Shown here: piece after piece, positions 1 through 64,000 of the stretch
Position numbering within the stretch: position 1 is the first letter of the stretch
How the letters are laid out: each line of letters begins with the position of its first letter
The notes under the pieces: model-generated
The model's database searches: none
Told to the model about the DNA's origin: nothing
Seen by the model: only the letters and a program-made list of their open reading frames with translations
NCBI GenBank assembly: GCA_903842795.1
Contig: CAIMNJ010000013.1
Span: 69,302 to 133,301, forward strand
DNA from: an uncultured bacterium
GTDB taxonomy: Bacteria > Patescibacteriota > Microgenomatia > UBA1400 > PJMF01
Direction of reading: 5' to 3'
DNA: 64,000 nt
Translations under genes and position numbers: made by a program

Positions 1-67
1 TGTCCGGTTCTTTTACTCAGTATTTCTAGTGTGATCTTTTTTTTGATCACTCACTGAAAGGGTTTTT

Positions 68-634
68 ATGCCAAATAATTCCAAAACATTGTCACTAGAT
101 TTTGATGGTTTTATGAATAAGGTCAAAAAAATGGAGCATGGTGAGAAATTAGATCTGTCTTCTGATGAAGATTTATCAATTGCCATCATGAACCTAATTA
201 GCATTGAAGAGCATTTATTCTTCACTGCTAATAAGACTGGTAAGTCAAGTTATTATGATCTGCTTTATGAAATCAGAGAAATGCGCAAAGAATTGTTGAA
301 AAAAATCATCAAGCAGTATGAAGGAGAAGTCTGGTGTATTAGCAAACATTTGCTCGCTTCATCGATGCGTTTGATGGAGGTTGGCACCAAGGCTTTGACC
401 AAAGGTGATAAAAAAGATGCTGAAGATTTATTTAAAAAATCCTACGACCTTTATTCACTTTTTTGGGGCCTTAATATGGGTGCTGTGAATCTTGGTTCAG
501 TCAAAGGTGGCAAATTACCAAATAAAGTTGAATTCTTGGCTGAAGCCACTCCTGCCAAGAGCAAAGGCTCTGCCAATCTTTTTGATAAGCTTGGTGTAAT
601 GGTTAAAAAAGCTATTGATTGCTGTATTGAATAA
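68..634 (+). CDS. hypothetical protein (188 aa)
   Basis: Long ORF in the coding-dense + strand; no recognisable motif. Confidence 0.4.
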   Translation: MPNNSKTLSLDFDGFMNKVKKMEHGEKLDLSSDEDLSIAIMNLISIEEHLFFTANKTGKSSYYDLLYEIREMRKELLKKIIKQYEGEVWCISKHLLASSMRLMEVGTKALTKGDKKDAEDLFKKSYDLYSLFWGLNMGAVNLGSVKGGKLPNKVEFLAEATPAKSKGSANLFDKLGVMVKKAIDCCIE

Positions 635-664
635 CTGTTATCATGATCGTAAGGGAATAAACCT

Positions 665-1531
665 ATGAAACAAAAAAAATCTTCCATCAATAAATTGCCA
701 CTATTTTTGTCTTTAATGATTCTTTCATCGCTTGTTTTTGTTGGAGTTATTAAGGCAGAAGAAGCTGAGGTCAAAGAAACTGAAGTGAGAGAAGAGCAAA
801 ATGTAGAAGTCAAATCGGATGAGCAAAAGACCACAGAAGAAAAAAAGATTGAAAGTGACTTAGAAATGGCCAAAAGAGCCAGAGAGATAAAAGCAAGAGA
901 AGAACATCGTTTACTTGAATTGGCTCAAGAAAAAAAAGAAGCTGCTAAGAAAAAATTGGAGCTAGCTAAAGAAGCTAAGCAAAAATTGGAAGAAAAGAAA
1001 AAAGAGGTTAAAGCTGAAATTAAGAACAAAATGTCAGATAGAGATGAATTGGAAGACGAGGCTACTGAAGAAGCAGAATTGAATGATGATAATGAAAATG
1101 ATAACAGATCAGCCGAAGAACACATGAGTGAAGTGGCCAAGCATGTCAAAATCCTCTTAGAAAATAAAGAAGAAGGTGAAGGCATTGGTCAAGAAGTGAG
1201 AAAAATTGCTCAAGATCAGGCTGATTCTCAAGAAAGAATTGCTGCTAAATTGGCCAAAATGGAAGCCAAAAAAGTTTGGCTCAAGAAAATGACTGGTTAT
1301 GATCGCGAAGCAGTTGATTCTGTCAAAGAGGAGATTGCAGCCATTCGTTTGAGAATTCAAGAAATTCACAAATTGCAAGAATCCACCACTGACAAGGAAA
1401 CTATGGCTGAATTAGAAGATACAGCTAATTCTCTCATTGAACAAAATGCAGCCTTAGACGATAAACTACAAGTAGAAATGAAAGATCAGGGCGTTTGGGG
1501 TTGGTTTAGAAATATCATGAGAAGAAATTGA
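665..1531 (+). CDS. secreted/membrane-anchored K/E-rich coiled-coil protein
   Basis: N-terminal signal/anchor (LPLFLSLMILSSLVFVGV), then long charged heptad-like KE-rich sequence. Confidence 0.55.
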   Translation: MKQKKSSINKLPLFLSLMILSSLVFVGVIKAEEAEVKETEVREEQNVEVKSDEQKTTEEKKIESDLEMAKRAREIKAREEHRLLELAQEKKEAAKKKLELAKEAKQKLEEKKKEVKAEIKNKMSDRDELEDEATEEAELNDDNENDNRSAEEHMSEVAKHVKILLENKEEGEGIGQEVRKIAQDQADSQERIAAKLAKMEAKKVWLKKMTGYDREAVDSVKEEIAAIRLRIQEIHKLQESTTDKETMAELEDTANSLIEQNAALDDKLQVEMKDQGVWGWFRNIMRRN

Positions 1532-1567
1532 AAAGTTAGTAAAGGTTAAATAATTTTAGTATTTGTT

Positions 1568-1590
1568 GGCGCCGGCGCATAGCCGGCGCC
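1568..1590. terminator. GC-rich hairpin between convergent genes (ggcgccggc-gcata-gccggcgcc)
   Basis: Perfect 9-bp inverted repeat between the + ORF ending 1531 and the - ORF ending 1616. Confidence 0.6.
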
Positions 1591-1615
1591 ATTTGTTATC
1601 TAACAATTTAGTTAT

Positions 1616-2734
1616 CTATATTTGGTTTTTGATGAAGCTTTGCATTTGACCCCAGTTGTTCATGCCAGCTTTGGGTATTGTTATAAATGCTCCTTCGCTA
1701 GATTTGCTACTCTGCAAAACATTTTCTGGGCTTAAATTGACGTTTCTGATAGTGAATTCATTAGCATTAGCTAGAAGTGGGGCAAGATATTTAGCACTTT
1801 CCAAATCTAAGTTGGTGCTAACGTGCTTCGACATGGCTTCATAAAATTTGGGCATATTTTTGAGAGCATCAAGCTTAAATAGTTTATTGCGAATAGCGGT
1901 GAGAACTTCTACTTGGCGGCGGCTACGGTCATAATCGCTAGAGCTGTGGCGGGAACGGACATAAGCAAGCGCATCGTGACCTTCCATGGTCACTTTGCCT
2001 TTTTGAAAAAGTAGATGTTCATAGCGACACTTAAATTTACTTTCCAGCTCAAAACCACTATAGGTAGCTGTTAGATCGGCAATTTCACTTGGAGAGTAGC
2101 CGCAAGAATCGAGTTGAGCTCCCTCTTTTGGATACCATGGATCTTCAAGAGTTTGCGAAACTTCAACTTCAATACTTTTTAGTTCATAGCCAACAGTTCT
2201 TTGAAAGCCGACAAAATCAATGCCAATAAAATATTTAATTGGTAAACCACTGATGAGGCTAATGTTTTTTTGCATGAAAGCTAGGCCAGCATCGATGCCA
2301 CCTCCATTACTCATCCCGGAACTAAGTAAAGAATTAACCTTATAGCCTTTATTGTCTTTGGTGAGCAAATAAAGATCTCTGGGAACGGAAATAAAAGTAA
2401 TTTGCTTTTTTTCAAAATCAAAGTGAGCAATTTGAATCACATCGCTTAAGAAACCACCTTGGTGGCCGGCTCCACCATAGCCAGCGAGCAAGACATTGAG
2501 TGTTTTTTGATCTTCTTCTTTGATTTGGCTTGGGTCAAGGCTAATTTCTGCATCTAAATCTATAATATTTGGAACAGATGAATCGATGTATGTTTGGTTC
2601 TTTTGTTTGAAGTAACGATAGCTTGCAAAAATAGAAACTGCTAGAGTGGTAAGAAAAATTAAACCAAAAACAGTGAAAATAATTAGCCGCTGTTTTTTTT
2701 CAAGATTTCTAATTTTTTGAAAAGGTGTAAACAT
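1616..2734 (-). CDS. LytR-CpsA-Psr (LCP) family cell-envelope phosphotransferase
   Basis: N-terminal TM, LLAGYGGAGHQGGFLSDVIQIAHFD...ISVPRDLYL motif block typical of LCP domain. Confidence 0.8.
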   Translation of the reverse strand: MFTPFQKIRNLEKKQRLIIFTVFGLIFLTTLAVSIFASYRYFKQKNQTYIDSSVPNIIDLDAEISLDPSQIKEEDQKTLNVLLAGYGGAGHQGGFLSDVIQIAHFDFEKKQITFISVPRDLYLLTKDNKGYKVNSLLSSGMSNGGGIDAGLAFMQKNISLISGLPIKYFIGIDFVGFQRTVGYELKSIEVEVSQTLEDPWYPKEGAQLDSCGYSPSEIADLTATYSGFELESKFKCRYEHLLFQKGKVTMEGHDALAYVRSRHSSSDYDRSRRQVEVLTAIRNKLFKLDALKNMPKFYEAMSKHVSTNLDLESAKYLAPLLANANEFTIRNVNLSPENVLQSSKSSEGAFITIPKAGMNNWGQMQSFIKNQI

Positions 2735-2788
2735 TTTTTATTTTCTCTAAATTTGTTTTGAGTATAACCATGATGTTATAATTTTTCC

Positions 2789-3499
2789 ATGACTCAAATT
2801 CATCAAGTTTCAGAATTCGTTTTTCCTTACGATGCTTATCGTTTTCCTGGTCAAGCCACTGACGAGAAGATTCTTTACATCACTAGAGAGCATAAGCTTT
2901 TTATGTGGACGAGGATGTTTTTTGTAGCATTGATTGCTGTAGCAATTTTTTTGACCTCTTGGGTTTTTTCTTTGGCATTTAAAAATATTTTTGCCGTCAG
3001 TTCTTTTGCCTTTCTTTTTCCAATCACCATTGCTTTGGCTGGTGGTTTTGCTGCAATCGGCTTTTGGTGGGTTTATAGTTTATGGCAAAAAAGTTTAGCT
3101 ATTTTGACCAATAAACGCCTGACCAAAATTGTCTATACCACTCCTTTTAATCGTTATAACCAAAGCTTGCCTTTGGAAATGGTGGTAGATACAAGCTGTA
3201 ACAATCAAGGATTTTTTGAAGGCATTGCTCATTCCACTTTGCAAGTTGGCACTCTCACCGCTCGCTCAAGCGCTTCTAGTTCAGGAGTAGCTACTGAAAA
3301 TAACGAACGTGTGAACAAGAAATATTTCTATTTGGAAAATATTAGATATTGTGAAGACTTACAGCAATATTTAAATAAAATTCTTAGTGTTTTGCGTCAA
3401 TCTCCAGCTCAATTAGAAAATTTCAGACCTTTTATTCCTTATCTTAAGGGAGAACATAGAGAAAAATTTATAGAGGAATATCAGAAAAAAACAGAGTAG
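2789..3499 (+). CDS. membrane protein, hypothetical (bacterial PH-domain-like?)
   Basis: Two TM helices after a short N-terminal region; no catalytic motif. Confidence 0.45.
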   Translation: MTQIHQVSEFVFPYDAYRFPGQATDEKILYITREHKLFMWTRMFFVALIAVAIFLTSWVFSLAFKNIFAVSSFAFLFPITIALAGGFAAIGFWWVYSLWQKSLAILTNKRLTKIVYTTPFNRYNQSLPLEMVVDTSCNNQGFFEGIAHSTLQVGTLTARSSASSSGVATENNERVNKKYFYLENIRYCEDLQQYLNKILSVLRQSPAQLENFRPFIPYLKGEHREKFIEEYQKKTE

Positions 3500-3545
3500 T
3501 TTTTCTCAGTTGTTTTTCAGCAAATTGTTATAATGTCTCATTGCT

Positions 3546-4220
3546 ATGAAGATTTTATTAGTTGAAGACGAACATCGCATTAGTCAGGCCATCAAAAAGG
3601 GTTTTGAACAAGAGAAATTTTTAGTTGAAGTGGCCTATGATGGTGAAACGGCTTGGGACTTAGCTAGCACCAATGATTATGATGCCATTATTCTTGATTT
3701 GATGTTGCCAAAGAAAGATGGCCTTGATGTTTGTAAAAGCTTACGTCTTGAGGAAATACACACGCCAATTATTGTTTTAACTGCCAAAGGTGATGTGAGT
3801 GAAAAGATTGAGGCTTTAAATTGTGGAGCTGATGATTATTTAACCAAGCCATTTGCTTTTGCAGAATTAGTAGCCAGAGTTAGAGCCTTATGCCGTCGCC
3901 CCAAATTGCAACAAGGTGCCGTTCTCAAGGCAGATGATTTGGTTTTGGACATGAGAACTTTTGAGGTCAAAAGAGATGGTAAGCTGATTGAATTATCTCG
4001 CAAAGAATTTACCTTGTTGGAGTATTTAATGCGTCATAAAGGCCAAATTCTTACTAAAGATCAAATTTTACTTAGTGTTTGGGATTATGAGTCAGATGTT
4101 CTGCTCAATACAGTTGAGGTATATATTGGATATTTGAGAAATAAAATTGATAAGCCTTTCAAAACCAAAAAGCCACTAATAACAACAGTGAGAGGTTTTG
4201 GTTATAAAATTGAGGATTAA
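3546..4220 (+). CDS. OmpR/PhoB-family response regulator
   Basis: Receiver (MKILLVEDE...DLMLPKKDG) plus C-terminal winged-helix (GYLRNKID...TVRGFGYKI). Confidence 0.85.
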   Translation: MKILLVEDEHRISQAIKKGFEQEKFLVEVAYDGETAWDLASTNDYDAIILDLMLPKKDGLDVCKSLRLEEIHTPIIVLTAKGDVSEKIEALNCGADDYLTKPFAFAELVARVRALCRRPKLQQGAVLKADDLVLDMRTFEVKRDGKLIELSRKEFTLLEYLMRHKGQILTKDQILLSVWDYESDVLLNTVEVYIGYLRNKIDKPFKTKKPLITTVRGFGYKIED

Positions 4221-5270
4221 GTGACAAACATGTTTAAATCAGCTAGGTTCAAATTGACGCTTTGGTATTTTTTGACCATTTCCTTCATTCTTTTGTTATT
4301 TTCTGCTTTGATTTATCGTGCTGGTTCAGCTTTGCTTTTTGAGAATCTAAGTCGTTTACACTTAAGATTGCGTTCGATCGAACTCAACGCTAATTCTCCA
4401 GCCAGAATGCCAAAGAATATGCGCGATCTTGGGACTGAGCCATTCAATCTCAATTCAGAGGAATTTTTGCAAGATCTCGGTGAAGCCGAACATACGCTTT
4501 TTTTGAGTTTGCTTTTTATTGATCTAGGAATTTTGTCTGTTTCCACATTTTTGGCCTATCTTTTGGCCGGACGCACCTTAGCACCAATTGAGAAATCCCT
4601 CAAAGCCCAAAAAAGATTCACTGCCGATGCCGCTCATGAGTTGCGCACTCCTCTAACAGCGATCAAAACTGCTCTTGAAGTCAATTTGGCAGACAAAAAA
4701 TTGACTAAAACTGCTGCTGTCAGTATTTTGCAGGATAATCTCAAAGATATCGAGAACTTAGAAAAATTAAGTAGTGAGCTTTTGCAGCTATCCAAAGTTG
4801 ATCATCATTTGGCTATGCTTAATTATCAAAGTATTGCCCTAGATGAGTTACTAAGTGAATTGACCAGTAAATTTGCTTCTCTTGCCAAAGTCAAAAAAAT
4901 CAAAATTATTGGCAAAGCCAATCATGATTTGATCAAAACTGATTATGATAAATTATTGCAAATTTTGTCCATTTTTCTTGATAATGCCATCAAGTACACT
5001 CCAGAAAATGGCAAAATTAATTTGAGCTTTGTGGTTGAGAAACGCAAAACTGCTTTTCATGTTCAAGACAGCGGAGTAGGTATAAAAAAAGAAGATTTAC
5101 CAATGATCTTTCATCGTTTTTATAAAATTGAATCCTCACGTAACCAGAAACAAACTGCTGGTTTTGGTCTGGGTTTGGCTATCGCTAGTGAAATTGCTGA
5201 TCTACTCAATGGCGACCTGAGCGTTACCAGTCAATTAGGCAAAGGTAGTACTTTTACGCTTCGTTTGTGA
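4221..5270 (+). CDS. sensor histidine kinase (HisKA + HATPase_c)
   Basis: TM segments, H-box AAHELRTPLTAI, G-boxes (DSGVGI, GFGLGLAI); immediately after the RR gene. Confidence 0.85.
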   Translation: MTNMFKSARFKLTLWYFLTISFILLLFSALIYRAGSALLFENLSRLHLRLRSIELNANSPARMPKNMRDLGTEPFNLNSEEFLQDLGEAEHTLFLSLLFIDLGILSVSTFLAYLLAGRTLAPIEKSLKAQKRFTADAAHELRTPLTAIKTALEVNLADKKLTKTAAVSILQDNLKDIENLEKLSSELLQLSKVDHHLAMLNYQSIALDELLSELTSKFASLAKVKKIKIIGKANHDLIKTDYDKLLQILSIFLDNAIKYTPENGKINLSFVVEKRKTAFHVQDSGVGIKKEDLPMIFHRFYKIESSRNQKQTAGFGLGLAIASEIADLLNGDLSVTSQLGKGSTFTLRL

Positions 5271-5282
5271 TAAACTGACCCC

Positions 5283-6431
5283 ATGTTTGACGCAGATATT
5301 CAAGACATTTTAGCCAAGTATGACTATCCACTTTGTGAGGAGCAAATTGCCAATGAGCCAGCCTCGCCGCGCGATCATTCCAAGCTTTTACGCATTTCTA
5401 GACAAACAGGCAAGCTGCAAGATTATCATTTTTATGATTTGCCAGATTTATTGACCGCCAATGACGTTTTGGTCCTTAATGAAACCAAAGTTTTTAGTGC
5501 TCGTTTGCTTGGTAAAAAACAGAGTGGCGGCAAGGTTGAACTATTACTAATCAAACAAGACAATCTAAACACTTTTGAAGCCATTTCCAAACCAGGTCTC
5601 AAAATGGGGCAGCGCTTGTTTTTTCCAAGAAGAAATTTATTGGATGATGCTGGCAATTTATCTGCAGATTTAGATACGAGTGATTTTTTGCAGGCAGAAG
5701 TGATCTGGCGCGATACCGAAAGTGCCAAGGTTCAAGTGCGTTTTAGCCAGAGTGGGGCCAGTTTACTTTCAGAGATTGATTTGTGTGGTTTTACACCTTT
5801 ACCGCCATACATCCATCCCACTCAAACAGAAGAAAAAATCAAGGAAGAATATCAGACGGTTTATGCCAAAGAAGAGGGCTCAGCTGCAGCGCCGACTGCA
5901 GGCTTACATTTCACAGAAGAACTACTGAGCAAACTTCAAGCTAAGGGTGTGCAAATAGAAAAAGTCACTCTCCATGTAGGACTAGGCACTTTTGCCAAAC
6001 TGACCAGTGAAAACCTGGAAAACAAGACTTTGCATAGCGAATATTACGAAATAACGGCAGAAACTGCCCAGCGCCTAAATCAGGCCAAAAAAGCGGGCAA
6101 GCGCATTATCGCCGTGGGCACCACTAGCACTAGAACTCTCGAGTCAGCTGTCTTATTAAGCCAAAATCATCAAGAATTACTCGCCGCAGCCAAAGAAACT
6201 AATATTTTCATTGATCCACCATACAAATTCAATTTCATCGATGCTCTCATTACCAATTTTCATCTGCCTAAATCTAGTCTACTCATGTTGGTCTCAGCTT
6301 TTTGCACAGCGCCTAATACGACAGAAGAATTTACTAATTTTTTGGCAACTAGTGTTGGCCAAGCTTACACTCACGCCCTCGCCCATGACTACCGTTTTTT
6401 TAGTTTTGGCGATGCTATGCTGATCGAGTAA
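5283..6431 (+). CDS. queA: S-adenosylmethionine:tRNA ribosyltransferase-isomerase QueA
   Basis: LPPYIHP, AAPTAGLHFT, HVGLGTF, GTTSTRTLES motifs characteristic of QueA. Confidence 0.85.
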   Translation: MFDADIQDILAKYDYPLCEEQIANEPASPRDHSKLLRISRQTGKLQDYHFYDLPDLLTANDVLVLNETKVFSARLLGKKQSGGKVELLLIKQDNLNTFEAISKPGLKMGQRLFFPRRNLLDDAGNLSADLDTSDFLQAEVIWRDTESAKVQVRFSQSGASLLSEIDLCGFTPLPPYIHPTQTEEKIKEEYQTVYAKEEGSAAAPTAGLHFTEELLSKLQAKGVQIEKVTLHVGLGTFAKLTSENLENKTLHSEYYEITAETAQRLNQAKKAGKRIIAVGTTSTRTLESAVLLSQNHQELLAAAKETNIFIDPPYKFNFIDALITNFHLPKSSLLMLVSAFCTAPNTTEEFTNFLATSVGQAYTHALAHDYRFFSFGDAMLIE

Positions 6432-6432
6432 T

Positions 6433-7602
6433 ATGGATATTTCTGCTGACAAAAAAATTGCCCTCAAAGAAATTTTGGCTTGGTATGCCAAAAAGGCTGC
6501 CAGCAAACAATCGCTAACCTTGGGTGGTTACGCTGGAACTGGTAAGACCACTCTCATTGCTATCTTGCGCAAGGTGCTTTTTGGTCAAAATCCCAAGCTC
6601 AAAGTTGCCTTTGCAGCTTTTACCGGCAAGGCGGCTAGAGTACTCAAGAATTATCTCAAAGACAACGCAGTTTTATACAAAGGTGACAGCGTAGGCACAA
6701 TTCATTCTTTGATTTACTCAGTTATCGAGAATGAAGCTCATGAAATTGTTGGCTGGAAGCGCAAGGAAGAGCTCAAAGCTGATCTGATCATTGTTGATGA
6801 AGCTTCGATGGTAGATCAGAAGATTTGGCTCGATTTACTCTCTTATGACGTGCCAATTTTGGCGGTGGGCGATCATGGTCAGTTACCACCAGTCAGTGGG
6901 CAATTTAATTTGATGGAGAAGCCAGAGCTGAAGCTCGAGGAAATTCACCGTCAGGTGGCAGACAATCCAATTATTAAGCTGTCCATCGAAGCACGTAAAC
7001 ATGGCCGCATCAAAGTTGGGAATTATGGCCAGGGCGTGCGCAAATTAGCCAAAAATGATCCAGAATCGCAGGAGATTATTGAGAGTTATTTACAGAATTA
7101 TACTCAAGATACACTCATCCTTTGTGGCTACAATAACACACGCATCAAACTCAATAATTATTTGCGCAATTTACTAGGTTATGACTCACCCTTACCAATG
7201 GCTGGTGACAGAGTTATATGTCTGCGTAATAAGCAACAAAAGGCCATCTTCAACGGTATGTTGGGGACGATTCAAAATATCACCAGCAAAGATGAAAACT
7301 TTTATGACCTGAAAATTTTGTTTGATGATGAAGAGCAGGTTTTTGAAGGTCTGGCGGTCAAAAAACAATTCGGCAGTAGCGTCGCTCTCAATTTCACCAG
7401 AGAAAATAGAGCTCTGACTTTGCAGGCAGAACTCTTTGATTTTGCCTATGCGATCACGGTTCATAAAGCTCAAGGCAGTCAGGCTAGGAGAGTAATTCTT
7501 TTTGAAGAGCGTTTCAAACAAATGTCTGATGTGGATTGGCGTCGTTGGTTGTACACCGCTGTAACCAGAGCAGAAGAAGAACTGATTATCTTGGGTGATT
7601 AA
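6433..7602 (+). CDS. RecD/Dda-like SF1 DNA helicase (compact, 389 aa)
   Basis: Walker A GYAGTGKTT, Walker B IIVDEASMV, C-terminal TVHKAQGSQARRV motif VI. Confidence 0.7.
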   Translation: MDISADKKIALKEILAWYAKKAASKQSLTLGGYAGTGKTTLIAILRKVLFGQNPKLKVAFAAFTGKAARVLKNYLKDNAVLYKGDSVGTIHSLIYSVIENEAHEIVGWKRKEELKADLIIVDEASMVDQKIWLDLLSYDVPILAVGDHGQLPPVSGQFNLMEKPELKLEEIHRQVADNPIIKLSIEARKHGRIKVGNYGQGVRKLAKNDPESQEIIESYLQNYTQDTLILCGYNNTRIKLNNYLRNLLGYDSPLPMAGDRVICLRNKQQKAIFNGMLGTIQNITSKDENFYDLKILFDDEEQVFEGLAVKKQFGSSVALNFTRENRALTLQAELFDFAYAITVHKAQGSQARRVILFEERFKQMSDVDWRRWLYTAVTRAEEELIILGD

Positions 7603-7646
7603 TCAGATAATTAGGTTTTTACCCCTCTGCCCGTTATAATACCCAT

Positions 7647-8390
7647 ATGCAAATTCGTTTAAATAAATTTTTAGCAGATCTTGGAGTAGCTTCACGTCGC
7701 AAGGCAGATCAGTTGATTGAAGAAGGCAAAATTCTTCTCAACCAAAAAAAAGCTCAGTTAGGCGATAAAGTTGATCCAGAAAGAGACAAGGTGGTTTTTG
7801 ATGGCCAGAACTTGACCGCCCACAAAGAAGAACTTGAGTATTGGCTCCTCAATAAACCTCGTAATGTCGTTTCCACAGTTAGTGACGAAGCTGGGCGCAA
7901 GACAGTTTTTGACTATGTCAAAACCAAGGCCAAAGGTCGTGTTTATCCAGTTGGTCGCTTAGACTTGGAATCAGAAGGCTTATTGCTGATGACTAATGAT
8001 GGAGAATTGGCTAATCGTCTAACTCATCCTAGTTATGAGGTGACCAAAGTTTATAAAGTGACCGTCAACGGCATTTTTTCTGAAGCCAAAATGGAACGTT
8101 TGTTGCGCGGAGTGCGTTTGGCAGAAGGCAAAGTGTCCTTCGATACACTGGAATTATTGGAAAAAGATGGTCGAGATTTCGTCCTAAAAGTAGGTATTCA
8201 TCAGGGCATCAAAAGAGAAATTCGTCGTGTTTGCGCCAAGGTGGGTTGGGAAGTGACTAAATTACTGCGCGTCAAACTCGGTGATTTAAGTTTGGCTGGC
8301 TTAATTGTTGGCAATGTGCGCAAATTGACCGAGGAAGAAGTTATTGGTCTCAAAAAACTCGTTGGTCTTTATGAAAACTCTAATCTTTGA
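7647..8390 (+). CDS. pseudouridine synthase, RsuA/RluB family (S4 + PseudoU_synth_2)
   Basis: S4 domain MQIRLNKFLADLGVASRRKADQLI; catalytic VGRLDLESEGLLLMTNDG. Confidence 0.8.
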   Translation: MQIRLNKFLADLGVASRRKADQLIEEGKILLNQKKAQLGDKVDPERDKVVFDGQNLTAHKEELEYWLLNKPRNVVSTVSDEAGRKTVFDYVKTKAKGRVYPVGRLDLESEGLLLMTNDGELANRLTHPSYEVTKVYKVTVNGIFSEAKMERLLRGVRLAEGKVSFDTLELLEKDGRDFVLKVGIHQGIKREIRRVCAKVGWEVTKLLRVKLGDLSLAGLIVGNVRKLTEEEVIGLKKLVGLYENSNL

Positions 8391-9009
8391 TTTCGATGGC
8401 ACGCTAGCTGATAGCTTAATTACATATTTTCATGGTTTTAATCAAGTGGCTCAAGATTTTGGTTTACCAAAAATCGATTTAGAAAATATCCAAGCACTCA
8501 AGCAATTATCTGCCAAAGATTTGACCATCAAATACAAAATTGGGCCAATCAAGTTGACTAAATTGGTTTACACCATCAACAAAAACCTTAGCAAAGAAAT
8601 TGCTAATCTAAAATTTTTTCCAGAATTGAAAAACGTCCTACAAGAGCTAGCCAAAGATTATCAGTTGGGAATTCTAACCTCCAATAATCGTGAAAATGTA
8701 CGCGACTTCCTCAAGAATCAGGATTGTAGTGAGTTATTTGACTTTATTCATGCCAGCAAGAGTATTTTTGGCAAAGATCAAACTTTTCGTGCCATGCTGC
8801 GCAAACATCAATTACGCAAAAATGACATTCTATATTTCGGTGACGAGGCGCGAGACATCGAGGCTTGCCAAAAAGTTGGCATCAAAATTGCCGCGGTTAG
8901 TTGGGGCTTTAATGCAACCGAATTATTGCAAGCCAAAAACCCAGATTTTCTTCTCAGCGAACCCAAGCAAATTCTTCCACTAATCAAGAAATTATCAGAC
9001 CATAGCTAA
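8371..9009 (+). CDS. HAD-superfamily hydrolase (phosphatase)
   Basis: Motif I LIFDFDGTLADS, motif IV YFGDEARD; start moved to the internal ATG (MKTLIFDFDG) to avoid overlap with the upstream gene. Confidence 0.7.
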   Translation: MKTLIFDFDGTLADSLITYFHGFNQVAQDFGLPKIDLENIQALKQLSAKDLTIKYKIGPIKLTKLVYTINKNLSKEIANLKFFPELKNVLQELAKDYQLGILTSNNRENVRDFLKNQDCSELFDFIHASKSIFGKDQTFRAMLRKHQLRKNDILYFGDEARDIEACQKVGIKIAAVSWGFNATELLQAKNPDFLLSEPKQILPLIKKLSDHS

Positions 9010-9069
9010 CTAGCTCAAGGCAGGCCCAAGCTTGCTTGCTAGCCTTTTTGCGAGTATAATACCTTCTTT

Positions 9070-10917
9070 ATGCAAATTAGAAACATCGCCATTATCGCCC
9101 ACGTTGACCACGGTAAAACTACCTTGATTGACGGAATGTTAAAACAAACTCATGCTTTTCGTGAAAACCAAGCAGAAATGAATCAAAGTACTATCTTGGA
9201 TAGTAATGATTTGGAAAGAGAAAAAGGTATTACCATTCTCGCCAAAAATACTGCTGTTTTTTACAAGAGTGCCGCTGGTGAAGATTACAAGATCAATATT
9301 ATTGACACTCCAGGGCACGCAGATTTTGCTGGTGAAGTGGAGCGCGTGATTAGTATGGCCGATGGTGCCGTCCTTTTGGTTGATGCTGCTGAGGGTCCTT
9401 TGCCTCAAACTCGTTTTGTTTTGGAGCAAGCTCTCAAACAACACCTCAAAATGATTGTAGTGGTCAATAAAATTGATCGTCGCGATGCTGAACCAGAGAG
9501 AGTTTTGGCTCAGGTCGAGGAACTTTTCCTCAATATTGCTCATGATGAATCTCAATTAATGTTCCCAATTCTTTATGCTGTCGGTCGTGATGGTAAAGTC
9601 TGGGATGATTTGCCAGAAAATGAAGTTGGTAACGCCGAAGCCATTGCCAAACATCCTGGCGATTTACGTCCAATTTTTGAAGAAATTATTCGTACTATTC
9701 CAGCTCCAAAAGCAGATGAAACTTTGCCTTTCAAAATGCAAGTTTCTACTCTGGATTTTGATACCTACAAGGGTACTTATGCTATTGGTAAAGTTGCCCA
9801 AGGTCAGGTCAAGAGAGGTCAGCGTTTAGTTATTCTTAACGAAAAAGAAAAAGTTGGGGAAATGTCTGTAGCTCATTTGATGACAAGTGATGGTCTTGGC
9901 CGCCAAGAAACTGAAATTAGTCAGGCTGGTGACATTGTTGCTATTACTGGCGTAGAAAGTATTGCCATCGGTCACACTTTGGCTGCTTTGGGTGAAACTG
10001 AAGGTTTCCCTAGCATTACTGTTACCGAGCCTACTTTGAAGATTAGAGTGGCTGCCAACACTTCTCCTTTTGCTGGCAAAGAAGGTGATTTCTGTACCAT
10101 CCGTCAAATTGCTGAAAGATTGAAAAAAGAACAAAAAACCAATCTTGGTCTTCGTATCGAAGGTCTTGAAGGTGGTTCATTTAATGTCGCCGGTCGTGGC
10201 GAGTTACACTTGGCTATTTTGATCGAAACCATGCGTCGTGAAGGTTATGAAATGGAACTTTCCAAGCCTCAGGTTATCATCAAAGAAGTTGATGGAGTCA
10301 AAATGGAGCCTTATGAAGAAATGACTATTGAAATTGCCAAAGAATTTATGGGCGTAATCACCGAAGAATTAGGCAAGCGTAAGGGTAATTTAATTGATAG
10401 TGTAACTAATGATAAAGGTATTACCAGAATGGTTTACGAAGTTAGTAGTCGCAATATCCTTGGTTTCAGAAGTCAAATTTTGACCAAAACCAGAGGTAAT
10501 GGCCTTTTTAGTTCTCGCTTCCTCGAATATGCTCCACTTAGTGCCGAATTACCACAAATGCGTAATGGTGCTTTGATTGCCACTGAGTCTGGCACTGCTA
10601 CCGCTTATGCTCTGGAAACTATTCAAGAGCGTGGTAAAACTTTCATCAATCCAGGTGAAGCAGCTTATGAGGGTCAAATTATTGGTTTGCGTAACCAACA
10701 AGAAGATTTGGAAGTTAATGTCTGTAAAGCCAAAAAACTAACCAACTTCCGTTCTAATGCTGATGTTTTAACTATTCTTGATACTCGTATTGAATTGAGT
10801 TTGGAGCAATGCCTTGATTTCATTGAAGACGACGAGCTTTTGGAGGTTACTCCAAAGAGTTTGAGATTGCGTAAACGCTTCCTCAACAGAATCGTCCGCA
10901 ATAGACAAGCTCGCTAA
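9070..10917 (+). CDS. typA: translational GTPase TypA/BipA
   Basis: NIAIIAHVDHGKTTL, DTPGHADF, NKIDR G-motifs; 615 aa, EF-G-like domains. Confidence 0.9.
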   Translation: MQIRNIAIIAHVDHGKTTLIDGMLKQTHAFRENQAEMNQSTILDSNDLEREKGITILAKNTAVFYKSAAGEDYKINIIDTPGHADFAGEVERVISMADGAVLLVDAAEGPLPQTRFVLEQALKQHLKMIVVVNKIDRRDAEPERVLAQVEELFLNIAHDESQLMFPILYAVGRDGKVWDDLPENEVGNAEAIAKHPGDLRPIFEEIIRTIPAPKADETLPFKMQVSTLDFDTYKGTYAIGKVAQGQVKRGQRLVILNEKEKVGEMSVAHLMTSDGLGRQETEISQAGDIVAITGVESIAIGHTLAALGETEGFPSITVTEPTLKIRVAANTSPFAGKEGDFCTIRQIAERLKKEQKTNLGLRIEGLEGGSFNVAGRGELHLAILIETMRREGYEMELSKPQVIIKEVDGVKMEPYEEMTIEIAKEFMGVITEELGKRKGNLIDSVTNDKGITRMVYEVSSRNILGFRSQILTKTRGNGLFSSRFLEYAPLSAELPQMRNGALIATESGTATAYALETIQERGKTFINPGEAAYEGQIIGLRNQQEDLEVNVCKAKKLTNFRSNADVLTILDTRIELSLEQCLDFIEDDELLEVTPKSLRLRKRFLNRIVRNRQAR

Positions 10918-10944
10918 GTTTTTTCCTGCTAGAATAGGCCTACA

Positions 10945-12138
10945 ATGTCTGATCTTGCTAAGCCTCTTGCTGCCTTAATTCGTCCTGAATCTCTTGCTGA
11001 TTTTATTGGTCAAGAACATCTGGTGGGATCTGGTAAGCCGATCAGCACAGCCATGGCTTTGCAGGCGGTTTTTTCGATGATTTTTTGGGGTCCTCCTGGA
11101 GTAGGCAAGACCACTCTGGCGCGCATTATTGCTCATGAGAGTGATCGCCAATTTATTGAAATTTCTGCAGTGTCTGCAGGTAAGGCGGATATTCGCAAAA
11201 TTGTTGATGATAGCCGTAAGCAAAAAGGCTTGCTGGAAGATTATCGTGCGCCAATTCTTTTTATTGATGAGATCCACCGTTTCAATAAGGCTCAGCAAGA
11301 TTATTTGTTACCTTTTGTCGAAGAAGGCGTCCTGATTTTAATTGGTGCGACCACCGAGAATCCTTCTTTTGAAGTGATCTCGCCTTTGCTTTCCCGCATG
11401 AGAGTTTTCATTTTTAAGGCTCTTGGTGAAGAGGAGATGAAAAAAGTCCTACAAATGGCGGTTAAAAAATTAGGCAAAAAGCTAAAAATCCCAAGCAAAA
11501 GTGAAGAGTTTCTGCTCAATTACAGTGGAGGTGATGCACGTAAACTGCTAACTTTGATTGATAACACTTTTACCCTTTATGGCGATTTGAAGCTCGAATC
11601 ACTCAAGAATTCTTTGCAATCCAAGCACCTCAGTTATGATAAAAAAGGGGCGCAGCACTACGAAACGATTAGTGCCTTTATCAAAAGCATGCGAGCTAGT
11701 AATGCTGATGCGGCCGTCTATTATCTGGCTAGAATGGTGGAAGCCGGCGAAGATCCACTTTTTATTGCTCGCCGCATGGTCATTTTTGCCTCCGAGGATA
11801 TTGGTTTGGCAGCTCCCACCGCTTTGGTTGTTGCCAACGCTGTTTTTAGTGCCTGTCAGATTATTGGTTATCCAGAATGTGCCATCAATCTTGTTCATGG
11901 AGTGACTTATCTCGCCAACGCCCCCAAAAATCGCACTGCCTACGAAGCCTTGCGCACTGCCCAAGCCGATGTGCAGGCCTATGGTAATCTCGACATTCCC
12001 ATCAATCTCAAAAATGCCGACACTAAGCTGCTCAAAGAAATTGGCTATGGCAAGGGCTATGAAATGTATCCTGACAAGGAAACAAGCTTGCTGCCAGAAA
12101 AGCTAAAGGGGAAGAAATATCTCAAGGTTAAAAAATAA
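10945..12138 (+). CDS. rarA: replication-associated recombination protein A (RarA/MgsA AAA+ ATPase)
   Basis: [17 protein letters not shown] Walker [18 protein letters not shown]-terminal MgsA helical domain. Confidence 0.85.
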
Positions 12139-12157
12139 ATGTTTTACGCTATGCGCA

Positions 12158-12267
12158 GCATCTTTCGTACCAGCTGTTTTTTGCTTGTGCAAAAAAGCAG
12201 GGTCCGAACTTCGCTTTGCATCTTTCGTACCAGCTGCTTTTTGTTTTGCAAAAAGACAGGGTCCGAA
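12158..12267. repeat. tandem direct repeat (2 units, about 60 bp period), each unit with an internal imperfect hairpin
   Basis: gcatctttcgtaccagctg(t/c)tttt..gcaaaaa.gcagggtccgaa occurs twice head-to-tail between rarA and tRNA-Arg. Confidence 0.7.
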
Positions 12268-12294
12268 ATATAATACCCTAGTTGAGATAATTAA

Positions 12295-12372
12295 GCACCC
12301 ATAGCTCAGTCTGGATAGAGCGTTTGTTTGCGGAACAAAAGATCGTGCGTTCGAATCGCACTGGGTGCACCA
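12295..12372 (+). tRNA. tRNA-Arg (anticodon GCG by manual fold), CCA encoded
   Basis: Manual cloverleaf: 7-bp acceptor GCACCCA/TGGGTGC, D-arm GCTC..GAGC, anticodon stem TTTGT/ACAAA with loop TTGCGGA, T-arm GTGCG-TTCGAAT-CGCAC, A73, CCA. Confidence 0.75.
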
Positions 12373-12454
12373 AATCACAATAACAGTACCAAACACCCCA
12401 CTCGGGTGTTTTTTTGTTTTTAGTGTTAGAATTTAGAAGTTCCTACAGATCTAA

Positions 12455-12536
12455 GGAAGGGTCGCATAGCGGCTATTGCATCAGCCTCGAAAACTGACGC
12501 CTTCGGGCACCGCGGGTTCGAGTCCCGCCCCTTCCG
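12455..12536 (+). tRNA. tRNA-Ser (anticodon CGA), type II with long variable arm, no encoded CCA
   Basis: Acceptor GGAAGGG/CCCTTCC, 3-bp D-stem, anticodon loop CTCGAAA (C31.A39 mismatch), variable arm GCC-TTCG-GGC, T-arm GCGGG-TTCGAGT-CCCGC, G73 discriminator. Confidence 0.7.
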
Positions 12537-12775
12537 CAAGTAACACAAATTATCTTGATAGACCCATCCTTTTACCGTATTAGCTTGATGCAGTCGACTT
12601 AATTTTTACCGAAAAAGGTTGATTCTCGTTTTACAGCCTGTATAAAACGAAACCTTGAGTTATTAGATACTAAAACTCATATTGAAAACCTCTTCTCATC
12701 TTTAATATAGTTGCGAAATGACGAACAAAAGAAATTTAAAGATTATCCAAATTGGCTTCTTTAATAAAATAAATT

Positions 12776-14071
12776 TTAGTGAAGGCTCAAAACCTTATTC
12801 TTCAAAACAAACCTTGTTTTCAGACAGGATAATATTTGTTGGCGGTCACTTGCTGATCCAGTTTTTAGAATATGTTCTAAATATGTTTTGGCCATTTCTG
12901 TATTGTTTAGTTTCACAGCAGATAGTTCAAGCTCTTCTAAATTTCCAGATAAATATTCTTGATTGAGTACCTCTGATCTTAATCTATGAAATTTCTCAAT
13001 GTCACTTCTAATTTGTTTCGAAATCTTTGCCTCATCAATTTTAATTTTAGGTAATAGTGTTAGCAGCTGATCGATTAAATCTTGCTCAGTAATATATGGC
13101 TCATTGCAATCGTAATCTACAGTTTTAGTACAGTGATAATAAATATAGGTAGCCTCTCCGCCATATTTTAATTTCTTATGTTTTTCCTCTGGAATAACTT
13201 GTGCTCCACATCTGCCACATGTACAAATTCCTCTAAAACCATAACCATTTTTCTTCCAAGTTTTTGGAGTGGTAATAAGTTGCTTTTGCACTTTCATAAA
13301 TAAATCGTGAGAAATTAGTGGTGGGTGAGTACCTTTATATAGCACTTCACCAAATTCAAACTCACCGTAGTAAAAACTATTCTTAAGAGTGGAGAAGACT
13401 TTGCTCAATGCTAATTGTTTCCCAGACCTCGTGGTAAATCCTATTCTGTCCAACCATCGTTTAATCATTCTTCCTGAATAATGCTCTTCGCCAACTTTCT
13501 CAAACATTTGGGTAACAAATGGTGCTCTCTCCTCATCAACAATTATTTCTCTAATGCGATCATTTTTAATAATATTTAGATATCCTATTGGAGCATAACC
13601 AGGTCTAATGCCCATTTCACACTTGGCTCTAAGGCCTCGTTTAACATTAACTCCACGATTATCATTTTCTAGTTTTGCTTGTGAGCAGAGAATCATGAGC
13701 AAAAACTTTTCATTTGGGCTATTGGTAAAACTTTGAGAATAGGTTTGGATCTTTAGCAACTTGCCTTGATCCATCAGATCAACTAGTGAGCCCAAATCGC
13801 CAGCATTTCTGCTTAGTCTATCAGGAGCCCAAGTTAAAATAGCATTATATTTTTCTTCTCTAATTTCTTTAAGTATTTCAACAAATAGTGGTCTAGCTCC
13901 AGAGGCTTTGGCCGAGTGACTTTCACGCTTAATTTCGACTATTTTGAGGCCCTCACGCTCGGCCAATGTGGTCATTTCTTTAATCTGGGAGTCGATAGAC
14001 ATTGTTTGTCGTTCATCAGACTCTGATGACTTTCTAGAGTAGAGGCAGTATTTGATTTCTGAGCTTTTCAT
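12776..14071 (-). CDS. large serine recombinase (resolvase domain + recombinase/zinc-ribbon domains)
   Basis: N-terminal YSRKSSESD...SIDSQ catalytic serine block, then recombinase domain with Cys cluster (CTCGRCG...CTK). Confidence 0.85.
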   Translation of the reverse strand: MKSSEIKYCLYSRKSSESDERQTMSIDSQIKEMTTLAEREGLKIVEIKRESHSAKASGARPLFVEILKEIREEKYNAILTWAPDRLSRNAGDLGSLVDLMDQGKLLKIQTYSQSFTNSPNEKFLLMILCSQAKLENDNRGVNVKRGLRAKCEMGIRPGYAPIGYLNIIKNDRIREIIVDEERAPFVTQMFEKVGEEHYSGRMIKRWLDRIGFTTRSGKQLALSKVFSTLKNSFYYGEFEFGEVLYKGTHPPLISHDLFMKVQKQLITTPKTWKKNGYGFRGICTCGRCGAQVIPEEKHKKLKYGGEATYIYYHCTKTVDYDCNEPYITEQDLIDQLLTLLPKIKIDEAKISKQIRSDIEKFHRLRSEVLNQEYLSGNLEELELSAVKLNNTEMAKTYLEHILKTGSASDRQQILSCLKTRFVLKNKVLSLH

Positions 14072-14156
14072 AGCAGTTTTCCTTCAATTAGTGAAGGTAC
14101 CGCAAAGAAATTAGAAGTCTAGTACAAAAACAAAAAACTAGTGATATTATTCATTT

Positions 14157-15125
14157 GTGAAAGAAAATGCTGAAACAGCAAAGAAATATCTAGAATTAAT
14201 TGCAGGTGGGTCTTTTTTATTTGTGTTGATGGGTTATTTTTTTGGATACTCAATTTTTTTCTCTTTTTTGCATTCCATGCTTGGGCTGCCGGTGTTAACA
14301 AGTATGATTTTTCCACCAAGTCAAATATTGTTTCTCGGTTATTTAATTATATTCAGTTTATTAATTTCAATTTTTGTTACTTCTCAGATTTATGGTAGAT
14401 CTGACGGAGTTTCTTTCTCAGAGCTAATATTTGCAGGAGTATTTTTAGGAATGTGGAGTTCTAACATCAAATTCCACGTGTTTCATTTTGAATTTTCTTC
14501 ATTATTAACTAAATTATTTGGCACATTAATTTTAATTATTATTGTTTTTGTATATTTTTATCTGTTACGTTTCAGAAATAAACGTAAAAATAAAAAATTA
14601 AAGCTAAAAAAGCATGAAGAATTTTTTTCAACTGCTTGGCTAGTGTATCTTTTCGCTATATTATTACCAATATTTTCCTCTAGAGGAGAACATATTATTG
14701 GTGCAAAAACTGATATTGTTACTATATTTTCAACTTTTTATTTTGAAATTTATTATGTTGTTTCTCTATTGGTTATTTTATTTAATTGGTTTATTGAGGA
14801 GAAAAACAATAAAAAGAAGTCTAAATTTGTAACTGGACTCATTTTTTTGACTACAATTTTATTTTTAATATATCAATTTTCTTCAATTTTTGGCAAAGCC
14901 ATAGCTGAGAGTTATATAAAAAACCAAGAAGGAATGTTTTCATCAATTTCATTTGGACTAAATAAAGAAATAGATATAAACGGTTCTAACAAAACTTCTA
15001 AATTAAACAATCTTTTTTTGCTATCAAAAGATAATGATTCTTATTATGTTTTTCAAATGAATCCAAATAAATTAATATCTATCGAATCTAGCACAGTTGA
15101 CTTCGCAACGATGCCGGATAATTAA
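14157..15125 (+). CDS. polytopic membrane protein, hypothetical; very AT-rich gene
   Basis: Multiple hydrophobic segments; composition visibly far more AT-rich than its neighbours. Confidence 0.45.
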   Translation: MKENAETAKKYLELIAGGSFLFVLMGYFFGYSIFFSFLHSMLGLPVLTSMIFPPSQILFLGYLIIFSLLISIFVTSQIYGRSDGVSFSELIFAGVFLGMWSSNIKFHVFHFEFSSLLTKLFGTLILIIIVFVYFYLLRFRNKRKNKKLKLKKHEEFFSTAWLVYLFAILLPIFSSRGEHIIGAKTDIVTIFSTFYFEIYYVVSLLVILFNWFIEEKNNKKKSKFVTGLIFLTTILFLIYQFSSIFGKAIAESYIKNQEGMFSSISFGLNKEIDINGSNKTSKLNNLFLLSKDNDSYYVFQMNPNKLISIESSTVDFATMPDN

Positions 15126-15129
15126 GGTT

Positions 15130-16581
15130 TTATATCCACCCAATTTGTGGCTCATATTCGCTTAAATATTCTCTGTGTTTTGAACAAGCCAAAGTAAAAG
15201 CGTCAGCTAAATCATCAAACCTCTCGCTACCAAAGAAAAGAAGCTGATTAATGAGTTCTTCAGCTCCTTTTCTTGGAAATAAGATTTGACCTTTGCTAAC
15301 TTGCGTTGATGCCGACCAAAGCCTTGTGCTTTTATCTTGTCCTTTAATAGGAACACCTTCTACTGGTAGGTCATGGCTTTTTAATTGGTCTACTAAGGCT
15401 ACTTGCTGACCAGCTTGTTCAACAATAATTTTGACCGTATGAGATCTGCCAATCGTCTTGTAAATGCTAGCTATTAAATCAATCAACTCTGGACTATTCC
15501 ATTTACCGCTATAAATAGTTTCGTGGATATACATCTTTTTATCATCGTGACCAAAGTCATAAAATGATGAGCAAATGATCGCAGTCTTATCAGCTTCTTT
15601 AGTAGTAGAAAAGGCTGGATCGATGCTAATAACGTAATAAGACAAATACTTATCATCGGGAAATTGGTCGTAATACTGAATCCACTCTGGCTTAATAATT
15701 TGCTCATTACTATTAATTGCCTTCAGTAAATATTCTCTAGCAAAATCAATTTCAGTAAGACTGTTTTTAAGCCTATCGACTTCTTTTTGGTTTGGATATT
15801 TTCCTTGCCATAAGCAGCTGCCATCTTCATTAAGAAGCGGGTATTCGCGATAGTATCCAATCCTTTTGCCACTTTGAATCGATTCTCTAAGACGCATCAT
15901 CGCAGAATCTTTATGAACTAGATTGCCGATAAAAACATATGAAGTTTCTGGATTGCCAATTGGAATTAGCTCACCATTAACAAACTCCCAAAGTTTATCT
16001 CTTTGTTCTAAGGTCTTCGCTGACTGCACGTCCTCAATATCGTCAGCAATGATTAAATCTGGTCTATAAGCACCATGTCTAATTCCACGAATTGATTCAC
16101 TCACTGAGACCGCAGAAATTCTTGCCTTATGTTCTTGCAATACTAAGCTAGCAGAATTCCATTCTGAAGTTTCAGCTGTCAGAAATGGCCCAAAATCATT
16201 AATTAGTAGTTCATTAGTTTCTAATTCTTGTCTGATGTTATAAAGAGTTTGACTTGATCTACTTTGGCTTTGGCAAACAATAACCACGAATTTTTTCTGA
16301 TTGGTACAAATAGTGTTCCAAAGAGGCAAAATTAAGGAGCAGAGTGTTGACTTTGCACTACCTCTAAAAGCCACTATGCAGCTTAAACCAGGTTCTTTAT
16401 TAGTTATTAGGTCAATAATCTCACGATGAAATGCTGGCTGTTTATATTGCAGAAAATGAGGAAAGTACAAAGTCAGAAACCACTGGAAACTTTGTTTAGC
16501 CAGCATTCTACGACCAACTCTTGTTTGAATTAAATCATCGATAGCTTCAAATTTATTTTGCATACTAGTCACCTCCCTCAT
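15130..16581 (-). CDS. phage terminase large subunit (ATPase + nuclease)
   Basis: Walker-A-like AFRGSAKST, Walker B/acidic LIIADDIED, C-terminal RNaseH-like nuclease region; adjacent small subunit gene. Confidence 0.7.
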   Translation of the reverse strand: MREVTSMQNKFEAIDDLIQTRVGRRMLAKQSFQWFLTLYFPHFLQYKQPAFHREIIDLITNKEPGLSCIVAFRGSAKSTLCSLILPLWNTICTNQKKFVVIVCQSQSRSSQTLYNIRQELETNELLINDFGPFLTAETSEWNSASLVLQEHKARISAVSVSESIRGIRHGAYRPDLIIADDIEDVQSAKTLEQRDKLWEFVNGELIPIGNPETSYVFIGNLVHKDSAMMRLRESIQSGKRIGYYREYPLLNEDGSCLWQGKYPNQKEVDRLKNSLTEIDFAREYLLKAINSNEQIIKPEWIQYYDQFPDDKYLSYYVISIDPAFSTTKEADKTAIICSSFYDFGHDDKKMYIHETIYSGKWNSPELIDLIASIYKTIGRSHTVKIIVEQAGQQVALVDQLKSHDLPVEGVPIKGQDKSTRLWSASTQVSKGQILFPRKGAEELINQLLFFGSERFDDLADAFTLACSKHREYLSEYEPQIGWI

Positions 16582-16984
16582 TAGAAGACATCAGCTCCAA
16601 AGCAGTTAAAACTTTTTCTTGCTGTTCAGGAGTTAAAGATTCCTGTGGAGCTATCGGAGTGAGCTCCACTCTTGTTCGATAATCTGGATGGTTATGTTTT
16701 AGCCAATAAGCAATGGCTTGGAAACTTTTATCTTTAATGCTGCTAATTAGCTGAGACTCAGCCATGTCGTTAACCATGGCTTTGCCTTCAGATAAAGAGC
16801 CTCGAGCTTTTTCAGCGAATTCAGCATCGTCTTTGCACCAGCGATAAAAAGTTGCTCTACCAACGCCAGCCCTTTCACAGGCAATCTGAACGATTGGCAT
16901 TTTCCTAAGTTGCTCAATTAGTTCTAATTTGTCATTAGCGATGCGATCGACAATTGTTATCTTTTGTTTAGTTTGCTTTGGCAT
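16565..16984 (-). CDS. phage terminase small subunit (HTH)
   Basis: HTH ACERAGVGRATFYRWCKDD typical of TerS; overlaps the TerL start. Confidence 0.6.
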   Translation of the reverse strand: MPKQTKQKITIVDRIANDKLELIEQLRKMPIVQIACERAGVGRATFYRWCKDDAEFAEKARGSLSEGKAMVNDMAESQLISSIKDKSFQAIAYWLKHNHPDYRTRVELTPIAPQESLTPEQQEKVLTALELMSSNEGGD

Positions 16985-16985
16985 T

Positions 16986-18317
16986 TTAGGAAATCCTTTC
17001 TGCCTTAATACCAGTTAACTTTTCGTATCGTTTGCAAATCACTTCAGCATAAGTTGGACATTTTTCCATAATGTAGCAACGACGCTTCATTTTTGTGGCT
17101 GCGATTAGAGTCGAGCCACTTCCACCAAATGGTTCAAAAACTAAATCACCTCTTTTGGTGAGAACCTTAATGTATGGAATTAGAATCTCCGTAGGTTTGG
17201 TGCCAAAAACTACTCCCTGACCTGAGCTTTTCTCGTCGCTAGCGTTAAATTCAATAAAGTCAGTTGGCTGATATTTTTTACCTTTCTCGTAACCTTCCCA
17301 CTGAGGCTTTCCAGAAATGGCATAAAGAGCTGTCTGATATTCTTCTTGCAAACCATCCAGTTCTTCATCGTGGTTGTATTCAACGTCAGCTTCTTTGGAA
17401 GCACCGACCATTGCAATGTCATGCTTACTAAAGAATTTATACTTGGCACTAAATCCCTGATGACGATTAGGAATGTGCCAAACAATCATGTTTTTAACTT
17501 TCCAATATTTTTCCATCTCTACCCAGATAGTGCGCAGGTTTTTCCAGTTCTCGTAAACAATAATTGAGAAATGTTCAGCCTGCACCTTGGCAATATTAGC
17601 CATCCATAGTTCAGTAAAGTTGTCTGGAAGCACGTCAGTCATTAAATACTTGCGATCACGCTTATATCCGAAGCCTTCAGTGGCCTTACCGTGCTTAGTT
17701 TTGCCATGTAGATAATCCAAAATGTATGGTGGGTCAGTAAGAGTTAGATCCACTTTCTCATTGCCGATTAATTTCAGAACATCTGCCTCTATAGTAGAGT
17801 CGCCGATCATTAATTTGCTCTCACCTAGTTGATAGACTTCACCATTCTTCATTTTGATTTCATTAATGTTGAGTTTGGCTAATTCTTTCTTTAGATCAAA
17901 TTGCTCTGGGACAGCTAAATCTAAATTAAAAATGTTGTCTAGCTCTTCGCTACTAAAACCAACATCTTCCAATATTTCTGGAGCGAAGCCCTTTAGTAAT
18001 TCCCAATCCCATTCACCAGTTGCTCGATTAAGTCTTAGATTTAGATCTTTCTCTTTCTCCAAATCTGGGATGTCTAGGTAGACAACTGGCACTTCATTTA
18101 TGCCCAGCTCTTTGGCAGCCGCAATTCTCATGTGGCCACCAATAAGAGTGTTTAGTCTTTCAGAAGTAGAATTTGCGATAACTGGGTCAACGAAGCCATA
18201 AAGACTTAGGCTTTCCTTTAGTTTCTCCAAGGCTTCTTTATTCCACTTGCGCGGATTGTATGAGGCGAGATTTAGTTTCTCGATCTTAACTTGTACTATG
18301 TCTAGCTTATTTGGCAT
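16986..18317 (-). CDS. ParB-N nuclease-like domain fused to DNA N6-adenine/N4-cytosine methyltransferase (phage-type orphan MTase)
   Basis: N-terminal ParB box GGHMRIAAAKELGINEVPVV; MTase motif IV DPPY (TLTDPPYILDY) before motif I FEPFGGSGST (beta-class order). Confidence 0.8.
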   Translation of the reverse strand: MPNKLDIVQVKIEKLNLASYNPRKWNKEALEKLKESLSLYGFVDPVIANSTSERLNTLIGGHMRIAAAKELGINEVPVVYLDIPDLEKEKDLNLRLNRATGEWDWELLKGFAPEILEDVGFSSEELDNIFNLDLAVPEQFDLKKELAKLNINEIKMKNGEVYQLGESKLMIGDSTIEADVLKLIGNEKVDLTLTDPPYILDYLHGKTKHGKATEGFGYKRDRKYLMTDVLPDNFTELWMANIAKVQAEHFSIIVYENWKNLRTIWVEMEKYWKVKNMIVWHIPNRHQGFSAKYKFFSKHDIAMVGASKEADVEYNHDEELDGLQEEYQTALYAISGKPQWEGYEKGKKYQPTDFIEFNASDEKSSGQGVVFGTKPTEILIPYIKVLTKRGDLVFEPFGGSGSTLIAATKMKRRCYIMEKCPTYAEVICKRYEKLTGIKAERIS

Positions 18318-18484
18318 AAGCGTTCCTTTCTTTGCCAGTTTCTAATATTTTTTGGATCAAACTGTCATATACTTTAATTATATTGAAAACGAGTGATTCT
18401 TTTACTAATTTTAGGAAATTGCTTTTTTTGAAACAAAAAAAGCCCAGTTTAATAAATGAGGTTTTTGATCGGTAGAGTACAATA

Positions 18485-20824
18485 GTGAATATGGATAAAG
18501 AAGCAAGTGCGAGACTCATTATTAACAAACTGCTTGAACAAGCTGGTTGGGTTCTGGTTAATAGTGATCAAATAAAAGCGAACGTTGATGTTGAAAATCA
18601 CCTAGTAGATGATGAGGAAAAGGAAAACAGTGGTTTTGCTGACTATGTCCTTTACGGACAAGATAGAAAACCAGTTGCTGTTATTGAAGCCAAGAGAAGT
18701 CAAATCGATCCCTTAGACGCTAAAGAGCAGGCGCGCATTTATGCTCAACAGCTAGGTGTTAGATGGGTGCTACTTTCTAATGGTGAAAAACACTACCAGT
18801 GGAATATTGAAGAAGGTAATCCAGAAGAAATCACTCGTTTTCCATCACAGGAGTCACTTGAATCAAACGTAAGCATTAAAAGAGATGCTGATTCACTAAT
18901 TAGTGAAGTTGTTGGCGATGATTATGTAGCTCTCACTCAAAACCCAATTTATCGACAAGATCCACGCTGGCAAACTGCAGATGGTAGAAAGCAAATGATT
19001 CAAACAGATAAATTGCGTTTTTTACGTGATTATCAATTGGATGCTATCAAATCAATTCAAAAAGCAGTTTCTACTGGCAAGAAAAGTTTTCTTTTTGAAA
19101 TGGCTACTGGGACAGGTAAGACCTTAACTGCTGCTGCTATTATTAAACTATTTATCAAAACTCAGAATGCTTCAAGAGTTTTATTTTTAGTTGATCGTTT
19201 GGAATTAGAAAATCAAGCCTTTAAAAATTTCCGTGATTATCTAAAACCAGATATCACGACTGTAATTTACAAAGAACATAAAGACGATTGGCACAGAGCT
19301 GAAGTAGTGGTGACTACTGTGCAAAGCATTATGAATGATGCTAAATTCCAAGATATTTTTAATCCTAATGATTTTGATTTAATTATCTCTGACGAAGCTC
19401 ATCGCGCTATTGGTGGTGATGGTGCTAGTCGTAGAGTTTTTGAATATTTCTCTGGATACAAACTAGGTTTAACAGCAACTCCAAAAGATTATCTTAAGAA
19501 TCTAGATACCAGCAAACTGGCAGAAACAGATCCTCGCCAGCTTGAAAAACGCACCCAACTCTCAACTTACGAAATCTTTGGTTGCGCTAGTGGCGAACCA
19601 ACTTTTCGCTACACTCTGCTAGATGGAGTTAAAGATGGATATCTTATCAATCCATATGTGCTCGACTGCCGTACTAAAGTAACCACCCAATTACTTTCCG
19701 ATGAAGGCTATTCTGTGGCTAATAACTCAGATGATAGTGGTGATGAAGAGGCCATCTACCATGCTGGTGATTTTGAGAAGAAGTTTTTTAGTGAAGATAC
19801 CAATCGCAAATTTGTCGAACTATTTTTTAGGAAAGCTCTGCGTGATCCAATTTCTAAAGAAATTGGCAAAACTATTGTTTTTTGTGTTAGCCAAAATCAT
19901 GCCAGAAAAATTACTCAACTGATGAATGAATATGCTTATGAATATTTTAATGGGTTATACAACTCAGATTTTGCCATTCAAATTACTTCCAATATACGCG
20001 ATGCTCAACCATTTACAATTAAATTTTCCAATAATAATCTAAGTGGAAACTCTCGTCATTTAGAAAATTACAAAACTAGCAAAACTAGAGTTTGTATCAC
20101 TGTCGGTATGATGACAACTGGTTATGATTGTCCAGATTTGCTAAATATTTGTTTGATGAGACCAATTTTTTCACCTCAAGATTTTGTGCAAATCAAAGGT
20201 CGCGGTACTCGTAAACACATCTTTAATTATTCTGAACGTCTAAATGGTCAAGAAGTTGAACAAAATGCAAATAAAGAGCGATTTAATCTTTTTGATTTCT
20301 TTGCAAACTGTGAATTTTTTGAAAATGATTACCCATACGATGAAACGCCACAGTTGCCAAAGATTAGAGAAAAAACTGTTGATGGTAAAAATGGTTTGAA
20401 CGGTAACATAATAGTTGATTATGGTTTTTCTCCAGAAGAATTTGCTCATAATCGTAAATCAGCAGATCAAATTGCAGATATTAAGGAAAAACAAATTGGC
20501 TATGAAGGCATGAATATTGATTCTAAGCTTTACAACATGTTGCGAGACAAAGCTAATTCGGCAGCTTTAAAAAAATCTGAAATAGAAAAACAAGCTCAAG
20601 ATTGGTGGAGTGAATTTTCTAGACAACTTACAGTAACTTATGATTTGATGGATGAAATTAAATCTCTTTTTGATTTAGTGGTTTTTGACGAACAAATTTT
20701 CCAAGATCTAAGCAATCACGAATTTAGTAAATATGCTAACATGCCGGAATTGTGGAATTTACTTAATTCATTAGGAAGAACCTGGATTGATCGAGTTGTA
20801 AATTTTATTAAACAGAAAAAATAA
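18485..20824 (+). CDS. hsdR: type I restriction enzyme R subunit-like protein (HSDR_N nuclease + SF2 helicase), compact 779 aa
   Basis: N-terminal HsdR_N PD-(D/E)xK region (ADYVLYG...IEAKR), helicase motif I FEMATGTGKT, motif II ISDEAHRA, motif VI QIKGRGTR. Confidence 0.75.
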   Translation: MNMDKEASARLIINKLLEQAGWVLVNSDQIKANVDVENHLVDDEEKENSGFADYVLYGQDRKPVAVIEAKRSQIDPLDAKEQARIYAQQLGVRWVLLSNGEKHYQWNIEEGNPEEITRFPSQESLESNVSIKRDADSLISEVVGDDYVALTQNPIYRQDPRWQTADGRKQMIQTDKLRFLRDYQLDAIKSIQKAVSTGKKSFLFEMATGTGKTLTAAAIIKLFIKTQNASRVLFLVDRLELENQAFKNFRDYLKPDITTVIYKEHKDDWHRAEVVVTTVQSIMNDAKFQDIFNPNDFDLIISDEAHRAIGGDGASRRVFEYFSGYKLGLTATPKDYLKNLDTSKLAETDPRQLEKRTQLSTYEIFGCASGEPTFRYTLLDGVKDGYLINPYVLDCRTKVTTQLLSDEGYSVANNSDDSGDEEAIYHAGDFEKKFFSEDTNRKFVELFFRKALRDPISKEIGKTIVFCVSQNHARKITQLMNEYAYEYFNGLYNSDFAIQITSNIRDAQPFTIKFSNNNLSGNSRHLENYKTSKTRVCITVGMMTTGYDCPDLLNICLMRPIFSPQDFVQIKGRGTRKHIFNYSERLNGQEVEQNANKERFNLFDFFANCEFFENDYPYDETPQLPKIREKTVDGKNGLNGNIIVDYGFSPEEFAHNRKSADQIADIKEKQIGYEGMNIDSKLYNMLRDKANSAALKKSEIEKQAQDWWSEFSRQLTVTYDLMDEIKSLFDLVVFDEQIFQDLSNHEFSKYANMPELWNLLNSLGRTWIDRVVNFIKQKK

Positions 20825-20837
20825 ATAATTCAAACCT

Positions 20838-23399
20838 ATGCTAACTACTGCTACTAAGAAAAAAATTGATAATGCCAGAGATATTTTGGTTGGAAAAATT
20901 CCTATGCCTACTGCTCAAGTAGAGCAGATTACTTTAGCTTTGATCTATAAATTCATGTCTGACATGGACAAAAAGGCCAAAGATTTGGGAGACGCTGATG
21001 GCTTTTTTGCCAATGGTTATGAGAAATATGCTTGGGAAAAATTGATGGATAAAGCCCTACCCGCTCGTGATCGAGTTTTGCTTTACCGTGAAGCTCTGGA
21101 AAAAATGGCTCTTAACCCTTACATTCCTCAACTATTTTGCGATGTTTTTCGCAATGCTTCATTGCCTTTTAATGATCCTGAAACCCTCAAGCTGTTTCTA
21201 GATGTCATTGATCAATTTGAATATGACCATAGCGAAGAGCTTGGCAACGCTTTTGAATATTTATTACAGGTGATGGGTAGCCAGGGTGATGCAGGCCAAT
21301 TCCGAACACCACGTCATATCATTGATTTTATTGTTCAAGTCGTTGAGCCACAAAAAACTGATAAAATTCTTGATCCTGCTTGTGGAACTGCTGGTTTCTT
21401 AATTTCGGCTTACAAATATCTAAAAGAAAAAGGTTTATCTAGTGATGAAATGAACCAAATTTCTGAAAACTTTGTTGGCTATGATATTTCTCAGGACATG
21501 CAACGCTTATCATTGGTAAACATGTATTTACATCATTTACCCAACCCCCATATCTATGAATATGACTCGTTAACTAGCGAAGATAGGTGGAATGAAAATT
21601 TTGATGTTATTTTAGCTAATCCACCATTTATGTCACCAAAAGGCGGCATCAAACCACATAATCATTTTTCTGTGCCATCAAAACGTGCTGAAGTGCTTTT
21701 TGTCGATTATATTATGGAGCACTTAAATGGTAAAGGAAAAGCAGGAGTGATTGTGCCGGAAGGCATTATTTTTCAAAGCCAAAATACATACAAAGCTTTG
21801 CGCAAAATGATGATTGAAGAAAATTTTTTGTGGGCTGTGGTATCTTTACCGGCTGGAGTTTTTCAACCATATTCTGGTGTAAAGACAAGCATTCTTTTGT
21901 TTGACAGAGAAATTGCTAAGAAAACTGACAAAATCTTATTTGTGAAAGTAAATAGCGATGGTTTTGATCTTGGTGCTCAGAGACGAGAATCAGATAAAAA
22001 TGATTTGCCAGTTGCTCGAAACTTACTTTTGAAGTTTAAACAAGCAATTCTAAGTGGAAAAGAGCTCAGCTTAGATGATGCTCTTGAGATGAGCGGTGGC
22101 CCCAGTGACAAAGACATGGTGCATAGCTATGGCTTTGATCTGAATGCCAATAGCAATATTAAGTTAGATCAAATTGTCAGTAAAGCCTACGATGAAGTGA
22201 CCAAAGACAGCATTAAAGAATCAAATTATGATTTGAGCGTGGATAAGTATAAGGTAAGTGCTGTTGGTAATAGCGAGAAATGGGCAACGGTCACATTAGG
22301 CGAAATCTGTACTTTATTGCAAAGAGGAAAATCACCAAAATATGGTGAAAGTAACTTTCAAATAATCAAGTCAGGTCAAGCGAGAGGGTATTTCACATTT
22401 GATTTCAGCACGAAATACTTTGTGGATGAAAATTTTAAGATTGACCATAGAAAACTTGAAAAAGGAGATCTTCTAGTAAATTCCACTGGCGTGGGTACAG
22501 CTGGAAGAGTTACTTTATTTGATTTAAACGGTGATTATCTTGCAGACGGACACATAACAATTGTCAGACTTAATAAAAAAATTGCTAATTCAAAATTTGT
22601 TCTTTATGTTTTGGCGAACTATTATGGTTTCAAAACAATAGAAAAGATGGCAACTGGCAGCGGTGGACAAATCGAACTCTCGTTAGACACAATTCGATCC
22701 TTAAAAATTCCATTACCTCCAATCTCGATTCAAGAAGAAATTATTGAAGAAATCGACCAATTCAAAAAAATCATCGATGGGGCAAAACAAATTTTAAATA
22801 GTTGGAAGCCAATAATAAAAGTTGATTCAAAGTGGGAGGAAGTAAGACTAGGGGATATATGTGATGTTAGAGATGGAACACATGAAAGTCCAAAGAAAAT
22901 TTTAATTGGGTATCCTCTAATTACTTCAAAGAATATTAAATCTGGAAAGATAGATTTTTCTAATGTTAGTTATATATCTAATGAAGATTTTAATAAAATA
23001 TCTAAGCGTTCTCATGTTGATATTGGTGACATCATCATGCCAATGATAGGAACAATTGGAGGAGCATGCTTAATTAGATCTAAGGAAAAGGAATTTGCAA
23101 TTAAAAATGTTGCTCTTTTTAAAAAATCAGAAAAAATTATTCCTGAATTTTTATTAAATACATTAAACTCTGATGTTTTTAGAAAAATGTTTGAAAATAA
23201 ATCATCCGGTTCTACTCAAAAATTTGTATCACTCTCAGTTTTAAGAGATCTTAAAATTAAAACTCCATCTTTAGAAGTACAAAAAGAAATTGTTGGTAAT
23301 ATTCAAATGGAACTATTAATTATAGAGGGTGTTAAAGAATTAATTAATAATTATCAACAAAGGAGCAAGAAGAAAATTGAAGAAGTTTGGAAAAAATAG
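20838..23399 (+). CDS. type I RM methyltransferase-specificity fusion (HsdM N6-adenine MTase + two HsdS target-recognition domains)
   Basis: MTase motif I LDPACGTAGFL and motif IV LANPPF; C-terminal half has two TRD repeats (LGEICTLLQRGKSPKY... / LGDICDVRDGTHESPK...) with conserved HsdS spacer helices. Confidence 0.8.
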   Translation: MLTTATKKKIDNARDILVGKIPMPTAQVEQITLALIYKFMSDMDKKAKDLGDADGFFANGYEKYAWEKLMDKALPARDRVLLYREALEKMALNPYIPQLFCDVFRNASLPFNDPETLKLFLDVIDQFEYDHSEELGNAFEYLLQVMGSQGDAGQFRTPRHIIDFIVQVVEPQKTDKILDPACGTAGFLISAYKYLKEKGLSSDEMNQISENFVGYDISQDMQRLSLVNMYLHHLPNPHIYEYDSLTSEDRWNENFDVILANPPFMSPKGGIKPHNHFSVPSKRAEVLFVDYIMEHLNGKGKAGVIVPEGIIFQSQNTYKALRKMMIEENFLWAVVSLPAGVFQPYSGVKTSILLFDREIAKKTDKILFVKVNSDGFDLGAQRRESDKNDLPVARNLLLKFKQAILSGKELSLDDALEMSGGPSDKDMVHSYGFDLNANSNIKLDQIVSKAYDEVTKDSIKESNYDLSVDKYKVSAVGNSEKWATVTLGEICTLLQRGKSPKYGESNFQIIKSGQARGYFTFDFSTKYFVDENFKIDHRKLEKGDLLVNSTGVGTAGRVTLFDLNGDYLADGHITIVRLNKKIANSKFVLYVLANYYGFKTIEKMATGSGGQIELSLDTIRSLKIPLPPISIQEEIIEEIDQFKKIIDGAKQILNSWKPIIKVDSKWEEVRLGDICDVRDGTHESPKKILIGYPLITSKNIKSGKIDFSNVSYISNEDFNKISKRSHVDIGDIIMPMIGTIGGACLIRSKEKEFAIKNVALFKKSEKIIPEFLLNTLNSDVFRKMFENKSSGSTQKFVSLSVLRDLKIKTPSLEVQKEIVGNIQMELLIIEGVKELINNYQQRSKKKIEEVWKK

Positions 23400-23415
23400 T
23401 AAATGAAATGTTTGA

Positions 23416-23682
23416 ATGAAAATAATGAAATTAGATAAAGATCTGAGGGAACTGATTAAAGGAGTAACTAGTCCATATGTTTCTCAGAGAGATCCATCAT
23501 TTGGTTCTGCACAGATCACTAACATCCAGTCTATTAGAAATTTAGAAAAGACTATTAAAAAATTAGACAAACAAAATTCAGTTTTGAGTGTAAGAATGTA
23601 TTTCCTAGCAGTAATAAGTGGATTATTGGTATTTATTCAATTAGTTGAATATGCGATAAAGATATTCAACTTTTTTAAATAA
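23416..23682 (+). CDS. small hypothetical protein with C-terminal TM helix
   Basis: ORF only; hydrophobic C-terminus. Confidence 0.3.
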   Translation: MKIMKLDKDLRELIKGVTSPYVSQRDPSFGSAQITNIQSIRNLEKTIKKLDKQNSVLSVRMYFLAVISGLLVFIQLVEYAIKIFNFFK

Positions 23683-25099
23683 TTTTTTTCCAAATCTCCA
23701 CCATTGCCAAGGTATCTCTTTCACAATATTTAAGCAGTGCTTCTTTAATATCACTTCTCACATTCTCTGACATGCTTTTTCCAGCATTGATCATGTCCCA
23801 CCAAGTAATCATTGCCAGATCACCCTTACCAATCGCCAAATCTTTATAACTTAAATTCGGCACCAAAACAGGCAAAACCTTTTTAATTGACCAACTACCA
23901 CTGAAAGCCGGATCAATGTAATAACCTTTTCTTACTATTTCTGCCAAATCATAAATGCGTTCATTTACATCTAATAAAAAGTCACTAAATTCAGGATACA
24001 TTTTTGCTAGTTCAGCATTCCTGCTAGTTTCAAAAGTTTTGTTCCACACAATTACACTGCCATGATCTCCAATGTCACTTCGTAATTTCTTAACTAGTTC
24101 TATAGCTGGATCTCCAGTTCTATCTGCCAAATACTCACTGTGAGTCATTTCACCTTTTTCATTTACCATATGGAGAGAATATTGAAAAACCATTTGTTGC
24201 TGAGGATGATAACCTGGATATAAAGGTAAAGCTAAATTGCAGGTCTCATAATCTAAGAAATATAAAGGATAAGTTAATTTTCCCAGTGATTCTTTAACTG
24301 CTTCCAAATCAATAATAGCTTTGTTTTCTTTAACAGCTCTGACATGATTTTCTTGCAAAGGACTCAGTTTAAAATCCTCCGGAATATCTGAAATTTTAAT
24401 AATGCCATCTTCTATTAAAGAATTAGCTTTCTTTTGACTTAAATTTGGCAAAGTGTAGATTGAATGCTCTGGTAAATTAGGATGACATAGATTTGGACAA
24501 GGACATTTGTCTGGAGTGTAACAATGGGCAACTTTACTTGGATCATCCTGACTAATATCTGCCAATGCTTTTTCTCTTAGTTCCCTTACTTCATCTGCTA
24601 TTGATCTACATCTGTCAGTAATGTCTTCTATGGCAAACATTTGATCAAAAACATAATGACCATCGTAAATATAGTTGGCATTTAAATGTAATAGATAGAC
24701 GTGTCCAACAGGCTTTTCTTTTTCAACAATCAACATTTGAAAAGTCGCATCGTAGATATGTTCTTTTTTAACTTCAGTTGAGCTTTTGATTTCATAGATA
24801 TCTGTTTTACCTGTAGCAGCAATTTCTATTGTTTCATCAGCTATAGCTTCAAAATTGCCATCAACAAAGACTGGTTGGTGGCTGCCAGTATCGCCAACTT
24901 TGGCAGTAGATATGAAAATTTCTGTGAAATATTGACTAGCTAATTTCTCTGCTTTTTGACCTTGCAACATAATAAATTGGTCAAAATCAGAAGGAGCTGT
25001 TCTCTCAAGTAAATTGTGCTTTTTAGCCCACAAATGTCTTGGTGCTTCTTGGTAGAGGAGAAAGTCTGATTTGGTAAGTTGCATAGCTAAATTGTACAA
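23675..25099 (-). CDS. DUF2779-like protein, probable PD-(D/E)xK (RecB/Cas4-like) nuclease family
   Basis: Recalled DUF2779 signature around FLDYETCNLALPLYPGYHPQQQMVFQYSLH; Cys cluster CYTPDKCPCPNLCHP; no database check possible. Confidence 0.5.
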   Translation of the reverse strand: MYNLAMQLTKSDFLLYQEAPRHLWAKKHNLLERTAPSDFDQFIMLQGQKAEKLASQYFTEIFISTAKVGDTGSHQPVFVDGNFEAIADETIEIAATGKTDIYEIKSSTEVKKEHIYDATFQMLIVEKEKPVGHVYLLHLNANYIYDGHYVFDQMFAIEDITDRCRSIADEVRELREKALADISQDDPSKVAHCYTPDKCPCPNLCHPNLPEHSIYTLPNLSQKKANSLIEDGIIKISDIPEDFKLSPLQENHVRAVKENKAIIDLEAVKESLGKLTYPLYFLDYETCNLALPLYPGYHPQQQMVFQYSLHMVNEKGEMTHSEYLADRTGDPAIELVKKLRSDIGDHGSVIVWNKTFETSRNAELAKMYPEFSDFLLDVNERIYDLAEIVRKGYYIDPAFSGSWSIKKVLPVLVPNLSYKDLAIGKGDLAMITWWDMINAGKSMSENVRSDIKEALLKYCERDTLAMVEIWKKII

Positions 25100-25148
25100 T
25101 CAAAATAGGTACAAAGATAGCAAAAACTATCTGCTATAGTAGAGATAT

Positions 25149-26096
25149 ATGTCATTCTTTAACCAAGATCTCGACTCACTCCTCAAAGAAGTAATTCTTT
25201 TGCTTCAAACTTCAGATTACGCCAGTTCTTCACTCATTCAAAGACGCTTTTCTATTGGTTATGCTCGTGCTGCCAGAATAATAGATCAACTGTATGAATT
25301 AGGTTTTGTTGGTGCTCCCGATGGATCTAAACCAAGAGAAATATTGATTAAAGATATACCAGAAAATTTTGATTTAGAAAAGTATCTCCAAGATATGGTG
25401 CTACTTAAAAGTACTCCCACAAGTGAATGGAAAAGAGTCAAAGAAGCTATGGATGGCCATATTCTTAAGCTAGGTAAGAACCAAAAGAAAAAATTAGTCA
25501 CTCTAGATTTAGAAAAGTATGGCAACTTAATTTTAGTTGGTTCTGAGCTTACTAATATTTCTAAACTAACAAACAAAATTCTCAGTCAATTAGTTGAAGA
25601 AAAATCTCCTGAAGAACTAAAGTTTATCGTGGCCGATCCTTCATCAAATCAACTTGAAATTAAAGATGGCGACCCACATCTATTAACACCAGTGATAGAT
25701 AATCCAGGAAAATTAGTGCCAGCTCTTGCTTGGTTGTCTATGGAAGTTGATAAGAGAAGAAAAGCAGAGAGCTCAGAATTTAATTTGCCAATTCTACTAT
25801 TTATTAATAATTTTAATGAATTTAATTATTACGCTGCTGCGGAGATTCAAGATCGTATGTCTAGAATTCTCAAATTAGGTAGAAATGTAAAAGTTTACTG
25901 TATTATCTCTTTTGACTATCTAGATCCAAACATTAAAAAAGATCTCTTTGTTAGTGTTGGTGCTAAAATTGTTTTTAAGCCTACCACCGAGCACATGGCT
26001 CGTAACAACGGCATTCCAGAATCAATTGAACTCACTAGTCCAGATGAAGCTATTCTAGAGACAATGTATGAGGGGAGAGAAACTTTTTCCATCTAA
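25149..26096 (+). CDS. FtsK-like protein: N-terminal FtsK-gamma (KOPS-binding winged helix) + degenerate RecA-like motor domain
   Basis: SSSLIQRRFSIGYARAARIIDQLYELGFVG matches the FtsK gamma domain; downstream LKFIVADP...PHLLTPVIDNPGKLVPALAWLSMEVDKRRK and later blocks align to the FtsK beta domain, but Walker A is LVGSELTNISK and Walker B is FINNF. Confidence 0.7.
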   Translation: MSFFNQDLDSLLKEVILLLQTSDYASSSLIQRRFSIGYARAARIIDQLYELGFVGAPDGSKPREILIKDIPENFDLEKYLQDMVLLKSTPTSEWKRVKEAMDGHILKLGKNQKKKLVTLDLEKYGNLILVGSELTNISKLTNKILSQLVEEKSPEELKFIVADPSSNQLEIKDGDPHLLTPVIDNPGKLVPALAWLSMEVDKRRKAESSEFNLPILLFINNFNEFNYYAAAEIQDRMSRILKLGRNVKVYCIISFDYLDPNIKKDLFVSVGAKIVFKPTTEHMARNNGIPESIELTSPDEAILETMYEGRETFSI

Positions 26097-26113
26097 TTTA
26101 AAAACTTAATTTT

Positions 26114-26710
26114 ATGTACAGCATTAATGAATATAATAATTTAGTTTCAAAATATGGCTCTTTTGCTAGTTGGGCAATTTGGAATTATGAGGATTCAAAA
26201 GACACCTCTATTATTGATAAAAATTTAGATCAACTGCATTCGAGATACGTTCTTCTTGGATTAAACATGTCTCGTTTATTAAATAGACCAGCTTGGTTTA
26301 ATTTTCATGACAACACTCATTCACGTAAAGTAAGATATGCCTGTAATGATAATGAATTGCGTGGCTCTTATATGACAGATCTTTTTAAAGACATGATCGA
26401 TCCAAGCTCTTCAAATTTTGAAAAGAATGTTACAAAAAAGGATATCGATGCGAATATAAAATTATTTAATCAAGAAATGGTAGACGTTAAAATAAATGAA
26501 GACACAAAATTTATTATTTTTGGTCAATCAACTTTTAGATTTTTTAATCAATATTTTAAACAAGATTATGGAAATGAAGTGATTTCTATTCCTCACTATT
26601 CTAGTAGAGGTACAGACAAAGAATGGGTAGAGGGTTTTTGGAAGAAGCTGAACATTAATTTAAATTTTGAATCTATTGTTAATAAATATATCAAAATAGA
26701 TCATTTATAA
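26114..26710 (+). CDS. hypothetical protein (198 aa)
   Basis: ORF with RBS context; no recognised motif. Confidence 0.4.
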   Translation: MYSINEYNNLVSKYGSFASWAIWNYEDSKDTSIIDKNLDQLHSRYVLLGLNMSRLLNRPAWFNFHDNTHSRKVRYACNDNELRGSYMTDLFKDMIDPSSSNFEKNVTKKDIDANIKLFNQEMVDVKINEDTKFIIFGQSTFRFFNQYFKQDYGNEVISIPHYSSRGTDKEWVEGFWKKLNINLNFESIVNKYIKIDHL

Positions 26711-26862
26711 AACAAGACACTCCTTTTACACTGTCTCATTTGTCTCATTTTTAGTACAATAATCTCTGGTGGAGCAGCAGTGCTATAACGACGTATGGTT
26801 CCAGACCCACATGCTCCGCAAACCAACAAATTTTTAGTTCACAGAGTTATACTACCTAGAAC

Positions 26863-27309
26863 ATGCGCATTTGGAGCATTCATCCCAGTCATTTAGACAC
26901 CAAAGGTTTGGTTGCCGTTTGGCGCGAAGGCCTGCTGGCTCACCATGTTCTTTCTGGAAAGACCAAGGGCTACATCAACCATCCTCAACTAATCAGATTT
27001 CGGCAGCATGCTTCTCCAATTGAGGCGATTACCAGCTATTTACACAGCATTGTTGATGAAGCAGAAAAAAGAGACTTCAAGTTTGATCGCCAAAAACTGC
27101 AAGCTCTCAAAAAAGTAGAAAAAATTGCACTTACTCGCGGCCAATTAGAGTACGAAACAAAACACTTAAAAGAAAAGCTACAAACCAGAGATCCTCAAAA
27201 ATTCATCTTGTTAGAGAGCCAATCCTTGTTTCCTGCTCACCCTCTTTTTGAATTGATCGAAGGCCCAATTGCCAGCTGGGAAAAAATTAAAATTAAGCAA
27301 GAAAAATAA
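26863..27309 (+). CDS. pyrimidine dimer DNA glycosylase/endonuclease V-like protein (tentative)
   Basis: N-terminus MRIWSIHPSHLDTKGLVAVWREGLLAHHVL...HPQLIRF resembles the bacterial Pyr_excise family from memory. Confidence 0.5.
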   Translation: MRIWSIHPSHLDTKGLVAVWREGLLAHHVLSGKTKGYINHPQLIRFRQHASPIEAITSYLHSIVDEAEKRDFKFDRQKLQALKKVEKIALTRGQLEYETKHLKEKLQTRDPQKFILLESQSLFPAHPLFELIEGPIASWEKIKIKQEK

Positions 27310-27330
27310 CTTTCATGCTAGAATTAAATT

Positions 27331-27723
27331 ATGCTCAAACAATTTGTTGTTGCTTTCATTACATTTCTCGCCATTGACGGCCTTTGGCTCACTATTGTCG
27401 CCAAAGATTTTTATGCCAAACATCTTGGTTTCATCATGACCAAAACTCCCAATCTCGCCGCAGCCTTAATCTTCTATTTGATCTATATTTTTACCATGGT
27501 TGTGTTGATTATTTCTCCGGCTTTGCAAAAAGGCTCGCTCATGGCGGCAATTTTGACTGGCGCTCTTTTTGGTCTTTGTGCTTATGCCACTTATGATCTG
27601 ACCAATCTCGCTACCCTCAGAGACTGGCCTCTCTTAGTCACCATAGTTGATCTAATTTGGGGTACATTCCTCTCTGGAGCAGTGGCAGGCATCAGTTACT
27701 TAATCTTAACTAAAATATTATGA
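27331..27723 (+). CDS. small integral membrane protein (DUF2177-like?)
   Basis: Four hydrophobic helices in 130 aa. Confidence 0.45.
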   Translation: MLKQFVVAFITFLAIDGLWLTIVAKDFYAKHLGFIMTKTPNLAAALIFYLIYIFTMVVLIISPALQKGSLMAAILTGALFGLCAYATYDLTNLATLRDWPLLVTIVDLIWGTFLSGAVAGISYLILTKIL

Positions 27724-28439
27724 TGACAAGCGCTTTTATCATTTGGTTTTACATGACAGTTTGGTATTTTATTGCTTTGTTGAAAAAAAGAAACGATCTT
27801 GCTGACACTGCTTGGGGCTTAGGTTTTATTTTGGTCGCGTTTTCCAGTTTTATTTTAGAGCCAAATCAAAAATTATTAATTTCCTTACTTTTAATATCTA
27901 TTTGGGGTTTTCGTTTGGCTATTCACATCTACAATCGCAATAAAAATAAAAAAGAAGACCCTCGCTATGAGCAATTCAAAAACAGTCCTTACCTAAAAGT
28001 CTTCATGACTCAGGGTTTTTTGATGTGGCTGATTTGTTGGCCAATCATTAATTCTTCAGGAGATTCGAGCTGGTTTAATTTGCTTGGCATTTTAATTTGG
28101 GTCTTTGGCTTTTATTTTGAATCACGAGCTGACAGAGAATTGAAGAATTTCATTAGCAACAAAGCCAATAAGGGCAAAATCATGCAAGCTGGTTTGTGGT
28201 CTCTTAGCCGTCACCCCAATTATTTCGGTGAAGTGACCATGTGGTGGGGGATTTGGTTGCTAAATATGAATTCAAATTGGTGGACACTTGTTGGTCCTTT
28301 GACCATTACCTTCTTGATCTTAAAAGTTTCCGGCGTACCCATGCTTGAAAAAAGATACGAAGGTAATCAAGAATTTGAAGAATATAAGAAAAGAGTCTCA
28401 GTTTTTATTCCGTGGTGGCCAAAAAAGCCAAAGAAATAA
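27720..28439 (+). CDS. DUF1295 / steroid-5-alpha-reductase-ICMT-like membrane protein
   Basis: LWSLSRHPNYFGEVTMWWGIW motif characteristic of this family. Confidence 0.65.
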   Translation: MMTSAFIIWFYMTVWYFIALLKKRNDLADTAWGLGFILVAFSSFILEPNQKLLISLLLISIWGFRLAIHIYNRNKNKKEDPRYEQFKNSPYLKVFMTQGFLMWLICWPIINSSGDSSWFNLLGILIWVFGFYFESRADRELKNFISNKANKGKIMQAGLWSLSRHPNYFGEVTMWWGIWLLNMNSNWWTLVGPLTITFLILKVSGVPMLEKRYEGNQEFEEYKKRVSVFIPWWPKKPKK

Positions 28440-28460
28440 GTTAAACTATATTATCCTTTT

Positions 28461-29099
28461 ATGAACTTACCTGATTTTTGTCATAAGTATAATATTTCTT
28501 TAGACGACCGCACACATGCAGTGTCTTCTTATGCTCTTAAGAAAATGAGTCATTCTAAGAATCAACATCATGACGTTGAACATGTTTACAGAATGTTTGA
28601 TGATCTGAGTCACCTCTTGGATATTAATCCAAAGTTATTAAAGAAAATTAATTTTCAAGTTCTATTACCTGCCATTTGTTGGCATGACGTTTGGATTTCA
28701 AGACGCCAAACTAATGGTTTTTTAGAACTACTTTGGCATCAATTCTTAGAGGGTCGTGGTTCTGCCAACCTTTTTAGTCTTTATGCAAAAGAGATTATTC
28801 CACCAAGTTTAGTTGATCAGATTGCCTACTGCATCAGAAAACATTCCAGCATTCAATTTCTACCAACCTTTAATCTAGAAGCCAAAATCTTAGCTGATTT
28901 AGATAAGCTTGAGATGTGGAATATTTGTCGATTCTTAGATAAAGATAAAACTATGGTTTCTAAGAAATCACTCTATTCTAAATATTTAGTTAGAGCCTAT
29001 TACAAGTATTCTTGGTATGCGGGATTATCTTTTAATGAACTCAATCCCAGATTTAGTGTTTTGAAAAAGAATTATTTGTCTAAGTTAATAGATGATTAA
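28461..29099 (+). CDS. hypothetical protein, possible HD-domain hydrolase
   Basis: HHDVEH...CWHDVW His/Asp pattern only. Confidence 0.35.
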   Translation: MNLPDFCHKYNISLDDRTHAVSSYALKKMSHSKNQHHDVEHVYRMFDDLSHLLDINPKLLKKINFQVLLPAICWHDVWISRRQTNGFLELLWHQFLEGRGSANLFSLYAKEIIPPSLVDQIAYCIRKHSSIQFLPTFNLEAKILADLDKLEMWNICRFLDKDKTMVSKKSLYSKYLVRAYYKYSWYAGLSFNELNPRFSVLKKNYLSKLIDD

Positions 29100-29473
29100 C
29101 TTGCAGTTTGTGCTTCGCTAAGCACTGCCTCGATCTTGTCTCTTGTTGTCTGATTTTTGACTTTGTCCAAAATGTTGTTGATGTATTCACCCAAAAGTTC
29201 TTCTGCCACTTCCTGAGCCATTTCATGCATCTCTTCTTTTGAAATGCGCCCCTTAAAATATTTGACCAGTACTTCCATAGCGGCTGGTCCCTTGAGCTCG
29301 CCCATTTCCTTGGTGATTTCTTCTTTTTCACTATCAGTCAAATCAGTGAAGAGAGAAGTAGTCAGTTCGATTTGCGCCATTTCATCCATGTCGTCACAAA
29401 CTATTTTGATATTTTCTTCTGAAAAATTTAGAACTCTTAAGATTTTTTGTAGGATCATCCAGGCAGGATTCAT
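29096..29473 (-). CDS. hypothetical acidic protein
   Basis: ORF only. Confidence 0.4.
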   Translation of the reverse strand: MNPAWMILQKILRVLNFSEENIKIVCDDMDEMAQIELTTSLFTDLTDSEKEEITKEMGELKGPAAMEVLVKYFKGRISKEEMHEMAQEVAEELLGEYINNILDKVKNQTTRDKIEAVLSEAQTAS

Positions 29474-29489
29474 AGGTGTGTTCCGTATA

Positions 29490-29990
29490 TTAATCTAGTA
29501 AGCCTCCACGTCTTCTTCTTTTTCTTCTTCTAGTTGCCATGGAGTCGTCATCATCTCTTAGAGTTCCAGTATATCCTTCCACTTTGCCGCCATTGGCTCT
29601 GTAGATCAATTGACCAGTGATAATCAAACCCATGCCAAGTCCAGCGATACCAAATGGCAAGACCAATCTCAAAGGATTGAAATCGCCACTGAAAAAAGTA
29701 GCCATATTGTAGAAATGCAAACCAAATTGACCAAGGAACATGGTTAGGCCAATATTAGAAATGATTTTGCCCCATTTCTTGGCTTTTTCATTGACGAATT
29801 CCTTATGATCTTCCATGGTAAATTCTGGAGGAACTTCAACTTCTTTTTTATCAACGACCTGACCATCTTTAGAAGTTACCAAATTTACTTTTTCTACTGT
29901 CAATATTGATCCGCAATTTGGACATTTACCTGGTCCTGGTACAGGAGCACCGCAATTAGGACAATGAGAAGAATTAAGTTCTGCTGACAT
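29490..29990 (-). CDS. zinc-ribbon membrane protein
   Basis: CPNCGAPV...CPNCGS double CxxC at the N-terminus, two TM segments. Confidence 0.5.
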   Translation of the reverse strand: MSAELNSSHCPNCGAPVPGPGKCPNCGSILTVEKVNLVTSKDGQVVDKKEVEVPPEFTMEDHKEFVNEKAKKWGKIISNIGLTMFLGQFGLHFYNMATFFSGDFNPLRLVLPFGIAGLGMGLIITGQLIYRANGGKVEGYTGTLRDDDDSMATRRRKRRRRGGLLD

Positions 29991-30024
29991 GGTTTAATTA
30001 TAGCATCCTGTATAATCAATTTTT

Positions 30025-30621
30025 ATGATTAAACTCATCTACTTCGACTTCGGCGCCGTTCTCGTTAATTACACTAATGCTTTCAGAAAAATCTGTACCG
30101 ATTTCTCTCTCAATTTCCAAGATTTTTGGCAATTTTACAATCAGTATGATCCTATGCTCGCTACTGGCACCATGACCACTGATGAGTTTTGGCAAATTTG
30201 CATCGAGCATTACCATTTGCAGGTTCCTACTGGTTATGAGTTAGCGCGCTGGTGGGTTTCAGACTATGTCATCATTAAACCAATTCAAGATCTAATTTAT
30301 TCACTAGAGGGCAAAATTGATATTGGCATTATTTCCAATATTTCTCACGGCCCATGGCAGGCAGCTTTGGAGCGTGGCAAAGTCCCAAATATTAAATACA
30401 AAAAAGTTTACCTGTCCTATGAAGAAAAACTAGCCAAGCCACATCGTGCCATCTACGAAAAAGTCCAAAAAGAATCAGGTGCCAGGCCAGAGGAAATTTT
30501 ATTTGTCGATGACAAAGCCGAAAATTTAGTTGTACCAAAGGAATTGGGTTGGAAAGTCGTGCTTTTTGATGAACGCAAGGCAGAGGAAGGTGTGGCAGAA
30601 ATTAAGAGATTGCTTTTGTAG
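30025..30621 (+). CDS. HAD-superfamily hydrolase
   Basis: Motif I LIYFDFGAVL, motif IV LFVDDKAEN. Confidence 0.6.
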   Translation: MIKLIYFDFGAVLVNYTNAFRKICTDFSLNFQDFWQFYNQYDPMLATGTMTTDEFWQICIEHYHLQVPTGYELARWWVSDYVIIKPIQDLIYSLEGKIDIGIISNISHGPWQAALERGKVPNIKYKKVYLSYEEKLAKPHRAIYEKVQKESGARPEEILFVDDKAENLVVPKELGWKVVLFDERKAEEGVAEIKRLLL

Positions 30622-30633
30622 TATATTTAAATC

Positions 30634-31083
30634 ATGCCAATTACTTTTAATTCTTTTACTCCTGCCGCCATTCCAGCCGTCACTGAACTTATGCTCGCGC
30701 TCTATGCCGAAGATCCCTCAGGCAAACCCATTTCTTTAGAGAAAATTCAGGCGACTTTTGCCCACTTACAAGCTCATCCTGATCAGGGTGAAATTTTAGT
30801 GATCAAAGACGAAGAACAAATTGTTGGCTACACCATTTTGATTAATTTTTGGAGTAACGAATTTGGCGGCAATATCCTGACCATTGATGAACTTTATGTG
30901 GTTCCAGCCAAGCGCAATCAAGGTATTGCTACGTATTTTTTGGAGCACTTGATTCAGACCAAACCTCATCAGGCAGTAGCTCTTCAACTCGAAACCACGC
31001 CAGAGAATTACAGAGCTAAGGCTCTTTACAAGCGTCTAGGTTTTACACCTCATCAAAATGAAGTTTTGGTCAGGGATTTATAA
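30634..31083 (+). CDS. GNAT family N-acetyltransferase
   Basis: Acetyl-CoA binding block VVPAKRNQGIATYFLEH. Confidence 0.7.
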   Translation: MPITFNSFTPAAIPAVTELMLALYAEDPSGKPISLEKIQATFAHLQAHPDQGEILVIKDEEQIVGYTILINFWSNEFGGNILTIDELYVVPAKRNQGIATYFLEHLIQTKPHQAVALQLETTPENYRAKALYKRLGFTPHQNEVLVRDL

Positions 31084-31085
31084 AT

Positions 31086-31331
31086 ATGTCTAAGTCTTGG
31101 TTTGTTTATATTTTACAGTGCGCCGATGGCACTTATTACACTGGTATCAGTAATGACCTAGCGCATCGCCTCCAAGCACATAATGCTGGCAAGGGTGCGG
31201 CTTACACTCGTGGTCGAGTTCCAGTGATTTTGAAGTACCAGGAAAAATTCAATACTCATTCTGAAGCTGCTCAGAGAGAGTATGTTATCAAACAACTAAC
31301 TCGCTCGCAAAAAGAAGCTCTTATTTCGTAA
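31086..31331 (+). CDS. GIY-YIG nuclease domain protein (UPF0213-like)
   Basis: WFVYILQCADGTYYTGISNDLAHRLQAHN = GIY-YIG core. Confidence 0.75.
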   Translation: MSKSWFVYILQCADGTYYTGISNDLAHRLQAHNAGKGAAYTRGRVPVILKYQEKFNTHSEAAQREYVIKQLTRSQKEALIS

Positions 31332-31347
31332 TAATGTATTTTTACGC

Positions 31348-31374
31348 AAAACCCCGCCTTTGAGGGCGGGGTTT
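31348..31374 (+). terminator. rho-independent terminator hairpin (aaaccccgccc-tttgag-ggcggggttt)
   Basis: Perfect 9-bp GC stem after the GIY-YIG gene. Confidence 0.7.
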
Positions 31375-31412
31375 GCACATTACTTTTCTTACTTTTTGGT
31401 CAAATCTACTGG

Positions 31413-31733
31413 TTATTCTTCCAGAGGTGGACCGCCGACAGGAAGTCGGTATTCGAGAGCCTTGGCGTATTCGTGATCGCGCTGGTCAATGGGATCACCC
31501 TCCAGCTCATAGCGTCTCCAGACCGACGTCAGTGTGGCGTCGTTCAGAAGCTGTCTGAGTCTGGGCTCATCTTCATTAAGCATGACTTCCGCGACAGCGC
31601 GCAGAGCAGTCACGGCATGAGATGAAGCGAGATTGAAGATCAGTTGGCGAATCGGAAGTCTCTCGATGCGATCCATGTCATCTGGTAAAAAATGACCGGT
31701 TTTGGGTTGATACGGCATAGTATGCCTCCTCAA
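31413..31733 (-). CDS. hypothetical protein encoded in a GC-rich patch
   Basis: ORF in a segment with visibly higher GC and different codon usage than the flanks. Confidence 0.4.
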   Translation of the reverse strand: MRRHTMPYQPKTGHFLPDDMDRIERLPIRQLIFNLASSHAVTALRAVAEVMLNEDEPRLRQLLNDATLTSVWRRYELEGDPIDQRDHEYAKALEYRLPVGGPPLEE

Positions 31734-32196
31734 AATTTGATTGGCTACCTGACACCCTTGCGAGTGTTGGTTGGCGCGCTCAATTTATGCCTCTTGCACA
31801 TTTGTAAACAAAAAGTACTGCAAGAAAATAGACTGAGCGCGCCAAACAAAATAGCCAAAAGCAAAAAGTTTTAATGTGCGTAAATGATTTAGTTCAAATC
31901 ATCGCCGCGATTGGCAATTTTTAGAAAATAAATCACGGGAATTATATCAAAATATATCAGTCGAGTCAAAATTATAGGCTTTTGTTATGGATCTGCCAGC
32001 TCAAGAAATTCAAATCGCTCGCGAACACAGCACCTACTCCTGGTTTTCTTTCGAAGAGGCTTTGGCAAAATTACATTTTGAGAGTAACAAAATTGCTATA
32101 ACTGAATTGAATAATGAGTTATTAATTTCTCTTTAATCATAAAAATCTTGTAAAAATTTTGATGTATTGTGATATAATATCGTTTTTATTAAATAA

Positions 32197-33009
32197 TTGC
32201 GTTTAATGTCAATTATTGAAGAAGGACGCTCTAGCAGAGAGAATAGATCATTCTCTGTGGATGCTCCAGCAATGTTAGATAAATTGCTGACTGAGCTTTC
32301 TCAATTGGGGCAAATTAAAGGAATTGGGTTTGATGTTTTTGGCACCATTTTAAATGGTTCACTCAATCGCTTTGATCTTAGTGCATTTTTATCTAATTGC
32401 GTCGCAACTTATTACAAGTTCAAAACAGGTAAAACATTTTCAGAAGAAGAAGCTTTAAGTCTCTATTTGGAATGTAGAGAATCATTAAAGGATAATCGTT
32501 CTCCATTGTTAATTGGAGAAGATAATATTCCAGCCAAAGAACAAGAAATACAAGAGATTGTTGTTCTAGAAGCAATTGCTAAATTACTCCAATTAGACAG
32601 CCCAGATGATTTGATTTCCAATGTGCAGAGTCAGTGGTTGCTGTCTGATTTACAACATACAAAAGCAATTGATGGGATGTTGGATTTGGTAAAAAAATCT
32701 GTAATTCTATTTGGTAGAGATCGTGTTTCTGTTTTTTCAAATCATTCTTTTAGTCGTGAGCATTTATTGGCTTTATTGAGAAAAAATCAATATTTATCAG
32801 AGTCTATGCTAAGTGAAAAAAATGTATTTTTATCGAGTGATTTTGGTATAAAGAAATTTGGAGTTGGTCTTAGAAAGCCCAATCAACTTGCATTTAGAGA
32901 ATTTTCTGCACAAATGTTACTAAAGCCACAAGAAGTTGCTTTTATTGGTGATAGTAAGCATGATTCTATTTTTGCTACCAACTCTGGTGGCGTGGGAATT
33001 TTAGTATGA
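32197..33009 (+). CDS. hypothetical protein, HAD-like
   Basis: IGFDVFGTIL motif-I-like and C-terminal IGDSKHD motif-IV-like. Confidence 0.4.
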   Translation: MRLMSIIEEGRSSRENRSFSVDAPAMLDKLLTELSQLGQIKGIGFDVFGTILNGSLNRFDLSAFLSNCVATYYKFKTGKTFSEEEALSLYLECRESLKDNRSPLLIGEDNIPAKEQEIQEIVVLEAIAKLLQLDSPDDLISNVQSQWLLSDLQHTKAIDGMLDLVKKSVILFGRDRVSVFSNHSFSREHLLALLRKNQYLSESMLSEKNVFLSSDFGIKKFGVGLRKPNQLAFREFSAQMLLKPQEVAFIGDSKHDSIFATNSGGVGILV

Positions 33010-33395
33010 AATTAGAATCTATAAAAAATCCAAGCTTATTTTCAGAAAATTATCAGTATTACAGGGTCTATTTTACGGCAATGCTCAATAGTCTATTCGG
33101 AAAATTATTTTCTGCTAATTTAATTGAAAGAAAACAAAGTTTGTCTTTGGAGCAGGCTATTTATAAGCTAAGAGATCCTCGTACTAGTTCTCTACACATA
33201 ACACCTTTGTCTGAAACTGAAGGTAAAAAAAGATATTCAACAATTATTGAGCCATTATCTGGTTTTCATAAAGATGCTTGGTTGTTAGATTTGTTGCTTG
33301 TTGCTGATGAGACGTATCTTCTAGAATTGTTGGATATAAATAATTCAGTAGTTTGGAGTGAAAAATGTTCTATAAAAAAGGAAAATAAATTATAA
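33006..33395 (+). CDS. hypothetical protein
   Basis: ORF overlapping the upstream stop by 4 nt (operon-like coupling). Confidence 0.35.
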   Translation: MKLESIKNPSLFSENYQYYRVYFTAMLNSLFGKLFSANLIERKQSLSLEQAIYKLRDPRTSSLHITPLSETEGKKRYSTIIEPLSGFHKDAWLLDLLLVADETYLLELLDINNSVVWSEKCSIKKENKL

Positions 33396-33409
33396 ATTAT
33401 ATAAATCTT

Positions 33410-34531
33410 ATGCAAAAAATTGATGAAAAAAAATTAGGAATTTCTTATCACGAGATGTTCCAACCATTTCCGCTATCTAGAAATTTGGAGCAGCTAAAGA
33501 AAGCGGCTGCAGAGCACAATATTCCAGAGCAAGACGCTATTCTTATAGCGCTAAATGCTTCTGGAATTAAAAATGGTGATATCGAAAATGATCGTGGAAG
33601 ATTTACGATTGTAATGCCAGATGGCAAAAAATATTTTTTGGCCATGACAATTACAAATAAACCACTTTCACCTTTTGAACATCGTAATGGAGAAATATAT
33701 TTTGGCAATGAAAAAATTGCTGATATAGGTGAAATAGAAGAAGATACCTGTTCAGATTCTTATTGGAGAGGCAACAAAACACATCTAACACTAAATTCAA
33801 ATTCTAGAAGTAATTGCAAGGGCTGTGAATTTTGTGGAACATATTCACTTAGAGATGATGATAAGGCTTTAAATACTCCAGAAGCTTTGAGAAGAAAGGC
33901 TGAGGAGCTTTGCCAAGAAGTGGGAGGTGACTTGTCTTCTTTAGAATCAATTGGAGTTGTAACTGGTTGTTTTCCAAACGAGAAATCTTTAGTTAGTCAT
34001 CTTAGAATGGTTAGATCAGTTTTTGCTGAATACGGTTTTAATAAAGAATTGAGATATATTGGTTCTCAATTGAGAAGTAAAGAAAATTTAGCTTTGCTTG
34101 CCAGTGAAGGTCCATTTGCTCTTTATCTAACGGTAGAATCTTTTACCAGACGTGAACAATTAATGAAAAAGGCCAAAGCATCATTAAACTTAGAAATGGG
34201 AAGAGAATTGCTTCAATTAGCAAAGGAACTCGGTATTGAGACAACATTTTTGTATATTGCTGGTTTAGACGATTTGTCTAGCATGGAATCTGAATTTCCA
34301 AAATATAGTGGATTGTTGACCAGATTGCCTTTGGCACAAACTTTTCAAGCTTATGTTCCAGAGCAATTAGAAAAAAGACATCCATCTGCTTCATCTGTTG
34401 AGTATTTTTTGAAAACTAGAACCATTATCGAAAAATCTTTTCCAGATCTCAGACCTCAAGCCTTTAGTAACTATAGGGGTTTATGGTATACAAAGTACGC
34501 TGAAGAAGAACTTCCAAACACTCCTATCTAG
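33410..34531 (+). CDS. hypothetical protein with CxxCxxC cysteine cluster
   Basis: NCKGCEFCGTYS cluster; no canonical radical-SAM CxxxCxxC. Confidence 0.4.
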   Translation: MQKIDEKKLGISYHEMFQPFPLSRNLEQLKKAAAEHNIPEQDAILIALNASGIKNGDIENDRGRFTIVMPDGKKYFLAMTITNKPLSPFEHRNGEIYFGNEKIADIGEIEEDTCSDSYWRGNKTHLTLNSNSRSNCKGCEFCGTYSLRDDDKALNTPEALRRKAEELCQEVGGDLSSLESIGVVTGCFPNEKSLVSHLRMVRSVFAEYGFNKELRYIGSQLRSKENLALLASEGPFALYLTVESFTRREQLMKKAKASLNLEMGRELLQLAKELGIETTFLYIAGLDDLSSMESEFPKYSGLLTRLPLAQTFQAYVPEQLEKRHPSASSVEYFLKTRTIIEKSFPDLRPQAFSNYRGLWYTKYAEEELPNTPI

Positions 34532-34545
34532 TTTAAAATTTAAAT

Positions 34546-35196
34546 ATGACTTGGAATGATATCTATGGTGGTTTGCCAAATGAATATGAATATTATGATT
34601 TAAATAAACCTCATAATGATCTTGTTTCAATTGTTAAATTTTTTAAAGACAAAAAAGTAAGTAGAATATTAGATTTAGGTTGTGGTATTGGCAGAAACAT
34701 GATCCCTCTAATTGAAAGTGGTTTTGAAGTAATCGGAATTGATGATTCAAATGAGGCAATAAAAATTTTGAGATCTAAACTCAAGGCTAAGTCTTTGGCA
34801 GCAGAACTTAAAAATGCAAAATTCCAAAATTTACCTTTTCAAGATGATTTTTTTGATGCGATTATTAGTGTGCAGACATTAAATCATGGCTATGAAAAAG
34901 ATATTTTAGCTGGTTTCAGTGAAGTATTTAGAGTTTTAAAACCAGGTGGACTGATCTTTTTAACTTTGCCAGGAAGAATTTCAAAAGGTAAGGTTAGGTA
35001 TTGCTTGGTAAAAACTGCTCGCAAAGTTGAAAAAAATACCTTTATTCCAACCATTGGAGAAGAAATTGGGGTGCCACATTATATTTTTAATAAATCTTTG
35101 ATTGCCAAATATATGAAAAAATACAATTTAGTTAAGAAAATTTGGGTTGATGAAAAAGATTATTATTGTGTTTTAGCGGAAAAGGTCAGCAGATAA
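34546..35196 (+). CDS. class I SAM-dependent methyltransferase
   Basis: Motif I ILDLGCGIGRN, motif II/III spacing typical. Confidence 0.7.
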   Translation: MTWNDIYGGLPNEYEYYDLNKPHNDLVSIVKFFKDKKVSRILDLGCGIGRNMIPLIESGFEVIGIDDSNEAIKILRSKLKAKSLAAELKNAKFQNLPFQDDFFDAIISVQTLNHGYEKDILAGFSEVFRVLKPGGLIFLTLPGRISKGKVRYCLVKTARKVEKNTFIPTIGEEIGVPHYIFNKSLIAKYMKKYNLVKKIWVDEKDYYCVLAEKVSR

Positions 35197-35784
35197 AAGA
35201 CCATTCTTAATGCAGAGATTTATAATTTCGTTTAAATTTTCAATGTATTTATCTTTGTCATAATCGTATCCGCTTTGCAACATTTTAGTTAATACAGCAA
35301 TCAAATCATTTTCTTTAAATGGCTGGTTGCGCAATTTTTTTTCTTTTGCATTTGCAACGAAACAAAATAACCCTGTTCTATTTGCACCAGCCTGACAATG
35401 GACGTAAGTTAATGTTTTGCCATCGTAATTATTCATCGCAGCATCAAGCAAATTAATGTTATTTTGAATATCAATTGCAACATGACTTATTCCCATCATG
35501 CCGACTTTAGAAATTAGCGCTGGAAGCATTATCCTTTCTTTTTCATCACTGCTGGAATAAAGGGAAACAATCTTTTCAGTGCCTAAAGTTTTTATTCCAG
35601 GAAGTTTTTCAACTGGCCAGCTTCCACGTAAAAGTTTGCCTGGAATTTCTACAGAAAAGTTTTTTGGCAAAACGCTTAATAGCTCATGTCTTGGAAAAAT
35701 AGGAATCTCAAAACTTTTACCGTTAATTCTTAAATTAACGCCACCTTTTTGGAGTTCACTCATTTCTTTTTGAGAAAAAATCAC
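35173..35784 (-). CDS. dual-specificity / tyrosine protein phosphatase (CX5R)
   Basis: VHCQAGANRTG P-loop. Confidence 0.65.
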   Translation of the reverse strand: MIFSQKEMSELQKGGVNLRINGKSFEIPIFPRHELLSVLPKNFSVEIPGKLLRGSWPVEKLPGIKTLGTEKIVSLYSSSDEKERIMLPALISKVGMMGISHVAIDIQNNINLLDAAMNNYDGKTLTYVHCQAGANRTGLFCFVANAKEKKLRNQPFKENDLIAVLTKMLQSGYDYDKDKYIENLNEIINLCIKNGLLSADLFR

Positions 35785-35857
35785 AAATCAACTTTCAGCC
35801 AAAAAAATTGAAACATGGCTTATAATTTGATATAATAAGACATATTATACATCAAAT

Positions 35858-37018
35858 ATGAATGAACATATAAATTTAACTGAATATGAACCAATTGGTG
35901 AAGCTAGCCTTTATAAGGAGGTATTAAAAGTTTTTGGTTCAGATTTTGTTTCTGGTTTGCCATGTGGAGAATTAAGAGGTTTTATTGAAGCAAGCAAAAA
36001 TAATGCTGATGAGGTTGGACATGTGCAGGCAACTAATGAAAATGAAGCAGCAGCCATTGCTCAGGGAGCATCTCTAGCAGGCAAGAAACCAGTTCTTTAC
36101 ATGCAAAATAGTGGTTTATTAAAGATCACTAATGAAATTGGATCGTTATTAATTCCATGTCAAACAGAAGCTCTCTTTGTGGCTTCTTGGAGAGGAGCCC
36201 CTGGAGAAGAAGCCACTCAACATCTTGCAACTGGTGCCGCAACTATTCCAGTAATTGAAGCCTTGGGCTTACCCTATATCGTTGGAGCTACTTTGGCGGA
36301 TTTAAAAAAACTTAAGACAAACATGGAAAGAGCTAAGCTTCCTGGTGTAATTTTAATGAAAAAAGAAAAATTCAATCAAGGTGTTGAATTTACTCAAAGA
36401 GTTATTGAAACAGAAGCTAATAGGGGAGATTGGCATAAAGAACACAGTGGATTGATTACTTTGAGTAGAGAAGAAGCTCTAAATATAATTTTTTCAAACT
36501 TAATAAATGATAAAGATGGTGTATTCTCTTCAACTGGATTGATTTCTAGATCTATTTTTCACCACCATGATGCTCCAAACCAATTCTATAATGCTGGGGC
36601 TTTTGGCTTCACAAGCTCAATAGCTCTTGGATATGCAATCAACGCAGAACATAGAGTTATTACAATTGAGGGCGATGGTAGTGTGCTTACAAATCTTGGC
36701 TCATTAAACACGATTGGCCATCATGTAGCCGATAATTTTGTTCACGTTGTCTTGGATAATGCAACTTATGCTTCTTGTTCTGCAGAACAAACCTATGGAT
36801 CAGGTAAAATTCCAGAAGTTGCCTTAACATTTGGTTATAAAAGAGCTTTTACTGTTCAATCTCGCGAACAACTTTTAGCAGCCATTGCTGAAATTAATAA
36901 AAATAATGATGGTCCACAAATGCTTCATATTCAAATTAATTCCGAAGGCCAAAGAGATTTCAAAAGACCATTGGGAATGGCTGATATAGCTAATAGATTT
37001 AGAAATTATTTCCAATAA
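35858..37018 (+). CDS. thiamine-pyrophosphate-dependent decarboxylase, phosphonopyruvate/sulfopyruvate decarboxylase-like (fused alpha+beta)
   Basis: N-terminal Pyr-domain-like block (HVQATNENEAAAIAQGASLAGKKPVLYMQNSGL), C-terminal TPP motif GDGSVLTNLGSLNTIG; 386 aa fits the single-chain Ppd/ComDE size. Confidence 0.55.
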   Translation: MNEHINLTEYEPIGEASLYKEVLKVFGSDFVSGLPCGELRGFIEASKNNADEVGHVQATNENEAAAIAQGASLAGKKPVLYMQNSGLLKITNEIGSLLIPCQTEALFVASWRGAPGEEATQHLATGAATIPVIEALGLPYIVGATLADLKKLKTNMERAKLPGVILMKKEKFNQGVEFTQRVIETEANRGDWHKEHSGLITLSREEALNIIFSNLINDKDGVFSSTGLISRSIFHHHDAPNQFYNAGAFGFTSSIALGYAINAEHRVITIEGDGSVLTNLGSLNTIGHHVADNFVHVVLDNATYASCSAEQTYGSGKIPEVALTFGYKRAFTVQSREQLLAAIAEINKNNDGPQMLHIQINSEGQRDFKRPLGMADIANRFRNYFQ

Positions 37019-37088
37019 ATTTTAAATGCTGTAAAAATAAAGTAATTAATTCTCTCTAGGAGAGTAATTATGCTATAGTTATATTTAT

Positions 37089-38105
37089 ATGATTGAAAAT
37101 GGTTCACTTAATCCAGAAAAAGATCTAAATCTTGGCGATAGTTCGCTGAATAGTTTTATAGATCGTATTTCACCTCGTTACTTCCAGCAAGAAACTGTTT
37201 TGCCTGAGGCTGTTATGACACGTACGACTGATGTTTTAGCCAAAGCTGGCAAGCGAGAATTTGGGCATTATTCTATGTTTGACGCGGTGAGAAAAGAGCG
37301 CAAAGGTATTGCCACGATTATCGTTGATTGTAGCAAAATTGTTCCTCAAGAAGCTTTTGCCAAACTTGCTGCAGAAGGCAAGAACCCAGAAGATGATGAT
37401 ATTGGTAATTATGAACTTTATGCCGAAATGGCTTATACGATTGCGGTAACTCTTGAGGTTTTTGATCAAATGTTAGCTCTTGCAGCTACAAAGCCACGCT
37501 TTCGCCCAGATGATAAACAATTTGTGAGTTCTATTGCAGGTTTGAGAGAAAGATTTGCTGGATATATTAGAGTTAATGCTGATGTGGCCGGAGACACGCG
37601 TTCCTATATTTGTCAGAATTTGGAAGCTATGGCCAAATATTTTGGTTTGCAGAAGTTTGTTTTGATTCTCTCCAATAGCCAGGCTATTCCTAATTATGCC
37701 AAAAAAGATTTAGTTCACATGTTTTATCGAAATCATGGTGAGAATGACACAAGCGTGATGTTTTTGGCTAAAGAGAGAACGCCAGCCGATGTGGAAGCCA
37801 AAATAGCCGAACTTCATCAACGTCTTGGCAAAGGCACTAATTCAGAATATCGCGGTGTATCTGATGATTTAATGAAAGCCTTGGGAACTTATCAGGTGGC
37901 TAGAGGTTTGAAGGCAGAAATTGAAAAAATTCAGTTTCGTGATCAGAAAGATTATGACCTAAGAAAAGAAAAAACCAAGAAATTAGCTAACTTAATGGGA
38001 ATGATTCAAGCTGAAAGACATAACTTTTATGATTTGGACGCTGAATTTAGTCTGTTTACAGATGATGAACTAAAATTAATTCAACAAAAACTTTTTGTGT
38101 TTTAG
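37089..38105 (+). CDS. hypothetical protein (338 aa)
   Basis: ORF only. Confidence 0.4.
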   Translation: MIENGSLNPEKDLNLGDSSLNSFIDRISPRYFQQETVLPEAVMTRTTDVLAKAGKREFGHYSMFDAVRKERKGIATIIVDCSKIVPQEAFAKLAAEGKNPEDDDIGNYELYAEMAYTIAVTLEVFDQMLALAATKPRFRPDDKQFVSSIAGLRERFAGYIRVNADVAGDTRSYICQNLEAMAKYFGLQKFVLILSNSQAIPNYAKKDLVHMFYRNHGENDTSVMFLAKERTPADVEAKIAELHQRLGKGTNSEYRGVSDDLMKALGTYQVARGLKAEIEKIQFRDQKDYDLRKEKTKKLANLMGMIQAERHNFYDLDAEFSLFTDDELKLIQQKLFVF

Positions 38106-38136
38106 TTTTTTTAAATTAATAAAGCTAATTAAACAG

Positions 38137-38168
38137 AAAAGCCCCGCTCTTGCGAGCGGGGCTTTCTT
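38137..38168. terminator. GC-rich hairpin terminator (aaaagccccgctc-ttgcga-gcggggctttc) between convergent genes
   Basis: Perfect 9-bp inverted repeat. Confidence 0.7.
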
Positions 38169-38194
38169 TAAAACAGATATTGATTGGATGATGG

Positions 38195-38716
38195 TTAGTT
38201 GCCGGGGATGGCAGTGGGCTTCGGGGCAGGATCAATGTCCATGATGCGACAATAATCGAACTCCCAAATTTCCACGCATTTGCCGGTTTGGGTACTGTTG
38301 GTTTCGTTGATGGCGCACACTGGCTCAAAGTCCGCAGTGCAGGCAAAAGTGACGGTGTCGCCGGGAATCAAACCCATGACCTTGCGATCAGTGGTTTTGA
38401 TCACGATCGTGTCGCCAGGCTGTGCAAAATCCACAGCAGGGTCCACAGATCCGAGCAAACCGCGCAAAATGCCCTTGCCATCTTCCCAGTATCGTCCGCT
38501 GACGCTACCGACGCCATTGATCGAAGAGCCAGAAACGTAGGCGTGACCCACGGTGTAGCTCTCCAGATCTTGTTCCATCGTTAATTTGATGGTGTAGACG
38601 TTGGGGTCAACTTCAGAGGTGATGGTGACGCCAGTGTCGGTCTGCTGGGTGGGCGCACAAGCAACGAGCCCCAAAAGCCCCAAAAGCAACAAGGTATAGA
38701 ACATAACTTTTTTCAT
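38195..38716 (-). CDS. small secreted lipoprotein (lipobox LVAC) in a GC-rich patch
   Basis: MKKVMFYTLLLLGLLGLVAC signal with lipobox; GC clearly above the surroundings. Confidence 0.55.
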   Translation of the reverse strand: MKKVMFYTLLLLGLLGLVACAPTQQTDTGVTITSEVDPNVYTIKLTMEQDLESYTVGHAYVSGSSINGVGSVSGRYWEDGKGILRGLLGSVDPAVDFAQPGDTIVIKTTDRKVMGLIPGDTVTFACTADFEPVCAINETNSTQTGKCVEIWEFDYCRIMDIDPAPKPTAIPGN

Positions 38717-39000
38717 CTTACTTCTCCGTACAGACAGGTTACCTGATTTTTACAAACCAGGCGCATGAGTCTATTTTCTTGCGATAGCTCACACGGTCAA
38801 AAATTTACTTTTAAAGCAAATTTCTAACCGTGTGAGCCAAGACTCAAATCTAGAGTAGGGAAAAGAATATCTGTTGTTAAAGATCAGCTGATAAGAATTT
38901 AGCTTGTGTGCTCGCGATGAGCTCGTAGCATAGAAATATCAGCAAGATAACTTATATTATAGGATACTTTTGCCAAAATTGCAAGTCTAAGTAAAGTTTT

Positions 39001-39264
39001 TTGCCATATTTTGATATAATCACTTTTTGGCTCATGACTATAGAAAAAGATCTTAATCAGGATAAAGTGGTTGATTCAAATGCTTCTGGAGAAGAATTGG
39101 ATGAAGAAAGTGAAAAAAATCGTGAAATTTTGTTAATACTTCTTTTAGGCATTGAACTAGCTTTAGAAAATCCAAAAAATCTCAAAAGAATGCAACAAAT
39201 TTGGAGTTTTCATGATCCAGCTTATAAAAAGTGGCTAGAAAACCAGATCAAAGTAAGTCCTTAA
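39001..39264 (+). CDS. small hypothetical protein
   Basis: ORF only. Confidence 0.3.
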   Translation: MPYFDIITFWLMTIEKDLNQDKVVDSNASGEELDEESEKNREILLILLLGIELALENPKNLKRMQQIWSFHDPAYKKWLENQIKVSP

Positions 39265-39313
39265 AGCTTCTTTTATTTGACAGATAAATTGATTAAAGTC
39301 AGAATGAAATAGC

Positions 39314-40615
39314 ATGAAAAAGTTTGCTATTTTTGGTCGTTCTTCTTTTGCCACTAAGATTATTTTGCCAATGGTAATAACGATCTTAATTTTTGGATCA
39401 CTTACTGCTTTATTGGTGGCACGTTTGGTTTACAACCAATTGCTTAATAAAGAAAAAAATCAATTGTCTATAGTGGCTATGGAGCAAGCTCACGAGTCAT
39501 CGATTGTTTTATCTAGAACTCAGGTGGTAATTGATCAAATTGCGATTTTGCCAGAGACATTAGACTATTTGTCATCTGCTAAACCAAAAATTCAAGACGA
39601 AAATTTACTTGATCTTTTTAATGATTTCAATGTTGGTAAGAGTTTTTCATCTATTTATTTGCTAGATGCTTCTGGATCTGCTGTTGTTTCTACTGATCCT
39701 AAATTTATTGGACAAAATTACTCTTTTCGTCAATATTTTAAACAAAGCATGGATGGCAAAAGAGGTTTTGACGTTGCTGTAGGGGTAACCACTGGCATGC
39801 TTGGTCATTATTTATCTGCTCCAGTTATAGTCGAAGGTCAGGTAAAAGGTGTTTTGGTGGGCAAAATGGACCCAAATCTTTTATTGGCAGAAATAGATAC
39901 TAATGAAAAAGAGGAGAGTTCTTATCTTGGTTTAGAGCGTTTTATGACAGATGAATATGGAGTAATTGTTTTTTCTGGAGAAGAAGATCGGCTTTATGCG
40001 AGCTTGGGAGTTTTGTCTGAAAGTTTGTTGAATGCGGAGATGAGGAAAAAGAGATATGCAAAGGAAGAATTAATGCAGCTTCAATATCAAAAGGAAATGG
40101 ATGCAGTTTTGCAGCAACAAGAATTCACCCAGAGAGAATTTCTTGACGAACTAGATCAAGAAAGAGAGATTGTAACTTTAGCTAAAGTTGGAGGTTACCC
40201 CCTCTATGTTGTTATGGAAATGAATCTACGTCAGATCAATAACTCCGTTATTCAAGTGATTTCATTAATTGGTGCAGTAGTGGTTTTTGCTGCTTTATTT
40301 ACGGCTTTGGTGGTGGCTGGCTTGGTTACTTTGTGGCTAAAACCACTTAAGAAAATGCGCCAGATAGCAATGAATGTTGCTGCTGGGAATTTTAGTGAGC
40401 GCATTGATAATTTAGGCGATGATGAATTGGGTGATCTTGGTAGATCATTTAATGAAATGGCAAATTCTTTGGTAATAGCTAAAGAGAACGTTGAGGAGCA
40501 GGTGCGTGGTCGCACAGAAGAATTAACCAGGTTAAATAAATTTATGATTGGTCGTGAACTTAAGATGGCTGAACTAAAAAAACAAATCAATGAGGTGAAA
40601 AATGAAAAAAAATAA
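39314..40615 (+). CDS. Cache-like periplasmic sensor + HAMP domain protein lacking an output domain
   Basis: TM, about 280-aa extracytoplasmic region, second TM, HAMP (LKKMRQIAMNVAAGNFSERIDNLGDDELGDLGRSFNEMANSL), ends in a short coiled coil. Confidence 0.6.
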   Translation: MKKFAIFGRSSFATKIILPMVITILIFGSLTALLVARLVYNQLLNKEKNQLSIVAMEQAHESSIVLSRTQVVIDQIAILPETLDYLSSAKPKIQDENLLDLFNDFNVGKSFSSIYLLDASGSAVVSTDPKFIGQNYSFRQYFKQSMDGKRGFDVAVGVTTGMLGHYLSAPVIVEGQVKGVLVGKMDPNLLLAEIDTNEKEESSYLGLERFMTDEYGVIVFSGEEDRLYASLGVLSESLLNAEMRKKRYAKEELMQLQYQKEMDAVLQQQEFTQREFLDELDQEREIVTLAKVGGYPLYVVMEMNLRQINNSVIQVISLIGAVVVFAALFTALVVAGLVTLWLKPLKKMRQIAMNVAAGNFSERIDNLGDDELGDLGRSFNEMANSLVIAKENVEEQVRGRTEELTRLNKFMIGRELKMAELKKQINEVKNEKK

Positions 40616-42834
40616 ATTTTCAATCCCATTATTTGTAGAGGTAACTTTTTTTATAATTGCGGTGATTATTTTTAATTATCAGGCATTTCAATGGATTAAA
40701 AATAGCGAAATTCAAAATTGGCAATTATTCGCACAGAATGTGGTGGCAGGTCTCAATCCTAAACATATTGAAGAAATGAGAGGTGAAGTGAGCGATAGAG
40801 ATCAACCTAATTTTATTTATGTTAAAGATCAGTTACATAGAGCAATGGAAGTTGGCAAAGTTAACAAGATTCAATGGCTTTATTTATTGCGTGTTGATGG
40901 TAAAAAAGTAACTTTTATCAATGATTCAATCCTTAAGGGTGAGCCAGATTATACTGATCCTGGTGAAAGGTATATTGATTATCCTTATGCTGTTTTGCTT
41001 GCTCAGGAAACCAAAAAAGTGCAAATTGTTAGTTCTTATACTGATGAGTGGGGAACTTACACTTCTGTTTTTGTACCAATTTTAGATTGGAATACTTCTA
41101 AAGTTGTGGGAATTCTTGGAGTTGATATAGACGTAAACATTTATCGTAAAACTATTGCTCAAAAAATGGTTTGGCCAATTACGATTACTATTGCTGCCAC
41201 TTGGCTATTGATAGTACTGATTAGGCAGTTTAACAATCAAAAGATTTTGAAGGAAAATGAATCTTTATTCCACGTTCTAACCGATGGTGTTTTGGATGCT
41301 ATGGTTATTGTTGATGGTTTTGGAAAAATTGTTTTATGGAATAAAGCAGCGGAAAGTCTATTTAAGTTTAATAAGAGCGAAGTGATAAATAAAGATTTTA
41401 TAGGAACCATTTTCCCTAAGAATGAAAAGATTGATGTGGATAATCAAAAAATAAAAGATTTGCTTGAAATTTTTAAAAATGAAAAAAATCTTACCAAAAA
41501 TGAAGTTATAGAATTAAAAGTTTATGATAAAAATATGACTGATTTTGAAGCAGAGATTTCAATTTCATCAGTAAGATTAAATTCCCAATTACATACAGTC
41601 AGTGTAATTCGCGATGTTAGTGAGAAAAAAAGAAGAAATGACGAAATTTTGCTTAAAAATCAAGAAATTAACGATCAAGCAAAAGCAATTCTCAATATTC
41701 TAGATGATGTTAATCAAGAGAAAGATAAAGTTAAAAAACAAGCTGAAGATTTAAAAAAATTTGAAGCAGCAGTTAATCAATCAAATGAAATGATGGTTTT
41801 TTCTGATGTAAATGGTACAGTTTTGTGGGGTAATCCAGCTATTGAGAAGGATGACAGGATTTTCTTTGAATGAGGTTTTACGAGTCAAGGCAGGCTCACT
41901 TTGGGGTGGTTTGATGGATAAGAAGTATTATGAAAAGCTTTGGCACACTATCAAAGATGAGAAAAAAGTTTTTACAGACGTAATTCAAAATCATCGTAAG
42001 AATGGTGAATTGTTTACTTCCACAATTAATATTTATCCATTGTTGGATGAAGATGGTAATTCTAACATTTTTGTAGCCACGCAAAGAGATATTACTAGAG
42101 AAATTGAAATTGATCGTATGAAAACTGACTTTATTTCTTTAGCCTCTCATCAATTGCGTACGCCACTTTCAGGGATGAAATGGTTTTTGGAAATGCTTCT
42201 TGGTGGCGATATGGGCAAGTTAAGTAAAGAACAGCACGATGCAATTGAAAACATTGATAAATCAAATGAGAGAATGATTGCTTTGGTAGCTTCTTTGCTT
42301 AATATTTCTCGCATTGAGTCTGGTCGTATCATAGTTGATCCTGAACCAACAGATTTGGTTGCCTTAGCTCAGGGCGTAATTGATGAATTGAAGATCAAAT
42401 ACGATGACAAAAAACAATCTTTAATTATTAGCGCTGATAAAAATTTGCCAAAAATCAACTTAGATCCAAAATTAGTTAGACAAGTTTTCTTAAACTTGCT
42501 TACCAATGCTAATAAATATACTCAAGAAAAAGGTGAGGTTATTATCTTTATTTCTCAAAAAGATCAAGATGTTTTGGTGCAGGTTTCTGATGATGGTTAT
42601 GGTATTCCAGAACAAGAACAGCGAAAAATTTTCGAAAGGTTTTATCGTGCCAGCAATGTGGTTAAAAAAGAAACTGATGGCACTGGACTTGGATTGTATT
42701 TGGTAAAAGCAATTGTTGAATCTTCTGGTGGAAAGATTTGGTTTAAGAGTCAAGTAGATAAAGGCACCAGCTTTTGGTTTACTTTTCCACTTAAAGGTGT
42801 CAAAGCCAAAAAAGGAGAGGTCTCTTTGAGTTAA
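40602..42834 (+). pseudogene. multi-domain sensor histidine kinase (Cache-like-TM-PAS-PAS-HisKA-HATPase) interrupted by a +1 frameshift near 41848-41853; ORFs 40602..41873 and 41812..42834
   Basis: PAS sequence reads continuously across frames (...NGTVLWGNPAIEK|MTGFSLNEVLRVKAGSLWGG...) if one G in aaggatg is removed; H-box SLASHQLRTPLSGM, G-boxes DDGYGI, GTGLGLYLV in the second ORF. Confidence 0.55.
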
Positions 42835-42847
42835 TTGAAGGAAAAAT

Positions 42848-43243
42848 ATGACAGAGAAAAAAAATTATAGAATTATGATTGTCGAAGATGAGCCAATGCT
42901 TTTACGAGCTATTGTAACTAAGTTTGAGAAAATTGACATTGAGGTTATTGCTTGTGCCACTGGTCAAGAAGGTTTGGATTATTTAATCAAAGGAAAAAAA
43001 TTACCTGATGCTATTTGGTTGGATTATTATCTGACAGATATGAACGGTCTAGATTTTATTCATCAACTTAAGACACACAAAAGCTCTTTAGATATTCCAG
43101 TAATTGTTGTTTCAAATTCGGCAAATGATGATAATAAGAAAAATATGCTTGCACTTGGTATAAAAAAGTATATTCTGAAAGCAGATTACCGATTAGAAGA
43201 AATTGTAGATATACTAAAGGCAGTGATAAAGGAAAATTTATGA
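42848..43243 (+). CDS. single-domain response regulator (CheY-like receiver)
   Basis: IMIVEDEP...WLDYYLTDMNG...KKYILKADY receiver signature. Confidence 0.75.
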   Translation: MTEKKNYRIMIVEDEPMLLRAIVTKFEKIDIEVIACATGQEGLDYLIKGKKLPDAIWLDYYLTDMNGLDFIHQLKTHKSSLDIPVIVVSNSANDDNKKNMLALGIKKYILKADYRLEEIVDILKAVIKENL

Positions 43244-43593
43244 AAAAAATTTTGATAGCTGAGGATGATCAATTCTTAGCAAATGCTTATCGCATTAAAT
43301 TTGAAAAAGCAAATCTAGAAGTGCGAGTTTGCAGTGATGGTGAAGAGGCTTTGGAAGTAATTAAAACTTTTGCACCAGACTTAATTTTGCTAGACTTAAT
43401 GATGCCGAAAGTGGATGGTTTTGCTGTTTTAGAAAATATAAAAAGTAATGAAAATACCAAAAATATAAAGGTAATTGTAGCTTCCAATCTTGGTCAGAAT
43501 GAAGATGTTGAGAAAGCTAAGAATTTGGGAGCAGACGGCTATGTCGTCAAAAGTGATATGTCGATTTCAGACATACTCAAGCTTGTAGAGTAA
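43240..43593 (+). CDS. single-domain response regulator (CheY-like receiver)
   Basis: ILIAEDDQ...LDLMMPKVDG...GADGYVVKS receiver signature; start overlaps the upstream stop. Confidence 0.75.
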   Translation: MKKILIAEDDQFLANAYRIKFEKANLEVRVCSDGEEALEVIKTFAPDLILLDLMMPKVDGFAVLENIKSNENTKNIKVIVASNLGQNEDVEKAKNLGADGYVVKSDMSISDILKLVE

Positions 43594-43594
43594 T

Positions 43595-45259
43595 ATGAAC
43601 AAAGATACTGCCCTGTACGACAACCTATTGGCAATGGGAGTGTTGGACAAAAAACTACTTGATGATTGTAAAGATGAGGCTATTTCTTCTAGTAAGAGTT
43701 TGGCAGAGATTTTGGAAAACAGAGACTTAGTTAGTGATGAAAATTTGGGCAAATTAGCAGCAGATTTTTATCAGCTACCATTTCTGAATTTGGCAGAAAT
43801 TAAGTTGGAAAGAGAATTAGTAAACAAAATCCCCAAGGCCTATGCTCAGGCTAGAAAATGCATGGTTATTGGCAGGCATGATGATGCTTTGTTGGTGGCT
43901 ATTTCCAAGCCAGAAGATAAAGATTTATTTGAAGAATTAAGTGTGGTTCTTGGCAAAGTTGAGTATGGTTACACTACAGAGAGAAATATAGTTAAATCAC
44001 TGCGTGTTTATGATGCCAATCCTCAAGCTATGTTTGAGGAAATGATGAAAACAACTTTAAGTGAAGCTAAAACCGGCCAAAATGATCCTCCAATTATTAA
44101 AATAGTTGAGAAAATTTTAGTTTATGGATATGAGCAAGGTGCTTCTGATATTCATATTGAGCCAACAGAAGAAGTGACTCATGTTCGCTATCGTGTTGAT
44201 GGCTTACTAAATGATGTTTTAACTATTCCCAAAGAATTGCATGAAAAGATTGTTACTAGAATCAAGGTGATGGCTCATATGCGCACTGATGAGCAGCATA
44301 GTGCTCAAGATGGTAAGTTAAATTTTGTGACTGAGGTGGAAAAAGTGGATGTTAGAGTTTCTATTGTGCCTATTATTGAGGGAGAAAATGTAGTTTTACG
44401 TTTACTTTCTGCCCAATCTAGACAATATTCTTTACTCGATCTTGGTCTTAATAAAGATGCAGCTAAAAAGATTGAAGAAGCAATTAAAAATCCTCACGGC
44501 ATGATTCTAACCACTGGTCCAACCGGTTCTGGTAAAACTACCACTCTTTACTCTTTGTTGAAGCGTTTAAATGTTCGTGGTGTGCACATTATGACCATTG
44601 AGGATCCAGTGGAATATGTGATTGCTGGAGTCAATCAGATTCAGGTGAGTGATGCCAATAATTTAACTTTTGCAGAGGGATTACGCACCATTGTTCGCCA
44701 AGATCCAAACATTATCCTTGTGGGTGAAATTCGTGATGATGAGGCAGCTGATATTGCTGTGAATGCAGCCATGACTGGACATTTGGTTTTATCCACTTTG
44801 CATACCAATGATGCTGCCACCGCTATACCAAGACTTTTGGATATGAAAGTTGAGCCATTTTTGATTGCTAGTACTGTCAATGTAATTGTTGCTCAGCGTT
44901 TGGTTCGCAAACTTTGTAATGTTTGCCGTGTTAGTGAAGAAGTAACAGTCGAAGAATTAAAAAAGAAGTGGGGTGAGAAACTAATTGAAAGGCATTTTGA
45001 TCAGGAAAAAGTTAGGCTTTATACAGCCAAAGGTTGTGAAATTTGTGGAGGTAGTGGCTACAAAGGTAGAGTAGGTATTTTTGAGGTGCTCAAAATGAAT
45101 GATGTTTTGCGTGCTGCCATAATTGATAAAAAAGACGCTAGTGAAATTAGCAAAATTGCCGTAGAAGCAGGCATGCAAAGTATGTTTGAAGACGGCATCG
45201 ATAAAGTTAAAACTGGCGTCACTTCTCTAGAAGAAGTCCTAAGAGTAACAATGGAATAA
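43595..45259 (+). CDS. pilB: type IV pilus assembly ATPase PilB (GspE family)
   Basis: N-terminal GSPII_E_N-like region, Walker A GPTGSGKTTTLYS, Asp box, His box LSTLHTND, C-terminal tetracysteine CNVC...CEICGGSG. Confidence 0.85.
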   Translation: MNKDTALYDNLLAMGVLDKKLLDDCKDEAISSSKSLAEILENRDLVSDENLGKLAADFYQLPFLNLAEIKLERELVNKIPKAYAQARKCMVIGRHDDALLVAISKPEDKDLFEELSVVLGKVEYGYTTERNIVKSLRVYDANPQAMFEEMMKTTLSEAKTGQNDPPIIKIVEKILVYGYEQGASDIHIEPTEEVTHVRYRVDGLLNDVLTIPKELHEKIVTRIKVMAHMRTDEQHSAQDGKLNFVTEVEKVDVRVSIVPIIEGENVVLRLLSAQSRQYSLLDLGLNKDAAKKIEEAIKNPHGMILTTGPTGSGKTTTLYSLLKRLNVRGVHIMTIEDPVEYVIAGVNQIQVSDANNLTFAEGLRTIVRQDPNIILVGEIRDDEAADIAVNAAMTGHLVLSTLHTNDAATAIPRLLDMKVEPFLIASTVNVIVAQRLVRKLCNVCRVSEEVTVEELKKKWGEKLIERHFDQEKVRLYTAKGCEICGGSGYKGRVGIFEVLKMNDVLRAAIIDKKDASEISKIAVEAGMQSMFEDGIDKVKTGVTSLEEVLRVTME

Positions 45260-45262
45260 AGA

Positions 45263-46318
45263 ATGAAAGTCAAAATTAAAATTAGTGAAGTTGAGATTTT
45301 GATGTTTACCAAGCATTTGGCTGTAATGGTCAAGGCTGGTATTCCAATTACGGAAGCCTTGTCCAATATAGGTACTTCGGCTTCAGGCAATTCAAAAAAA
45401 ATTATTAAATTGATTTTAGATAGGGTTGATCAGGGTGATACGTTAGCTGATGCTATCGGCAAAAGTTCTCCAAGTTTTGATAATATTTATATTTCTTTAA
45501 TTCGCATTGGTGAAGAGTCTGGTAAATTGGATGTAACTTTATCTTTCCTAGCTACACAATTAGCTAAAGTTTATAGCTTACGTCGTAAAATCAAAAGTGC
45601 AACCTTATATCCAACTTTGGTGATTGGACTCATGTTTACGGTTGGCATGAGTTTGGCCTTATTTGTTTTGCCAAAATTAACTGATTTTTTTGTAGCTTTT
45701 GGTGCTGATTTGCCAATGTCGACCAAGATTCTTTTGTGGGTGGCCAACTTAATGAAAAATTATGGAATTTTACTTGTTGGAGGCATGATTGGCTTAATTG
45801 TTTTACTTGGCCTAATCTTAAACACTAAATCAATTAAACCATGGTGGCACAAAGTTCTCTTTCATTTACCTTATTTAGGCAAACTTAATCAAGACAGCAA
45901 AATTACTGAGTCATTGCGTAATTTGAGTATTTTGCTTTCTTCAGGAGTGCCAATCGCTCAATCTTGGAGGATCATAAGTGATGCGACCAACAATGAGTTT
46001 TTGCGTTTAGATCTACTCAAGATTGGTGAAGAAATTCAAAAAGGTTCAATGATTAGTGAAGGCATACAAAAAAGAAAAATCACTTCAATCCCATCATTGG
46101 CTCAAAAAATGATTTCCATTGGTGAGCGCACTGGCAAGATTGATGAAATGTCGATGTATGTGGCTGATTATTATGAGGAAGAATTAGATAGTGCTAGTAA
46201 AAATTTGGCCACTGTACTTGAGCCAATTTTGTTAATCATTGTTGGCTTATTGGTAGCCTTTTTAGCCCTAGCGATTATTAGCCCAATTTATCAAATAACA
46301 GGGAGCATAGGAGGTTAA
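45263..46318 (+). CDS. pilC: type IV pilus inner-membrane platform protein PilC (GspF family)
   Basis: Two GspF repeats and three TM segments; directly downstream of pilB. Confidence 0.8.
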   Translation: MKVKIKISEVEILMFTKHLAVMVKAGIPITEALSNIGTSASGNSKKIIKLILDRVDQGDTLADAIGKSSPSFDNIYISLIRIGEESGKLDVTLSFLATQLAKVYSLRRKIKSATLYPTLVIGLMFTVGMSLALFVLPKLTDFFVAFGADLPMSTKILLWVANLMKNYGILLVGGMIGLIVLLGLILNTKSIKPWWHKVLFHLPYLGKLNQDSKITESLRNLSILLSSGVPIAQSWRIISDATNNEFLRLDLLKIGEEIQKGSMISEGIQKRKITSIPSLAQKMISIGERTGKIDEMSMYVADYYEEELDSASKNLATVLEPILLIIVGLLVAFLALAIISPIYQITGSIGG

Positions 46319-46321
46319 AAT

Positions 46322-46474
46322 ATGAAAAAAACAAAAACTCAAAGCAAGTCGAAGGCAAAAGCCCCAGCTTGCAATTGTTGGTGTTGTAGAGTGGTTCCAA
46401 AACCATTGGATATCTTTATTTTGCTTGGTGCATCTATTTTAATTGTTTATGTTTTTATCAAAATGGCAGTCTAG
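46322..46474 (+). CDS. small (50 aa) Cys-rich membrane protein, hypothetical
   Basis: Strong SD (ggaggttaaaat-ATG), CNCWCC cluster followed by one TM helix; too short for the ORF track. Confidence 0.3.
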   Translation: MKKTKTQSKSKAKAPACNCWCCRVVPKPLDIFILLGASILIVYVFIKMAV

Positions 46475-46886
46475 CAAAGGCTTGACGCTCATAGAATTAC
46501 TGCTGGTAGTGGCCCTTATTGCCACTATTGCAGTGATGGCAGCTCCCTTTGCTGGTCAACTTTATCAGCGTGTCAATCTCGCCACCACCAATAGTGTGGT
46601 GATTTCTGCCTTGCACAAAGCTCAAGCCAATTCAATGGAAGGTAAAGGAGATGCTGGTTGGGGGATTTGTTTGACTGGCGGCAAAGTGCGTGTTTATCTT
46701 GGAACTTGCGCTAGCCCCACACAAAAAGAAGATTGGAGTGTTGTTAGTACGGTGACGATTTCTGGTTTAAATGACACTACTTTTTCCAGATTGAGAGGCG
46801 AACCAAGTGCAGCGTTATCTGTAACAATTAGTAATTTAGCAGGAAATAAAACTGTTACAGTTAATCAGGCAGGAGGGATATGGTAA
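46443..46886 (+). CDS. prepilin-type N-terminal cleavage/methylation domain protein (pilin/pseudopilin)
   Basis: Class III signal ...SSKG|LTLIELLLVVALIA. Confidence 0.7.
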   Translation: MFMFLSKWQSSKGLTLIELLLVVALIATIAVMAAPFAGQLYQRVNLATTNSVVISALHKAQANSMEGKGDAGWGICLTGGKVRVYLGTCASPTQKEDWSVVSTVTISGLNDTTFSRLRGEPSAALSVTISNLAGNKTVTVNQAGGIW

Positions 46887-48667
46887 AAAAATCGCAAGGT
46901 GCCTTTGGTTTAATTGAAATCATCTTGGCGGTGGGGATTTTTGGTTTGGTGGCGGGTAGTGGAGTTTTGACTGTTTTACATAGCTTTAATCTCAATCGTC
47001 TTGGAGAGCAAGAAACTCAGGCAGCTAATTTTGCCAACCAAGGTTTAGAAGCAGTACGTTCTATTCGTAAAGTTGGCTGGAGCAATTTGGTTAATGGTAC
47101 TTACGGCTTGAGTTCTAGTGGCGGCTCATGGGCTTTTTCTGGCAGCAGCGATACTAATGGCAAAATGACTCGCACTGTAGTTATTGCAGATGGCAATCGT
47201 GATGGGAATGGCAATATTGTTGACGTAGGAACAGTTGATCCAGATTTAAAAAAGGTGACCAGCACAGTTACTTGGAGCTTTGGTCCAACTCGCAATGATA
47301 GTGTAGTAACAACTGAATATTTTACTAATTTTGCCAAAGCAATCGCCAATGCTGGAGATGGTTTATTGACTTATTCCAATGCTTCGCTTTTACCAAAGTG
47401 GAAGAGTTATGGGAATACAGTAAATACTTTTGGATCGGTGACGGATATGCCTAGTGGAGCGGTGGCACGCAATTGGGCGAGTGCTGTTTCACCCACCAAA
47501 AACGAGATGACCGCTGTTTATACTGATAACGCTGGCAATCTTAGAGTGATGTGTTTCAATGGTAGCACTTGGAGTCAGGATTTTAGCGTTACTGTGGGAG
47601 GTGCAGGGACGACGCGCCGTTTTGATGTAGCTTATGAAACTGGTAGTGGTGATGCGATGGTTGTTTATTCTACCAATGTGGGTACTACTAATGAGTTGGC
47701 TTATATTACCAAGGTAGGAGCGAATGACTGTGGCAGTGCAAATTGGAGTGCTGCTACCAATTTGGATCCGGTTCGTACAACAGGCATTGTTCATTGGGTT
47801 AAGATTGCTGAGGATGATCGTGTGGGATCAAATTTACTGGCAATGGTTTGGGCTGATGCTAATTCGGATTTGTCCGCAATGATTTGGTCTGGTAGTGCTT
47901 GGACCAACGAGCCAACCGCAGTGACAGAAGCTAGTTTGGAAGTGGTGACGATTGCGCAAGATGTAGAGGATTTTGACATAGAATATGAATCTTTATCTGG
48001 TGACATCATGCTTGTTTGGGCTAATTCTGCTGGAAGTAATGCAGTAAATGGCGTTCGTTATAGAGTTTGTACTGGTGGTACCAGTGCTTGTACTTGGGGA
48101 GCAGTGACCACCCCACCAACTTTTTTGGATGATGCAACTAATCTTGATTTGGCTGCAGATCCAAGTAGTGATGCAATGGTTTTTGCTTCGATTGGTAATG
48201 CTGGTTCTGATTTACAAAACGGTTATTGGAGTGGTTCGGCTTGGACCAATGTTGCTAATGCTGATACTAGTTGCGGTACTCCAACTGCTGGAAGTAAAAA
48301 AGTTGCGGTTGGTTGGTTGAATTCTGGAGCTACTAAGCGTAGTTTGGTGGTTTATAACGATAGTGCTGCCACAGGAATTGATTGGCGCACTGGCAGTGCT
48401 GGGACTTTTACCGCTCAGACTGATTGGGTTCCGACGCCAGTTATGAATGCAACCAAAGGTTATATTGAATTGATTGCTGATCCGAAAAATTTAGATAGAC
48501 TAAGTTTAGTGGTGGTTGATGGAGCTAGTGATTTATTTACCAAAAGAGTGGTAATGACTTCAGTTCCTGCTTTTACTTGGACAAATAGTGATGGTGGAGT
48601 GGCTCATGATGTGGCTTTACCATCTTTTGTAGCTAATCCATTTAGTTTTAATTATTGGAGAAATTAA
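46880..48667 (+). CDS. large (595 aa) prepilin-type minor pilin, candidate tip adhesin
   Basis: N-terminus KKSQGAFGLIEIILAVGIFGLVA prepilin motif, then a long Gly/Thr/Ser/Trp-rich beta-type region. Confidence 0.65.
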   Translation: MVKKSQGAFGLIEIILAVGIFGLVAGSGVLTVLHSFNLNRLGEQETQAANFANQGLEAVRSIRKVGWSNLVNGTYGLSSSGGSWAFSGSSDTNGKMTRTVVIADGNRDGNGNIVDVGTVDPDLKKVTSTVTWSFGPTRNDSVVTTEYFTNFAKAIANAGDGLLTYSNASLLPKWKSYGNTVNTFGSVTDMPSGAVARNWASAVSPTKNEMTAVYTDNAGNLRVMCFNGSTWSQDFSVTVGGAGTTRRFDVAYETGSGDAMVVYSTNVGTTNELAYITKVGANDCGSANWSAATNLDPVRTTGIVHWVKIAEDDRVGSNLLAMVWADANSDLSAMIWSGSAWTNEPTAVTEASLEVVTIAQDVEDFDIEYESLSGDIMLVWANSAGSNAVNGVRYRVCTGGTSACTWGAVTTPPTFLDDATNLDLAADPSSDAMVFASIGNAGSDLQNGYWSGSAWTNVANADTSCGTPTAGSKKVAVGWLNSGATKRSLVVYNDSAATGIDWRTGSAGTFTAQTDWVPTPVMNATKGYIELIADPKNLDRLSLVVVDGASDLFTKRVVMTSVPAFTWTNSDGGVAHDVALPSFVANPFSFNYWRN

Positions 48668-49176
48668 TGAAACAAAGAGGTTTTACATTCATTGAATTAT
48701 TGCTTTATATAGCTCTAATTTCTATTTTGGCTACTGTTTCTGTTTTTTTTATTACCAATGTTACATCAAGTAGAATCAAAGTCGAAGTTCAAGAAGAAGT
48801 GACCTATTCAGCAAGGTTTTTGAGTGAAAGGATTAGTAGAGAGATTCGTGGTGCAAGTGCTATTACTAGTTTAGCAGCTAATGATTTATGTTTGGCCATG
48901 GTTGATTCAGCTCGCAATCCAACCAGAATTTATATCAGTGCCGGACGTGCTCGTATTGGTTGGGGTGGCGGTGGTGCTTGTAGTGCTACTACCAGTAACT
49001 ATGACTTAACAAGTTCAGATATGGTGGTCAATTCGCTTAATTTTGTTAACTTGAGCACGGGAACTAGTAAAAATGTGGATTATACTGTTAATATATCTGG
49101 TAAGACTTTGACCAATAGACAAGAGTGGGTATTTAATACCAACGTGAAAGGATCTGGTGAAATCCGCACTAACTAA
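48655..49176 (+). CDS. prepilin-type minor pilin / pseudopilin
   Basis: KQRGFTFIELLLYIALISILA. Confidence 0.7.
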   Translation: MEKLMKQRGFTFIELLLYIALISILATVSVFFITNVTSSRIKVEVQEEVTYSARFLSERISREIRGASAITSLAANDLCLAMVDSARNPTRIYISAGRARIGWGGGGACSATTSNYDLTSSDMVVNSLNFVNLSTGTSKNVDYTVNISGKTLTNRQEWVFNTNVKGSGEIRTN

Positions 49177-49561
49177 ATCAGCTAAGGCCAAAGCCAATGG
49201 TTATATTGCAATTACCAGTATGCTAGTGGTTACAGCAGTGGTAATTTCTGTAGGTGTTTTGGCTACTTTTTCTTCCATTGGTAATGCTCAGATGGCTCTT
49301 GGTGGGGCGCAAGCCAACGGAGCGAGGTCTTTGGCAGAATCTTGCATGGAAGATGTTTTACTCAAAATTAATAAGACTTCCACAGTTCCATCAAGCGTTA
49401 GTACACCTCAAGGGATTTGCACTGTCACTACTGATGCTCAAGCAGGTAGTAACTATACGGTAAGTGTAACTGCTACCAAAGATGGTCGCACCAAAAAAAT
49501 TACCACTTCTGTTTCGAGGATAACAAATGTTTCAGTGACTTCGTGGCTCGAGCAGAATTAA
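49157..49561 (+). CDS. pilus-associated protein, PilX-like N-terminal hydrophobic segment (tentative)
   Basis: GYIAITSMLVVTAVVISVGVLA single TM then small globular domain; operon context. Confidence 0.4.
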   Translation: MKSALTKSAKAKANGYIAITSMLVVTAVVISVGVLATFSSIGNAQMALGGAQANGARSLAESCMEDVLLKINKTSTVPSSVSTPQGICTVTTDAQAGSNYTVSVTATKDGRTKKITTSVSRITNVSVTSWLEQN

Positions 49562-49605
49562 TAGACAAAGTTCTGTAAAAATGCCATACTAAAAAAAGCT
49601 TAAAT

Positions 49606-50592
49606 ATGAGTAAAACTGTCCTTTACATCTCTAAAGCTGATTTAGTGGTTGTTTATCCTGGTAAGGGTAAAAATTGGTCTACCAAAACTTGGACTTGGAA
49701 CGAAAAAAACATCAACAATATTCTCAAAGAACTTAAGGCAATAGATCATCACTTGATTATTTTATTGGCCCCAGATATCTCTTATTATAAAAAAATTGAA
49801 AGTGAGCAAGTGCTTAATAGAGCTTTGATTACTGAACAGTTGCCTAAATTTTTTCCTGAAACTTTGTCTCCAAGGCAATGGGACTGGAAAAAACTAGATG
49901 AAAAGACTTATTTATTAGAAGCAGTTACAACTAGAGTTTGGCAGTGGATTGAAGCAGCAGAAAAAATTGGTATCATCTTGGACAAAATTACTACTGCTAA
50001 ATATGTTGCAGAAAGAGATCAAGTTGATTTGGCCAATGCACATGAGTTATTTAAGGCAGTTTTAGCCGAAGCTAGGGATCGAGGGGCAGATGAGAATGTT
50101 TTAGACATCACTTTTAAGCAACCAAAAAAGAGTGCTAAACCAGCATTTATGCTGATTCTGTTTGTCATGATTATGTCTTTGTCTTTTTTCATTTTGTATT
50201 CTTATTTCAATAAACAAAAACTCAAAGAAGAAGAAAGATTGAAACAAGCAGCTTTGACTCTGATTACTCCTTCACCAACTCCAGAAATTACCGAAGCTCC
50301 AAAACCAGAAGATTTTAATTTAAGGTTAAGAGATAATAGCGGGATTGTAGGTTACGCTAGTAAATCAGCTTCTCTTTTTGATGGAGCAGGTTTTTCCAAT
50401 GTAGATATTATCGTTGCTACCAATGCTGCAGAAAAAAAAGTTAGCAAAGAAACTATTGTTCACGTTAAAACAGCATTGCCAGAAAATATCAAAAATATAA
50501 TCGACAAGCTTTTGCCAGAAAAGAAACCAGTTTACCAGATTGATCTGACTGATAATGATGTAGTTGATATATTAATTATTCTTGGTTCATAA
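49606..50592 (+). CDS. hypothetical pilus-assembly-associated bitopic protein (PilM/PilN-like?)
   Basis: Cytoplasmic N-domain, central TM (FMLILFVMIMSLSFFILY), Pro/Thr linker and extracytoplasmic C-domain; operon context only. Confidence 0.35.
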   Translation: MSKTVLYISKADLVVVYPGKGKNWSTKTWTWNEKNINNILKELKAIDHHLIILLAPDISYYKKIESEQVLNRALITEQLPKFFPETLSPRQWDWKKLDEKTYLLEAVTTRVWQWIEAAEKIGIILDKITTAKYVAERDQVDLANAHELFKAVLAEARDRGADENVLDITFKQPKKSAKPAFMLILFVMIMSLSFFILYSYFNKQKLKEEERLKQAALTLITPSPTPEITEAPKPEDFNLRLRDNSGIVGYASKSASLFDGAGFSNVDIIVATNAAEKKVSKETIVHVKTALPENIKNIIDKLLPEKKPVYQIDLTDNDVVDILIILGS

Positions 50593-50613
50593 TGGAATCG
50601 GAAAGGAGGCTTA

Positions 50614-51075
50614 ATGACTAAAAACCAAAAAGGATTTACTTTAATTGAGCTTTTGGTGGTTATCTCTATCGTTGCTCTGCTGTCAGTAACTGTCTTTGTT
50701 GCTCTAGATCCAGTTAAGAGATTTGCGGATGCCCGTAACTCTCGTCGCTGGTCAGATGTAAACAATATGATTACTGCTATTCATGAGTATATTGTAGACA
50801 ACAAAGGTGATTTACCGACTGGTTTGACTACTGGTATGAGTGCTACCCAACTTGGAACTTGTGTGTCAGGTGGTTCTACTCTTTGTTCTGGTGCAGCAGC
50901 AGCTTGTGTCAATATTGCTACACCACTCAATAAATACCTAAAGTCGTTGCCATTTGATGCTAAAACCGGCTCAGCGGCAACCACAGCTTACAAAGTTGAT
51001 GTCGATGCTAATAACATCGTTACTATCACTGCTTGTAGTGCTGAAAATGGCGAAACTATCTCAGTTTCTCGCTAA
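50614..51075 (+). CDS. type IV major pilin (prepilin)
   Basis: MTKNQKG|FTLIELLVVISIVALLS canonical class III signal with Glu5; Cys pair near the C-terminus. Confidence 0.85.
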   Translation: MTKNQKGFTLIELLVVISIVALLSVTVFVALDPVKRFADARNSRRWSDVNNMITAIHEYIVDNKGDLPTGLTTGMSATQLGTCVSGGSTLCSGAAAACVNIATPLNKYLKSLPFDAKTGSAATTAYKVDVDANNIVTITACSAENGETISVSR

Positions 51076-51136
51076 ACGATTTAGAAATACAAAAAAACTC
51101 GGAAGCTTAATCACTTCCGAGTTTTTGTTTTTATAA

Positions 51137-52957
51137 TTAGAGTTGATGTAGATCTGTTAGCCAAGCTTGGCAGAATTGGCTGGAATTTAGTTTGCCAAGA
51201 TCGAATAAGGTCAGATTCTTAGGGTTAATAAATTGCCCTAGTTTCTCATTTTGGCAAAGTTGGTCATTATAAATACGAAAAATTTCACCACTGTCATTGA
51301 TGGCGGGGATAGAAATTACATCATTATAAATTTGTTCATTACCCCTGTCCGCTAAGCCATAGCCTCCAGCACAAAGATTGAAACGATTTTCGTATAAAAT
51401 GATTTTGTCGTCTTCAACATCTTTAGAATTGATGCAGCTGGCCTTAAATTTAACATCATTTAATTGCCAAGTTTGTTCGTTGACTGCTTGAGCAATTTTT
51501 TGAGAATTAGTTTTGGTAAATTGATTGGTTTGTAATAAGTAAGTTGCAAAGAAATAGAAAAGATCAGTTCCTTCTGCAACGACCACCACTGGTTTTTTAA
51601 TTTTTTGTTCTTGATTTAGATTGATATATCTAGCCAAACTGCGTTCTACAAATCTAGCAGTATCTGCACTGTAAACAGGATATTGAACAAAATAATGAAA
51701 AGTAAAATTAAAAATACTAATCAAATAAATAATCAACAAACCAGTAAAAATATATTTGTATTGGCTAACAAAGTGCATGCCAGCCCCAACCAAAACTGCC
51801 AGTAGGACATAAACCATAAAGGCTCGCAGCTCATACCATTCGCTCATGGTATTAATGACAACTGGGAAAGTAAGAGAAGCAATCAAGAACAAAAACACTA
51901 CGGCACTGTTGATTTTTTTCTTGTCCGCTAGCAAATAGCGCATTCCAAGCAAGATTAGCAAGGCATCTGCCATGTAAAACAAGCCATGTCTCCAAGCAGC
52001 AAAACCATTAACTGAAGCATCTAAGGCAAAAAACATTCTTTGTGGATTAAAAGTATTGAAGAAACGATTGAAAATAAAATTAAACATTACCGTAAATTTA
52101 TTAATCTCGAATTTATTTAAGGCAGAATCGAAACTCAAACGGCGCAAAATATTGACCTCATTAGAAAGATAAGAAGTATTATTCCAAATGGTTGAAGCCA
52201 AACGATTGCCAGTATTTTGGTGAGGCAACATAAATAAGCCATAAATAAGTACCAAACTGAAGCCAAATATGGCTACCAACCATTGTGCTAAGGAAATATC
52301 TTTGACTATTTTTTTAAAATTGAACTTTTCTTTTTTTGAAAAATAAGAAATTAAGATGAGGCTAATGATCCAAGGCAGTAGTAATAATTTGAAACCTTGA
52401 TATTGAAAAAAACCAATTACAAAGAATGGCGCACTCAATAATTGCCACCATTTTTTGCCATTAAGTAAAATTGCTCCACCAAGTAAATAGAAAAAAGTCG
52501 AGTAAATTGCATCATAAGCTAGACGGCTGAATTGCCATAAAAAAGGATTAAAAGCACTAGCAAAAATTACAAAAAATACCAATCGTTTATTTTTCCACCA
52601 CGCCCAAACAATTGCTCCAAGTAAAAAAGGAATTAGACTGCCCATGATGGCAGAAGGCAAATGAGCTGCTAATAAAGGATTGCTCGTTAGCCAAAAAGCT
52701 GGAGCCATAATACTGGCTGGCCACTCAGCATACATAGGATCAACTGGTTCCAGAGGAAACCAGCCAAGTTTTTGGTTAACTGTTTTGCCTTGTACAGCCA
52801 AAGATTTAGCTTGAATAGCGTAAACAGTTTCATCATGAGTGAGGGTAGTGGGAATTTGGTTAAGTTTGTAAAAACGAGTTAGTAAAGAAATGAGAAAAAG
52901 ACCAATTAAGAGGAAAATAAAATGAGTATTAAAATAAGCGCTAAGTTTTTTTAACAT
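51137..52957 (-). CDS. GT-C family glycosyltransferase (GT39/ArnT/PMT-like) integral membrane protein
   Basis: N-terminal RFYKLNQIP..THDETVYA motif in the first loop, about 12 TM helices, long C-terminal extracytoplasmic domain. Confidence 0.7.
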   Translation of the reverse strand: MLKKLSAYFNTHFIFLLIGLFLISLLTRFYKLNQIPTTLTHDETVYAIQAKSLAVQGKTVNQKLGWFPLEPVDPMYAEWPASIMAPAFWLTSNPLLAAHLPSAIMGSLIPFLLGAIVWAWWKNKRLVFFVIFASAFNPFLWQFSRLAYDAIYSTFFYLLGGAILLNGKKWWQLLSAPFFVIGFFQYQGFKLLLLPWIISLILISYFSKKEKFNFKKIVKDISLAQWLVAIFGFSLVLIYGLFMLPHQNTGNRLASTIWNNTSYLSNEVNILRRLSFDSALNKFEINKFTVMFNFIFNRFFNTFNPQRMFFALDASVNGFAAWRHGLFYMADALLILLGMRYLLADKKKINSAVVFLFLIASLTFPVVINTMSEWYELRAFMVYVLLAVLVGAGMHFVSQYKYIFTGLLIIYLISIFNFTFHYFVQYPVYSADTARFVERSLARYINLNQEQKIKKPVVVVAEGTDLFYFFATYLLQTNQFTKTNSQKIAQAVNEQTWQLNDVKFKASCINSKDVEDDKIILYENRFNLCAGGYGLADRGNEQIYNDVISIPAINDSGEIFRIYNDQLCQNEKLGQFINPKNLTLFDLGKLNSSQFCQAWLTDLHQL

Positions 52958-52989
52958 ACACTTATTAGAATATCATTAAATATAAGAAA

Positions 52990-53026
52990 AGGCCTTCTGA
53001 GAGTGTCGCGGAAACTCAGAAGGCCT
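52990..53026. terminator. long GC-rich hairpin (aggccttctgag-N13-ctcagaaggcct)
   Basis: Perfect 12-bp inverted repeat immediately downstream (minus strand) of the small lipoprotein ORF. Confidence 0.6.
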
Positions 53027-53063
53027 AGGGTTTATCACAACAATTTAGAACACTTGCTTACGG

Positions 53064-53195
53064 TTATGGGATGACGTAAATCGATCCCCGGACGATATCC
53101 TCAAACTTCGAGGAATAATCCGCTTGCAGATCGCCTCCGCCACAAGCCGCCAAAAGAAGCGACGCCATGACGAGGACAAATAATACTTTTTTCAT
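53064..53195 (-). CDS. small (43 aa) lipoprotein-like ORF in a GC-rich patch
   Basis: MKKVLFVLVMASLLLAACGGG lipobox signal; below the ORF-track length cut-off. Confidence 0.35.
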   Translation of the reverse strand: MKKVLFVLVMASLLLAACGGGDLQADYSSKFEDIVRGSIYVIP

Positions 53196-53335
53196 GTTTC
53201 TCCAAAAGGTTGCGACACCAATCTATTTTCTTGAGATAAGAACGCAGATTGGCACCGCAATCAAATGGAATCAAGCAAGTGTTAAGGTGATGATCCCTTG
53301 ACAACACGGATTCATTCTGCTATTCTAGGCTAAGA

Positions 53336-54229
53336 ATGCAAAAACTTAGCCTTAAAACCTTTCTGCGAAAATATCCTCATAATGAAGCCTGTTTGGAAGA
53401 GATAAAGCGTTTTGTTTTCCCTGATGGTATTCATTGCCCTAAATGTCAAAAAATCACCAATTTCTATAAACTCGACGGTCGCATGGCATATTCGTGTGGT
53501 GTTTGCCGTACGCAAGTATATCCTCTCAAAGGTACGATATTTGAAAAAAGCACGACCGATCTTCGTACCTGGTTTTACGTTATGTGGGTTATGAGTAAAA
53601 CAAGAAGTGGAATAAGTGCCAGACAAATACAACGAGAGGTTGGAGTCACGTATAAATGTGCCTTCCGCATGTGTCATCAGATTAGAAAACTCATGGCTGA
53701 TGACGGAGAACCAATGGACGGAATAAACGAGAGTGATGAAACTTATATTGGTGGAAAGGGAAAGAATAAACGCTATGTGCCAGACTATAACGAAAAACCA
53801 AAAGAAGTCGTCATGGGCATTCTCCAACGCGGTGGCAAAATTCACCTACGGCATATCCCCAATACTGGTAAGTGGACGATACTAAAGCAAATAAAAGAAA
53901 ACCTTTCAACAGATGCCTCAATCTATACTGATCAACTAGGAGCTTATCAACAACTTAACAGGTATGGTTATAATCACTCATTCGTGAACCACAAAGAAAC
54001 ATACGTCATTAAAGGAACTGATATTCACACCAATTCCATTGAAGGATTTTGGAGTATTTTCAAACGAGGAGTAACTGGCGTTTACACTCATATTTCTCCC
54101 AAATATCTCCAACACTATGCTGATGAATATGGGTTCCGGTATGGCAATAGAAAAGCTGATGATATGTTCACCGAAATGCTTAGGCAGATTGCTTTGAAGA
54201 AGGCTTTGCAGGTCTCACCGCTTTCTTGA
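53336..54229 (+). mobile_element. IS1595-family (ISXO2-like) transposase gene; IS boundaries not resolved
   Basis: N-terminal zinc ribbon CPKCQ...CGVC and HTH, DDE_Tnp_IS1595-like catalytic region (DETYIGG...). Confidence 0.8.
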
Positions 54230-54484
54230 GTAGCTTCACAAAATCTTTCTTATTTATTGTTTGATTTTCTTTCAAGCGTTTTTGTACTAGTGCGTTTTTC
54301 TCCAACTTCTTTTTACTCATATTCTGAGTATACCAGACTAAGAGTATTGGTAAATTTTGGCCAGAGTAAACAACCATGCTATACTCCAAAAATAGTGTAA
54401 GCGTGTTTACACTAAAAACGCCATATTTTAAGGCTAAATAACAAATATTCCTGTCCTTATTATTCTTTATAAATAAAGAGGTGT

Positions 54485-55264
54485 ATGAAACTAAAACCCC
54501 GACAGGAAGAAATACTTATCTATCTCTATCGCTTTCGTTTCCTTAATCGTACTCAAATTCAAAAACTCCTGTGTCACAAACACTTCAACCGCATTATTGT
54601 CTGGCTCAACCAATTAAACACTTATGGATATATTCGGAAATACTACAATCCCAAAACAGTGACTATTGCTGCAATATATTCCTTAGATTCAATGGGAAGA
54701 AAGTACTTGTTAGAGAAATCAAAGGAAGAAGGAAGTCGGATACAGCCAGAATTACTCAATCGTATTTGGAGAGAACATACCTTATCTGAGCAATTTCGTA
54801 TTCACTGTCTATTTCTTGCTGATATCTATCTATCGCTATCGGATTTGGTTACACAAAATAAAGCAGTTTTGTATTTTTTTACCAAAACAGACTTACATGG
54901 TCATGATTATTTACCCGATCCACGCCCAGATGCGTATTTTGCAATTAAGGAAGCGAAAAGGAAAACGAAACGTTATTTTCTAGATATCTTCGACCCGCTG
55001 CCACCTCGTATGATTCTACGGCGACGGGTTAAGCAGTACGTAGACTATTTTGACGAAAATGACTGGCAGGAAGCGACTAATCATCCATTTCCCCAAATTA
55101 TCCTAATTTCCCCAGATGAACGGACTAAGCGATATTTAAATAGATACATCAAGACTAAGATGGAATACACCTCAGACATTGAGTTTTATCTTTCGACTTG
55201 GGAACCAATACGGACAAAAGGAATGAAGAAAGAGGTGTTTGAGAAAGTTGAGGAATCTGAATGA
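54485..55264 (+). CDS. replication-relaxation (Replic_Relax) family protein
   Basis: N-terminal EEILIYLYRFRFLNRTQIQKLL signature of this plasmid/ICE-associated family. Confidence 0.6.
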   Translation: MKLKPRQEEILIYLYRFRFLNRTQIQKLLCHKHFNRIIVWLNQLNTYGYIRKYYNPKTVTIAAIYSLDSMGRKYLLEKSKEEGSRIQPELLNRIWREHTLSEQFRIHCLFLADIYLSLSDLVTQNKAVLYFFTKTDLHGHDYLPDPRPDAYFAIKEAKRKTKRYFLDIFDPLPPRMILRRRVKQYVDYFDENDWQEATNHPFPQIILISPDERTKRYLNRYIKTKMEYTSDIEFYLSTWEPIRTKGMKKEVFEKVEESE

Positions 55265-55352
55265 TGGGCTACTTAGTGTCGTTCAAATTTAAAAAATGAT
55301 ATATCTATTATTGAAATAATATTTAGTGTTATACTTTTGTTAAGGAATAATT

Positions 55353-56513
55353 ATGGAGAATACGACAACTAATATTACTAATCCAATCAATACATCTCCC
55401 CAACCCGCATCATCAAATCAGATGCAAGAACAACCCGCTCTACAACAAAGAAATACATGGAAAATAGTTGCATTATTACTTTCCGTTCTTCTCGTTGGAA
55501 TGAGTGGTTACATTATATATCTGTTAAACACCTCAAATATGAGAGTATCAAATCAGCAACAAATCCAAGAAACATCTGTATCCCCGACTCCAACTACTGT
55601 AGCTGATCCTATGGTCAATTGGACAACTTACGAAAACAATACCTATAACTTCTCAATCAAATACCCTGCTTCTTGGAAAACCTGGTCTCAGGGTAGCATT
55701 AAGGATGCCTGGCAAGAAATAAGTAGTCCAGACCTTGCTCTAAAAGGTAGCCAAGAACCCAAAATTGGCATGAGTATAAGCATAAGAGTCTTTGACGTAG
55801 GCCATCCAGCTGAAATAAATGACATTGTCCATACTCTTGGCGGAGCTGGGGTCACCGGTAATTACCAAGTGAGCAAGATACAAGAGGATCAAAATGCAAA
55901 AGTGCAAGGAAAAAGTGCAATTATAGGAGAGTATCTTGGTACTGACCCTGCTTATGCATGGCATTTCTGGTCACAGGCAGTTGCAAAAGACAACAACATA
56001 ATCCTGATAACGATTACTGATTTTAAAGAGGACAAATCATTAGACTCCTCTACGCTTGCGCCACAAATTCTCTCCACATTCAAATTGGCTACTTTAGACA
56101 ATACAGCTAATTGGCAAATCTATCCTCCGACCACAACAATCGGACTTAAATATACTTTTAAATATCCTCCTAATATTACTTTGCAAGAAGCACAAGATTT
56201 AGCTTATTTTATGAATGGAAACGCTACTCTATATCATCGTTTCTTAGGGAAACAAACTGATTTAGAAATAGCTTTAGATAATTTTAAACCATGGGGAACA
56301 AACGAACAGGTAATATTCTCTAATAATAAAGAGTCGGTTAATTTTGGTGAGTTTAATGGTTACAGGCTACTTTCAGCCGATGGCAATAATACATTTTTGT
56401 TTTTAAAATCAATCAAATTAAATGGCATTTTAGTATTTCACTACCCAACTGTCGAATTCAAATCAAAAACCTTACTAGAGCAAATAATTCCAACAATTAG
56501 AGTAATCGAATAA
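55353..56513 (+). CDS. hypothetical membrane-anchored extracytoplasmic protein
   Basis: Q/P-rich N-terminus, one TM (IVALLLSVLLVGMSGYIIYLL), large C-terminal domain. Confidence 0.45.
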   Translation: MENTTTNITNPINTSPQPASSNQMQEQPALQQRNTWKIVALLLSVLLVGMSGYIIYLLNTSNMRVSNQQQIQETSVSPTPTTVADPMVNWTTYENNTYNFSIKYPASWKTWSQGSIKDAWQEISSPDLALKGSQEPKIGMSISIRVFDVGHPAEINDIVHTLGGAGVTGNYQVSKIQEDQNAKVQGKSAIIGEYLGTDPAYAWHFWSQAVAKDNNIILITITDFKEDKSLDSSTLAPQILSTFKLATLDNTANWQIYPPTTTIGLKYTFKYPPNITLQEAQDLAYFMNGNATLYHRFLGKQTDLEIALDNFKPWGTNEQVIFSNNKESVNFGEFNGYRLLSADGNNTFLFLKSIKLNGILVFHYPTVEFKSKTLLEQIIPTIRVIE

Positions 56514-56821
56514 ATATTTCAGCTTCTAGTATCTTCCATTATAGGTGATCGCTTTAATTCTTGAATTTTTTTAGGTAGATGATAGGTTCCAATCGATTAT
56601 TGATTCCCGTGTCTTGAAGGGAGCACCACCAGTGTTAAAGAGCTGTAATCGGCTGTTTCCATACAGAAAGACAGCTTAAGTCTTACGTTCGAAAACACCG
56701 AAATTATAGCAGAAAATAGTCCATTTGTCAAAAATTATAGGACTATTTTAAAATATAAACAATCTAGAAATAAAGTTATTTTTTAAAAAAAGTAAACATA
56801 CCGCACCGGCAATTTGCTTCG

Positions 56822-56854
56822 TTGTTGGGCGCCTGCGTGAAGCAGGCGCCCAAC
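56822..56854. terminator. GC-rich hairpin (ttgggcgcctgc-gtga-agcaggcgcccaa)
   Basis: Perfect inverted repeat 3' of the minus-strand lipoprotein gene. Confidence 0.65.
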
Positions 56855-56867
56855 ATTTCTTCAATTC

Positions 56868-57224
56868 TTATCCTCCTTTGGTTTGTTCGCGCCATTCATC
56901 AAACAGGTTCATTTCGCCCTGTTCGTTGATCGTCTCGGTGCCGATCTTATCGGTGCCGTAGAAGAACATGATCTCGCCAGCTACATCCTGAACGCAGAGA
57001 TTATCTCCCTGGCCATAAGAGCAGGTCCAGTTGCCATCGCCTTCATAAGTGAAGGTGACGCTGACTTCGCCATTGGTGACGGTTTTCACGTCGCCTTTGC
57101 TGAAATTCAGGACATCGCCATTGGCTTTGGGGGTTGGGGCGCAAGCCGCCAAAACGAGGATAATGGTGAATGCCACAAGGATGGCAATCACAGTAGAACG
57201 GTTTGGGTTTCTCATTGGAAACAC
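56868..57224 (-). CDS. small secreted lipoprotein (lipobox LAAC) in a GC-rich patch
   Basis: MRNPNRSTVIAILVAFTIILVLAAC signal; GC-rich codons. Confidence 0.5.
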   Translation of the reverse strand: MFPMRNPNRSTVIAILVAFTIILVLAACAPTPKANGDVLNFSKGDVKTVTNGEVSVTFTYEGDGNWTCSYGQGDNLCVQDVAGEIMFFYGTDKIGTETINEQGEMNLFDEWREQTKGG

Positions 57225-57402
57225 CTCCTAAAGTTTTGAGCAAATTTATTCAATTCACTCTTTTTTGCATCACGATTATATTTTCATGAGGCAGAGAAGA
57301 GTGAATTTTGGTGCGGTATGTGAAAGATCAGCTATCATTCTTATCTTGGAAACGTCTTGTTTCCGACAAAAATAATAACCTATAACATTATATCATGGGA
57401 TA

Positions 57403-58152
57403 TTACTTAGCGCAACTGCTGACTACAGTATTTACCAAAATGCCAAAACTAACAGCTACATTGAGTGATTCTACTTGGCCATATTTAGGGATACTCAAAG
57501 AGCGGTCAGCCAAAGCATCAATTTCTGAAGAAGTGCCAAGTGATTCATTGCCAAAAACAAGAGCGGTTTTGTATTCAAAGGTCATTTTTTCTTGTTTTTG
57601 ACTGGCAAGTTCTGGTCTGGTGACGATAATTTCAAAACCATTTTTCTTGAGTTCTAACAGGTCTTTTCTAGGATCATCGCTTATTACCAAAGGTAAATGA
57701 AAAATTGAGCCCATGCTAGAACGGACGACTTTGGCTTGATAAGGATCGGCGCCACCAAGCAATAAAATTCCATCCAGATCAAACCAATCAGCAGTGCGAA
57801 TCATCGTGCCAAGATTGCCTGGATCGCGAATATCTTCAAGCACGGCAATGATTTTACTTTTTTTGAGAAGCTCAAGATCATTTTTTGGCATTTTGACAAC
57901 TACTGCTATGCCAGATGGGGTAACTGTGTCGGTGATGCGGGCAAAATCTCGTTCATCAATCGTCATCACCTCTTCTTTGTCCCAAAACTTTTCATTCTGG
58001 TTGGCAAATTGTCGCGTCATAACTAGTTGTACGACTTCTTTTCCGGATTTTAGGGCATCAAGTACGCCTTTTTTACCTTCCACAACAAAACAACCATATT
58101 CTTGGCGATATTTTTTTTGATTGAGTTTGCTGAGAATTTTAAGACCAAACAT
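57403..58152 (-). CDS. TrmH/SpoU-family RNA 2'-O-methyltransferase
   Basis: SPOUT motifs LEDIRDPGNLGTMIRTADWF, LVFGNESLG, SLNVAVSFGI. Confidence 0.8.
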   Translation of the reverse strand: MFGLKILSKLNQKKYRQEYGCFVVEGKKGVLDALKSGKEVVQLVMTRQFANQNEKFWDKEEVMTIDERDFARITDTVTPSGIAVVVKMPKNDLELLKKSKIIAVLEDIRDPGNLGTMIRTADWFDLDGILLLGGADPYQAKVVRSSMGSIFHLPLVISDDPRKDLLELKKNGFEIIVTRPELASQKQEKMTFEYKTALVFGNESLGTSSEIDALADRSLSIPKYGQVESLNVAVSFGILVNTVVSSCAK

Positions 58153-58170
58153 ATTTTTTTTGATTTTATC

Positions 58171-59121
58171 TTATTTTTTCTTTTTTTGGGCTATGTATAC
58201 ACCAATAACAACGATGATTAAGGAAATTACTTGTAGTGGAGTTACTAGTTCTTTGAGCAAGAAATAGCCAAGTGGCATGTAAATGACTGGCTGCAGGTAA
58301 TTGAATAAACTTGCTTCAGAAGCCTCAATTTCATTTTGACCCTTAATGTAAGCAGTTAAGCCAATAATTGAGCCAAAAATTGCTGCATAGAAGATTACTC
58401 CCCAAACTAGAATAGAGCTTAAATCAGTTTGTATACTCTGCGATAACTTGTCAAAGCTGAAATTTGCTTCGACTAGCGACAATAATCCAAAAGTAACCAA
58501 ACCAACAAAAAAACTTACGCTACTGACGAAAAGCTTTGGTAGTTTTCGGTAATGTTTCTTGGCTAGAATTAGATAGATGGCGGTTAGAATATTGTGGCCA
58601 ATGACGAGTAAATTGCCCACCATCGAACCAGAAAAATGATCACTCCCGACCAAGAGTGGTTCTAAGGCAATTAAACTGGTGCCGATCAAGGCAAGTAACA
58701 AACCAAGCCATTCGTTTTTTTCTTGCTTTTCTTTGAGAAAAATAATTCCACCGAAAATCACAAACAGCGGCAAACTAGTGGTAATAAGATTGGTTTCTAG
58801 AGCACTGGTTTGGTGCAGGCCAATGTATAAACAGGCTAAAGCCATGGAAGTCTCAATTAATTCCAAAAGAATAATAGCTTTGATGGCTTGCCATTTGTGT
58901 TTGATTCTTTTTAGATAATAGACAATGATGGGGATAGATAATAAGCCTGCCAAGGTAAAACGATAAAATAAATAACGAAAAGGAGTGATTTCTGAACCAT
59001 TGAAGCCAAATTTAACGATTGGTAAGAAAGCCCCCCAAGTAATGGTGGTTATGATCAAGAAAAAGTAAGCCTGAAAACGTTTGCGCATTAATTCCTTATA
59101 TATTAGAATAGCACGAATCAT
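58171..59121 (-). CDS. EamA/DMT-family transporter
   Basis: 10 TM helices in two repeats. Confidence 0.7.
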   Translation of the reverse strand: MIRAILIYKELMRKRFQAYFFLIITTITWGAFLPIVKFGFNGSEITPFRYLFYRFTLAGLLSIPIIVYYLKRIKHKWQAIKAIILLELIETSMALACLYIGLHQTSALETNLITTSLPLFVIFGGIIFLKEKQEKNEWLGLLLALIGTSLIALEPLLVGSDHFSGSMVGNLLVIGHNILTAIYLILAKKHYRKLPKLFVSSVSFFVGLVTFGLLSLVEANFSFDKLSQSIQTDLSSILVWGVIFYAAIFGSIIGLTAYIKGQNEIEASEASLFNYLQPVIYMPLGYFLLKELVTPLQVISLIIVVIGVYIAQKKKK

Positions 59122-59557
59122 GACAAAAAATCTAAATAAGCTTATTACTTTTATTCTTTTTATTATTGTCGTTGGCGCGCTTCTTTTCCGTCAAAAAAAT
59201 CTTCAAAATGAAGTTATTAATTCGGTTAATCAAAAGCAACTTAATGAGATTTCCATTTCCACTCCTTCTGCTCAATTAGAATTCAACGCAGGTGTAGGAG
59301 AGCAGAAGCAAGCTTATGAATTTGTGGCCACTATGTCTGGCCAGAATGCTTTGGAATTGGTGCAAAGTCAAGTGAAATTAGATCTTAAAAAGTATGATTT
59401 TGGCACAATGATTGAGGGAGTAAATGGCTTAAAAGCAGATAGTAAGCATTACTGGGCTTTGTATCAGGCTGGTGATTATGCTAAAACTGGTATTACTGAG
59501 CTTAAATTGACCAAAAATGAAAAGATTGAACTCAAGTATGAAGAAATTAAACTCTAA
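59081..59557 (+). CDS. DUF4430-like secreted/anchored protein (tentative)
   Basis: N-terminal TM, C-terminal VNGLKAD...YWALYQAGDYAKTG resembles the DUF4430 fold signature. Confidence 0.4.
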   Translation: MRINSLYIRIARIMTKNLNKLITFILFIIVVGALLFRQKNLQNEVINSVNQKQLNEISISTPSAQLEFNAGVGEQKQAYEFVATMSGQNALELVQSQVKLDLKKYDFGTMIEGVNGLKADSKHYWALYQAGDYAKTGITELKLTKNEKIELKYEEIKL

Positions 59558-60032
59558 ATATCGCAATTCAGCAGTTGGAGCTTTTTTGGCTTATGTTTCC
59601 CGCTTCAATCTTCTTCCAGCCAATATATCTCCACTTGGTGCTTATGGTTTTTTTGGTGGCAATGTTTTGTTTTATTTTTTATCAATCATCGCCTTTGATT
59701 GGCTTAAGGGTGGTTTCTATCAAGGTTTCATTTGGACTTATTTAGGTTTTGCTGCCTATCCACTTTTTGCTTTTTTATCTCGCAAATCCACTAAAAGGCA
59801 GGTTTTTTTCTTACCTTTAGCTTCCTTTACTTTTTTTATTTTGTCTAATTTTGGAGTTTTTTGGCCATGGTATGAACACACCTGGCAAGGTTTGTTGACT
59901 TGTTACGCTTTGGCTTTGCCTTTTTATACCCGTACTTTGCTAAGTGATCTTGGCTTTGGTTATGGTTTTCTCTTGCTAAAAAAACTCAAAAATCTTGCTT
60001 TTTCGCACTCTTCAAGATATAATGTCCTATAA
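59517..60032 (+). CDS. integral membrane protein, hypothetical
   Basis: Five hydrophobic helices. Confidence 0.4.
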   Translation: MKRLNSSMKKLNSKYRNSAVGAFLAYVSRFNLLPANISPLGAYGFFGGNVLFYFLSIIAFDWLKGGFYQGFIWTYLGFAAYPLFAFLSRKSTKRQVFFLPLASFTFFILSNFGVFWPWYEHTWQGLLTCYALALPFYTRTLLSDLGFGYGFLLLKKLKNLAFSHSSRYNVL

Positions 60033-60040
60033 CATTTTTT

Positions 60041-60832
60041 ATGTTCAAGAAAAGAGTGGGACAAAAGCTTTATCAAAAAGCTCCCAACGAAGTTCTAGTT
60101 GCAGAAGCAAAACGCCTGAAAAGATTGGCTTTGCTTTCTTTTGCCTGTGCTATTCTTTTTTTAGTTGCTAGTAATCCATTTTTTGCGGTTGCTGGCTTAA
60201 AGAATGTTCTTTTAGCTATTCCAGAATTTATCAAAGTTCTTCCCGGTGAATCAGAAAAAACCACTTTTGCTTTTTTTGATTGGACAGAGGAACAGCTTAA
60301 TAATTCTTGGCCAATTTTTGCCAAAGAAAATACTTTAGCTGACAAAGAAGCGGGGCAGAGCGCTGTTGCTCCAACCAATTCTGATGTTGATTATGAAAAG
60401 ATACCTTTTTTTATTGAAATTCCTAGACTTAAGGTTTATGAAAAAGTGCATGCCAATGTCAATCCTAATGACGCCAAAGAATATAAAACAGCTTTAGAGG
60501 AAGGTGTGGCTCATGCTTTTGGTTCAGCTTTTCCTGGTCAAAACAAAATGATCTATATTTTTGGTCATTCGACTGATGGAGCTTGGAACGTGGAAGCTTT
60601 TAATGCTGTTTTCTATCAAATCAAAGAATTGCAAGTTGGTGATCAAATCATTTTGCATTTCGGCGAACAAAAATTCCTCTATGAAGTTCAAGCTCAGAAT
60701 ATTGTTTCTAGTGAAGAAGTAGACTTTGTAAATAATCTCAAAGACCAACCAATTTTGCTTTTGCAAACCTGTTGGCCTCCTGGCACTTCCTGGCAAAGAC
60801 TCTTTGTTACTGCCGTGCCAGTTACTCCCTAA
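60041..60832 (+). CDS. sortase-family transpeptidase
   Basis: N-terminal TM anchor; His motif IYIFGHSTDG, beta6/7 ILHFGEQKFLYEV, Cys motif LLLQTCWPPG (TLxTC-like), Arg QRLFVTAV. Confidence 0.65.
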   Translation: MFKKRVGQKLYQKAPNEVLVAEAKRLKRLALLSFACAILFLVASNPFFAVAGLKNVLLAIPEFIKVLPGESEKTTFAFFDWTEEQLNNSWPIFAKENTLADKEAGQSAVAPTNSDVDYEKIPFFIEIPRLKVYEKVHANVNPNDAKEYKTALEEGVAHAFGSAFPGQNKMIYIFGHSTDGAWNVEAFNAVFYQIKELQVGDQIILHFGEQKFLYEVQAQNIVSSEEVDFVNNLKDQPILLLQTCWPPGTSWQRLFVTAVPVTP

Positions 60833-60997
60833 AATAGTAGATACTATCCTATAGTATTGACAAATTGATATATTATGATACAATATGCTTCTTGTTTGAA
60901 ATATTTTGAGTGGTCAAAGCGACGACTCATATAAAATTTTTCAAACATTTTTAAACGCACGTTAACATGGGAAATATAGTCTAGCTAGTTCATTGAT

Positions 60998-61038
60998 AGC
61001 TCCGACTTGTGGTGGATCATCCACCCCAGATCGGAGCT
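60998..61038. promoter_or_regulatory. nested inverted repeats (outer agctccga/tcggagct; inner 15-bp palindrome ggtggatcatccacc) upstream of ORF 61063
   Basis: Seen directly; GGGGAG RBS and the ATG follow 20 nt downstream. Confidence 0.4.
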
Positions 61039-61062
61039 ATTGTTTCTCCTTTCGGGGAGTAA

Positions 61063-61374
61063 ATGAACATGCTTACACTAGTAATTAGGAGAAGTACGAT
61101 GAAAACTGCAGATTTGGAACTCTATCTTGATACCCTGTTGACCGGTGTCGAAACCGGCAATATGGAGGCGCTCCTGGAAAAAGTCCAGGCAGTCACCGCC
61201 AATGAGCACCCCAGTGATCATGAGTATGTTGAGAACCCCGACCTGCCGGGCACTTGCTTGCATTGCGGATGGATTGAGGCTGACACCCAATCCTCATGCG
61301 GATGCCCCAAGAACCTGCGCCAGCCCTCCGAAAGTCACTTTCCCATGTTAACGGCTTTCTTTAATTTATTATAA
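61063..61374 (+). CDS. hypothetical Cys/His-containing protein in a GC-rich patch
   Basis: ORF with GGGGAG RBS; CLHCGW...CGCP motif. Confidence 0.35.
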   Translation: MNMLTLVIRRSTMKTADLELYLDTLLTGVETGNMEALLEKVQAVTANEHPSDHEYVENPDLPGTCLHCGWIEADTQSSCGCPKNLRQPSESHFPMLTAFFNLL

Positions 61375-61426
61375 ATTTATCCTATAACATTGACATTTTC
61401 TAATTATAAATATATAATAAGCACTC

Positions 61427-62116
61427 ATGAAAACTAATATGAAAAAAATCGCTTCTTATTTTTTGATCATTACTGGTCTATTTTTGTTTTTTACCAATTT
61501 GGTTGATGCCAAAGAATGTACTACTGTTTACGGTGGTGGCGAAGTTTGCGAAACTGGCGAATTGAGTTTGGACAAAAAAGTTTTTAATCCTAAAGCCAAT
61601 GAATATTGGGATAATATTGATAGCAAAGACTATACTTTTGCTCCCAATGAGGAAGTAAAATTTAGCCTTCGTATCAAGAATATTTCTAATATTAAGGTCG
61701 ATAGTGCTCGCATTAATGATGATTTTGATCGTCTTGATGATTATATGGTTTTTGTCGGTAGTGACAAAGGTGACTATCGTGCTGAGGTAACTGACCACAA
61801 AGTCAAATTTGAATTTGGTGGTCTTGAACCTGGTGCCGAAGCTACTGTTTATTTTGTAGCTCGCTTCAAGCTTGAAAATCAATTGCCAGTTGGTACTACT
61901 TGTATTACCAATGCCGCTCACGCTTATTCTCATATTGATGCTGCCAGCGATAGTGATTTTGCTACCTTTTGTGTCAAAGCTAATAATGGCAAAATTGTTA
62001 CCACCAAAACTCCAGACACTGGTTTTGCTTTAAGTAACATTTTAGTGATTGAGGCTTTAGCTTTTGCTGGTCTCGGTTCTATTGCTTGGATCAAAGCTAA
62101 ATCTTTGACCAAATAA
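61427..62116 (+). CDS. cell-surface protein with DUF11-like domain and C-terminal sorting-signal-like tail (candidate sortase substrate)
   Basis: Sec signal, beta-rich domain, C-terminus KTPDTG-FALSNILVIEALAFAGLGSIAWI-KAKSLTK = motif + hydrophobic + basic tail. Confidence 0.55.
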   Translation: MKTNMKKIASYFLIITGLFLFFTNLVDAKECTTVYGGGEVCETGELSLDKKVFNPKANEYWDNIDSKDYTFAPNEEVKFSLRIKNISNIKVDSARINDDFDRLDDYMVFVGSDKGDYRAEVTDHKVKFEFGGLEPGAEATVYFVARFKLENQLPVGTTCITNAAHAYSHIDAASDSDFATFCVKANNGKIVTTKTPDTGFALSNILVIEALAFAGLGSIAWIKAKSLTK

Positions 62117-62138
62117 TTTTATTATTTATTGAATCTTT

Positions 62139-62170
62139 AACCCCGTCTCACAAGGACGGGGTTTTTGTTT
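62139..62170 (+). terminator. rho-independent terminator (aaccccgtc-tcacaag-gacggggtt + T tract)
   Basis: Perfect stem followed by tttttgtttgtttt. Confidence 0.75.
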
Positions 62171-62590
62171 GTTTTAAGAGTATTTACTTGAAGTGAATCT
62201 TGTGGTTTTTAGTCCTATAATCTTGACAAAAGAGACTATAAGTGCTATAATTTGACCTAGTTTAAAAATTAAAATCTTTTATGCAGTTCTCTGGTAGAGA
62301 ACAGGCTTTGGAATTTTTTGCTTTTTCCATTTTTGGATTGCAGCCTCTGAAGCCTTTTCTCTGCTCGAGAGAGCAGAATGGTATCTCTATGAGATATTGT
62401 CTCCAAGCGATAGCCGCTTGGTAGATGGTAATTAATCTCAAATGGGATGCAATTTAACAATTTGGAAGAGTATCGGCATTAAGTCCAGCTTTTTTGTCTG
62501 TCACTTTTTTGGTAGATAAAAAAGCTGGTCTTTAGTGCCGAAAGCGGCAAAAGACGAGTAATCTTAATCGCATGAAAGGAGAAAACTACC

Positions 62591-63172
62591 ATGCGTAAAT
62601 TCTTGTTCTTCGTAAGTCTGTTCGCCGTGATGAGCTTCGTGCTCGTCGCCTGTGGAGGCAATCAGCCGTCCACCTCTCCGCTCAGTGCCGAGGATCTGGT
62701 GGCAACGCTAACCGCGTATCCCACCAATACCTCTGTGCCCACCAGCACTCCGCTTCCTCCTACCAACACTCCGTTACCCACAGCGACATCTGTGCGCGAT
62801 ACCGGCATGCAGCTCAATACTGCGGCTGACATTCGCGTCCTTTTCGTCAAAGTGAACGGCTGGGTGAGCGGTGGCGAGGGTCAGTGGGTGGCTGGCGCTC
62901 AAGGCTCTTTGCGCAATGACCTTATCTTGAAGGACCTGCCCGAAGGGGCAACCTTTGAGTTTGAGTGTGTGCAATACCACACTCTTGGCGGCACCGTTGT
63001 CGTCAAAAAGGTCTGCCAGGGCGCAACCATCAGTTACAGCGAGATTATTCCCGCTGGATCAGTCGGCACGATGTGGCTCGATTGGTCGATTGCCCGCGAG
63101 GGTGATCAGCTGAAAGAGGGCTTTATCAATAAGCCCTGCGTCTGCCAATCTGGCGATTGCCGCAAACCGTAG
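62591..63172 (+). CDS. secreted lipoprotein (lipobox LVAC) with Pro/Thr-rich linker, in a GC-rich patch
   Basis: MRKFLFFVSLFAVMSFVLVACGG signal; GGAG RBS; visibly high GC. Confidence 0.5.
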   Translation: MRKFLFFVSLFAVMSFVLVACGGNQPSTSPLSAEDLVATLTAYPTNTSVPTSTPLPPTNTPLPTATSVRDTGMQLNTAADIRVLFVKVNGWVSGGEGQWVAGAQGSLRNDLILKDLPEGATFEFECVQYHTLGGTVVVKKVCQGATISYSEIIPAGSVGTMWLDWSIAREGDQLKEGFINKPCVCQSGDCRKP

Positions 63173-63297
63173 TAATACGGCGCGCTGAGCTCTTCCTAAT
63201 TGTTGTCCAGCCCGGTCGAAGACCTGGCTGGCAACCCAAAGCTTTTGATTTTTAAATTATCTTCGAAATCTTTGAGTTGCCAAATTTCAAAAGAAAT

Positions 63298-64000
63298 ATG
63301 CAGAAAAATAACCTAAAAACTTTGCTAAAAAGTTTTAATAAGGCTAATACTATCTTAGTTATTTCCAAATACCCTTATCAAAATGTGGGAGAATCTTTTC
63401 ATGGCGTCGCTGTTTACACTAGAGATACTATTGAATTAATTGTCAAAAAAACTAAACAAAAATTTGTGGTTTTGGTGGAAAAAAAATATGGTCGTGAGAT
63501 GGAATTAAGAGCCAATGGTTCTGTTCTAATCTTGCCAGTTTTTGGCGATAATCCTGTTTCAGTTTTTGGTGAATTGTTAACTGCACTTAAGAATTTTAAT
63601 CGTGTCAAAAACATTCAATTACATTCTGAATTTTATAACTCTGGTAATTTGATGCAGATGTCTTTGCTTTTGCCTTTTTTGTATCTTTTGCGCTTGCAGG
63701 GCAAAATTGTGAGTTTTGTGGCGCATAATGTGGTTCATGATTTTTCTTTTTTGACTAATCATTTGGGCAAAGAAGAAAATGATTGGCGTTTTAATTTGTT
63801 ATCGAAGATTATTCCATGGTATTACCGCTTTTTATCTTTTGGGGTAGAGCAATTTATTACTTTGGATGAGAGTATTAGGGAGCGTTTGAGTTCTTATTTG
63901 TGGCAAAAAAATAAGGTCAAAAATACTTCTATTTGGTTAAAAAATAAATCAATTTCACATCAAGAAAAAGTAATCGCTCGTCGTCGTTTGGCTTTGAGTA
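63298..64000 (+). CDS. glycosyltransferase-like protein (GT4-like N-terminal domain?), 3'-truncated by window end
   Basis: Open reading frame with no stop to the window end; absent from the ORF track because it is incomplete. Confidence 0.3.
   Translation, partial: MQKNNLKTLLKSFNKANTILVISKYPYQNVGESFHGVAVYTRDTIELIVKKTKQKFVVLVEKKYGREMELRANGSVLILPVFGDNPVSVFGELLTALKNFNRVKNIQLHSEFYNSGNLMQMSLLLPFLYLLRLQGKIVSFVAHNVVHDFSFLTNHLGKEENDWRFNLLSKIIPWYYRFLSFGVEQFITLDESIRERLSSYLWQKNKVKNTSIWLKNKSISHQEKVIARRRLALS

Follow-up and report, generated by a model that had tools for sequence, protein, structure and literature searches.

The window, i.e., the whole 64,000-nucleotide stretch analysed, has a GC content of 37.0% and comes from a Microgenomates/Pacebacteria-like CPR bacterium (37% GC). 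Six of its ORFs, c1 to c6, stand apart in composition: their GC is 0.48-0.57 and their GC3 0.52-0.66, against 0.366±0.042 (maximum 0.44) and 0.302±0.063 (maximum 0.43) in the 63 other ORFs, relative to which the GC3 z-scores are 3.5-5.6. In sliding 200-bp windows the six patches peak at 0.485 to 0.61; outside them the top peaks reach 0.515, at 11.7-12.1 kb and 47.4-47.7 kb. The six patches with G/C-ending codons described in the initial annotation are thus real and visible in windowed GC, but the rise is limited to the ORF and the terminator, the leaders having a GC of 0.36-0.44 and the flanks 0.25-0.36. GC1, GC2 and amino-acid usage are likewise shifted, as expected from general GC pressure; c1 has many Arg and few Lys residues (10 R, 2 K).

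Four of the six products (c2, c3, c4 and c6) are small Cys-containing lipoproteins, as had been claimed, with the lipoboxes LVAC, LAAC, LAAC and LVAC, respectively; the mature N-terminus said to be shared by two of them is CAPT, in c2 and c4. The other two, c1 and c5, lack a signal peptide and are small cytoplasmic, non-secreted proteins. Three starts had to be corrected. The likely start of c1 is the ATG at 31718, preceded by a GAGGAGG Shine-Dalgarno (SD), and that of c5 is the ATG at 61099; both products (101 and 91 aa) are recorded as exact sequences. For c4, the TAGGAGGTG SD and the alignment of homologues suggest the ATG at 57215; the exact 115-aa product gave no database return.

Each of the six ORFs is a monocistronic, self-contained expression unit with a common order of parts (Table 1): a consensus promoter, a long leader with a box, a hairpin, a masked SD, the GC-rich ORF and a 3' hairpin. 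The promoters are near-consensus sigma-70, often composite (TCCTATAAT-N-TTGACA-N17-TATAAT). The leaders (100-330 nt) are structured and carry a (C)TTTAACA-type box and a long hairpin whose sequence differs by module. An anti-SD upstream of the SD is predicted to mask part of it, a pairing kept in three c2 leaders, and a helix in the c6 leader shows a compensatory change (CUUUU:AAAAG vs CUCCU:AGGAG). The exact 12-mer CAAGAAAATAGA occurs three times (0.025 expected), only at c1-c3, and its copy at c1 runs opposite to those at c2 and c3.

Table 1 Features of the modules and of the orphan platform
Module	Feature	Position	Strand	Remarks
c1	module	31349-31979	-	promoter, box, leader hairpin, SD, ORF, terminator
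c1	composite promoter GCCTATAAT-T-TTGACT-N17-TATAAT	31941-31979	-	
c1	box GCACATTAAAAC	31868-31879	-	
c1	leader hairpin arms	31834-31845 / 31771-31782	-	
c1	SD GAGGAGG	31725-31731	-	
c1	ORF	31413-31718	-	101 aa, R-rich, no signal peptide
c1	IR-R	31375-31399	-	weak candidate
c1	terminator hairpin	31349-31374	-	perfect, GC-rich; common to c1 and convergent GIY-YIG gene
c2	module	38138-38984	-	
c2	promoter TTGCAA-N17-TATAAT	38956-38984	-	with TCCTATAAT
c2	IR-L	38866-38883	-	includes box CTTTAACA
c2	anti-SD TTCTTTTCCC	38858-38867	-	
c2	leader hairpin	38787-38838	-	
c2	12-mer CAAGAAAATAGA	38770-38781	-	
c2	SD GGAGAAG	38721-38727	-	
c2	lipoprotein ORF	38195-38716	-	173 aa
c2	IR-R	38165-38181	-	
c2	terminator	38138-38165	-	perfect, GC-rich
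c3	module	52990-53290	-	
c3	box TCACCTTAACA	53280-53290	-	
c3	IR-L	53273-53285	-	
c3	leader hairpin	53210-53260	-	holds CAAGAAAATAGA at 53222-53233
c3	lipoprotein ORF	53064-53195	-	43 aa
c3	IR-R	53045-53059	-	
c3	terminator	52990-53026	-	perfect, GC-rich
c4	module	56796-57399	-	
c4	-10 region CCCATGATATAAT	57387-57399	-	
c4	box and IR-L GCTGATCTTTCACATACCGCACC	57310-57332	-	
c4	leader hairpin	57254-57305	-	
c4	SD TAGGAGGTG	57222-57230	-	
c4	lipoprotein ORF	56868-57215	-	115 aa, start predicted
c4	GC hairpin	56823-56855	-	perfect
c4	IR-R GGTGCGGTATGT	56796-56807	-	then T-run
orphan	platform	56633-56742	-	downstream of c4
orphan	composite promoter TCCTATAAT-TT-TTGACA-N17-TATAAT	56703-56742	-	
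orphan	box GCTCTTTAACA	56633-56643	-	
c5	module	60847-61395	+	
c5	composite promoter TCCTATAGTATTGACA-N16-TACAAT	60847-60884	+	
c5	IR-L with box AAACGCACGTTAACATGGGAAA	60953-60974	+	
c5	leader hairpin	60996-61040	+	
c5	ORF	61099-61374	+	91 aa, Cys-rich, no signal peptide
c5	IR-R	61339-61358	+	within ORF 3' end
c5	right edge, direct repeat TCCTATAACATTGACA	61380-61395	+	next gene's promoter
	terminator of upstream 229-aa surface-protein gene (61427-62116)	62139-62163	+	perfect, GC-rich
c6	module	62213-63232	+	
c6	composite promoter TCCTATAATCTTGACA-N17-TATAAT	62213-62251	+	
c6	leader, long-range helix	62293-62311 / 62347-62364	+	leader ~330 nt
c6	IR-L with box TTTAACAATTTGGAAGAG	62453-62470	+	
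c6	hairpin in leader	62485-62528	+	
c6	SD	62575-62582	+	
c6	lipoprotein ORF	62591-63172	+	193 aa, PT-rich linker and Cys-rich domain
c6	IR-R	63190-63204	+	
c6	own 3' hairpin	63205-63232	+	imperfect

The five perfect GC-rich hairpins (10-14 bp) had been regarded as caps bounding every cassette. The stem-loops are there; they are, however, intrinsic-terminator-like elements 3' of genes. The one at 62139, which had been assigned to c6, terminates the gene upstream of it, and c5 has no GC-rich 3' hairpin. At c3, an IS1595 copy sits where the native promoter region would be. The platform downstream of c4 is an orphan, with no ORF before the end of the convergent gene at 56513.

In 5 of the 6 modules the 3' UTR or the 3' end is matched by a complementary leader segment that lies at the box or after it, so that the whole transcript is predicted to close as a panhandle. 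The 5'-3' inverted-repeat scores are 24-32 for c2-c6 vs 19.5±2.2 in 62 control genes (Fisher p=3e-5), no significant repeat being found for c1, and 14 of 21 units have their best repeat precisely at the box (p=5e-6). The repeat is cargo-specific in sequence, with both arms altered in orthologues; its mismatches are A·C, U·U and U·C, not G·U, and do not specifically favour RNA over DNA pairing. The panhandle is present in the predicted minimum-energy structures of the full-length c2 and c4 transcripts (z=-10.3 and -10.6 vs dinucleotide shuffles). The ORFs gain 10-34 kcal/mol of folding energy over synonymous-codon shuffles in the window copies and ~40 at most in orthologues; the mean z is -4.8 for the cassettes vs -0.7 for 17 controls (MWU p=4e-5), one of which, a pilin gene, is also at -4.3. 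This excess persists under local 20-codon shuffles in c2, c4 and c6 and is weak in c1 and c5. RNAalifold found no conserved helices across five c2 ORFs (covariation term +4.8); hence the excess is a property of each gene and not of a conserved fold.

The modules are a flexible part of the genome; gain, loss and relocation affect them as whole units, whose edges fall at the repeated promoter core. A related genome, L010, lacks c5 and has a different GC-rich gene, absent from the window; relatives of c2 are found in at least 5 different contexts; and unrelated cargo genes occupy one locus in different genomes, i.e., at least one conserved promoter-leader platform bears unrelated cargo ORFs across relatives. 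The single-gene cassettes and variable repertoire of the initial annotation are supported to the extent that the units behave as discrete modules differing between relatives; the IS1595 copy accounts for none of the differences in presence, context or cargo. A direct repeat, as it proposed to look for, lies at the right edge of c5. The proteins are not paralogous: the families are unrelated, and a search of the window finds no paralogue. An assembly chimera or contamination, to which only the abrupt change of composition could point, is practically negligible as an explanation. Exact proteins with identical neighbours occur in 6-8 independent metagenome contigs (8 for c6, 6 for c1) from several samples and assemblers, and orthologous junctions are present in other genomes; the patches are therefore not artefacts, identical junctions being found in up to 8 contigs.

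The best explanation, which we hold with moderate confidence, is that these are lineage-specific, swappable and autonomous monocistronic modules of a low-GC CPR chromosome whose old GC-rich codon usage is kept by selection on the mRNA. Each transcript would close into an exceptionally structured 5'-3' panhandle, which may provide stable, RNase-resistant, translationally gated mRNAs for surface proteins, the cell having very few ribosomes. The GC-rich codons are an old trait that has been retained and goes with unusually structured mRNAs; in our reading they are not the leftover of a recent transfer from a high-GC donor, and selection for mRNA structure or stability probably maintains them.

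That the genes were recently acquired from high-GC donors had been the first interpretation; such donors might be Chloroflexi or Actinobacteria, for example, and the GC excess would be an un-ameliorated scar. This reading agrees with the atypical composition and codon usage, the patchy distribution, the amino acids of c1 and the IS and relaxase near c3 and c4; the PT-rich linker of c6 is also weakly like the N-terminus of a Roseiflexus lipoprotein, far under the cut-off. We consider it very unlikely, as it is largely refuted by the homologue search, the nesting of c2, synteny and synonymous sites. The six families are small and limited to uncultivated CPR-like sequences; among 5.8 billion proteins, word-level homologues number 7 for c6, 18 for c2 and 1 for c1, and no high-GC homologue exceeds 33-40% identity, so the donor search proposed for each cassette found none. 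The families keep conserved Cys and motif columns, with dN well under dS. The GC-rich members of the c2 family form a single monophyletic clade, which is nested within AT-rich CPR homologues (NJ tree without support values), the distant homologues having a native GC3 of 0.27-0.38. Synteny is kept for c6 in 5 genomes and for c4 in L007; c6 divergence follows that of the flanking glycosyltransferase, and c4 too has co-diverged with its flanks. The promoters and leaders are of the host type and common to an AT-rich host gene. Synonymous sites are saturated, yet GC3 holds at 0.55-0.71 within genomes of 0.33-0.41 GC, and at 0.56-0.71 where pS is 0.47-0.78; when synonymous changes are polarised, the lineages of the window and L010 show 7 GC>AT vs 8 AT>GC where ~85% GC>AT is expected (P=6e-4), with small counts and saturated outgroups. 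The codon usage is thus old, outlasting saturated synonymous divergence in AT-rich genomes without net decay in most lineages. In some lineages it does decay, as the c6 orthologue in L013 indicates (GC3 0.46; 12 GC>AT vs 6 AT>GC).

An alternative is a mobile gene pool: modules would evolve in Microgenomates of ~45-55% GC with the same promoters and leaders, and recombination at conserved sequences (promoter/leader and terminator) would pass them repeatedly to low-GC relatives, with allelic replacement of syntenic copies and a residence too brief for amelioration. Such a pool, perhaps fed by unsampled mid-GC CPR donors, is possible but rather improbable. The whole module resembles DNA of a ~50% GC genome (leader 0.36-0.44, ORF 0.50-0.60); the mid-GC relatives L009 and L007 bear the same platform and leader type with GC-rich lipoprotein cargo, and the codon usage of the cassettes is correlated with that of these relatives (r=0.57-0.68; RSCU with L009, 0.68). 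The shifted amino-acid usage, the varied c2 contexts and the cargo exchange at one locus fit as well, and c6 is 82% identical between L012 and L013 while the flanking glycosyltransferase genes are 70% identical. However, the 10 GC-rich family members whose flanks are known all sit in contigs of 0.33-0.41 GC, none in a mid-GC one; donors should co-occur, yet beyond the window's own population no copy exceeds 77% (c2) or 74% (c6) identity among the 5.8 billion proteins; the divergence of c6 and c4 is in line with that of their flanks; and cargo GC3 lies 0.10-0.13 above the host even in L009 and L007. GC-biased gene conversion has been associated with recombination in bacteria (PMC4450053). Frequent recombination, from strain to strain, of surface-protein modules bordered by conserved promoter and terminator sequences, with biased repair raising local GC at all sites, is in keeping with the rise of both G- and C-ending codons, of GC1 and of GC2, with the recombination-type presence/absence of modules at repeats and with the slight incongruence of c6 and its flank. 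We find this unlikely, since the GC rise ends sharply at the ORF and terminator, the leaders and the next gene ~125 bp off having host composition. In addition, C is well above G at third positions of the coding strand (C3 0.39, G3 0.23) whichever the DNA strand, which points to a transcript-level or translation-level effect. To our knowledge, the shifts reported for such conversion in bacteria are far smaller than the 30-40 point GC3 shift here. Phase-variable invertible cassettes, whose ORF would flip against a fixed promoter-leader platform at the box/3' UTR repeats, could be suggested by inverted repeats that bracket the whole ORF with a common TTAACA/TGTTAA core, by the inverted 12-mer at c1, by a serine recombinase within the window and by surface lipoproteins being classic targets of phase variation. 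This, too, is most improbable: all ~21 units and all 11 independent c1/c6 contigs show the ON orientation, each module has repeats of its own that are short and imperfect, and the sole recombinase, on the margin of a tRNA-linked island, is at least 17 kb distant.

Pairing of the 5' and 3' UTRs regulates the icaR mRNA of S. aureus (PMC3868564) and the hbs mRNA of B. subtilis (PMC5737220). There, as in the modules, a monocistronic mRNA has a 3' UTR segment that complements its own leader beside the ribosome-binding region, with translation and RNase access as the expected targets; in the modules, by contrast, the predicted pairing would close the entire transcript immediately before the terminator, recurs in unrelated genes with a common box and is coupled to a GC-rich, over-structured coding sequence. 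Like integron gene cassettes, the modules are single-ORF units variable between relatives, with unrelated cargo at one expression site and repeats that vary in sequence and keep their structure; unlike them, they lie scattered and form no array, every unit is equipped with a promoter and leader of its own, the repeats lie on both sides of the ORF and do not make up a 3' attC, and no integrase or attI was found. Atypical-GC genomic islets share the short deviant patches, the patchy distribution and the surface-protein cargo; the modules differ in having no donor lineage or amelioration signal, in the c2 nesting, in syntenic, co-diverged copies and in host-type regulatory DNA. IS200/IS605-type elements resemble the modules in a short conserved left-junction motif, a sub-terminal hairpin at each end and the lack of a target duplication; the module hairpins, though, are not conserved in sequence between units, and the window yielded no Y1 transposase. 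The Borrelia vls and Mycoplasma variable lipoprotein loci likewise concern surface lipoprotein genes in AT-rich reduced genomes, but the module families are mutually unrelated, the window has no silent cassette arrays, and no tandem repeats or inversion variants were seen for the modules. The vls locus itself is markedly GC-richer than its genome and has retained this bias.

The six patches stand out in composition as the initial annotation had claimed: the z-scores of their GC3 (GC at third codon positions) are 3.5-5.6 against the 63 other ORFs of the window. The overall GC of the window is 37.0%. The ORFs of the six modules (c1-c4 on the minus strand, c5 and c6 on the plus strand) have a GC of 0.48-0.57 and a GC3 of 0.52-0.66, versus 0.366±0.042 (maximum 0.44) and 0.302±0.063 (maximum 0.43) in the other ORFs. 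In 200-bp windows the GC peaks at the patches range from 0.485 to 0.61; elsewhere, 11.7-12.1 kb and 47.4-47.7 kb reach 0.515. The excess is restricted to the ORF and its own 3' hairpin: the 150 nt upstream of the ORFs have a GC of 0.36-0.43, and past the hairpin it is 0.25-0.36.

The shift is mostly synonymous (in c2, compared with its AT-rich homologues, GC3 rises by about 0.28 and GC1 and GC2 by about 0.05 each), and C is preferred to G on the coding strand regardless of the DNA strand of the gene (C3 0.39, G3 0.23; background 0.15 and 0.14). Chaperone and translation-factor genes are expected to be well expressed; in the related locus L015, dnaK, grpE, nusA and infB have a GC3 only near 0.28, so the cassette codons are not the usual preferred codons of the lineage. 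The GARP/FYMINK shift is modest and was dropped as uninformative for discriminating between the hypotheses; the same was done with the codon-usage correlation with mid-GC relatives, which is largely driven by GC3.

An assembly chimera or contamination, the concern raised with the initial annotation, is excluded by the recurrence of the junctions. The exact c6 protein is encoded on 8 examined contigs, from several samples, always between the 229-aa gene and the gene of a 454-aa glycosyltransferase; the exact c1 protein is found on 6 with unchanged neighbours, and two of these 6 carry the identical 420-nt leader. The genes around the modules are those of an ordinary chromosome: a type IV pilus operon, a two-component system and genes of HAD hydrolases, GNAT, radical SAM, SpoU methylase, EamA and sortase. 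The relatives of SpoU belong to Candidatus Pacebacteria, Microgenomatus and Patescibacteria MAGs (54-72% identity); therefore, the host is a low-GC CPR bacterium. The genes c1-c6 are real and lineage-restricted. The pilus operon (43595-51075, +) encodes a PilB-like ATPase, a PilC-like platform protein and three prepilin-type proteins and is preceded by two genes of single-domain response regulators.

Lipoproteins were recognized as Lgt/Lsp substrates with a Lys/Arg n-region, a hydrophobic h-region and a terminal lipobox [LVI][ASTVI][GAS]C. Four products qualify as bacterial lipoproteins: c2 (LGLVAC), c3 (LLAAC), c4 (LVLAAC) and c6 (FVLVAC), and the lipobox Cys is invariant in the family alignments of c2 and c6; matches of the lipobox products to lipoprotein-signal profiles are weak. 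The mature chains of both c2 and c4 open with CAPT, so the translated ORFs agree with the initial annotation in the four lipoboxes and in the shared mature start. No signal peptide or lipobox is present in c1 and c5. Searches of the six proteins against Pfam, PHROGs and NCBIfam gave nothing beyond matches at the level of the signal peptide. The AlphaFold model of the c2 lipoprotein (38195-38716, -) has a pLDDT of 83 and is all-beta with four invariant Cys; its sole resemblance to solved structures is weak and OB-fold-like.

Each of c1-c6 is a monocistronic unit, and its sigma-70 promoter is close to the consensus. In c1, c5 and c6 the promoter has the composite form (T/G)CCTATA(A/G)T-N-TTGAC(A/T)-N16-17-TA(T/C)AAT; its 16-mer core occurs at four sites only in the window, those of c1, c5, c6 and the AT-rich 229-aa surface-protein gene. 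The c2 promoter is TTGCAA-N17-TATAAT and terminates in TCCTATAAT. The leaders are 100-330 nt long and include a TTAACA-type motif (box); 13-36 nt past it there is a hairpin with a stem of 11-22 bp, its sequence being different in each unit. Reading the box CTTTAACA as a -35 element of sigma-70 or as a site of the sigma-B type was rejected, since the downstream spacing and hexamers misfit. The c2 leader is conserved in the window, L014 and L015 (contigs of relatives); in it, UUCUUUUCCC, which directly follows the box, is paired around the central hairpin with the Shine-Dalgarno sequence GGAGAAG. The c6 leader has a long-range helix with a compensatory change, CUUUU:AAAAG in the window versus CUCCU:AGGAG in the relative L010. 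The exact 12-mer CAAGAAAATAGA has 3 copies in 64 kb against 0.025 expected, all in the leaders of c1, c2 and c3; it was dropped as a promoter part because no consistent -35 element accompanies it. The genes of an IS1595-family transposase and a Replic_Relax (relaxase-like) protein lie between c3 and c4 (53336-55264, +); because the IS sits where the c3 promoter would be expected, the 43-aa c3 is possibly the remnant of a module or a disrupted one.

The five stem-loops reported in the initial annotation all exist; they are terminator-like and lie 3' of the genes, i.e., they are not the bounds of cassettes. The one at 62139, taken for the boundary of c6, belongs to the upstream 229-aa gene, and the hairpin of c6 is an imperfect one at 63205-63232; c5 has no 3' hairpin of its own.

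Positions of module features (window positions unless a contig is named; IR-L and IR-R are the 5' leader arm and the 3' arm of the inverted repeat)
Feature	Location	Strand	Details
c1 likely start	ATG 31718	-	101 aa; exact product in public assemblies
c4 likely start	ATG 57215	-	115 aa; Shine-Dalgarno and homologue alignment
c5 likely start	ATG 61099	+	91 aa; exact product in public assemblies
c1 box			GCACATTAAAAC
c2 box			GCTGATCTTTAACA
c3 box			TCACCTTAACA
c4 box			GCTGATCTTTCACA
c5 box			GCACGTTAACA
c6 box			TGCAATTTAACA
12-mer, c1 leader	31821-31832	+	opposite in orientation to the gene
12-mer, c2 leader	38770-38781	-	
12-mer, c3 leader	53222-53233	-	
c2 repeat	IR-L 38866-38883, IR-R 38165-38181		
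c3 repeat	IR-L 53273-53285, IR-R 53045-53059		
c4 repeat	IR-L 57310-57321, IR-R 56796-56807		
c5 repeat	IR-L 60953-60974, IR-R 61339-61358		
c6 repeat	IR-L 62453-62470, IR-R 63190-63204		
Orphan platform downstream of c4	56633-56742	-	composite promoter 56703-56742; box GCTCTTTAACA 56633-56643
Conserved leader, reduced version	62213-62590		5' module lost
Conserved leader, L004	6543-7065	-	
Conserved leader, L005	3139-3640	-	
Conserved leader, L006	about 700-1300	-	
Conserved leader, L007	1489-2095	-	
Conserved leader, L009	3012-3670	-	
Conserved leader, L010	9560-10003		
Conserved leader, L012	1-391		

The modules are self-contained and share a common regulatory grammar with a predicted panhandle mRNA, in which a leader segment at or just after the box is complementary to a segment of the 3' UTR (in c5, to the last codons). 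The local-alignment score of this repeat is 24-32 for c2-c6 versus 19.5±2.2 (maximum 27) for 62 ordinary genes (Fisher p=3e-5); in the same test c1 scores 19, which is not significant. In 14/21 units from the window and related genomes, the box is the exact position of the best repeat (p about 5e-6). The repeat is cargo-specific, and its arms co-vary in the orthologues of c2 (ACAGATATT in the window, CAGATGC in L014, ACAGGTTTTAT in L015), c6 (the window, L010 and L013 compared) and c4 (the window and L007 compared); complementarity is thus kept through sequence change, as in 5'/3'-UTR interactions. The minimum-energy folds of the predicted full transcripts of c2 and c4 contain the panhandle, the internal hairpin, the masked Shine-Dalgarno sequence and the terminator, with z = -10.3 and -10.6 versus dinucleotide shuffles.

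The ORFs themselves are also over-structured. When synonymous codons are permuted with the protein, codon usage and GC3 unchanged, the fold z is -2.8 to -4.5 for c1, c2, c4, c5 and c6 and -1.5 to -8.2 for orthologues, versus a mean of -0.7 (range +2.3 to -3.6) for 17 control genes (Mann-Whitney p 4e-5, cassettes versus controls). With shuffling within 20-codon blocks (about 10% of bases altered), c2, c4, c6 and orthologues still have z of -3.9 to -6.4, c1 falls to -1.9 and c5 to -1.2, and one pilin control is at -4.3. A conserved RNA structure within the c2 ORF was not supported: the consensus fold of five c2 ORFs contains no conserved helices (covariation term +4.8), so the excess is a property of each sequence and not of a conserved fold. 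The mRNA of the pilin gene 50614-51075 shows a structure excess too (z about -4).

The modules differ in presence, position and cargo between relatives, and their edges are the repeated promoter core or the box. Direct repeats at cassette edges, which the initial annotation had proposed to look for, were found at c5, which is present in the window and the L033/34 lineage and missing from L010: the window copy lies between TCCTATAGTATTGACA (60847) and TCCTATAACATTGACA (61380), and the empty site of L010 has a single copy, TCCTATAATATTGACA. Conversely, L010 has a 156-aa GC-rich gene between two copies of ATCCTATAAT, where the window has one. The orphan platform (a promoter and leader) downstream of c4 has a perfect TTGACA-17-TATAAT preceded by TCCTATAAT and is not followed by an ORF; it may represent a small RNA gene or a cassette site that has been emptied. 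Between the gene of a 230-aa surface protein and the glycosyltransferase gene, related genomes have in common the composite promoter and a leader of 350-650 nt, followed by mutually unrelated, GC-enriched cargo: c6 in the window, a 325-aa lipoprotein in L009 and a 420-aa secreted protein in L007 (both mid-GC relatives), and the L005 339-aa / L004 230-aa family. Leader homology between these genomes stops at the TTAACA box, and the sequence straight after it is cargo-specific and complementary to the 3' UTR of its own cargo.

This conserved leader is strongly structured: hairpin-TTAACA modules are repeated in it, and a long-range helix of 16 bp, GGCAGAGA..AGGUUUCUG with CAGARGCCU..UCUCUGC, covaries (columns 11/132 are AU in 7 and CG in 2 sequences, columns 12/131 GC in 7 and AU in 2). 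The stems of its hairpin covary and the loop ACCAUUCC is constant; complementarity of the loop to the upstream GGGAAUGGC suggests a possible pseudoknot. A scan against Rfam at the gathering score gave tRNAs only and no match for the conserved leader, and permissive scans of the c6 and L009 leaders gave hairpin-like chance matches only.

Low-GC relatives have further GC-rich genes (GC3 0.52-0.56; L015 3005-4240, L014 14388-14912 and L010 9018-9488), one of them encoding a Band_7/SPFH-domain lipoprotein; hence, the pattern is genome-wide in the lineage and not special to the window. These genes have the same promoter and box architecture, with a leader-to-3' repeat score of 23-25, within the upper control range.

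Homologues are few. In a word-indexed search of 5.8 billion proteins, c1 matched nothing but itself, and c6 and c2 had 7 and 18 proteins, respectively. When 1.84 billion representatives were scanned in full with phmmer, the result was about 10 clusters for c4 (all with a lipobox), about 16 for c5 (sharing a Cys motif) and about 40 for c1. The few named family members are from Dojkabacteria or a 1.08-Mb MAG contig that is probably mislabelled. In L010/L011, L033/L034, L012 and L013, an orthologue of c6 (74% or 45% identity) is found at the corresponding site, again with the glycosyltransferase gene downstream; the L007 orthologue of c4 (46% identity) follows SpoU as it does in the window, and its leader is homologous and its repeat shared. 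Relatives of c2 (61-77% identity) occur in at least 5 contexts (L014, L015/16, L031, L032 and the window), and the promoter, leader and terminator are homologous in every one. All ten GC-rich family members with known flanks are on contigs of 0.33-0.41 GC, their GC3 being 0.46-0.71 versus 0.19-0.35 in neighbour genes.

The initial annotation proposed acquisition from high-GC donors, and no such donor is visible. Distant c2 homologues (33-50% identity) on other low-GC CPR contigs have a native GC3 of 0.27-0.38, and a neighbour-joining tree (without support values) places the GC-rich c2 sequences as one monophyletic clade within the AT-rich CPR homologues. The c2 homologues of the GC-rich contigs L027 and L038 are 33-40% identical, compositionally native there, and branch far from this clade. 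Atypical composition and patchy distribution, as in a recent HGT islet, are present; closest homologues from high-GC taxa were found neither in the protein searches nor in the c2 tree. Scans of viral contigs gave only distant c2 relatives of native composition and no relative of c6, i.e., no evident phage reservoir. As for silent paralogous cassettes (vls-like), tblastn of the six proteins against the window gave self matches only, in line with the earlier remark that they are not obviously paralogous.

The GC-rich state dates far back, and most lineages show no decay of it. Between the window and L010, c6 has dS 0.73 and dN 0.13, and seven flanking genes have dS 0.9-5 and dN 0.08-0.34. Between c6 groups and among c2 copies pS is 0.65-0.78 (saturated), with GC3 still 0.56-0.71; overall, GC3 stays in this range at pS 0.47-0.78. 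GC-rich codon usage thus persisted through saturated synonymous divergence in AT-rich genomes. Under the genome's own bias (GC3 about 0.29), about 80-85% of synonymous changes are expected to be GC>AT; the window and L010 lineages have 7 GC>AT versus 8 AT>GC (P=6e-4 against the expectation), and the test is conservative because the GC-rich outgroup skews the count towards GC>AT. The exception is L013, with GC3 0.46 and 12 GC>AT versus 6 AT>GC; the window and L010 lineages have no GC>AT excess, and outside L013 GC3 does not drop with divergence, both of which would mark ongoing amelioration.

We infer, with about even confidence and, like all mechanistic claims made here, from sequence and predicted folding only, that selection at the transcript level maintains the GC-rich codon bias; the outcome would be long-lived, gated mRNAs for surface proteins in cells of minimal expression capacity. 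The transcript level is suggested because the boundary is sharp and ORF-limited, C is preferred on the coding strand, the ORFs are over-structured and the predicted transcript is closed with the Shine-Dalgarno sequence masked. The same sharp boundaries and coding-strand asymmetry fit poorly with a local GC rise driven by gBGC, which we consider improbable. The relocation, the cargo swapping and the slight incongruence between c6 and its flanks would be accounted for by a mobile pool, with the modules coming from mid-GC relatives; yet no family member was found in a mid-GC context, nor any near-identical donor copy, and we regard this origin as unlikely. Four lines of evidence on the origin of the genes and the age of the GC-rich state contradict a recent import from high-GC donors, which we consider very improbable. 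Invertible (phase-variable) cassettes would agree with the inverted repeats that flank the ORFs, but only one orientation is found in 11 independent contigs and all orthologues, and no recombinase is adjacent; this is very improbable. An inverton at c1 was rejected, as the leader is identical in two other assemblies and no flipped variant is seen.

It is tempting to propose an undescribed cassette-exchange system in these CPR, where unrelated cargo, each with its own complementary arms, is swapped at the TTAACA-type junction of the platform as a dedicated expression mode for variable surface lipoproteins; this is doubtful. The panhandle, GC-rich, over-structured mRNAs would then be RNase-resistant and translationally gated, and the lipoproteins would serve host/episymbiont contact. 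As for the conserved leader (350-650 nt) that precedes the c6-type site, it would represent a large, new cis-regulatory RNA. We give a distinct cassette-exchange and expression system a minority chance; as a whole, we see the modules as a variation on two known kinds, UTR-paired mRNAs and accessory modules of a single gene. The nearest functional analogues are the 5'/3'-UTR interactions of the icaR and hbs mRNAs (PMC3868564, PMC5737220). In organisation the modules come closest to integron cassettes and small HGT islets; tests showed the defining features of both to be absent, with no integrase, attC or array on the integron side. An integron cassette is a promoterless ORF in a tandem array, followed by the imperfect palindrome attC, whereas each module has its own promoter and long leader, its repeats flank the ORF, and the units are scattered over 32 kb. 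No tyrosine recombinase (such as the IntI that adjoins attI and Pc in an integron) was found in Pfam scans of essentially all window ORFs of at least 70 aa, the only recombinases or transposases being a large serine recombinase (12776-14071) and the IS1595 DDE transposase. An HGT islet has a donor and an amelioration signal; the modules show neither. We found no account in the searchable literature of lipoprotein modules in CPR that are GC-rich and have panhandle mRNAs.

The CPR/Patescibacteria are epibionts of ultra-small size, for the most part uncultured, and their surface proteins probably mediate host attachment; to our knowledge, almost nothing is known about how these proteins are regulated or diversified. 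If the modules are as they appear, deviant GC is an unsafe marker of foreign DNA in these genomes, and specific genes hold their codon composition about 30-35 points over the genomic GC3 in the long term; the debate on selection, gBGC and mutation would thereby become directly testable in a simple system. The signature (promoter core, TTAACA box, 5'-3' arms and GC-rich ORF) would also allow the variable surface repertoire of Microgenomates to be catalogued in MAGs, and a candidate structured-leader family absent from Rfam would be added.

Two other regions of the window are worth mentioning. At 39314-42834 (+), three consecutive overlapping ORFs (Cache+HAMP; PAS; PAS+HisKA+HATPase) resemble a single sensor histidine kinase interrupted by two frameshifts; a pseudogene, a programmed shift and a sequencing error are all conceivable. 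The region 12295-26710 has the look of a mobile or defence island integrated at a tRNA: tRNA-Arg(GCG) and tRNA-Ser(CGA) are followed by the large serine recombinase gene (minus strand) and then by a very AT-rich stretch (GC down to 23% at 14.7-15.0 kb) with genes of a ParB-methylase, a type I/III restriction-modification set, DUF2779 and an FtsK-like protein.

Follow-up and report, generated by a model that had tools for sequence, protein, structure and literature searches.

The CPR bacteria (Patescibacteria) are mostly uncultivated, tiny and host-dependent, and the proteins on their surface are regarded as central to this way of life. How one such protein is attached to the cell is the question raised by the locus described here, in which a sortase-like gene is followed by a gene for a secreted protein ending in TPDTG, a hydrophobic helix and a basic tail. 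An earlier note on this DNA had read the two as a sortase and its substrate, and had taken the unusual pentapeptide as pointing to a distinct sortase specificity class. The locus was therefore analysed with two questions in mind, whether the proteins form an enzyme–substrate pair, and whether TPDTG sets that pair apart as a class. Throughout, "the window" denotes the whole 64-kb stretch of DNA analysed, and P4 denotes the first position of the sorting pentapeptide.

Results

The window encodes one sortase

Both ORFs were recovered with exactly the boundaries given in the earlier note (Table 1). The upstream one is a member of the sortase superfamily (PF04203, TIGR01076, MEROPS C60), with 76.6 bits against the Pfam Sortase model PF04203 (cut-off 26.6) and 48.9 bits against TIGR01076 (cut-off 39.35), and it is the sole sortase in the 64-kb window. 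The sortase-like protein that had been described is thus real, and its motifs IFGHST, LLLQTCWP and WQRLF are all present; the triad of His176, Cys244 (in LQTC) and Arg253 showed no variation in two alignments, A1 and A3, of 28 and 41 homologues, respectively.

Table 1. Coordinates of the features of the sortase–substrate locus in the window
Feature	Position	Strand	Basis and remarks
DUF4430 gene (59081–59557) and DUF6580 gene (59517–60032), upstream pair	59081..60032	+	Pfam
Sortase gene	60041..60832	+	263 aa; profile matches, fold model, 109 homologues
N-terminal transmembrane anchor of sortase	60122..60190	+	~residues 28–50, LALLSFACAILFLVASNPFF...; hydrophobic sequence
Codon of catalytic His176 (IFGHST)	60566..60568	+	Invariant in A1, A3
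Codon of catalytic Cys244, inside LQTCWPPGT	60770..60772	+	Invariant in A1, A3
Codon of catalytic Arg253 (WQRLF)	60797..60799	+	Invariant in A1, A3
Substrate gene's own promoter, TTGACA-17-TATAAT	61390..61418	+	12/12 consensus match
Substrate gene	61427..62116	+	229 aa; secreted single-domain CLIPPER/DUF11-like protein with C-terminal sorting signal; 54 homologues
Sec signal peptide	61427..61510	+	Residues 1–28; predicted cleavage after VDA (VDA|KE)
Ig-like CLIPPER/DUF11 beta-sandwich	61562..61981	+	Residues ~46–185; AF2, Foldseek, alignment
Sorting pentapeptide T195-P-D-T-G199	62009..62023	+	Cleavage predicted between T198 and G199
Hydrophobic transmembrane segment of sorting signal	62030..62092	+	Residues 202–222; AF2 helix 202–228
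Basic cytoplasmic tail KAKSLTK	62093..62113	+	Direct reading of sequence
Intrinsic-terminator-like hairpin with T-run	62139..62163	+	10 bp stem, 6 GC pairs; just past substrate stop

From N- to C-terminus, the sortase consists of a membrane anchor, a conserved linker of ~75 aa that is specific to the clade and carries FDWT and EAGQSA, and a catalytic domain at residues ~120–263. In the AF2 model a long N-terminal helix was found at residues 16–44, the region ahead of the catalytic domain was of low confidence (pLDDT 37–55), and the catalytic domain itself reached a pLDDT of mostly 80–97, with a low-confidence loop at 182–188. Foldseek matched the model to PDB sortases with E values of ~4e-11 and rmsd of 2.4–3.5 Å. 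A C-terminal helix is absent, and the chain stops 3 residues past the last strand, at residue 263. Further, no DP[F/W/Y] lid motif was found in the sortase sequence, in which the sole similar string, NPF at 45–47, adjoins the N-terminal anchor; going by the model, a non-canonical lid may lie ahead of the catalytic domain.

The sortase belongs to a large Patescibacteria family near classes C and D

In the class assignment by HMM that the earlier note had proposed, the sortase scored 53.5 bits against the NCBIfam class D model (cut-off 165), 53.5 against SrtD (140), 50.2 against class C (160), 32.6 against class E (160), 24.3 against class GN (158) and 16.8 against class F (166), and produced no match to the class A or class B model at E ≤ 0.1. 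The cut-off of every class A–F model was therefore missed by a wide margin, with classes C and D being the closest relatives of the enzyme. Among solved structures, sequence matches were obtained with 6ixz and 4d70 (~61 bits) and a fold match with 2xwg (E 3.7e-11, 27% identity over 154 columns). The top solved-structure matches are of class C, namely A. oris SrtC-1, C. diphtheriae SrtA and C. perfringens SrtC, and class D and class E structures scored close behind.

The signature LQTC[W/Y]PPGT was found at 591 loci at least in GTDB species genomes, with titles almost all of Patescibacteria, Microgenomates or Pacebacteria, and by this signature the window sortase appears as a member of one very large Patescibacteria family. 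It is very probably a member of the CPR sortase family fam000526 (Meheust et al., 2019, PMC6744442), a study that places sortases in more than half of the CPR genomes and reports them as near-ubiquitous in Microgenomates.

The neighbouring protein carries a complete sorting signal with Thr in place of Leu

The downstream gene starts 594 bp past the sortase stop, close to the ~600 bp noted earlier, and its product is the secreted protein with TPDTG, helix and KAKSLTK tail that had been described. In its signal peptide, a basic N-terminus leads into a hydrophobic core and an AXA motif, with an AF2 helix at residues 5–23; because many homologues begin with MKKI, translation may in fact start at Met5 (61439). 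The LPxTG pentapeptide is not found in this protein, its Leu being replaced by Thr with P, T and G kept, and the other parts of a sorting signal, that is, signal peptide, hydrophobic helix and positive tail, are all present. The transmembrane segment carries a conserved Glu/Gln at mid-helix (alignment A2). Within the 64-kb window, only this ORF has a C-terminus of xPxTG, helix and basic tail.

The curated sorting-signal models did not recognise the tail, as no match was obtained with TIGR01167 at E ≤ 10 or with PF00746 at E ≤ 0.1. When 19 relatives were scanned, TIGR01167 (cut-off 15.9 bits) was passed by two, the LPKTG protein of locus L052 (17.2) and the SPETG protein P0170 (16.4), and it missed every TPxTG relative among them.

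The mature part consists of a Cys31–Cys41 hairpin followed by the Ig-like domain. The AF2 model reached an overall pLDDT of 80.6, with values >83 over residues 41–110 and 121–190 and of 72 over residues 111–120, and Foldseek aligned it to the CLIPPER domain 9IFR with a TM score of 0.76 (target-normalised) and an rmsd of 3.4 Å. The substrate as modelled has a CnaA-like Ig fold. The label "DUF11-like" given to it earlier was a fair one: the protein scored 20.0 bits against PF01345 (cut-off 24.6) and 14.4 bits against TIGR01451 (cut-off 24), both below the cut-offs, while a precomputed PF01345 match exists for 30 of the 54 homologues, and distant relatives reach 27–36 bits with TIGR01451, above its cut-off. 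Searching the substrate profile against PDB sequences gave nothing significant, the best being the CfaE fimbrial subunit (E 0.07, 36 residues).

Residues K50/K51, D98, C159, N162 and C182, and also K148, were without variation in the alignment. By analogy with CLIPPER domains, K50/K51, D98 (as the catalytic Asp) and N162 are proposed as a candidate isopeptide triad; none of them varies, and the alignment and AF2 model place them on the expected strands. Some CLIPPER domains are without an isopeptide bond (PMC12617251).

The substrate gene has its own promoter within a conserved locus

The −10 hexamer of the substrate promoter ends 8 nt ahead of the ATG. All but one of the 21 orthologous loci (species-level GTDB genome loci of the window clade) have kept the promoter sequence, 13 of them with the same 8-nt spacing to an ATG. 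On the other side, there is an overlap between the DUF4430 and DUF6580 genes, and the pair stops 9 nt upstream of the sortase ATG; given this spacing, one transcript probably covers both together with the sortase. The small ORF inserted at 61099–61374 was compared with same-place ORFs in L005, L006 and L008, and no significant homology was found (blastp E 0.36). No Rfam family was found in or near the locus. An LCP (LytR_cpsA_psr) protein is also encoded in the window, in keeping with a Gram-positive-type wall chemistry; no peptidoglycan-synthesis genes were identified within the window.

The motif and the gene pair are conserved throughout the clade

All 53 full-length substrate homologues (51–100% identity) end in [T/S/A]P[D/A/S/E]TG followed by a helix and a basic tail. 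Position 195 (P4) was T, S or A in every one of them, with Ser and Ala being few, and I and M, each one mutation away from Thr, were absent. In a 29-sequence alignment, Pro196, Thr198 and Gly199 were invariant and the two residues before the motif varied freely. This restriction of P4 to T, S or A suggests that a small residue is under selection in the window clade; the alignments argue that the conserved TPxTG motif is not due to chance, and among related uncultivated bacteria the variant is widespread as well as conserved.

Of the 21 orthologous loci, 20 are complete, and in each of these the substrate gene lies directly 3′ of the sortase gene; the contig of the remaining locus (L016) ends inside the downstream gene. 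The order DUF4430–DUF6580–sortase–substrate was found in 12 of the 21, and the T-type clade sortases were monophyletic in a neighbour-joining tree. The neighbour is credible as the sortase substrate, with T, S or A replacing Leu at P4 clade-wide. The earlier note had named as counter-evidence a tail confined to this protein and an ORF failing sortase profiles; many proteins share TPxTG, helix and basic tail, and the ORF passes the profiles. It had also suggested looking for the motif in the pilins, which proved moot, because the window pilins are of type IV, with an N-terminal methylation motif and no C-terminal sorting signal.

Only P4 changed within an ancient sortase–substrate pair

Other sortases of the family adjoin substrate homologues with LPPTG, LPKTG, LPITG, LPATG, MPETG, YPETG, IPEAG or TPATG, and the substrate-family profile matched the 200–250-aa neighbours of more distant family sortases with E values from 1e-50 to 4e-9. 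As these neighbours are homologous and vary at P4, the sortase–substrate pair is taken to be ancient, with the change confined to P4. Among 103 distant substrate-family representatives, P4 was L in 39, T in 37, M in 6, I in 5 and S in 4, with V (4), A (2), F (2) and N (2) being rarer. The T-type pairs had at least three separate origins within the sortase family, inside L-type clades of a neighbour-joining tree, and L052 carries two paralogous sortase–substrate pairs adjacent to each other, one with TPATG and the other with LPKTG.

The proposal of a "distinct sortase specificity class" stood in one part only. The sortase passes no class A–F model, but the same family pairs with LPxTG, MPETG, YPETG and IPEAG, and the repeated origin of T-type pairs within one family speaks against TPDTG as a separate class. 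From the comparisons above, the variant is a lineage-specific change, in the form of a shifted or relaxed preference, which affects a single position of the motif within one family of sortases and does not define a class of its own.

No sortase residue tracked the L-to-T switch consistently over the three independent origins, and the region of the beta6/beta7 loop varies among clades, inconsistently with P4 type. An aromatic-to-Leu change 7 residues past the catalytic Cys, which occurs with two switches (L065 vs. L026, and L052a vs. L052b), was rejected as a switch marker, as the window clade retains Trp. Since no sortase change tracks the switch, it may reflect tolerance instead of a true change of specificity. 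We put forward tentatively, as a plausible reading, that the clade sortases evolved a genuine Thr/Ser/Ala preference at P4 and that TPxTG is a second major CPR sorting code. If this is true, TPxTG would be about as common as LPxTG in this CPR surface-protein family, genomes such as that of L052 would have paralogous sortases, one T-specific and one L-specific, each handling its own proteins next to the other, and T-preferring sortases would be natural orthogonal tools for sortase-mediated ligation.

The alternative at this position is that the sortase takes almost any residue at P4, Leu included, and that Thr is a neutral state fixed by drift. The pairing of one sortase family with L, M, Y, I and T, the origin of T at least three times inside L-type clades, the mixed P4 among the family representatives and the switch without a consistent sortase substitution would all suit such tolerance; against this, the window clade has only T, S or A in 53 homologues while the preceding residues vary, and the side-by-side TPATG and LPKTG pairs of L052 are more easily explained by discriminating enzymes. 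Relaxed tolerance is considered rather unlikely.

The adjacency of sortase and substrate is not universal in the wider family. Two contigs with distant TPPTG-type members had no sortase in the flanks examined, which covered 3.6 kb upstream and 10 kb downstream for L082, and 10 kb upstream and 2 kb downstream for L083. For the intermediate sortases P0130 and P0128, the contigs break off ahead of the downstream gene or within it. In a search for unrelated TPxTG proteins, a profile built on the 44-aa C-terminal tails retrieved only three short fragments from 5.8 billion proteins, being too information-poor at that size.

Discussion

A probable dedicated pair for wall display

Taken together, the locus probably encodes a dedicated sortase–substrate pair of Patescibacteria (Microgenomates/"Pacebacteria"-like) for TPDTG-anchored display on the cell wall. 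The substrate would be expressed from its own strong promoter and then exported by Sec, after which it would fold as a single disulfide-braced CLIPPER/DUF11 Ig-like domain, with its C-terminal helix and basic tail keeping it in the membrane. Through its triad of Cys244, His176 and Arg253, the membrane-anchored sortase would cut TPDTG between Thr198 and Gly199 and pass the substrate to the amine of a cell-wall precursor, so that the domain would end up covalently displayed on peptidoglycan. In the history of the lineage, P4 would have changed from Leu, the ancestral state, to a residue of small size, usually Thr and in rare cases Ser or Ala, with the pairing to the sortase being kept clade-wide. 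In this scheme, we infer the cleavage site, the acceptor molecule and any preference for Thr over Leu.

Instead of or before wall anchoring, the sortase could join Thr198 to a lysine of the next subunit and so build a covalent CLIPPER fibre, in the manner of a pilus. The best solved sequence and fold matches of the sortase are to class C, the pilin-polymerising enzymes; the substrate fold is like Gram-positive pilin domains (BcpA, PilA), and its relatives match the RrgB isopeptide domain model weakly; the invariant lysines K50, K51 and K148 are available, and a consensus promoter suits an abundant structural subunit. However, class D and E structures score nearly as high, the class C HMM score is less than a third of its cut-off, and the sortase is without the C-terminal membrane helix and the DP[F/W/Y] lid. 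K50/K51 are better read, by analogy with CLIPPER domains (PMC12617251), as supplying the lysine of an isopeptide bond within the molecule, and the locus comprises one sortase gene and one substrate gene, with no tip pilins, base pilins or YPKN-type pilin motif found. Polymerisation is regarded as unlikely.

That the protein is no sortase substrate at all, its helix being a permanent membrane anchor, TPxTG a structural or linker element and the sortase serving other proteins, could draw on the failure of the curated models to recognise the tail and on the distant TPPTG members without a sortase in the flanks examined, but is highly improbable, given that P, T and G are invariant exactly at the sortase-motif positions ahead of the helix and basic tail, that sister-lineage homologues have canonical LPxTG at the same position beside homologous sortases, and that adjacency is kept in every complete orthologous locus.

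The proposed wall-anchoring pair leaves known sortase chemistry unchanged. If many CPR sortase substrates carry TPxTG, or MPxTG, IPxTG and other variants of this kind, model-based predictions of wall-anchored proteins would be incomplete. The conserved gene pair is a simple, testable enzyme–substrate system from a lineage without biochemistry, and the T-, L-, M-, Y- and I-type pairs, together with the L052 paralogues, form a natural series on the reading of P4 by sortases, a matter relevant to the engineering of orthogonal sortases for protein ligation.

Comparison with known systems

Class C and D sortases have the His-Cys-Arg triad and the beta-barrel in common with the window enzyme, and in pilus and class D loci, likewise, the sortase gene adjoins the substrate gene. 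The C-terminal membrane helix and DP[F/W/Y] lid typical of class C are both absent from the window sortase, and the LQTCWPPGT signature and ~75-aa N-terminal linker set its clade apart from class C and D sortases. In the account of fam000526 (Meheust et al., 2019, PMC6744442), neither the sorting motif nor the paired substrate appears to be described.

The substrate shares the Ig-like CnaA-type beta-sandwich with the CLIPPER domains (formerly DUF11, PF01345) of fibrillar adhesins, in which disulfides are frequent (PMC12617251), and disulfides are predicted for it too. CLIPPER domains typically occur as tandem repeats that form the stalk of very long adhesins, whereas in the window one domain makes up the whole mature protein (~165 aa).

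Full-text literature searches found no paper in which TPxTG, TPDTG, TPATG or TPETG is named as a sorting motif. Among experimentally tested systems, the nearest precedent is SrtB of C. difficile, which was shown experimentally to cleave (S/P)PxTG between T and G (PMC4155245) and for which P4 is a specificity determinant (PMC5118464). As in the window substrate, the SrtB substrates combine a small or polar P4 and retained P, T and G with a helix and a basic tail. C. difficile SrtB belongs to class B, comes from a Firmicute and serves about seven diverse substrates, while the window enzyme is from Patescibacteria and is genetically paired with one small substrate. Since the window sortase gave no class B match, the likeness between the two is functional, lying in the small polar P4, and not by descent; within it, the rule at P4 is Thr in the window clade, as against Ser or Pro in the C. 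difficile SrtB system.

Identification of the sortase and its secreted partner

The two neighboring genes pointed out in the earlier note, one for a sortase and one for a secreted protein with a sorting signal, were both confirmed as plus-strand ORFs. The sortase matched Pfam PF04203 with 76.6 bits (cut-off 26.6) and TIGR01076 with 48.9 bits (cut-off 39.35), and the strings formerly taken as catalytic correspond to His176, Cys244, and Arg253, which are invariant in two homologue alignments (n = 28 and n = 41). In total, 109 sortase homologues were found, and no second sortase was found in the 64-kb window. The AlphaFold2 model (mean pLDDT 74.7) comprised four parts: a long N-terminal helix as membrane anchor, two helices that are poorly defined, a stretch without order (residues 89–114), and a catalytic barrel (residues 123–260) that is of high confidence except for loop 182–188. 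In Foldseek, the barrel grouped with solved sortases (E about 4e-11, rmsd 2.4–3.5 Å). The N-terminal linker of about 75 aa, modeled with low confidence, carries FDWT and EAGQSA motifs that are conserved in, and particular to, the sortase clade of the window.

None of the NCBIfam class models came near its cut-off, with scores of 53.5/165 for class D, 50.2/160 for class C, 32.6/160 for class E, and 16.8/166 for class F, and the class A and class B models gave no match to this sortase. By sequence and fold, the nearest solved structures were class C sortases and one class D enzyme, with class E structures close behind. Hallmarks of class C sortases include a DP[F/W/Y] lid and a C-terminal helix. 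The enzyme of the window has neither of them.

Features of the window (positions within the 64,000 nt)
Feature	Position	Strand	Remark
LCP (LytR_cpsA_psr) family protein	1616-2734	-
Two tRNA genes	12295-12369, 12455-12536
Serine recombinase	12776-14071	-	after tRNA genes
ParB-like/DNA methylase fusion	16986-18317
Type I/III restriction-modification genes	18485-23399
Sensor kinase and response regulator genes	39314-43243		precede pilus cluster
Type IV pilus cluster	43595-51075
PilB-like ATPase	43595-45259
PilC-like platform protein	45263-46318
Three N-methylation-motif pilins	46443-46886, 48655-49176, 50614-51075
IS1595-family transposase	53336-54229
Replic_Relax protein	54485-55264
DUF4430 protein and DUF6580 membrane protein genes	59081-60032		directly upstream of sortase; Pfam
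Sortase	60041-60832	+	263 aa; ORF list
Secreted substrate	61427-62116	+	229 aa; ORF list

Structure of the substrate and its sorting signal

The substrate consists of a signal peptide (residues 1–28), a short hairpin with Cys31 and Cys41 closing it, a beta-sandwich of the Ig-like type that reaches about residue 185, and a linker. At its C-terminus, TPDTG (195–199) is followed by a helix (202–222) and the tail KAKSLTK, as the earlier note had described; no other ORF in the 64-kb window combines xPxTG, a C-terminal helix, and a basic tail. The sorting motif was also to be sought in the pilins of the window, but these are type IV pilins with an N-methylation motif and have no C-terminal sorting signal. 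A charged residue within a sorting-signal helix is unusual. Here the transmembrane segment (window 62030–62092) has a conserved mid-helix Glu, for which some homologues have Gln (L-[E/Q]-A), as well as a GLG that is also conserved; the charged residue might contact the sortase anchor.

The substrate model matched the CLIPPER crystal structure 9IFR (Foldseek TM 0.76, normalized to the target), and Gram-positive pilin domains matched more loosely. CLIPPER is the present name of PF01345 (DUF11), a CnaA-like Ig domain in which an Asp-catalyzed Lys-Asn isopeptide bond is common and disulfides are often present too (PMC12617251). Since a 29-sequence alignment shows no variation at K50/K51, D98, N162, or four cysteines, a stabilizing isopeptide bond and two disulfides are plausible in the substrate. 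Typical CLIPPER proteins are long tandem-repeat adhesins, while the substrate is a single domain.

Proposed working of the pair

The pair most likely serves wall anchoring. Sequence features, together with what is established about Sec export and about sortases, indicate that the substrate is strongly transcribed from its own promoter, exported by Sec, folded, and retained in the membrane by its C-terminal helix and basic tail. The membrane-anchored sortase would then cut between Thr198 and Gly199 and may hand the substrate to a wall precursor. LCP enzymes in Gram-positive bacteria join glycopolymers to peptidoglycan, and the LCP gene in the window fits a Gram-positive-type wall chemistry, giving circumstantial support for such a wall in this organism. 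According to a published survey, CPR bacteria are enriched in sortases, which are nearly universal among Microgenomates (PMC6744442). The main rival is polymerization of the substrate by the sortase into a covalent fiber. It is favored by the pilin-like substrate fold and by the enzyme's affinities to class C, but the lid, accessory pilins, and a pilin motif are all missing, which argues against it.

Conservation of the motif and of the gene pair

A search of 5.8 billion proteins yielded 54 substrate homologues with 51–100% identity. Each of the 53 full-length proteins among them has [T/S/A]P[D/A/S/E]TG near its C-terminus, then one of F/L/V/I, a hydrophobic stretch, and finally a basic tail. 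Pro196, Thr198, and Gly199 are invariant in the 29-sequence alignment, and at the DNA level the motif is fixed while the two codons preceding it vary freely. At P4, the first position of the pentapeptide, only T, S, or A occur in the 53 proteins; Ile and Met are absent, though each is one mutation from Thr. The TPxTG motif is thus more than chance.

Scanning one genome per GTDB species for the sortase signature LQTC[W/Y]PPGT gave at least 591 confirmed loci, nearly all titled Patescibacteria, Microgenomates, or Pacebacteria. Here, L001–L021 denote orthologous loci of the window's clade, and higher numbers other loci of the same family. For many carriers among L005–L010, L012–L014, and L023–L078 the record title reads 'uncultured Pseudomonadales' or 'uncultured Gammaproteobacteria', and other odd titles are 'Clostridia bacterium' (L024) and 'candidate division TM6' (CP011212.1, L006); these look like submitter mislabels rather than true occurrence in those taxa.

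In 21/21 loci with full-length orthologues (50–70% identity), a substrate gene of about 230 aa lies directly downstream of the sortase, with [T/A]PxTG in 20 of them and the contig stopping inside the substrate gene in the remaining one. The substrate gene has its own promoter, a perfect TTGACA-17-TATAAT that is kept in 20/21 loci, and a terminator hairpin. Because the −10 hexamer ends exactly 8 nt 5′ of the ATG in 13/21 loci, including the window (61390–61429), the mRNA is probably leaderless or nearly so. Loci without this ATG must begin translation about 40 nt downstream, at a universally conserved MKKI, and the true start in the window could be 61427 or 61439.

The DUF4430 and DUF6580 genes overlap and end 9 nt before the sortase gene, so that they are probably co-transcribed with it; this order is kept in 12/21 loci. 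DUF4430 is presumably a transcobalamin-like C-terminal domain, and no functional link of either gene to the sortase is evident.

The sortase-substrate spacing is 40–100 bp in most orthologous loci vs. a 594-bp insert in the window (60833–61426). The insert carries a 91-aa ORF (61099–61374) with a good AGGAG ribosome-binding site, a GC content of 51% (vs. a window mean of about 37%), several Cys (CLHC, CGC), and no Pfam match, preceded just 5′ by a hairpin of a 45-nt inverted repeat (60996–61040). Inserts of about 500 bp occupy the same spot in L005, L006, and L008; each bears a small ORF of its own that also contains Cys and lacks significant homology to that of the window.

A protein of about 1000–1100 aa is encoded 3–7 kb downstream of the sortase in L003–L007, L010, L011, L014, L018, L024, L035, L052, and L075; its counterpart in the window would fall past position 64000. 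Its strongly conserved C-terminus, IYIFF[W/Y]PQLLEYLGF followed by a hydrophobic segment and KK/RK, has no xPxTG and looks like a further membrane or sorting-type signal.

Elsewhere in the window, 12295–25099 and 53336–55264 contain probable mobile or defense elements.

Variation of P4 in the wider family

Distant sortases of the same family, about 45% identical in the catalytic domain only, also adjoin a small secreted protein. These neighbors match the substrate-family profile (E 1e-50 to 4e-9) and carry LPPTG, LPKTG, LPITG, LPATG, MPETG, YPETG, IPEAG, and, once, TPATG; the pair is therefore old, with only P4 differing between lineages. In a neighbor-joining tree of 31 catalytic domains, the T-type (Thr at P4) clade of the window formed a monophyletic group whose sister was an MPETG pair, and T-type pairs arose within L-type (Leu at P4) groups too, as for L065 (TPKTG), nested among LPKTG and LPATG relatives, and L052, where a TPATG and an LPKTG pair are adjacent.

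When 1.84 billion cluster representatives were searched exhaustively with a profile, 1372 substrate relatives came up. Among the best 150 of these, 110 were small proteins (150–320 aa), 103 of them with a recognizable tripartite signal, and P4 was Leu in 39, Thr in 37, Met in 6, Ile in 5, Ser and Val in 4 each, and Ala, Phe, and Asn in 2 each, in a ranking that slightly favors T-type, as the query included a T-type tail, although many of the alignments stop short of the tail. A large subgroup ends in '...TTPPTGPEALxLLALIPxG..G..LRKK'. On two contigs with distant TPPTG-type proteins, the flanks (3.6 kb upstream and 10 kb downstream; 10 kb upstream and 2 kb downstream) held no sortase.

Thr at P4 may reflect real specificity or mere tolerance. 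The many P4 states within one sortase family, with no enzyme substitution consistently tracking them, favor tolerance, but the strict T/S/A pattern in the window's clade and the paired T and L modules of L052 point to selection. The earlier proposal of a distinct specificity class is only partly supported. L052 (Shapirobacteria, 8949–12052) is a natural experiment for P4 specificity. Its two pairs are divergently arranged. Over the first half of the catalytic domain the two sortases hardly differ in sequence; the differences lie in the beta6/beta7-loop region and seven positions past the catalytic Cys (Leu vs. Phe).

Comparison with known sorting motifs

Full-text literature searches turned up neither a paper on the sorting motif that CPR sortases use nor any mention of TPxTG, TPDTG, TPATG, or TPETG in such a role, and the NCBIfam C-terminal models did not recognize the TPxTG tails of the window protein and its relatives. 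The sortase chemistry here is ordinary; neither the TPxTG variant nor its widespread and conserved use among Patescibacteria seems to have been described so far. The closest tested precedent is Clostridioides difficile SrtB, which cuts (S/P)PxTG between T and G (PMC4155245) with a contribution of P4 to specificity (PMC5118464), but it is a class B enzyme not related by descent to that of the window.
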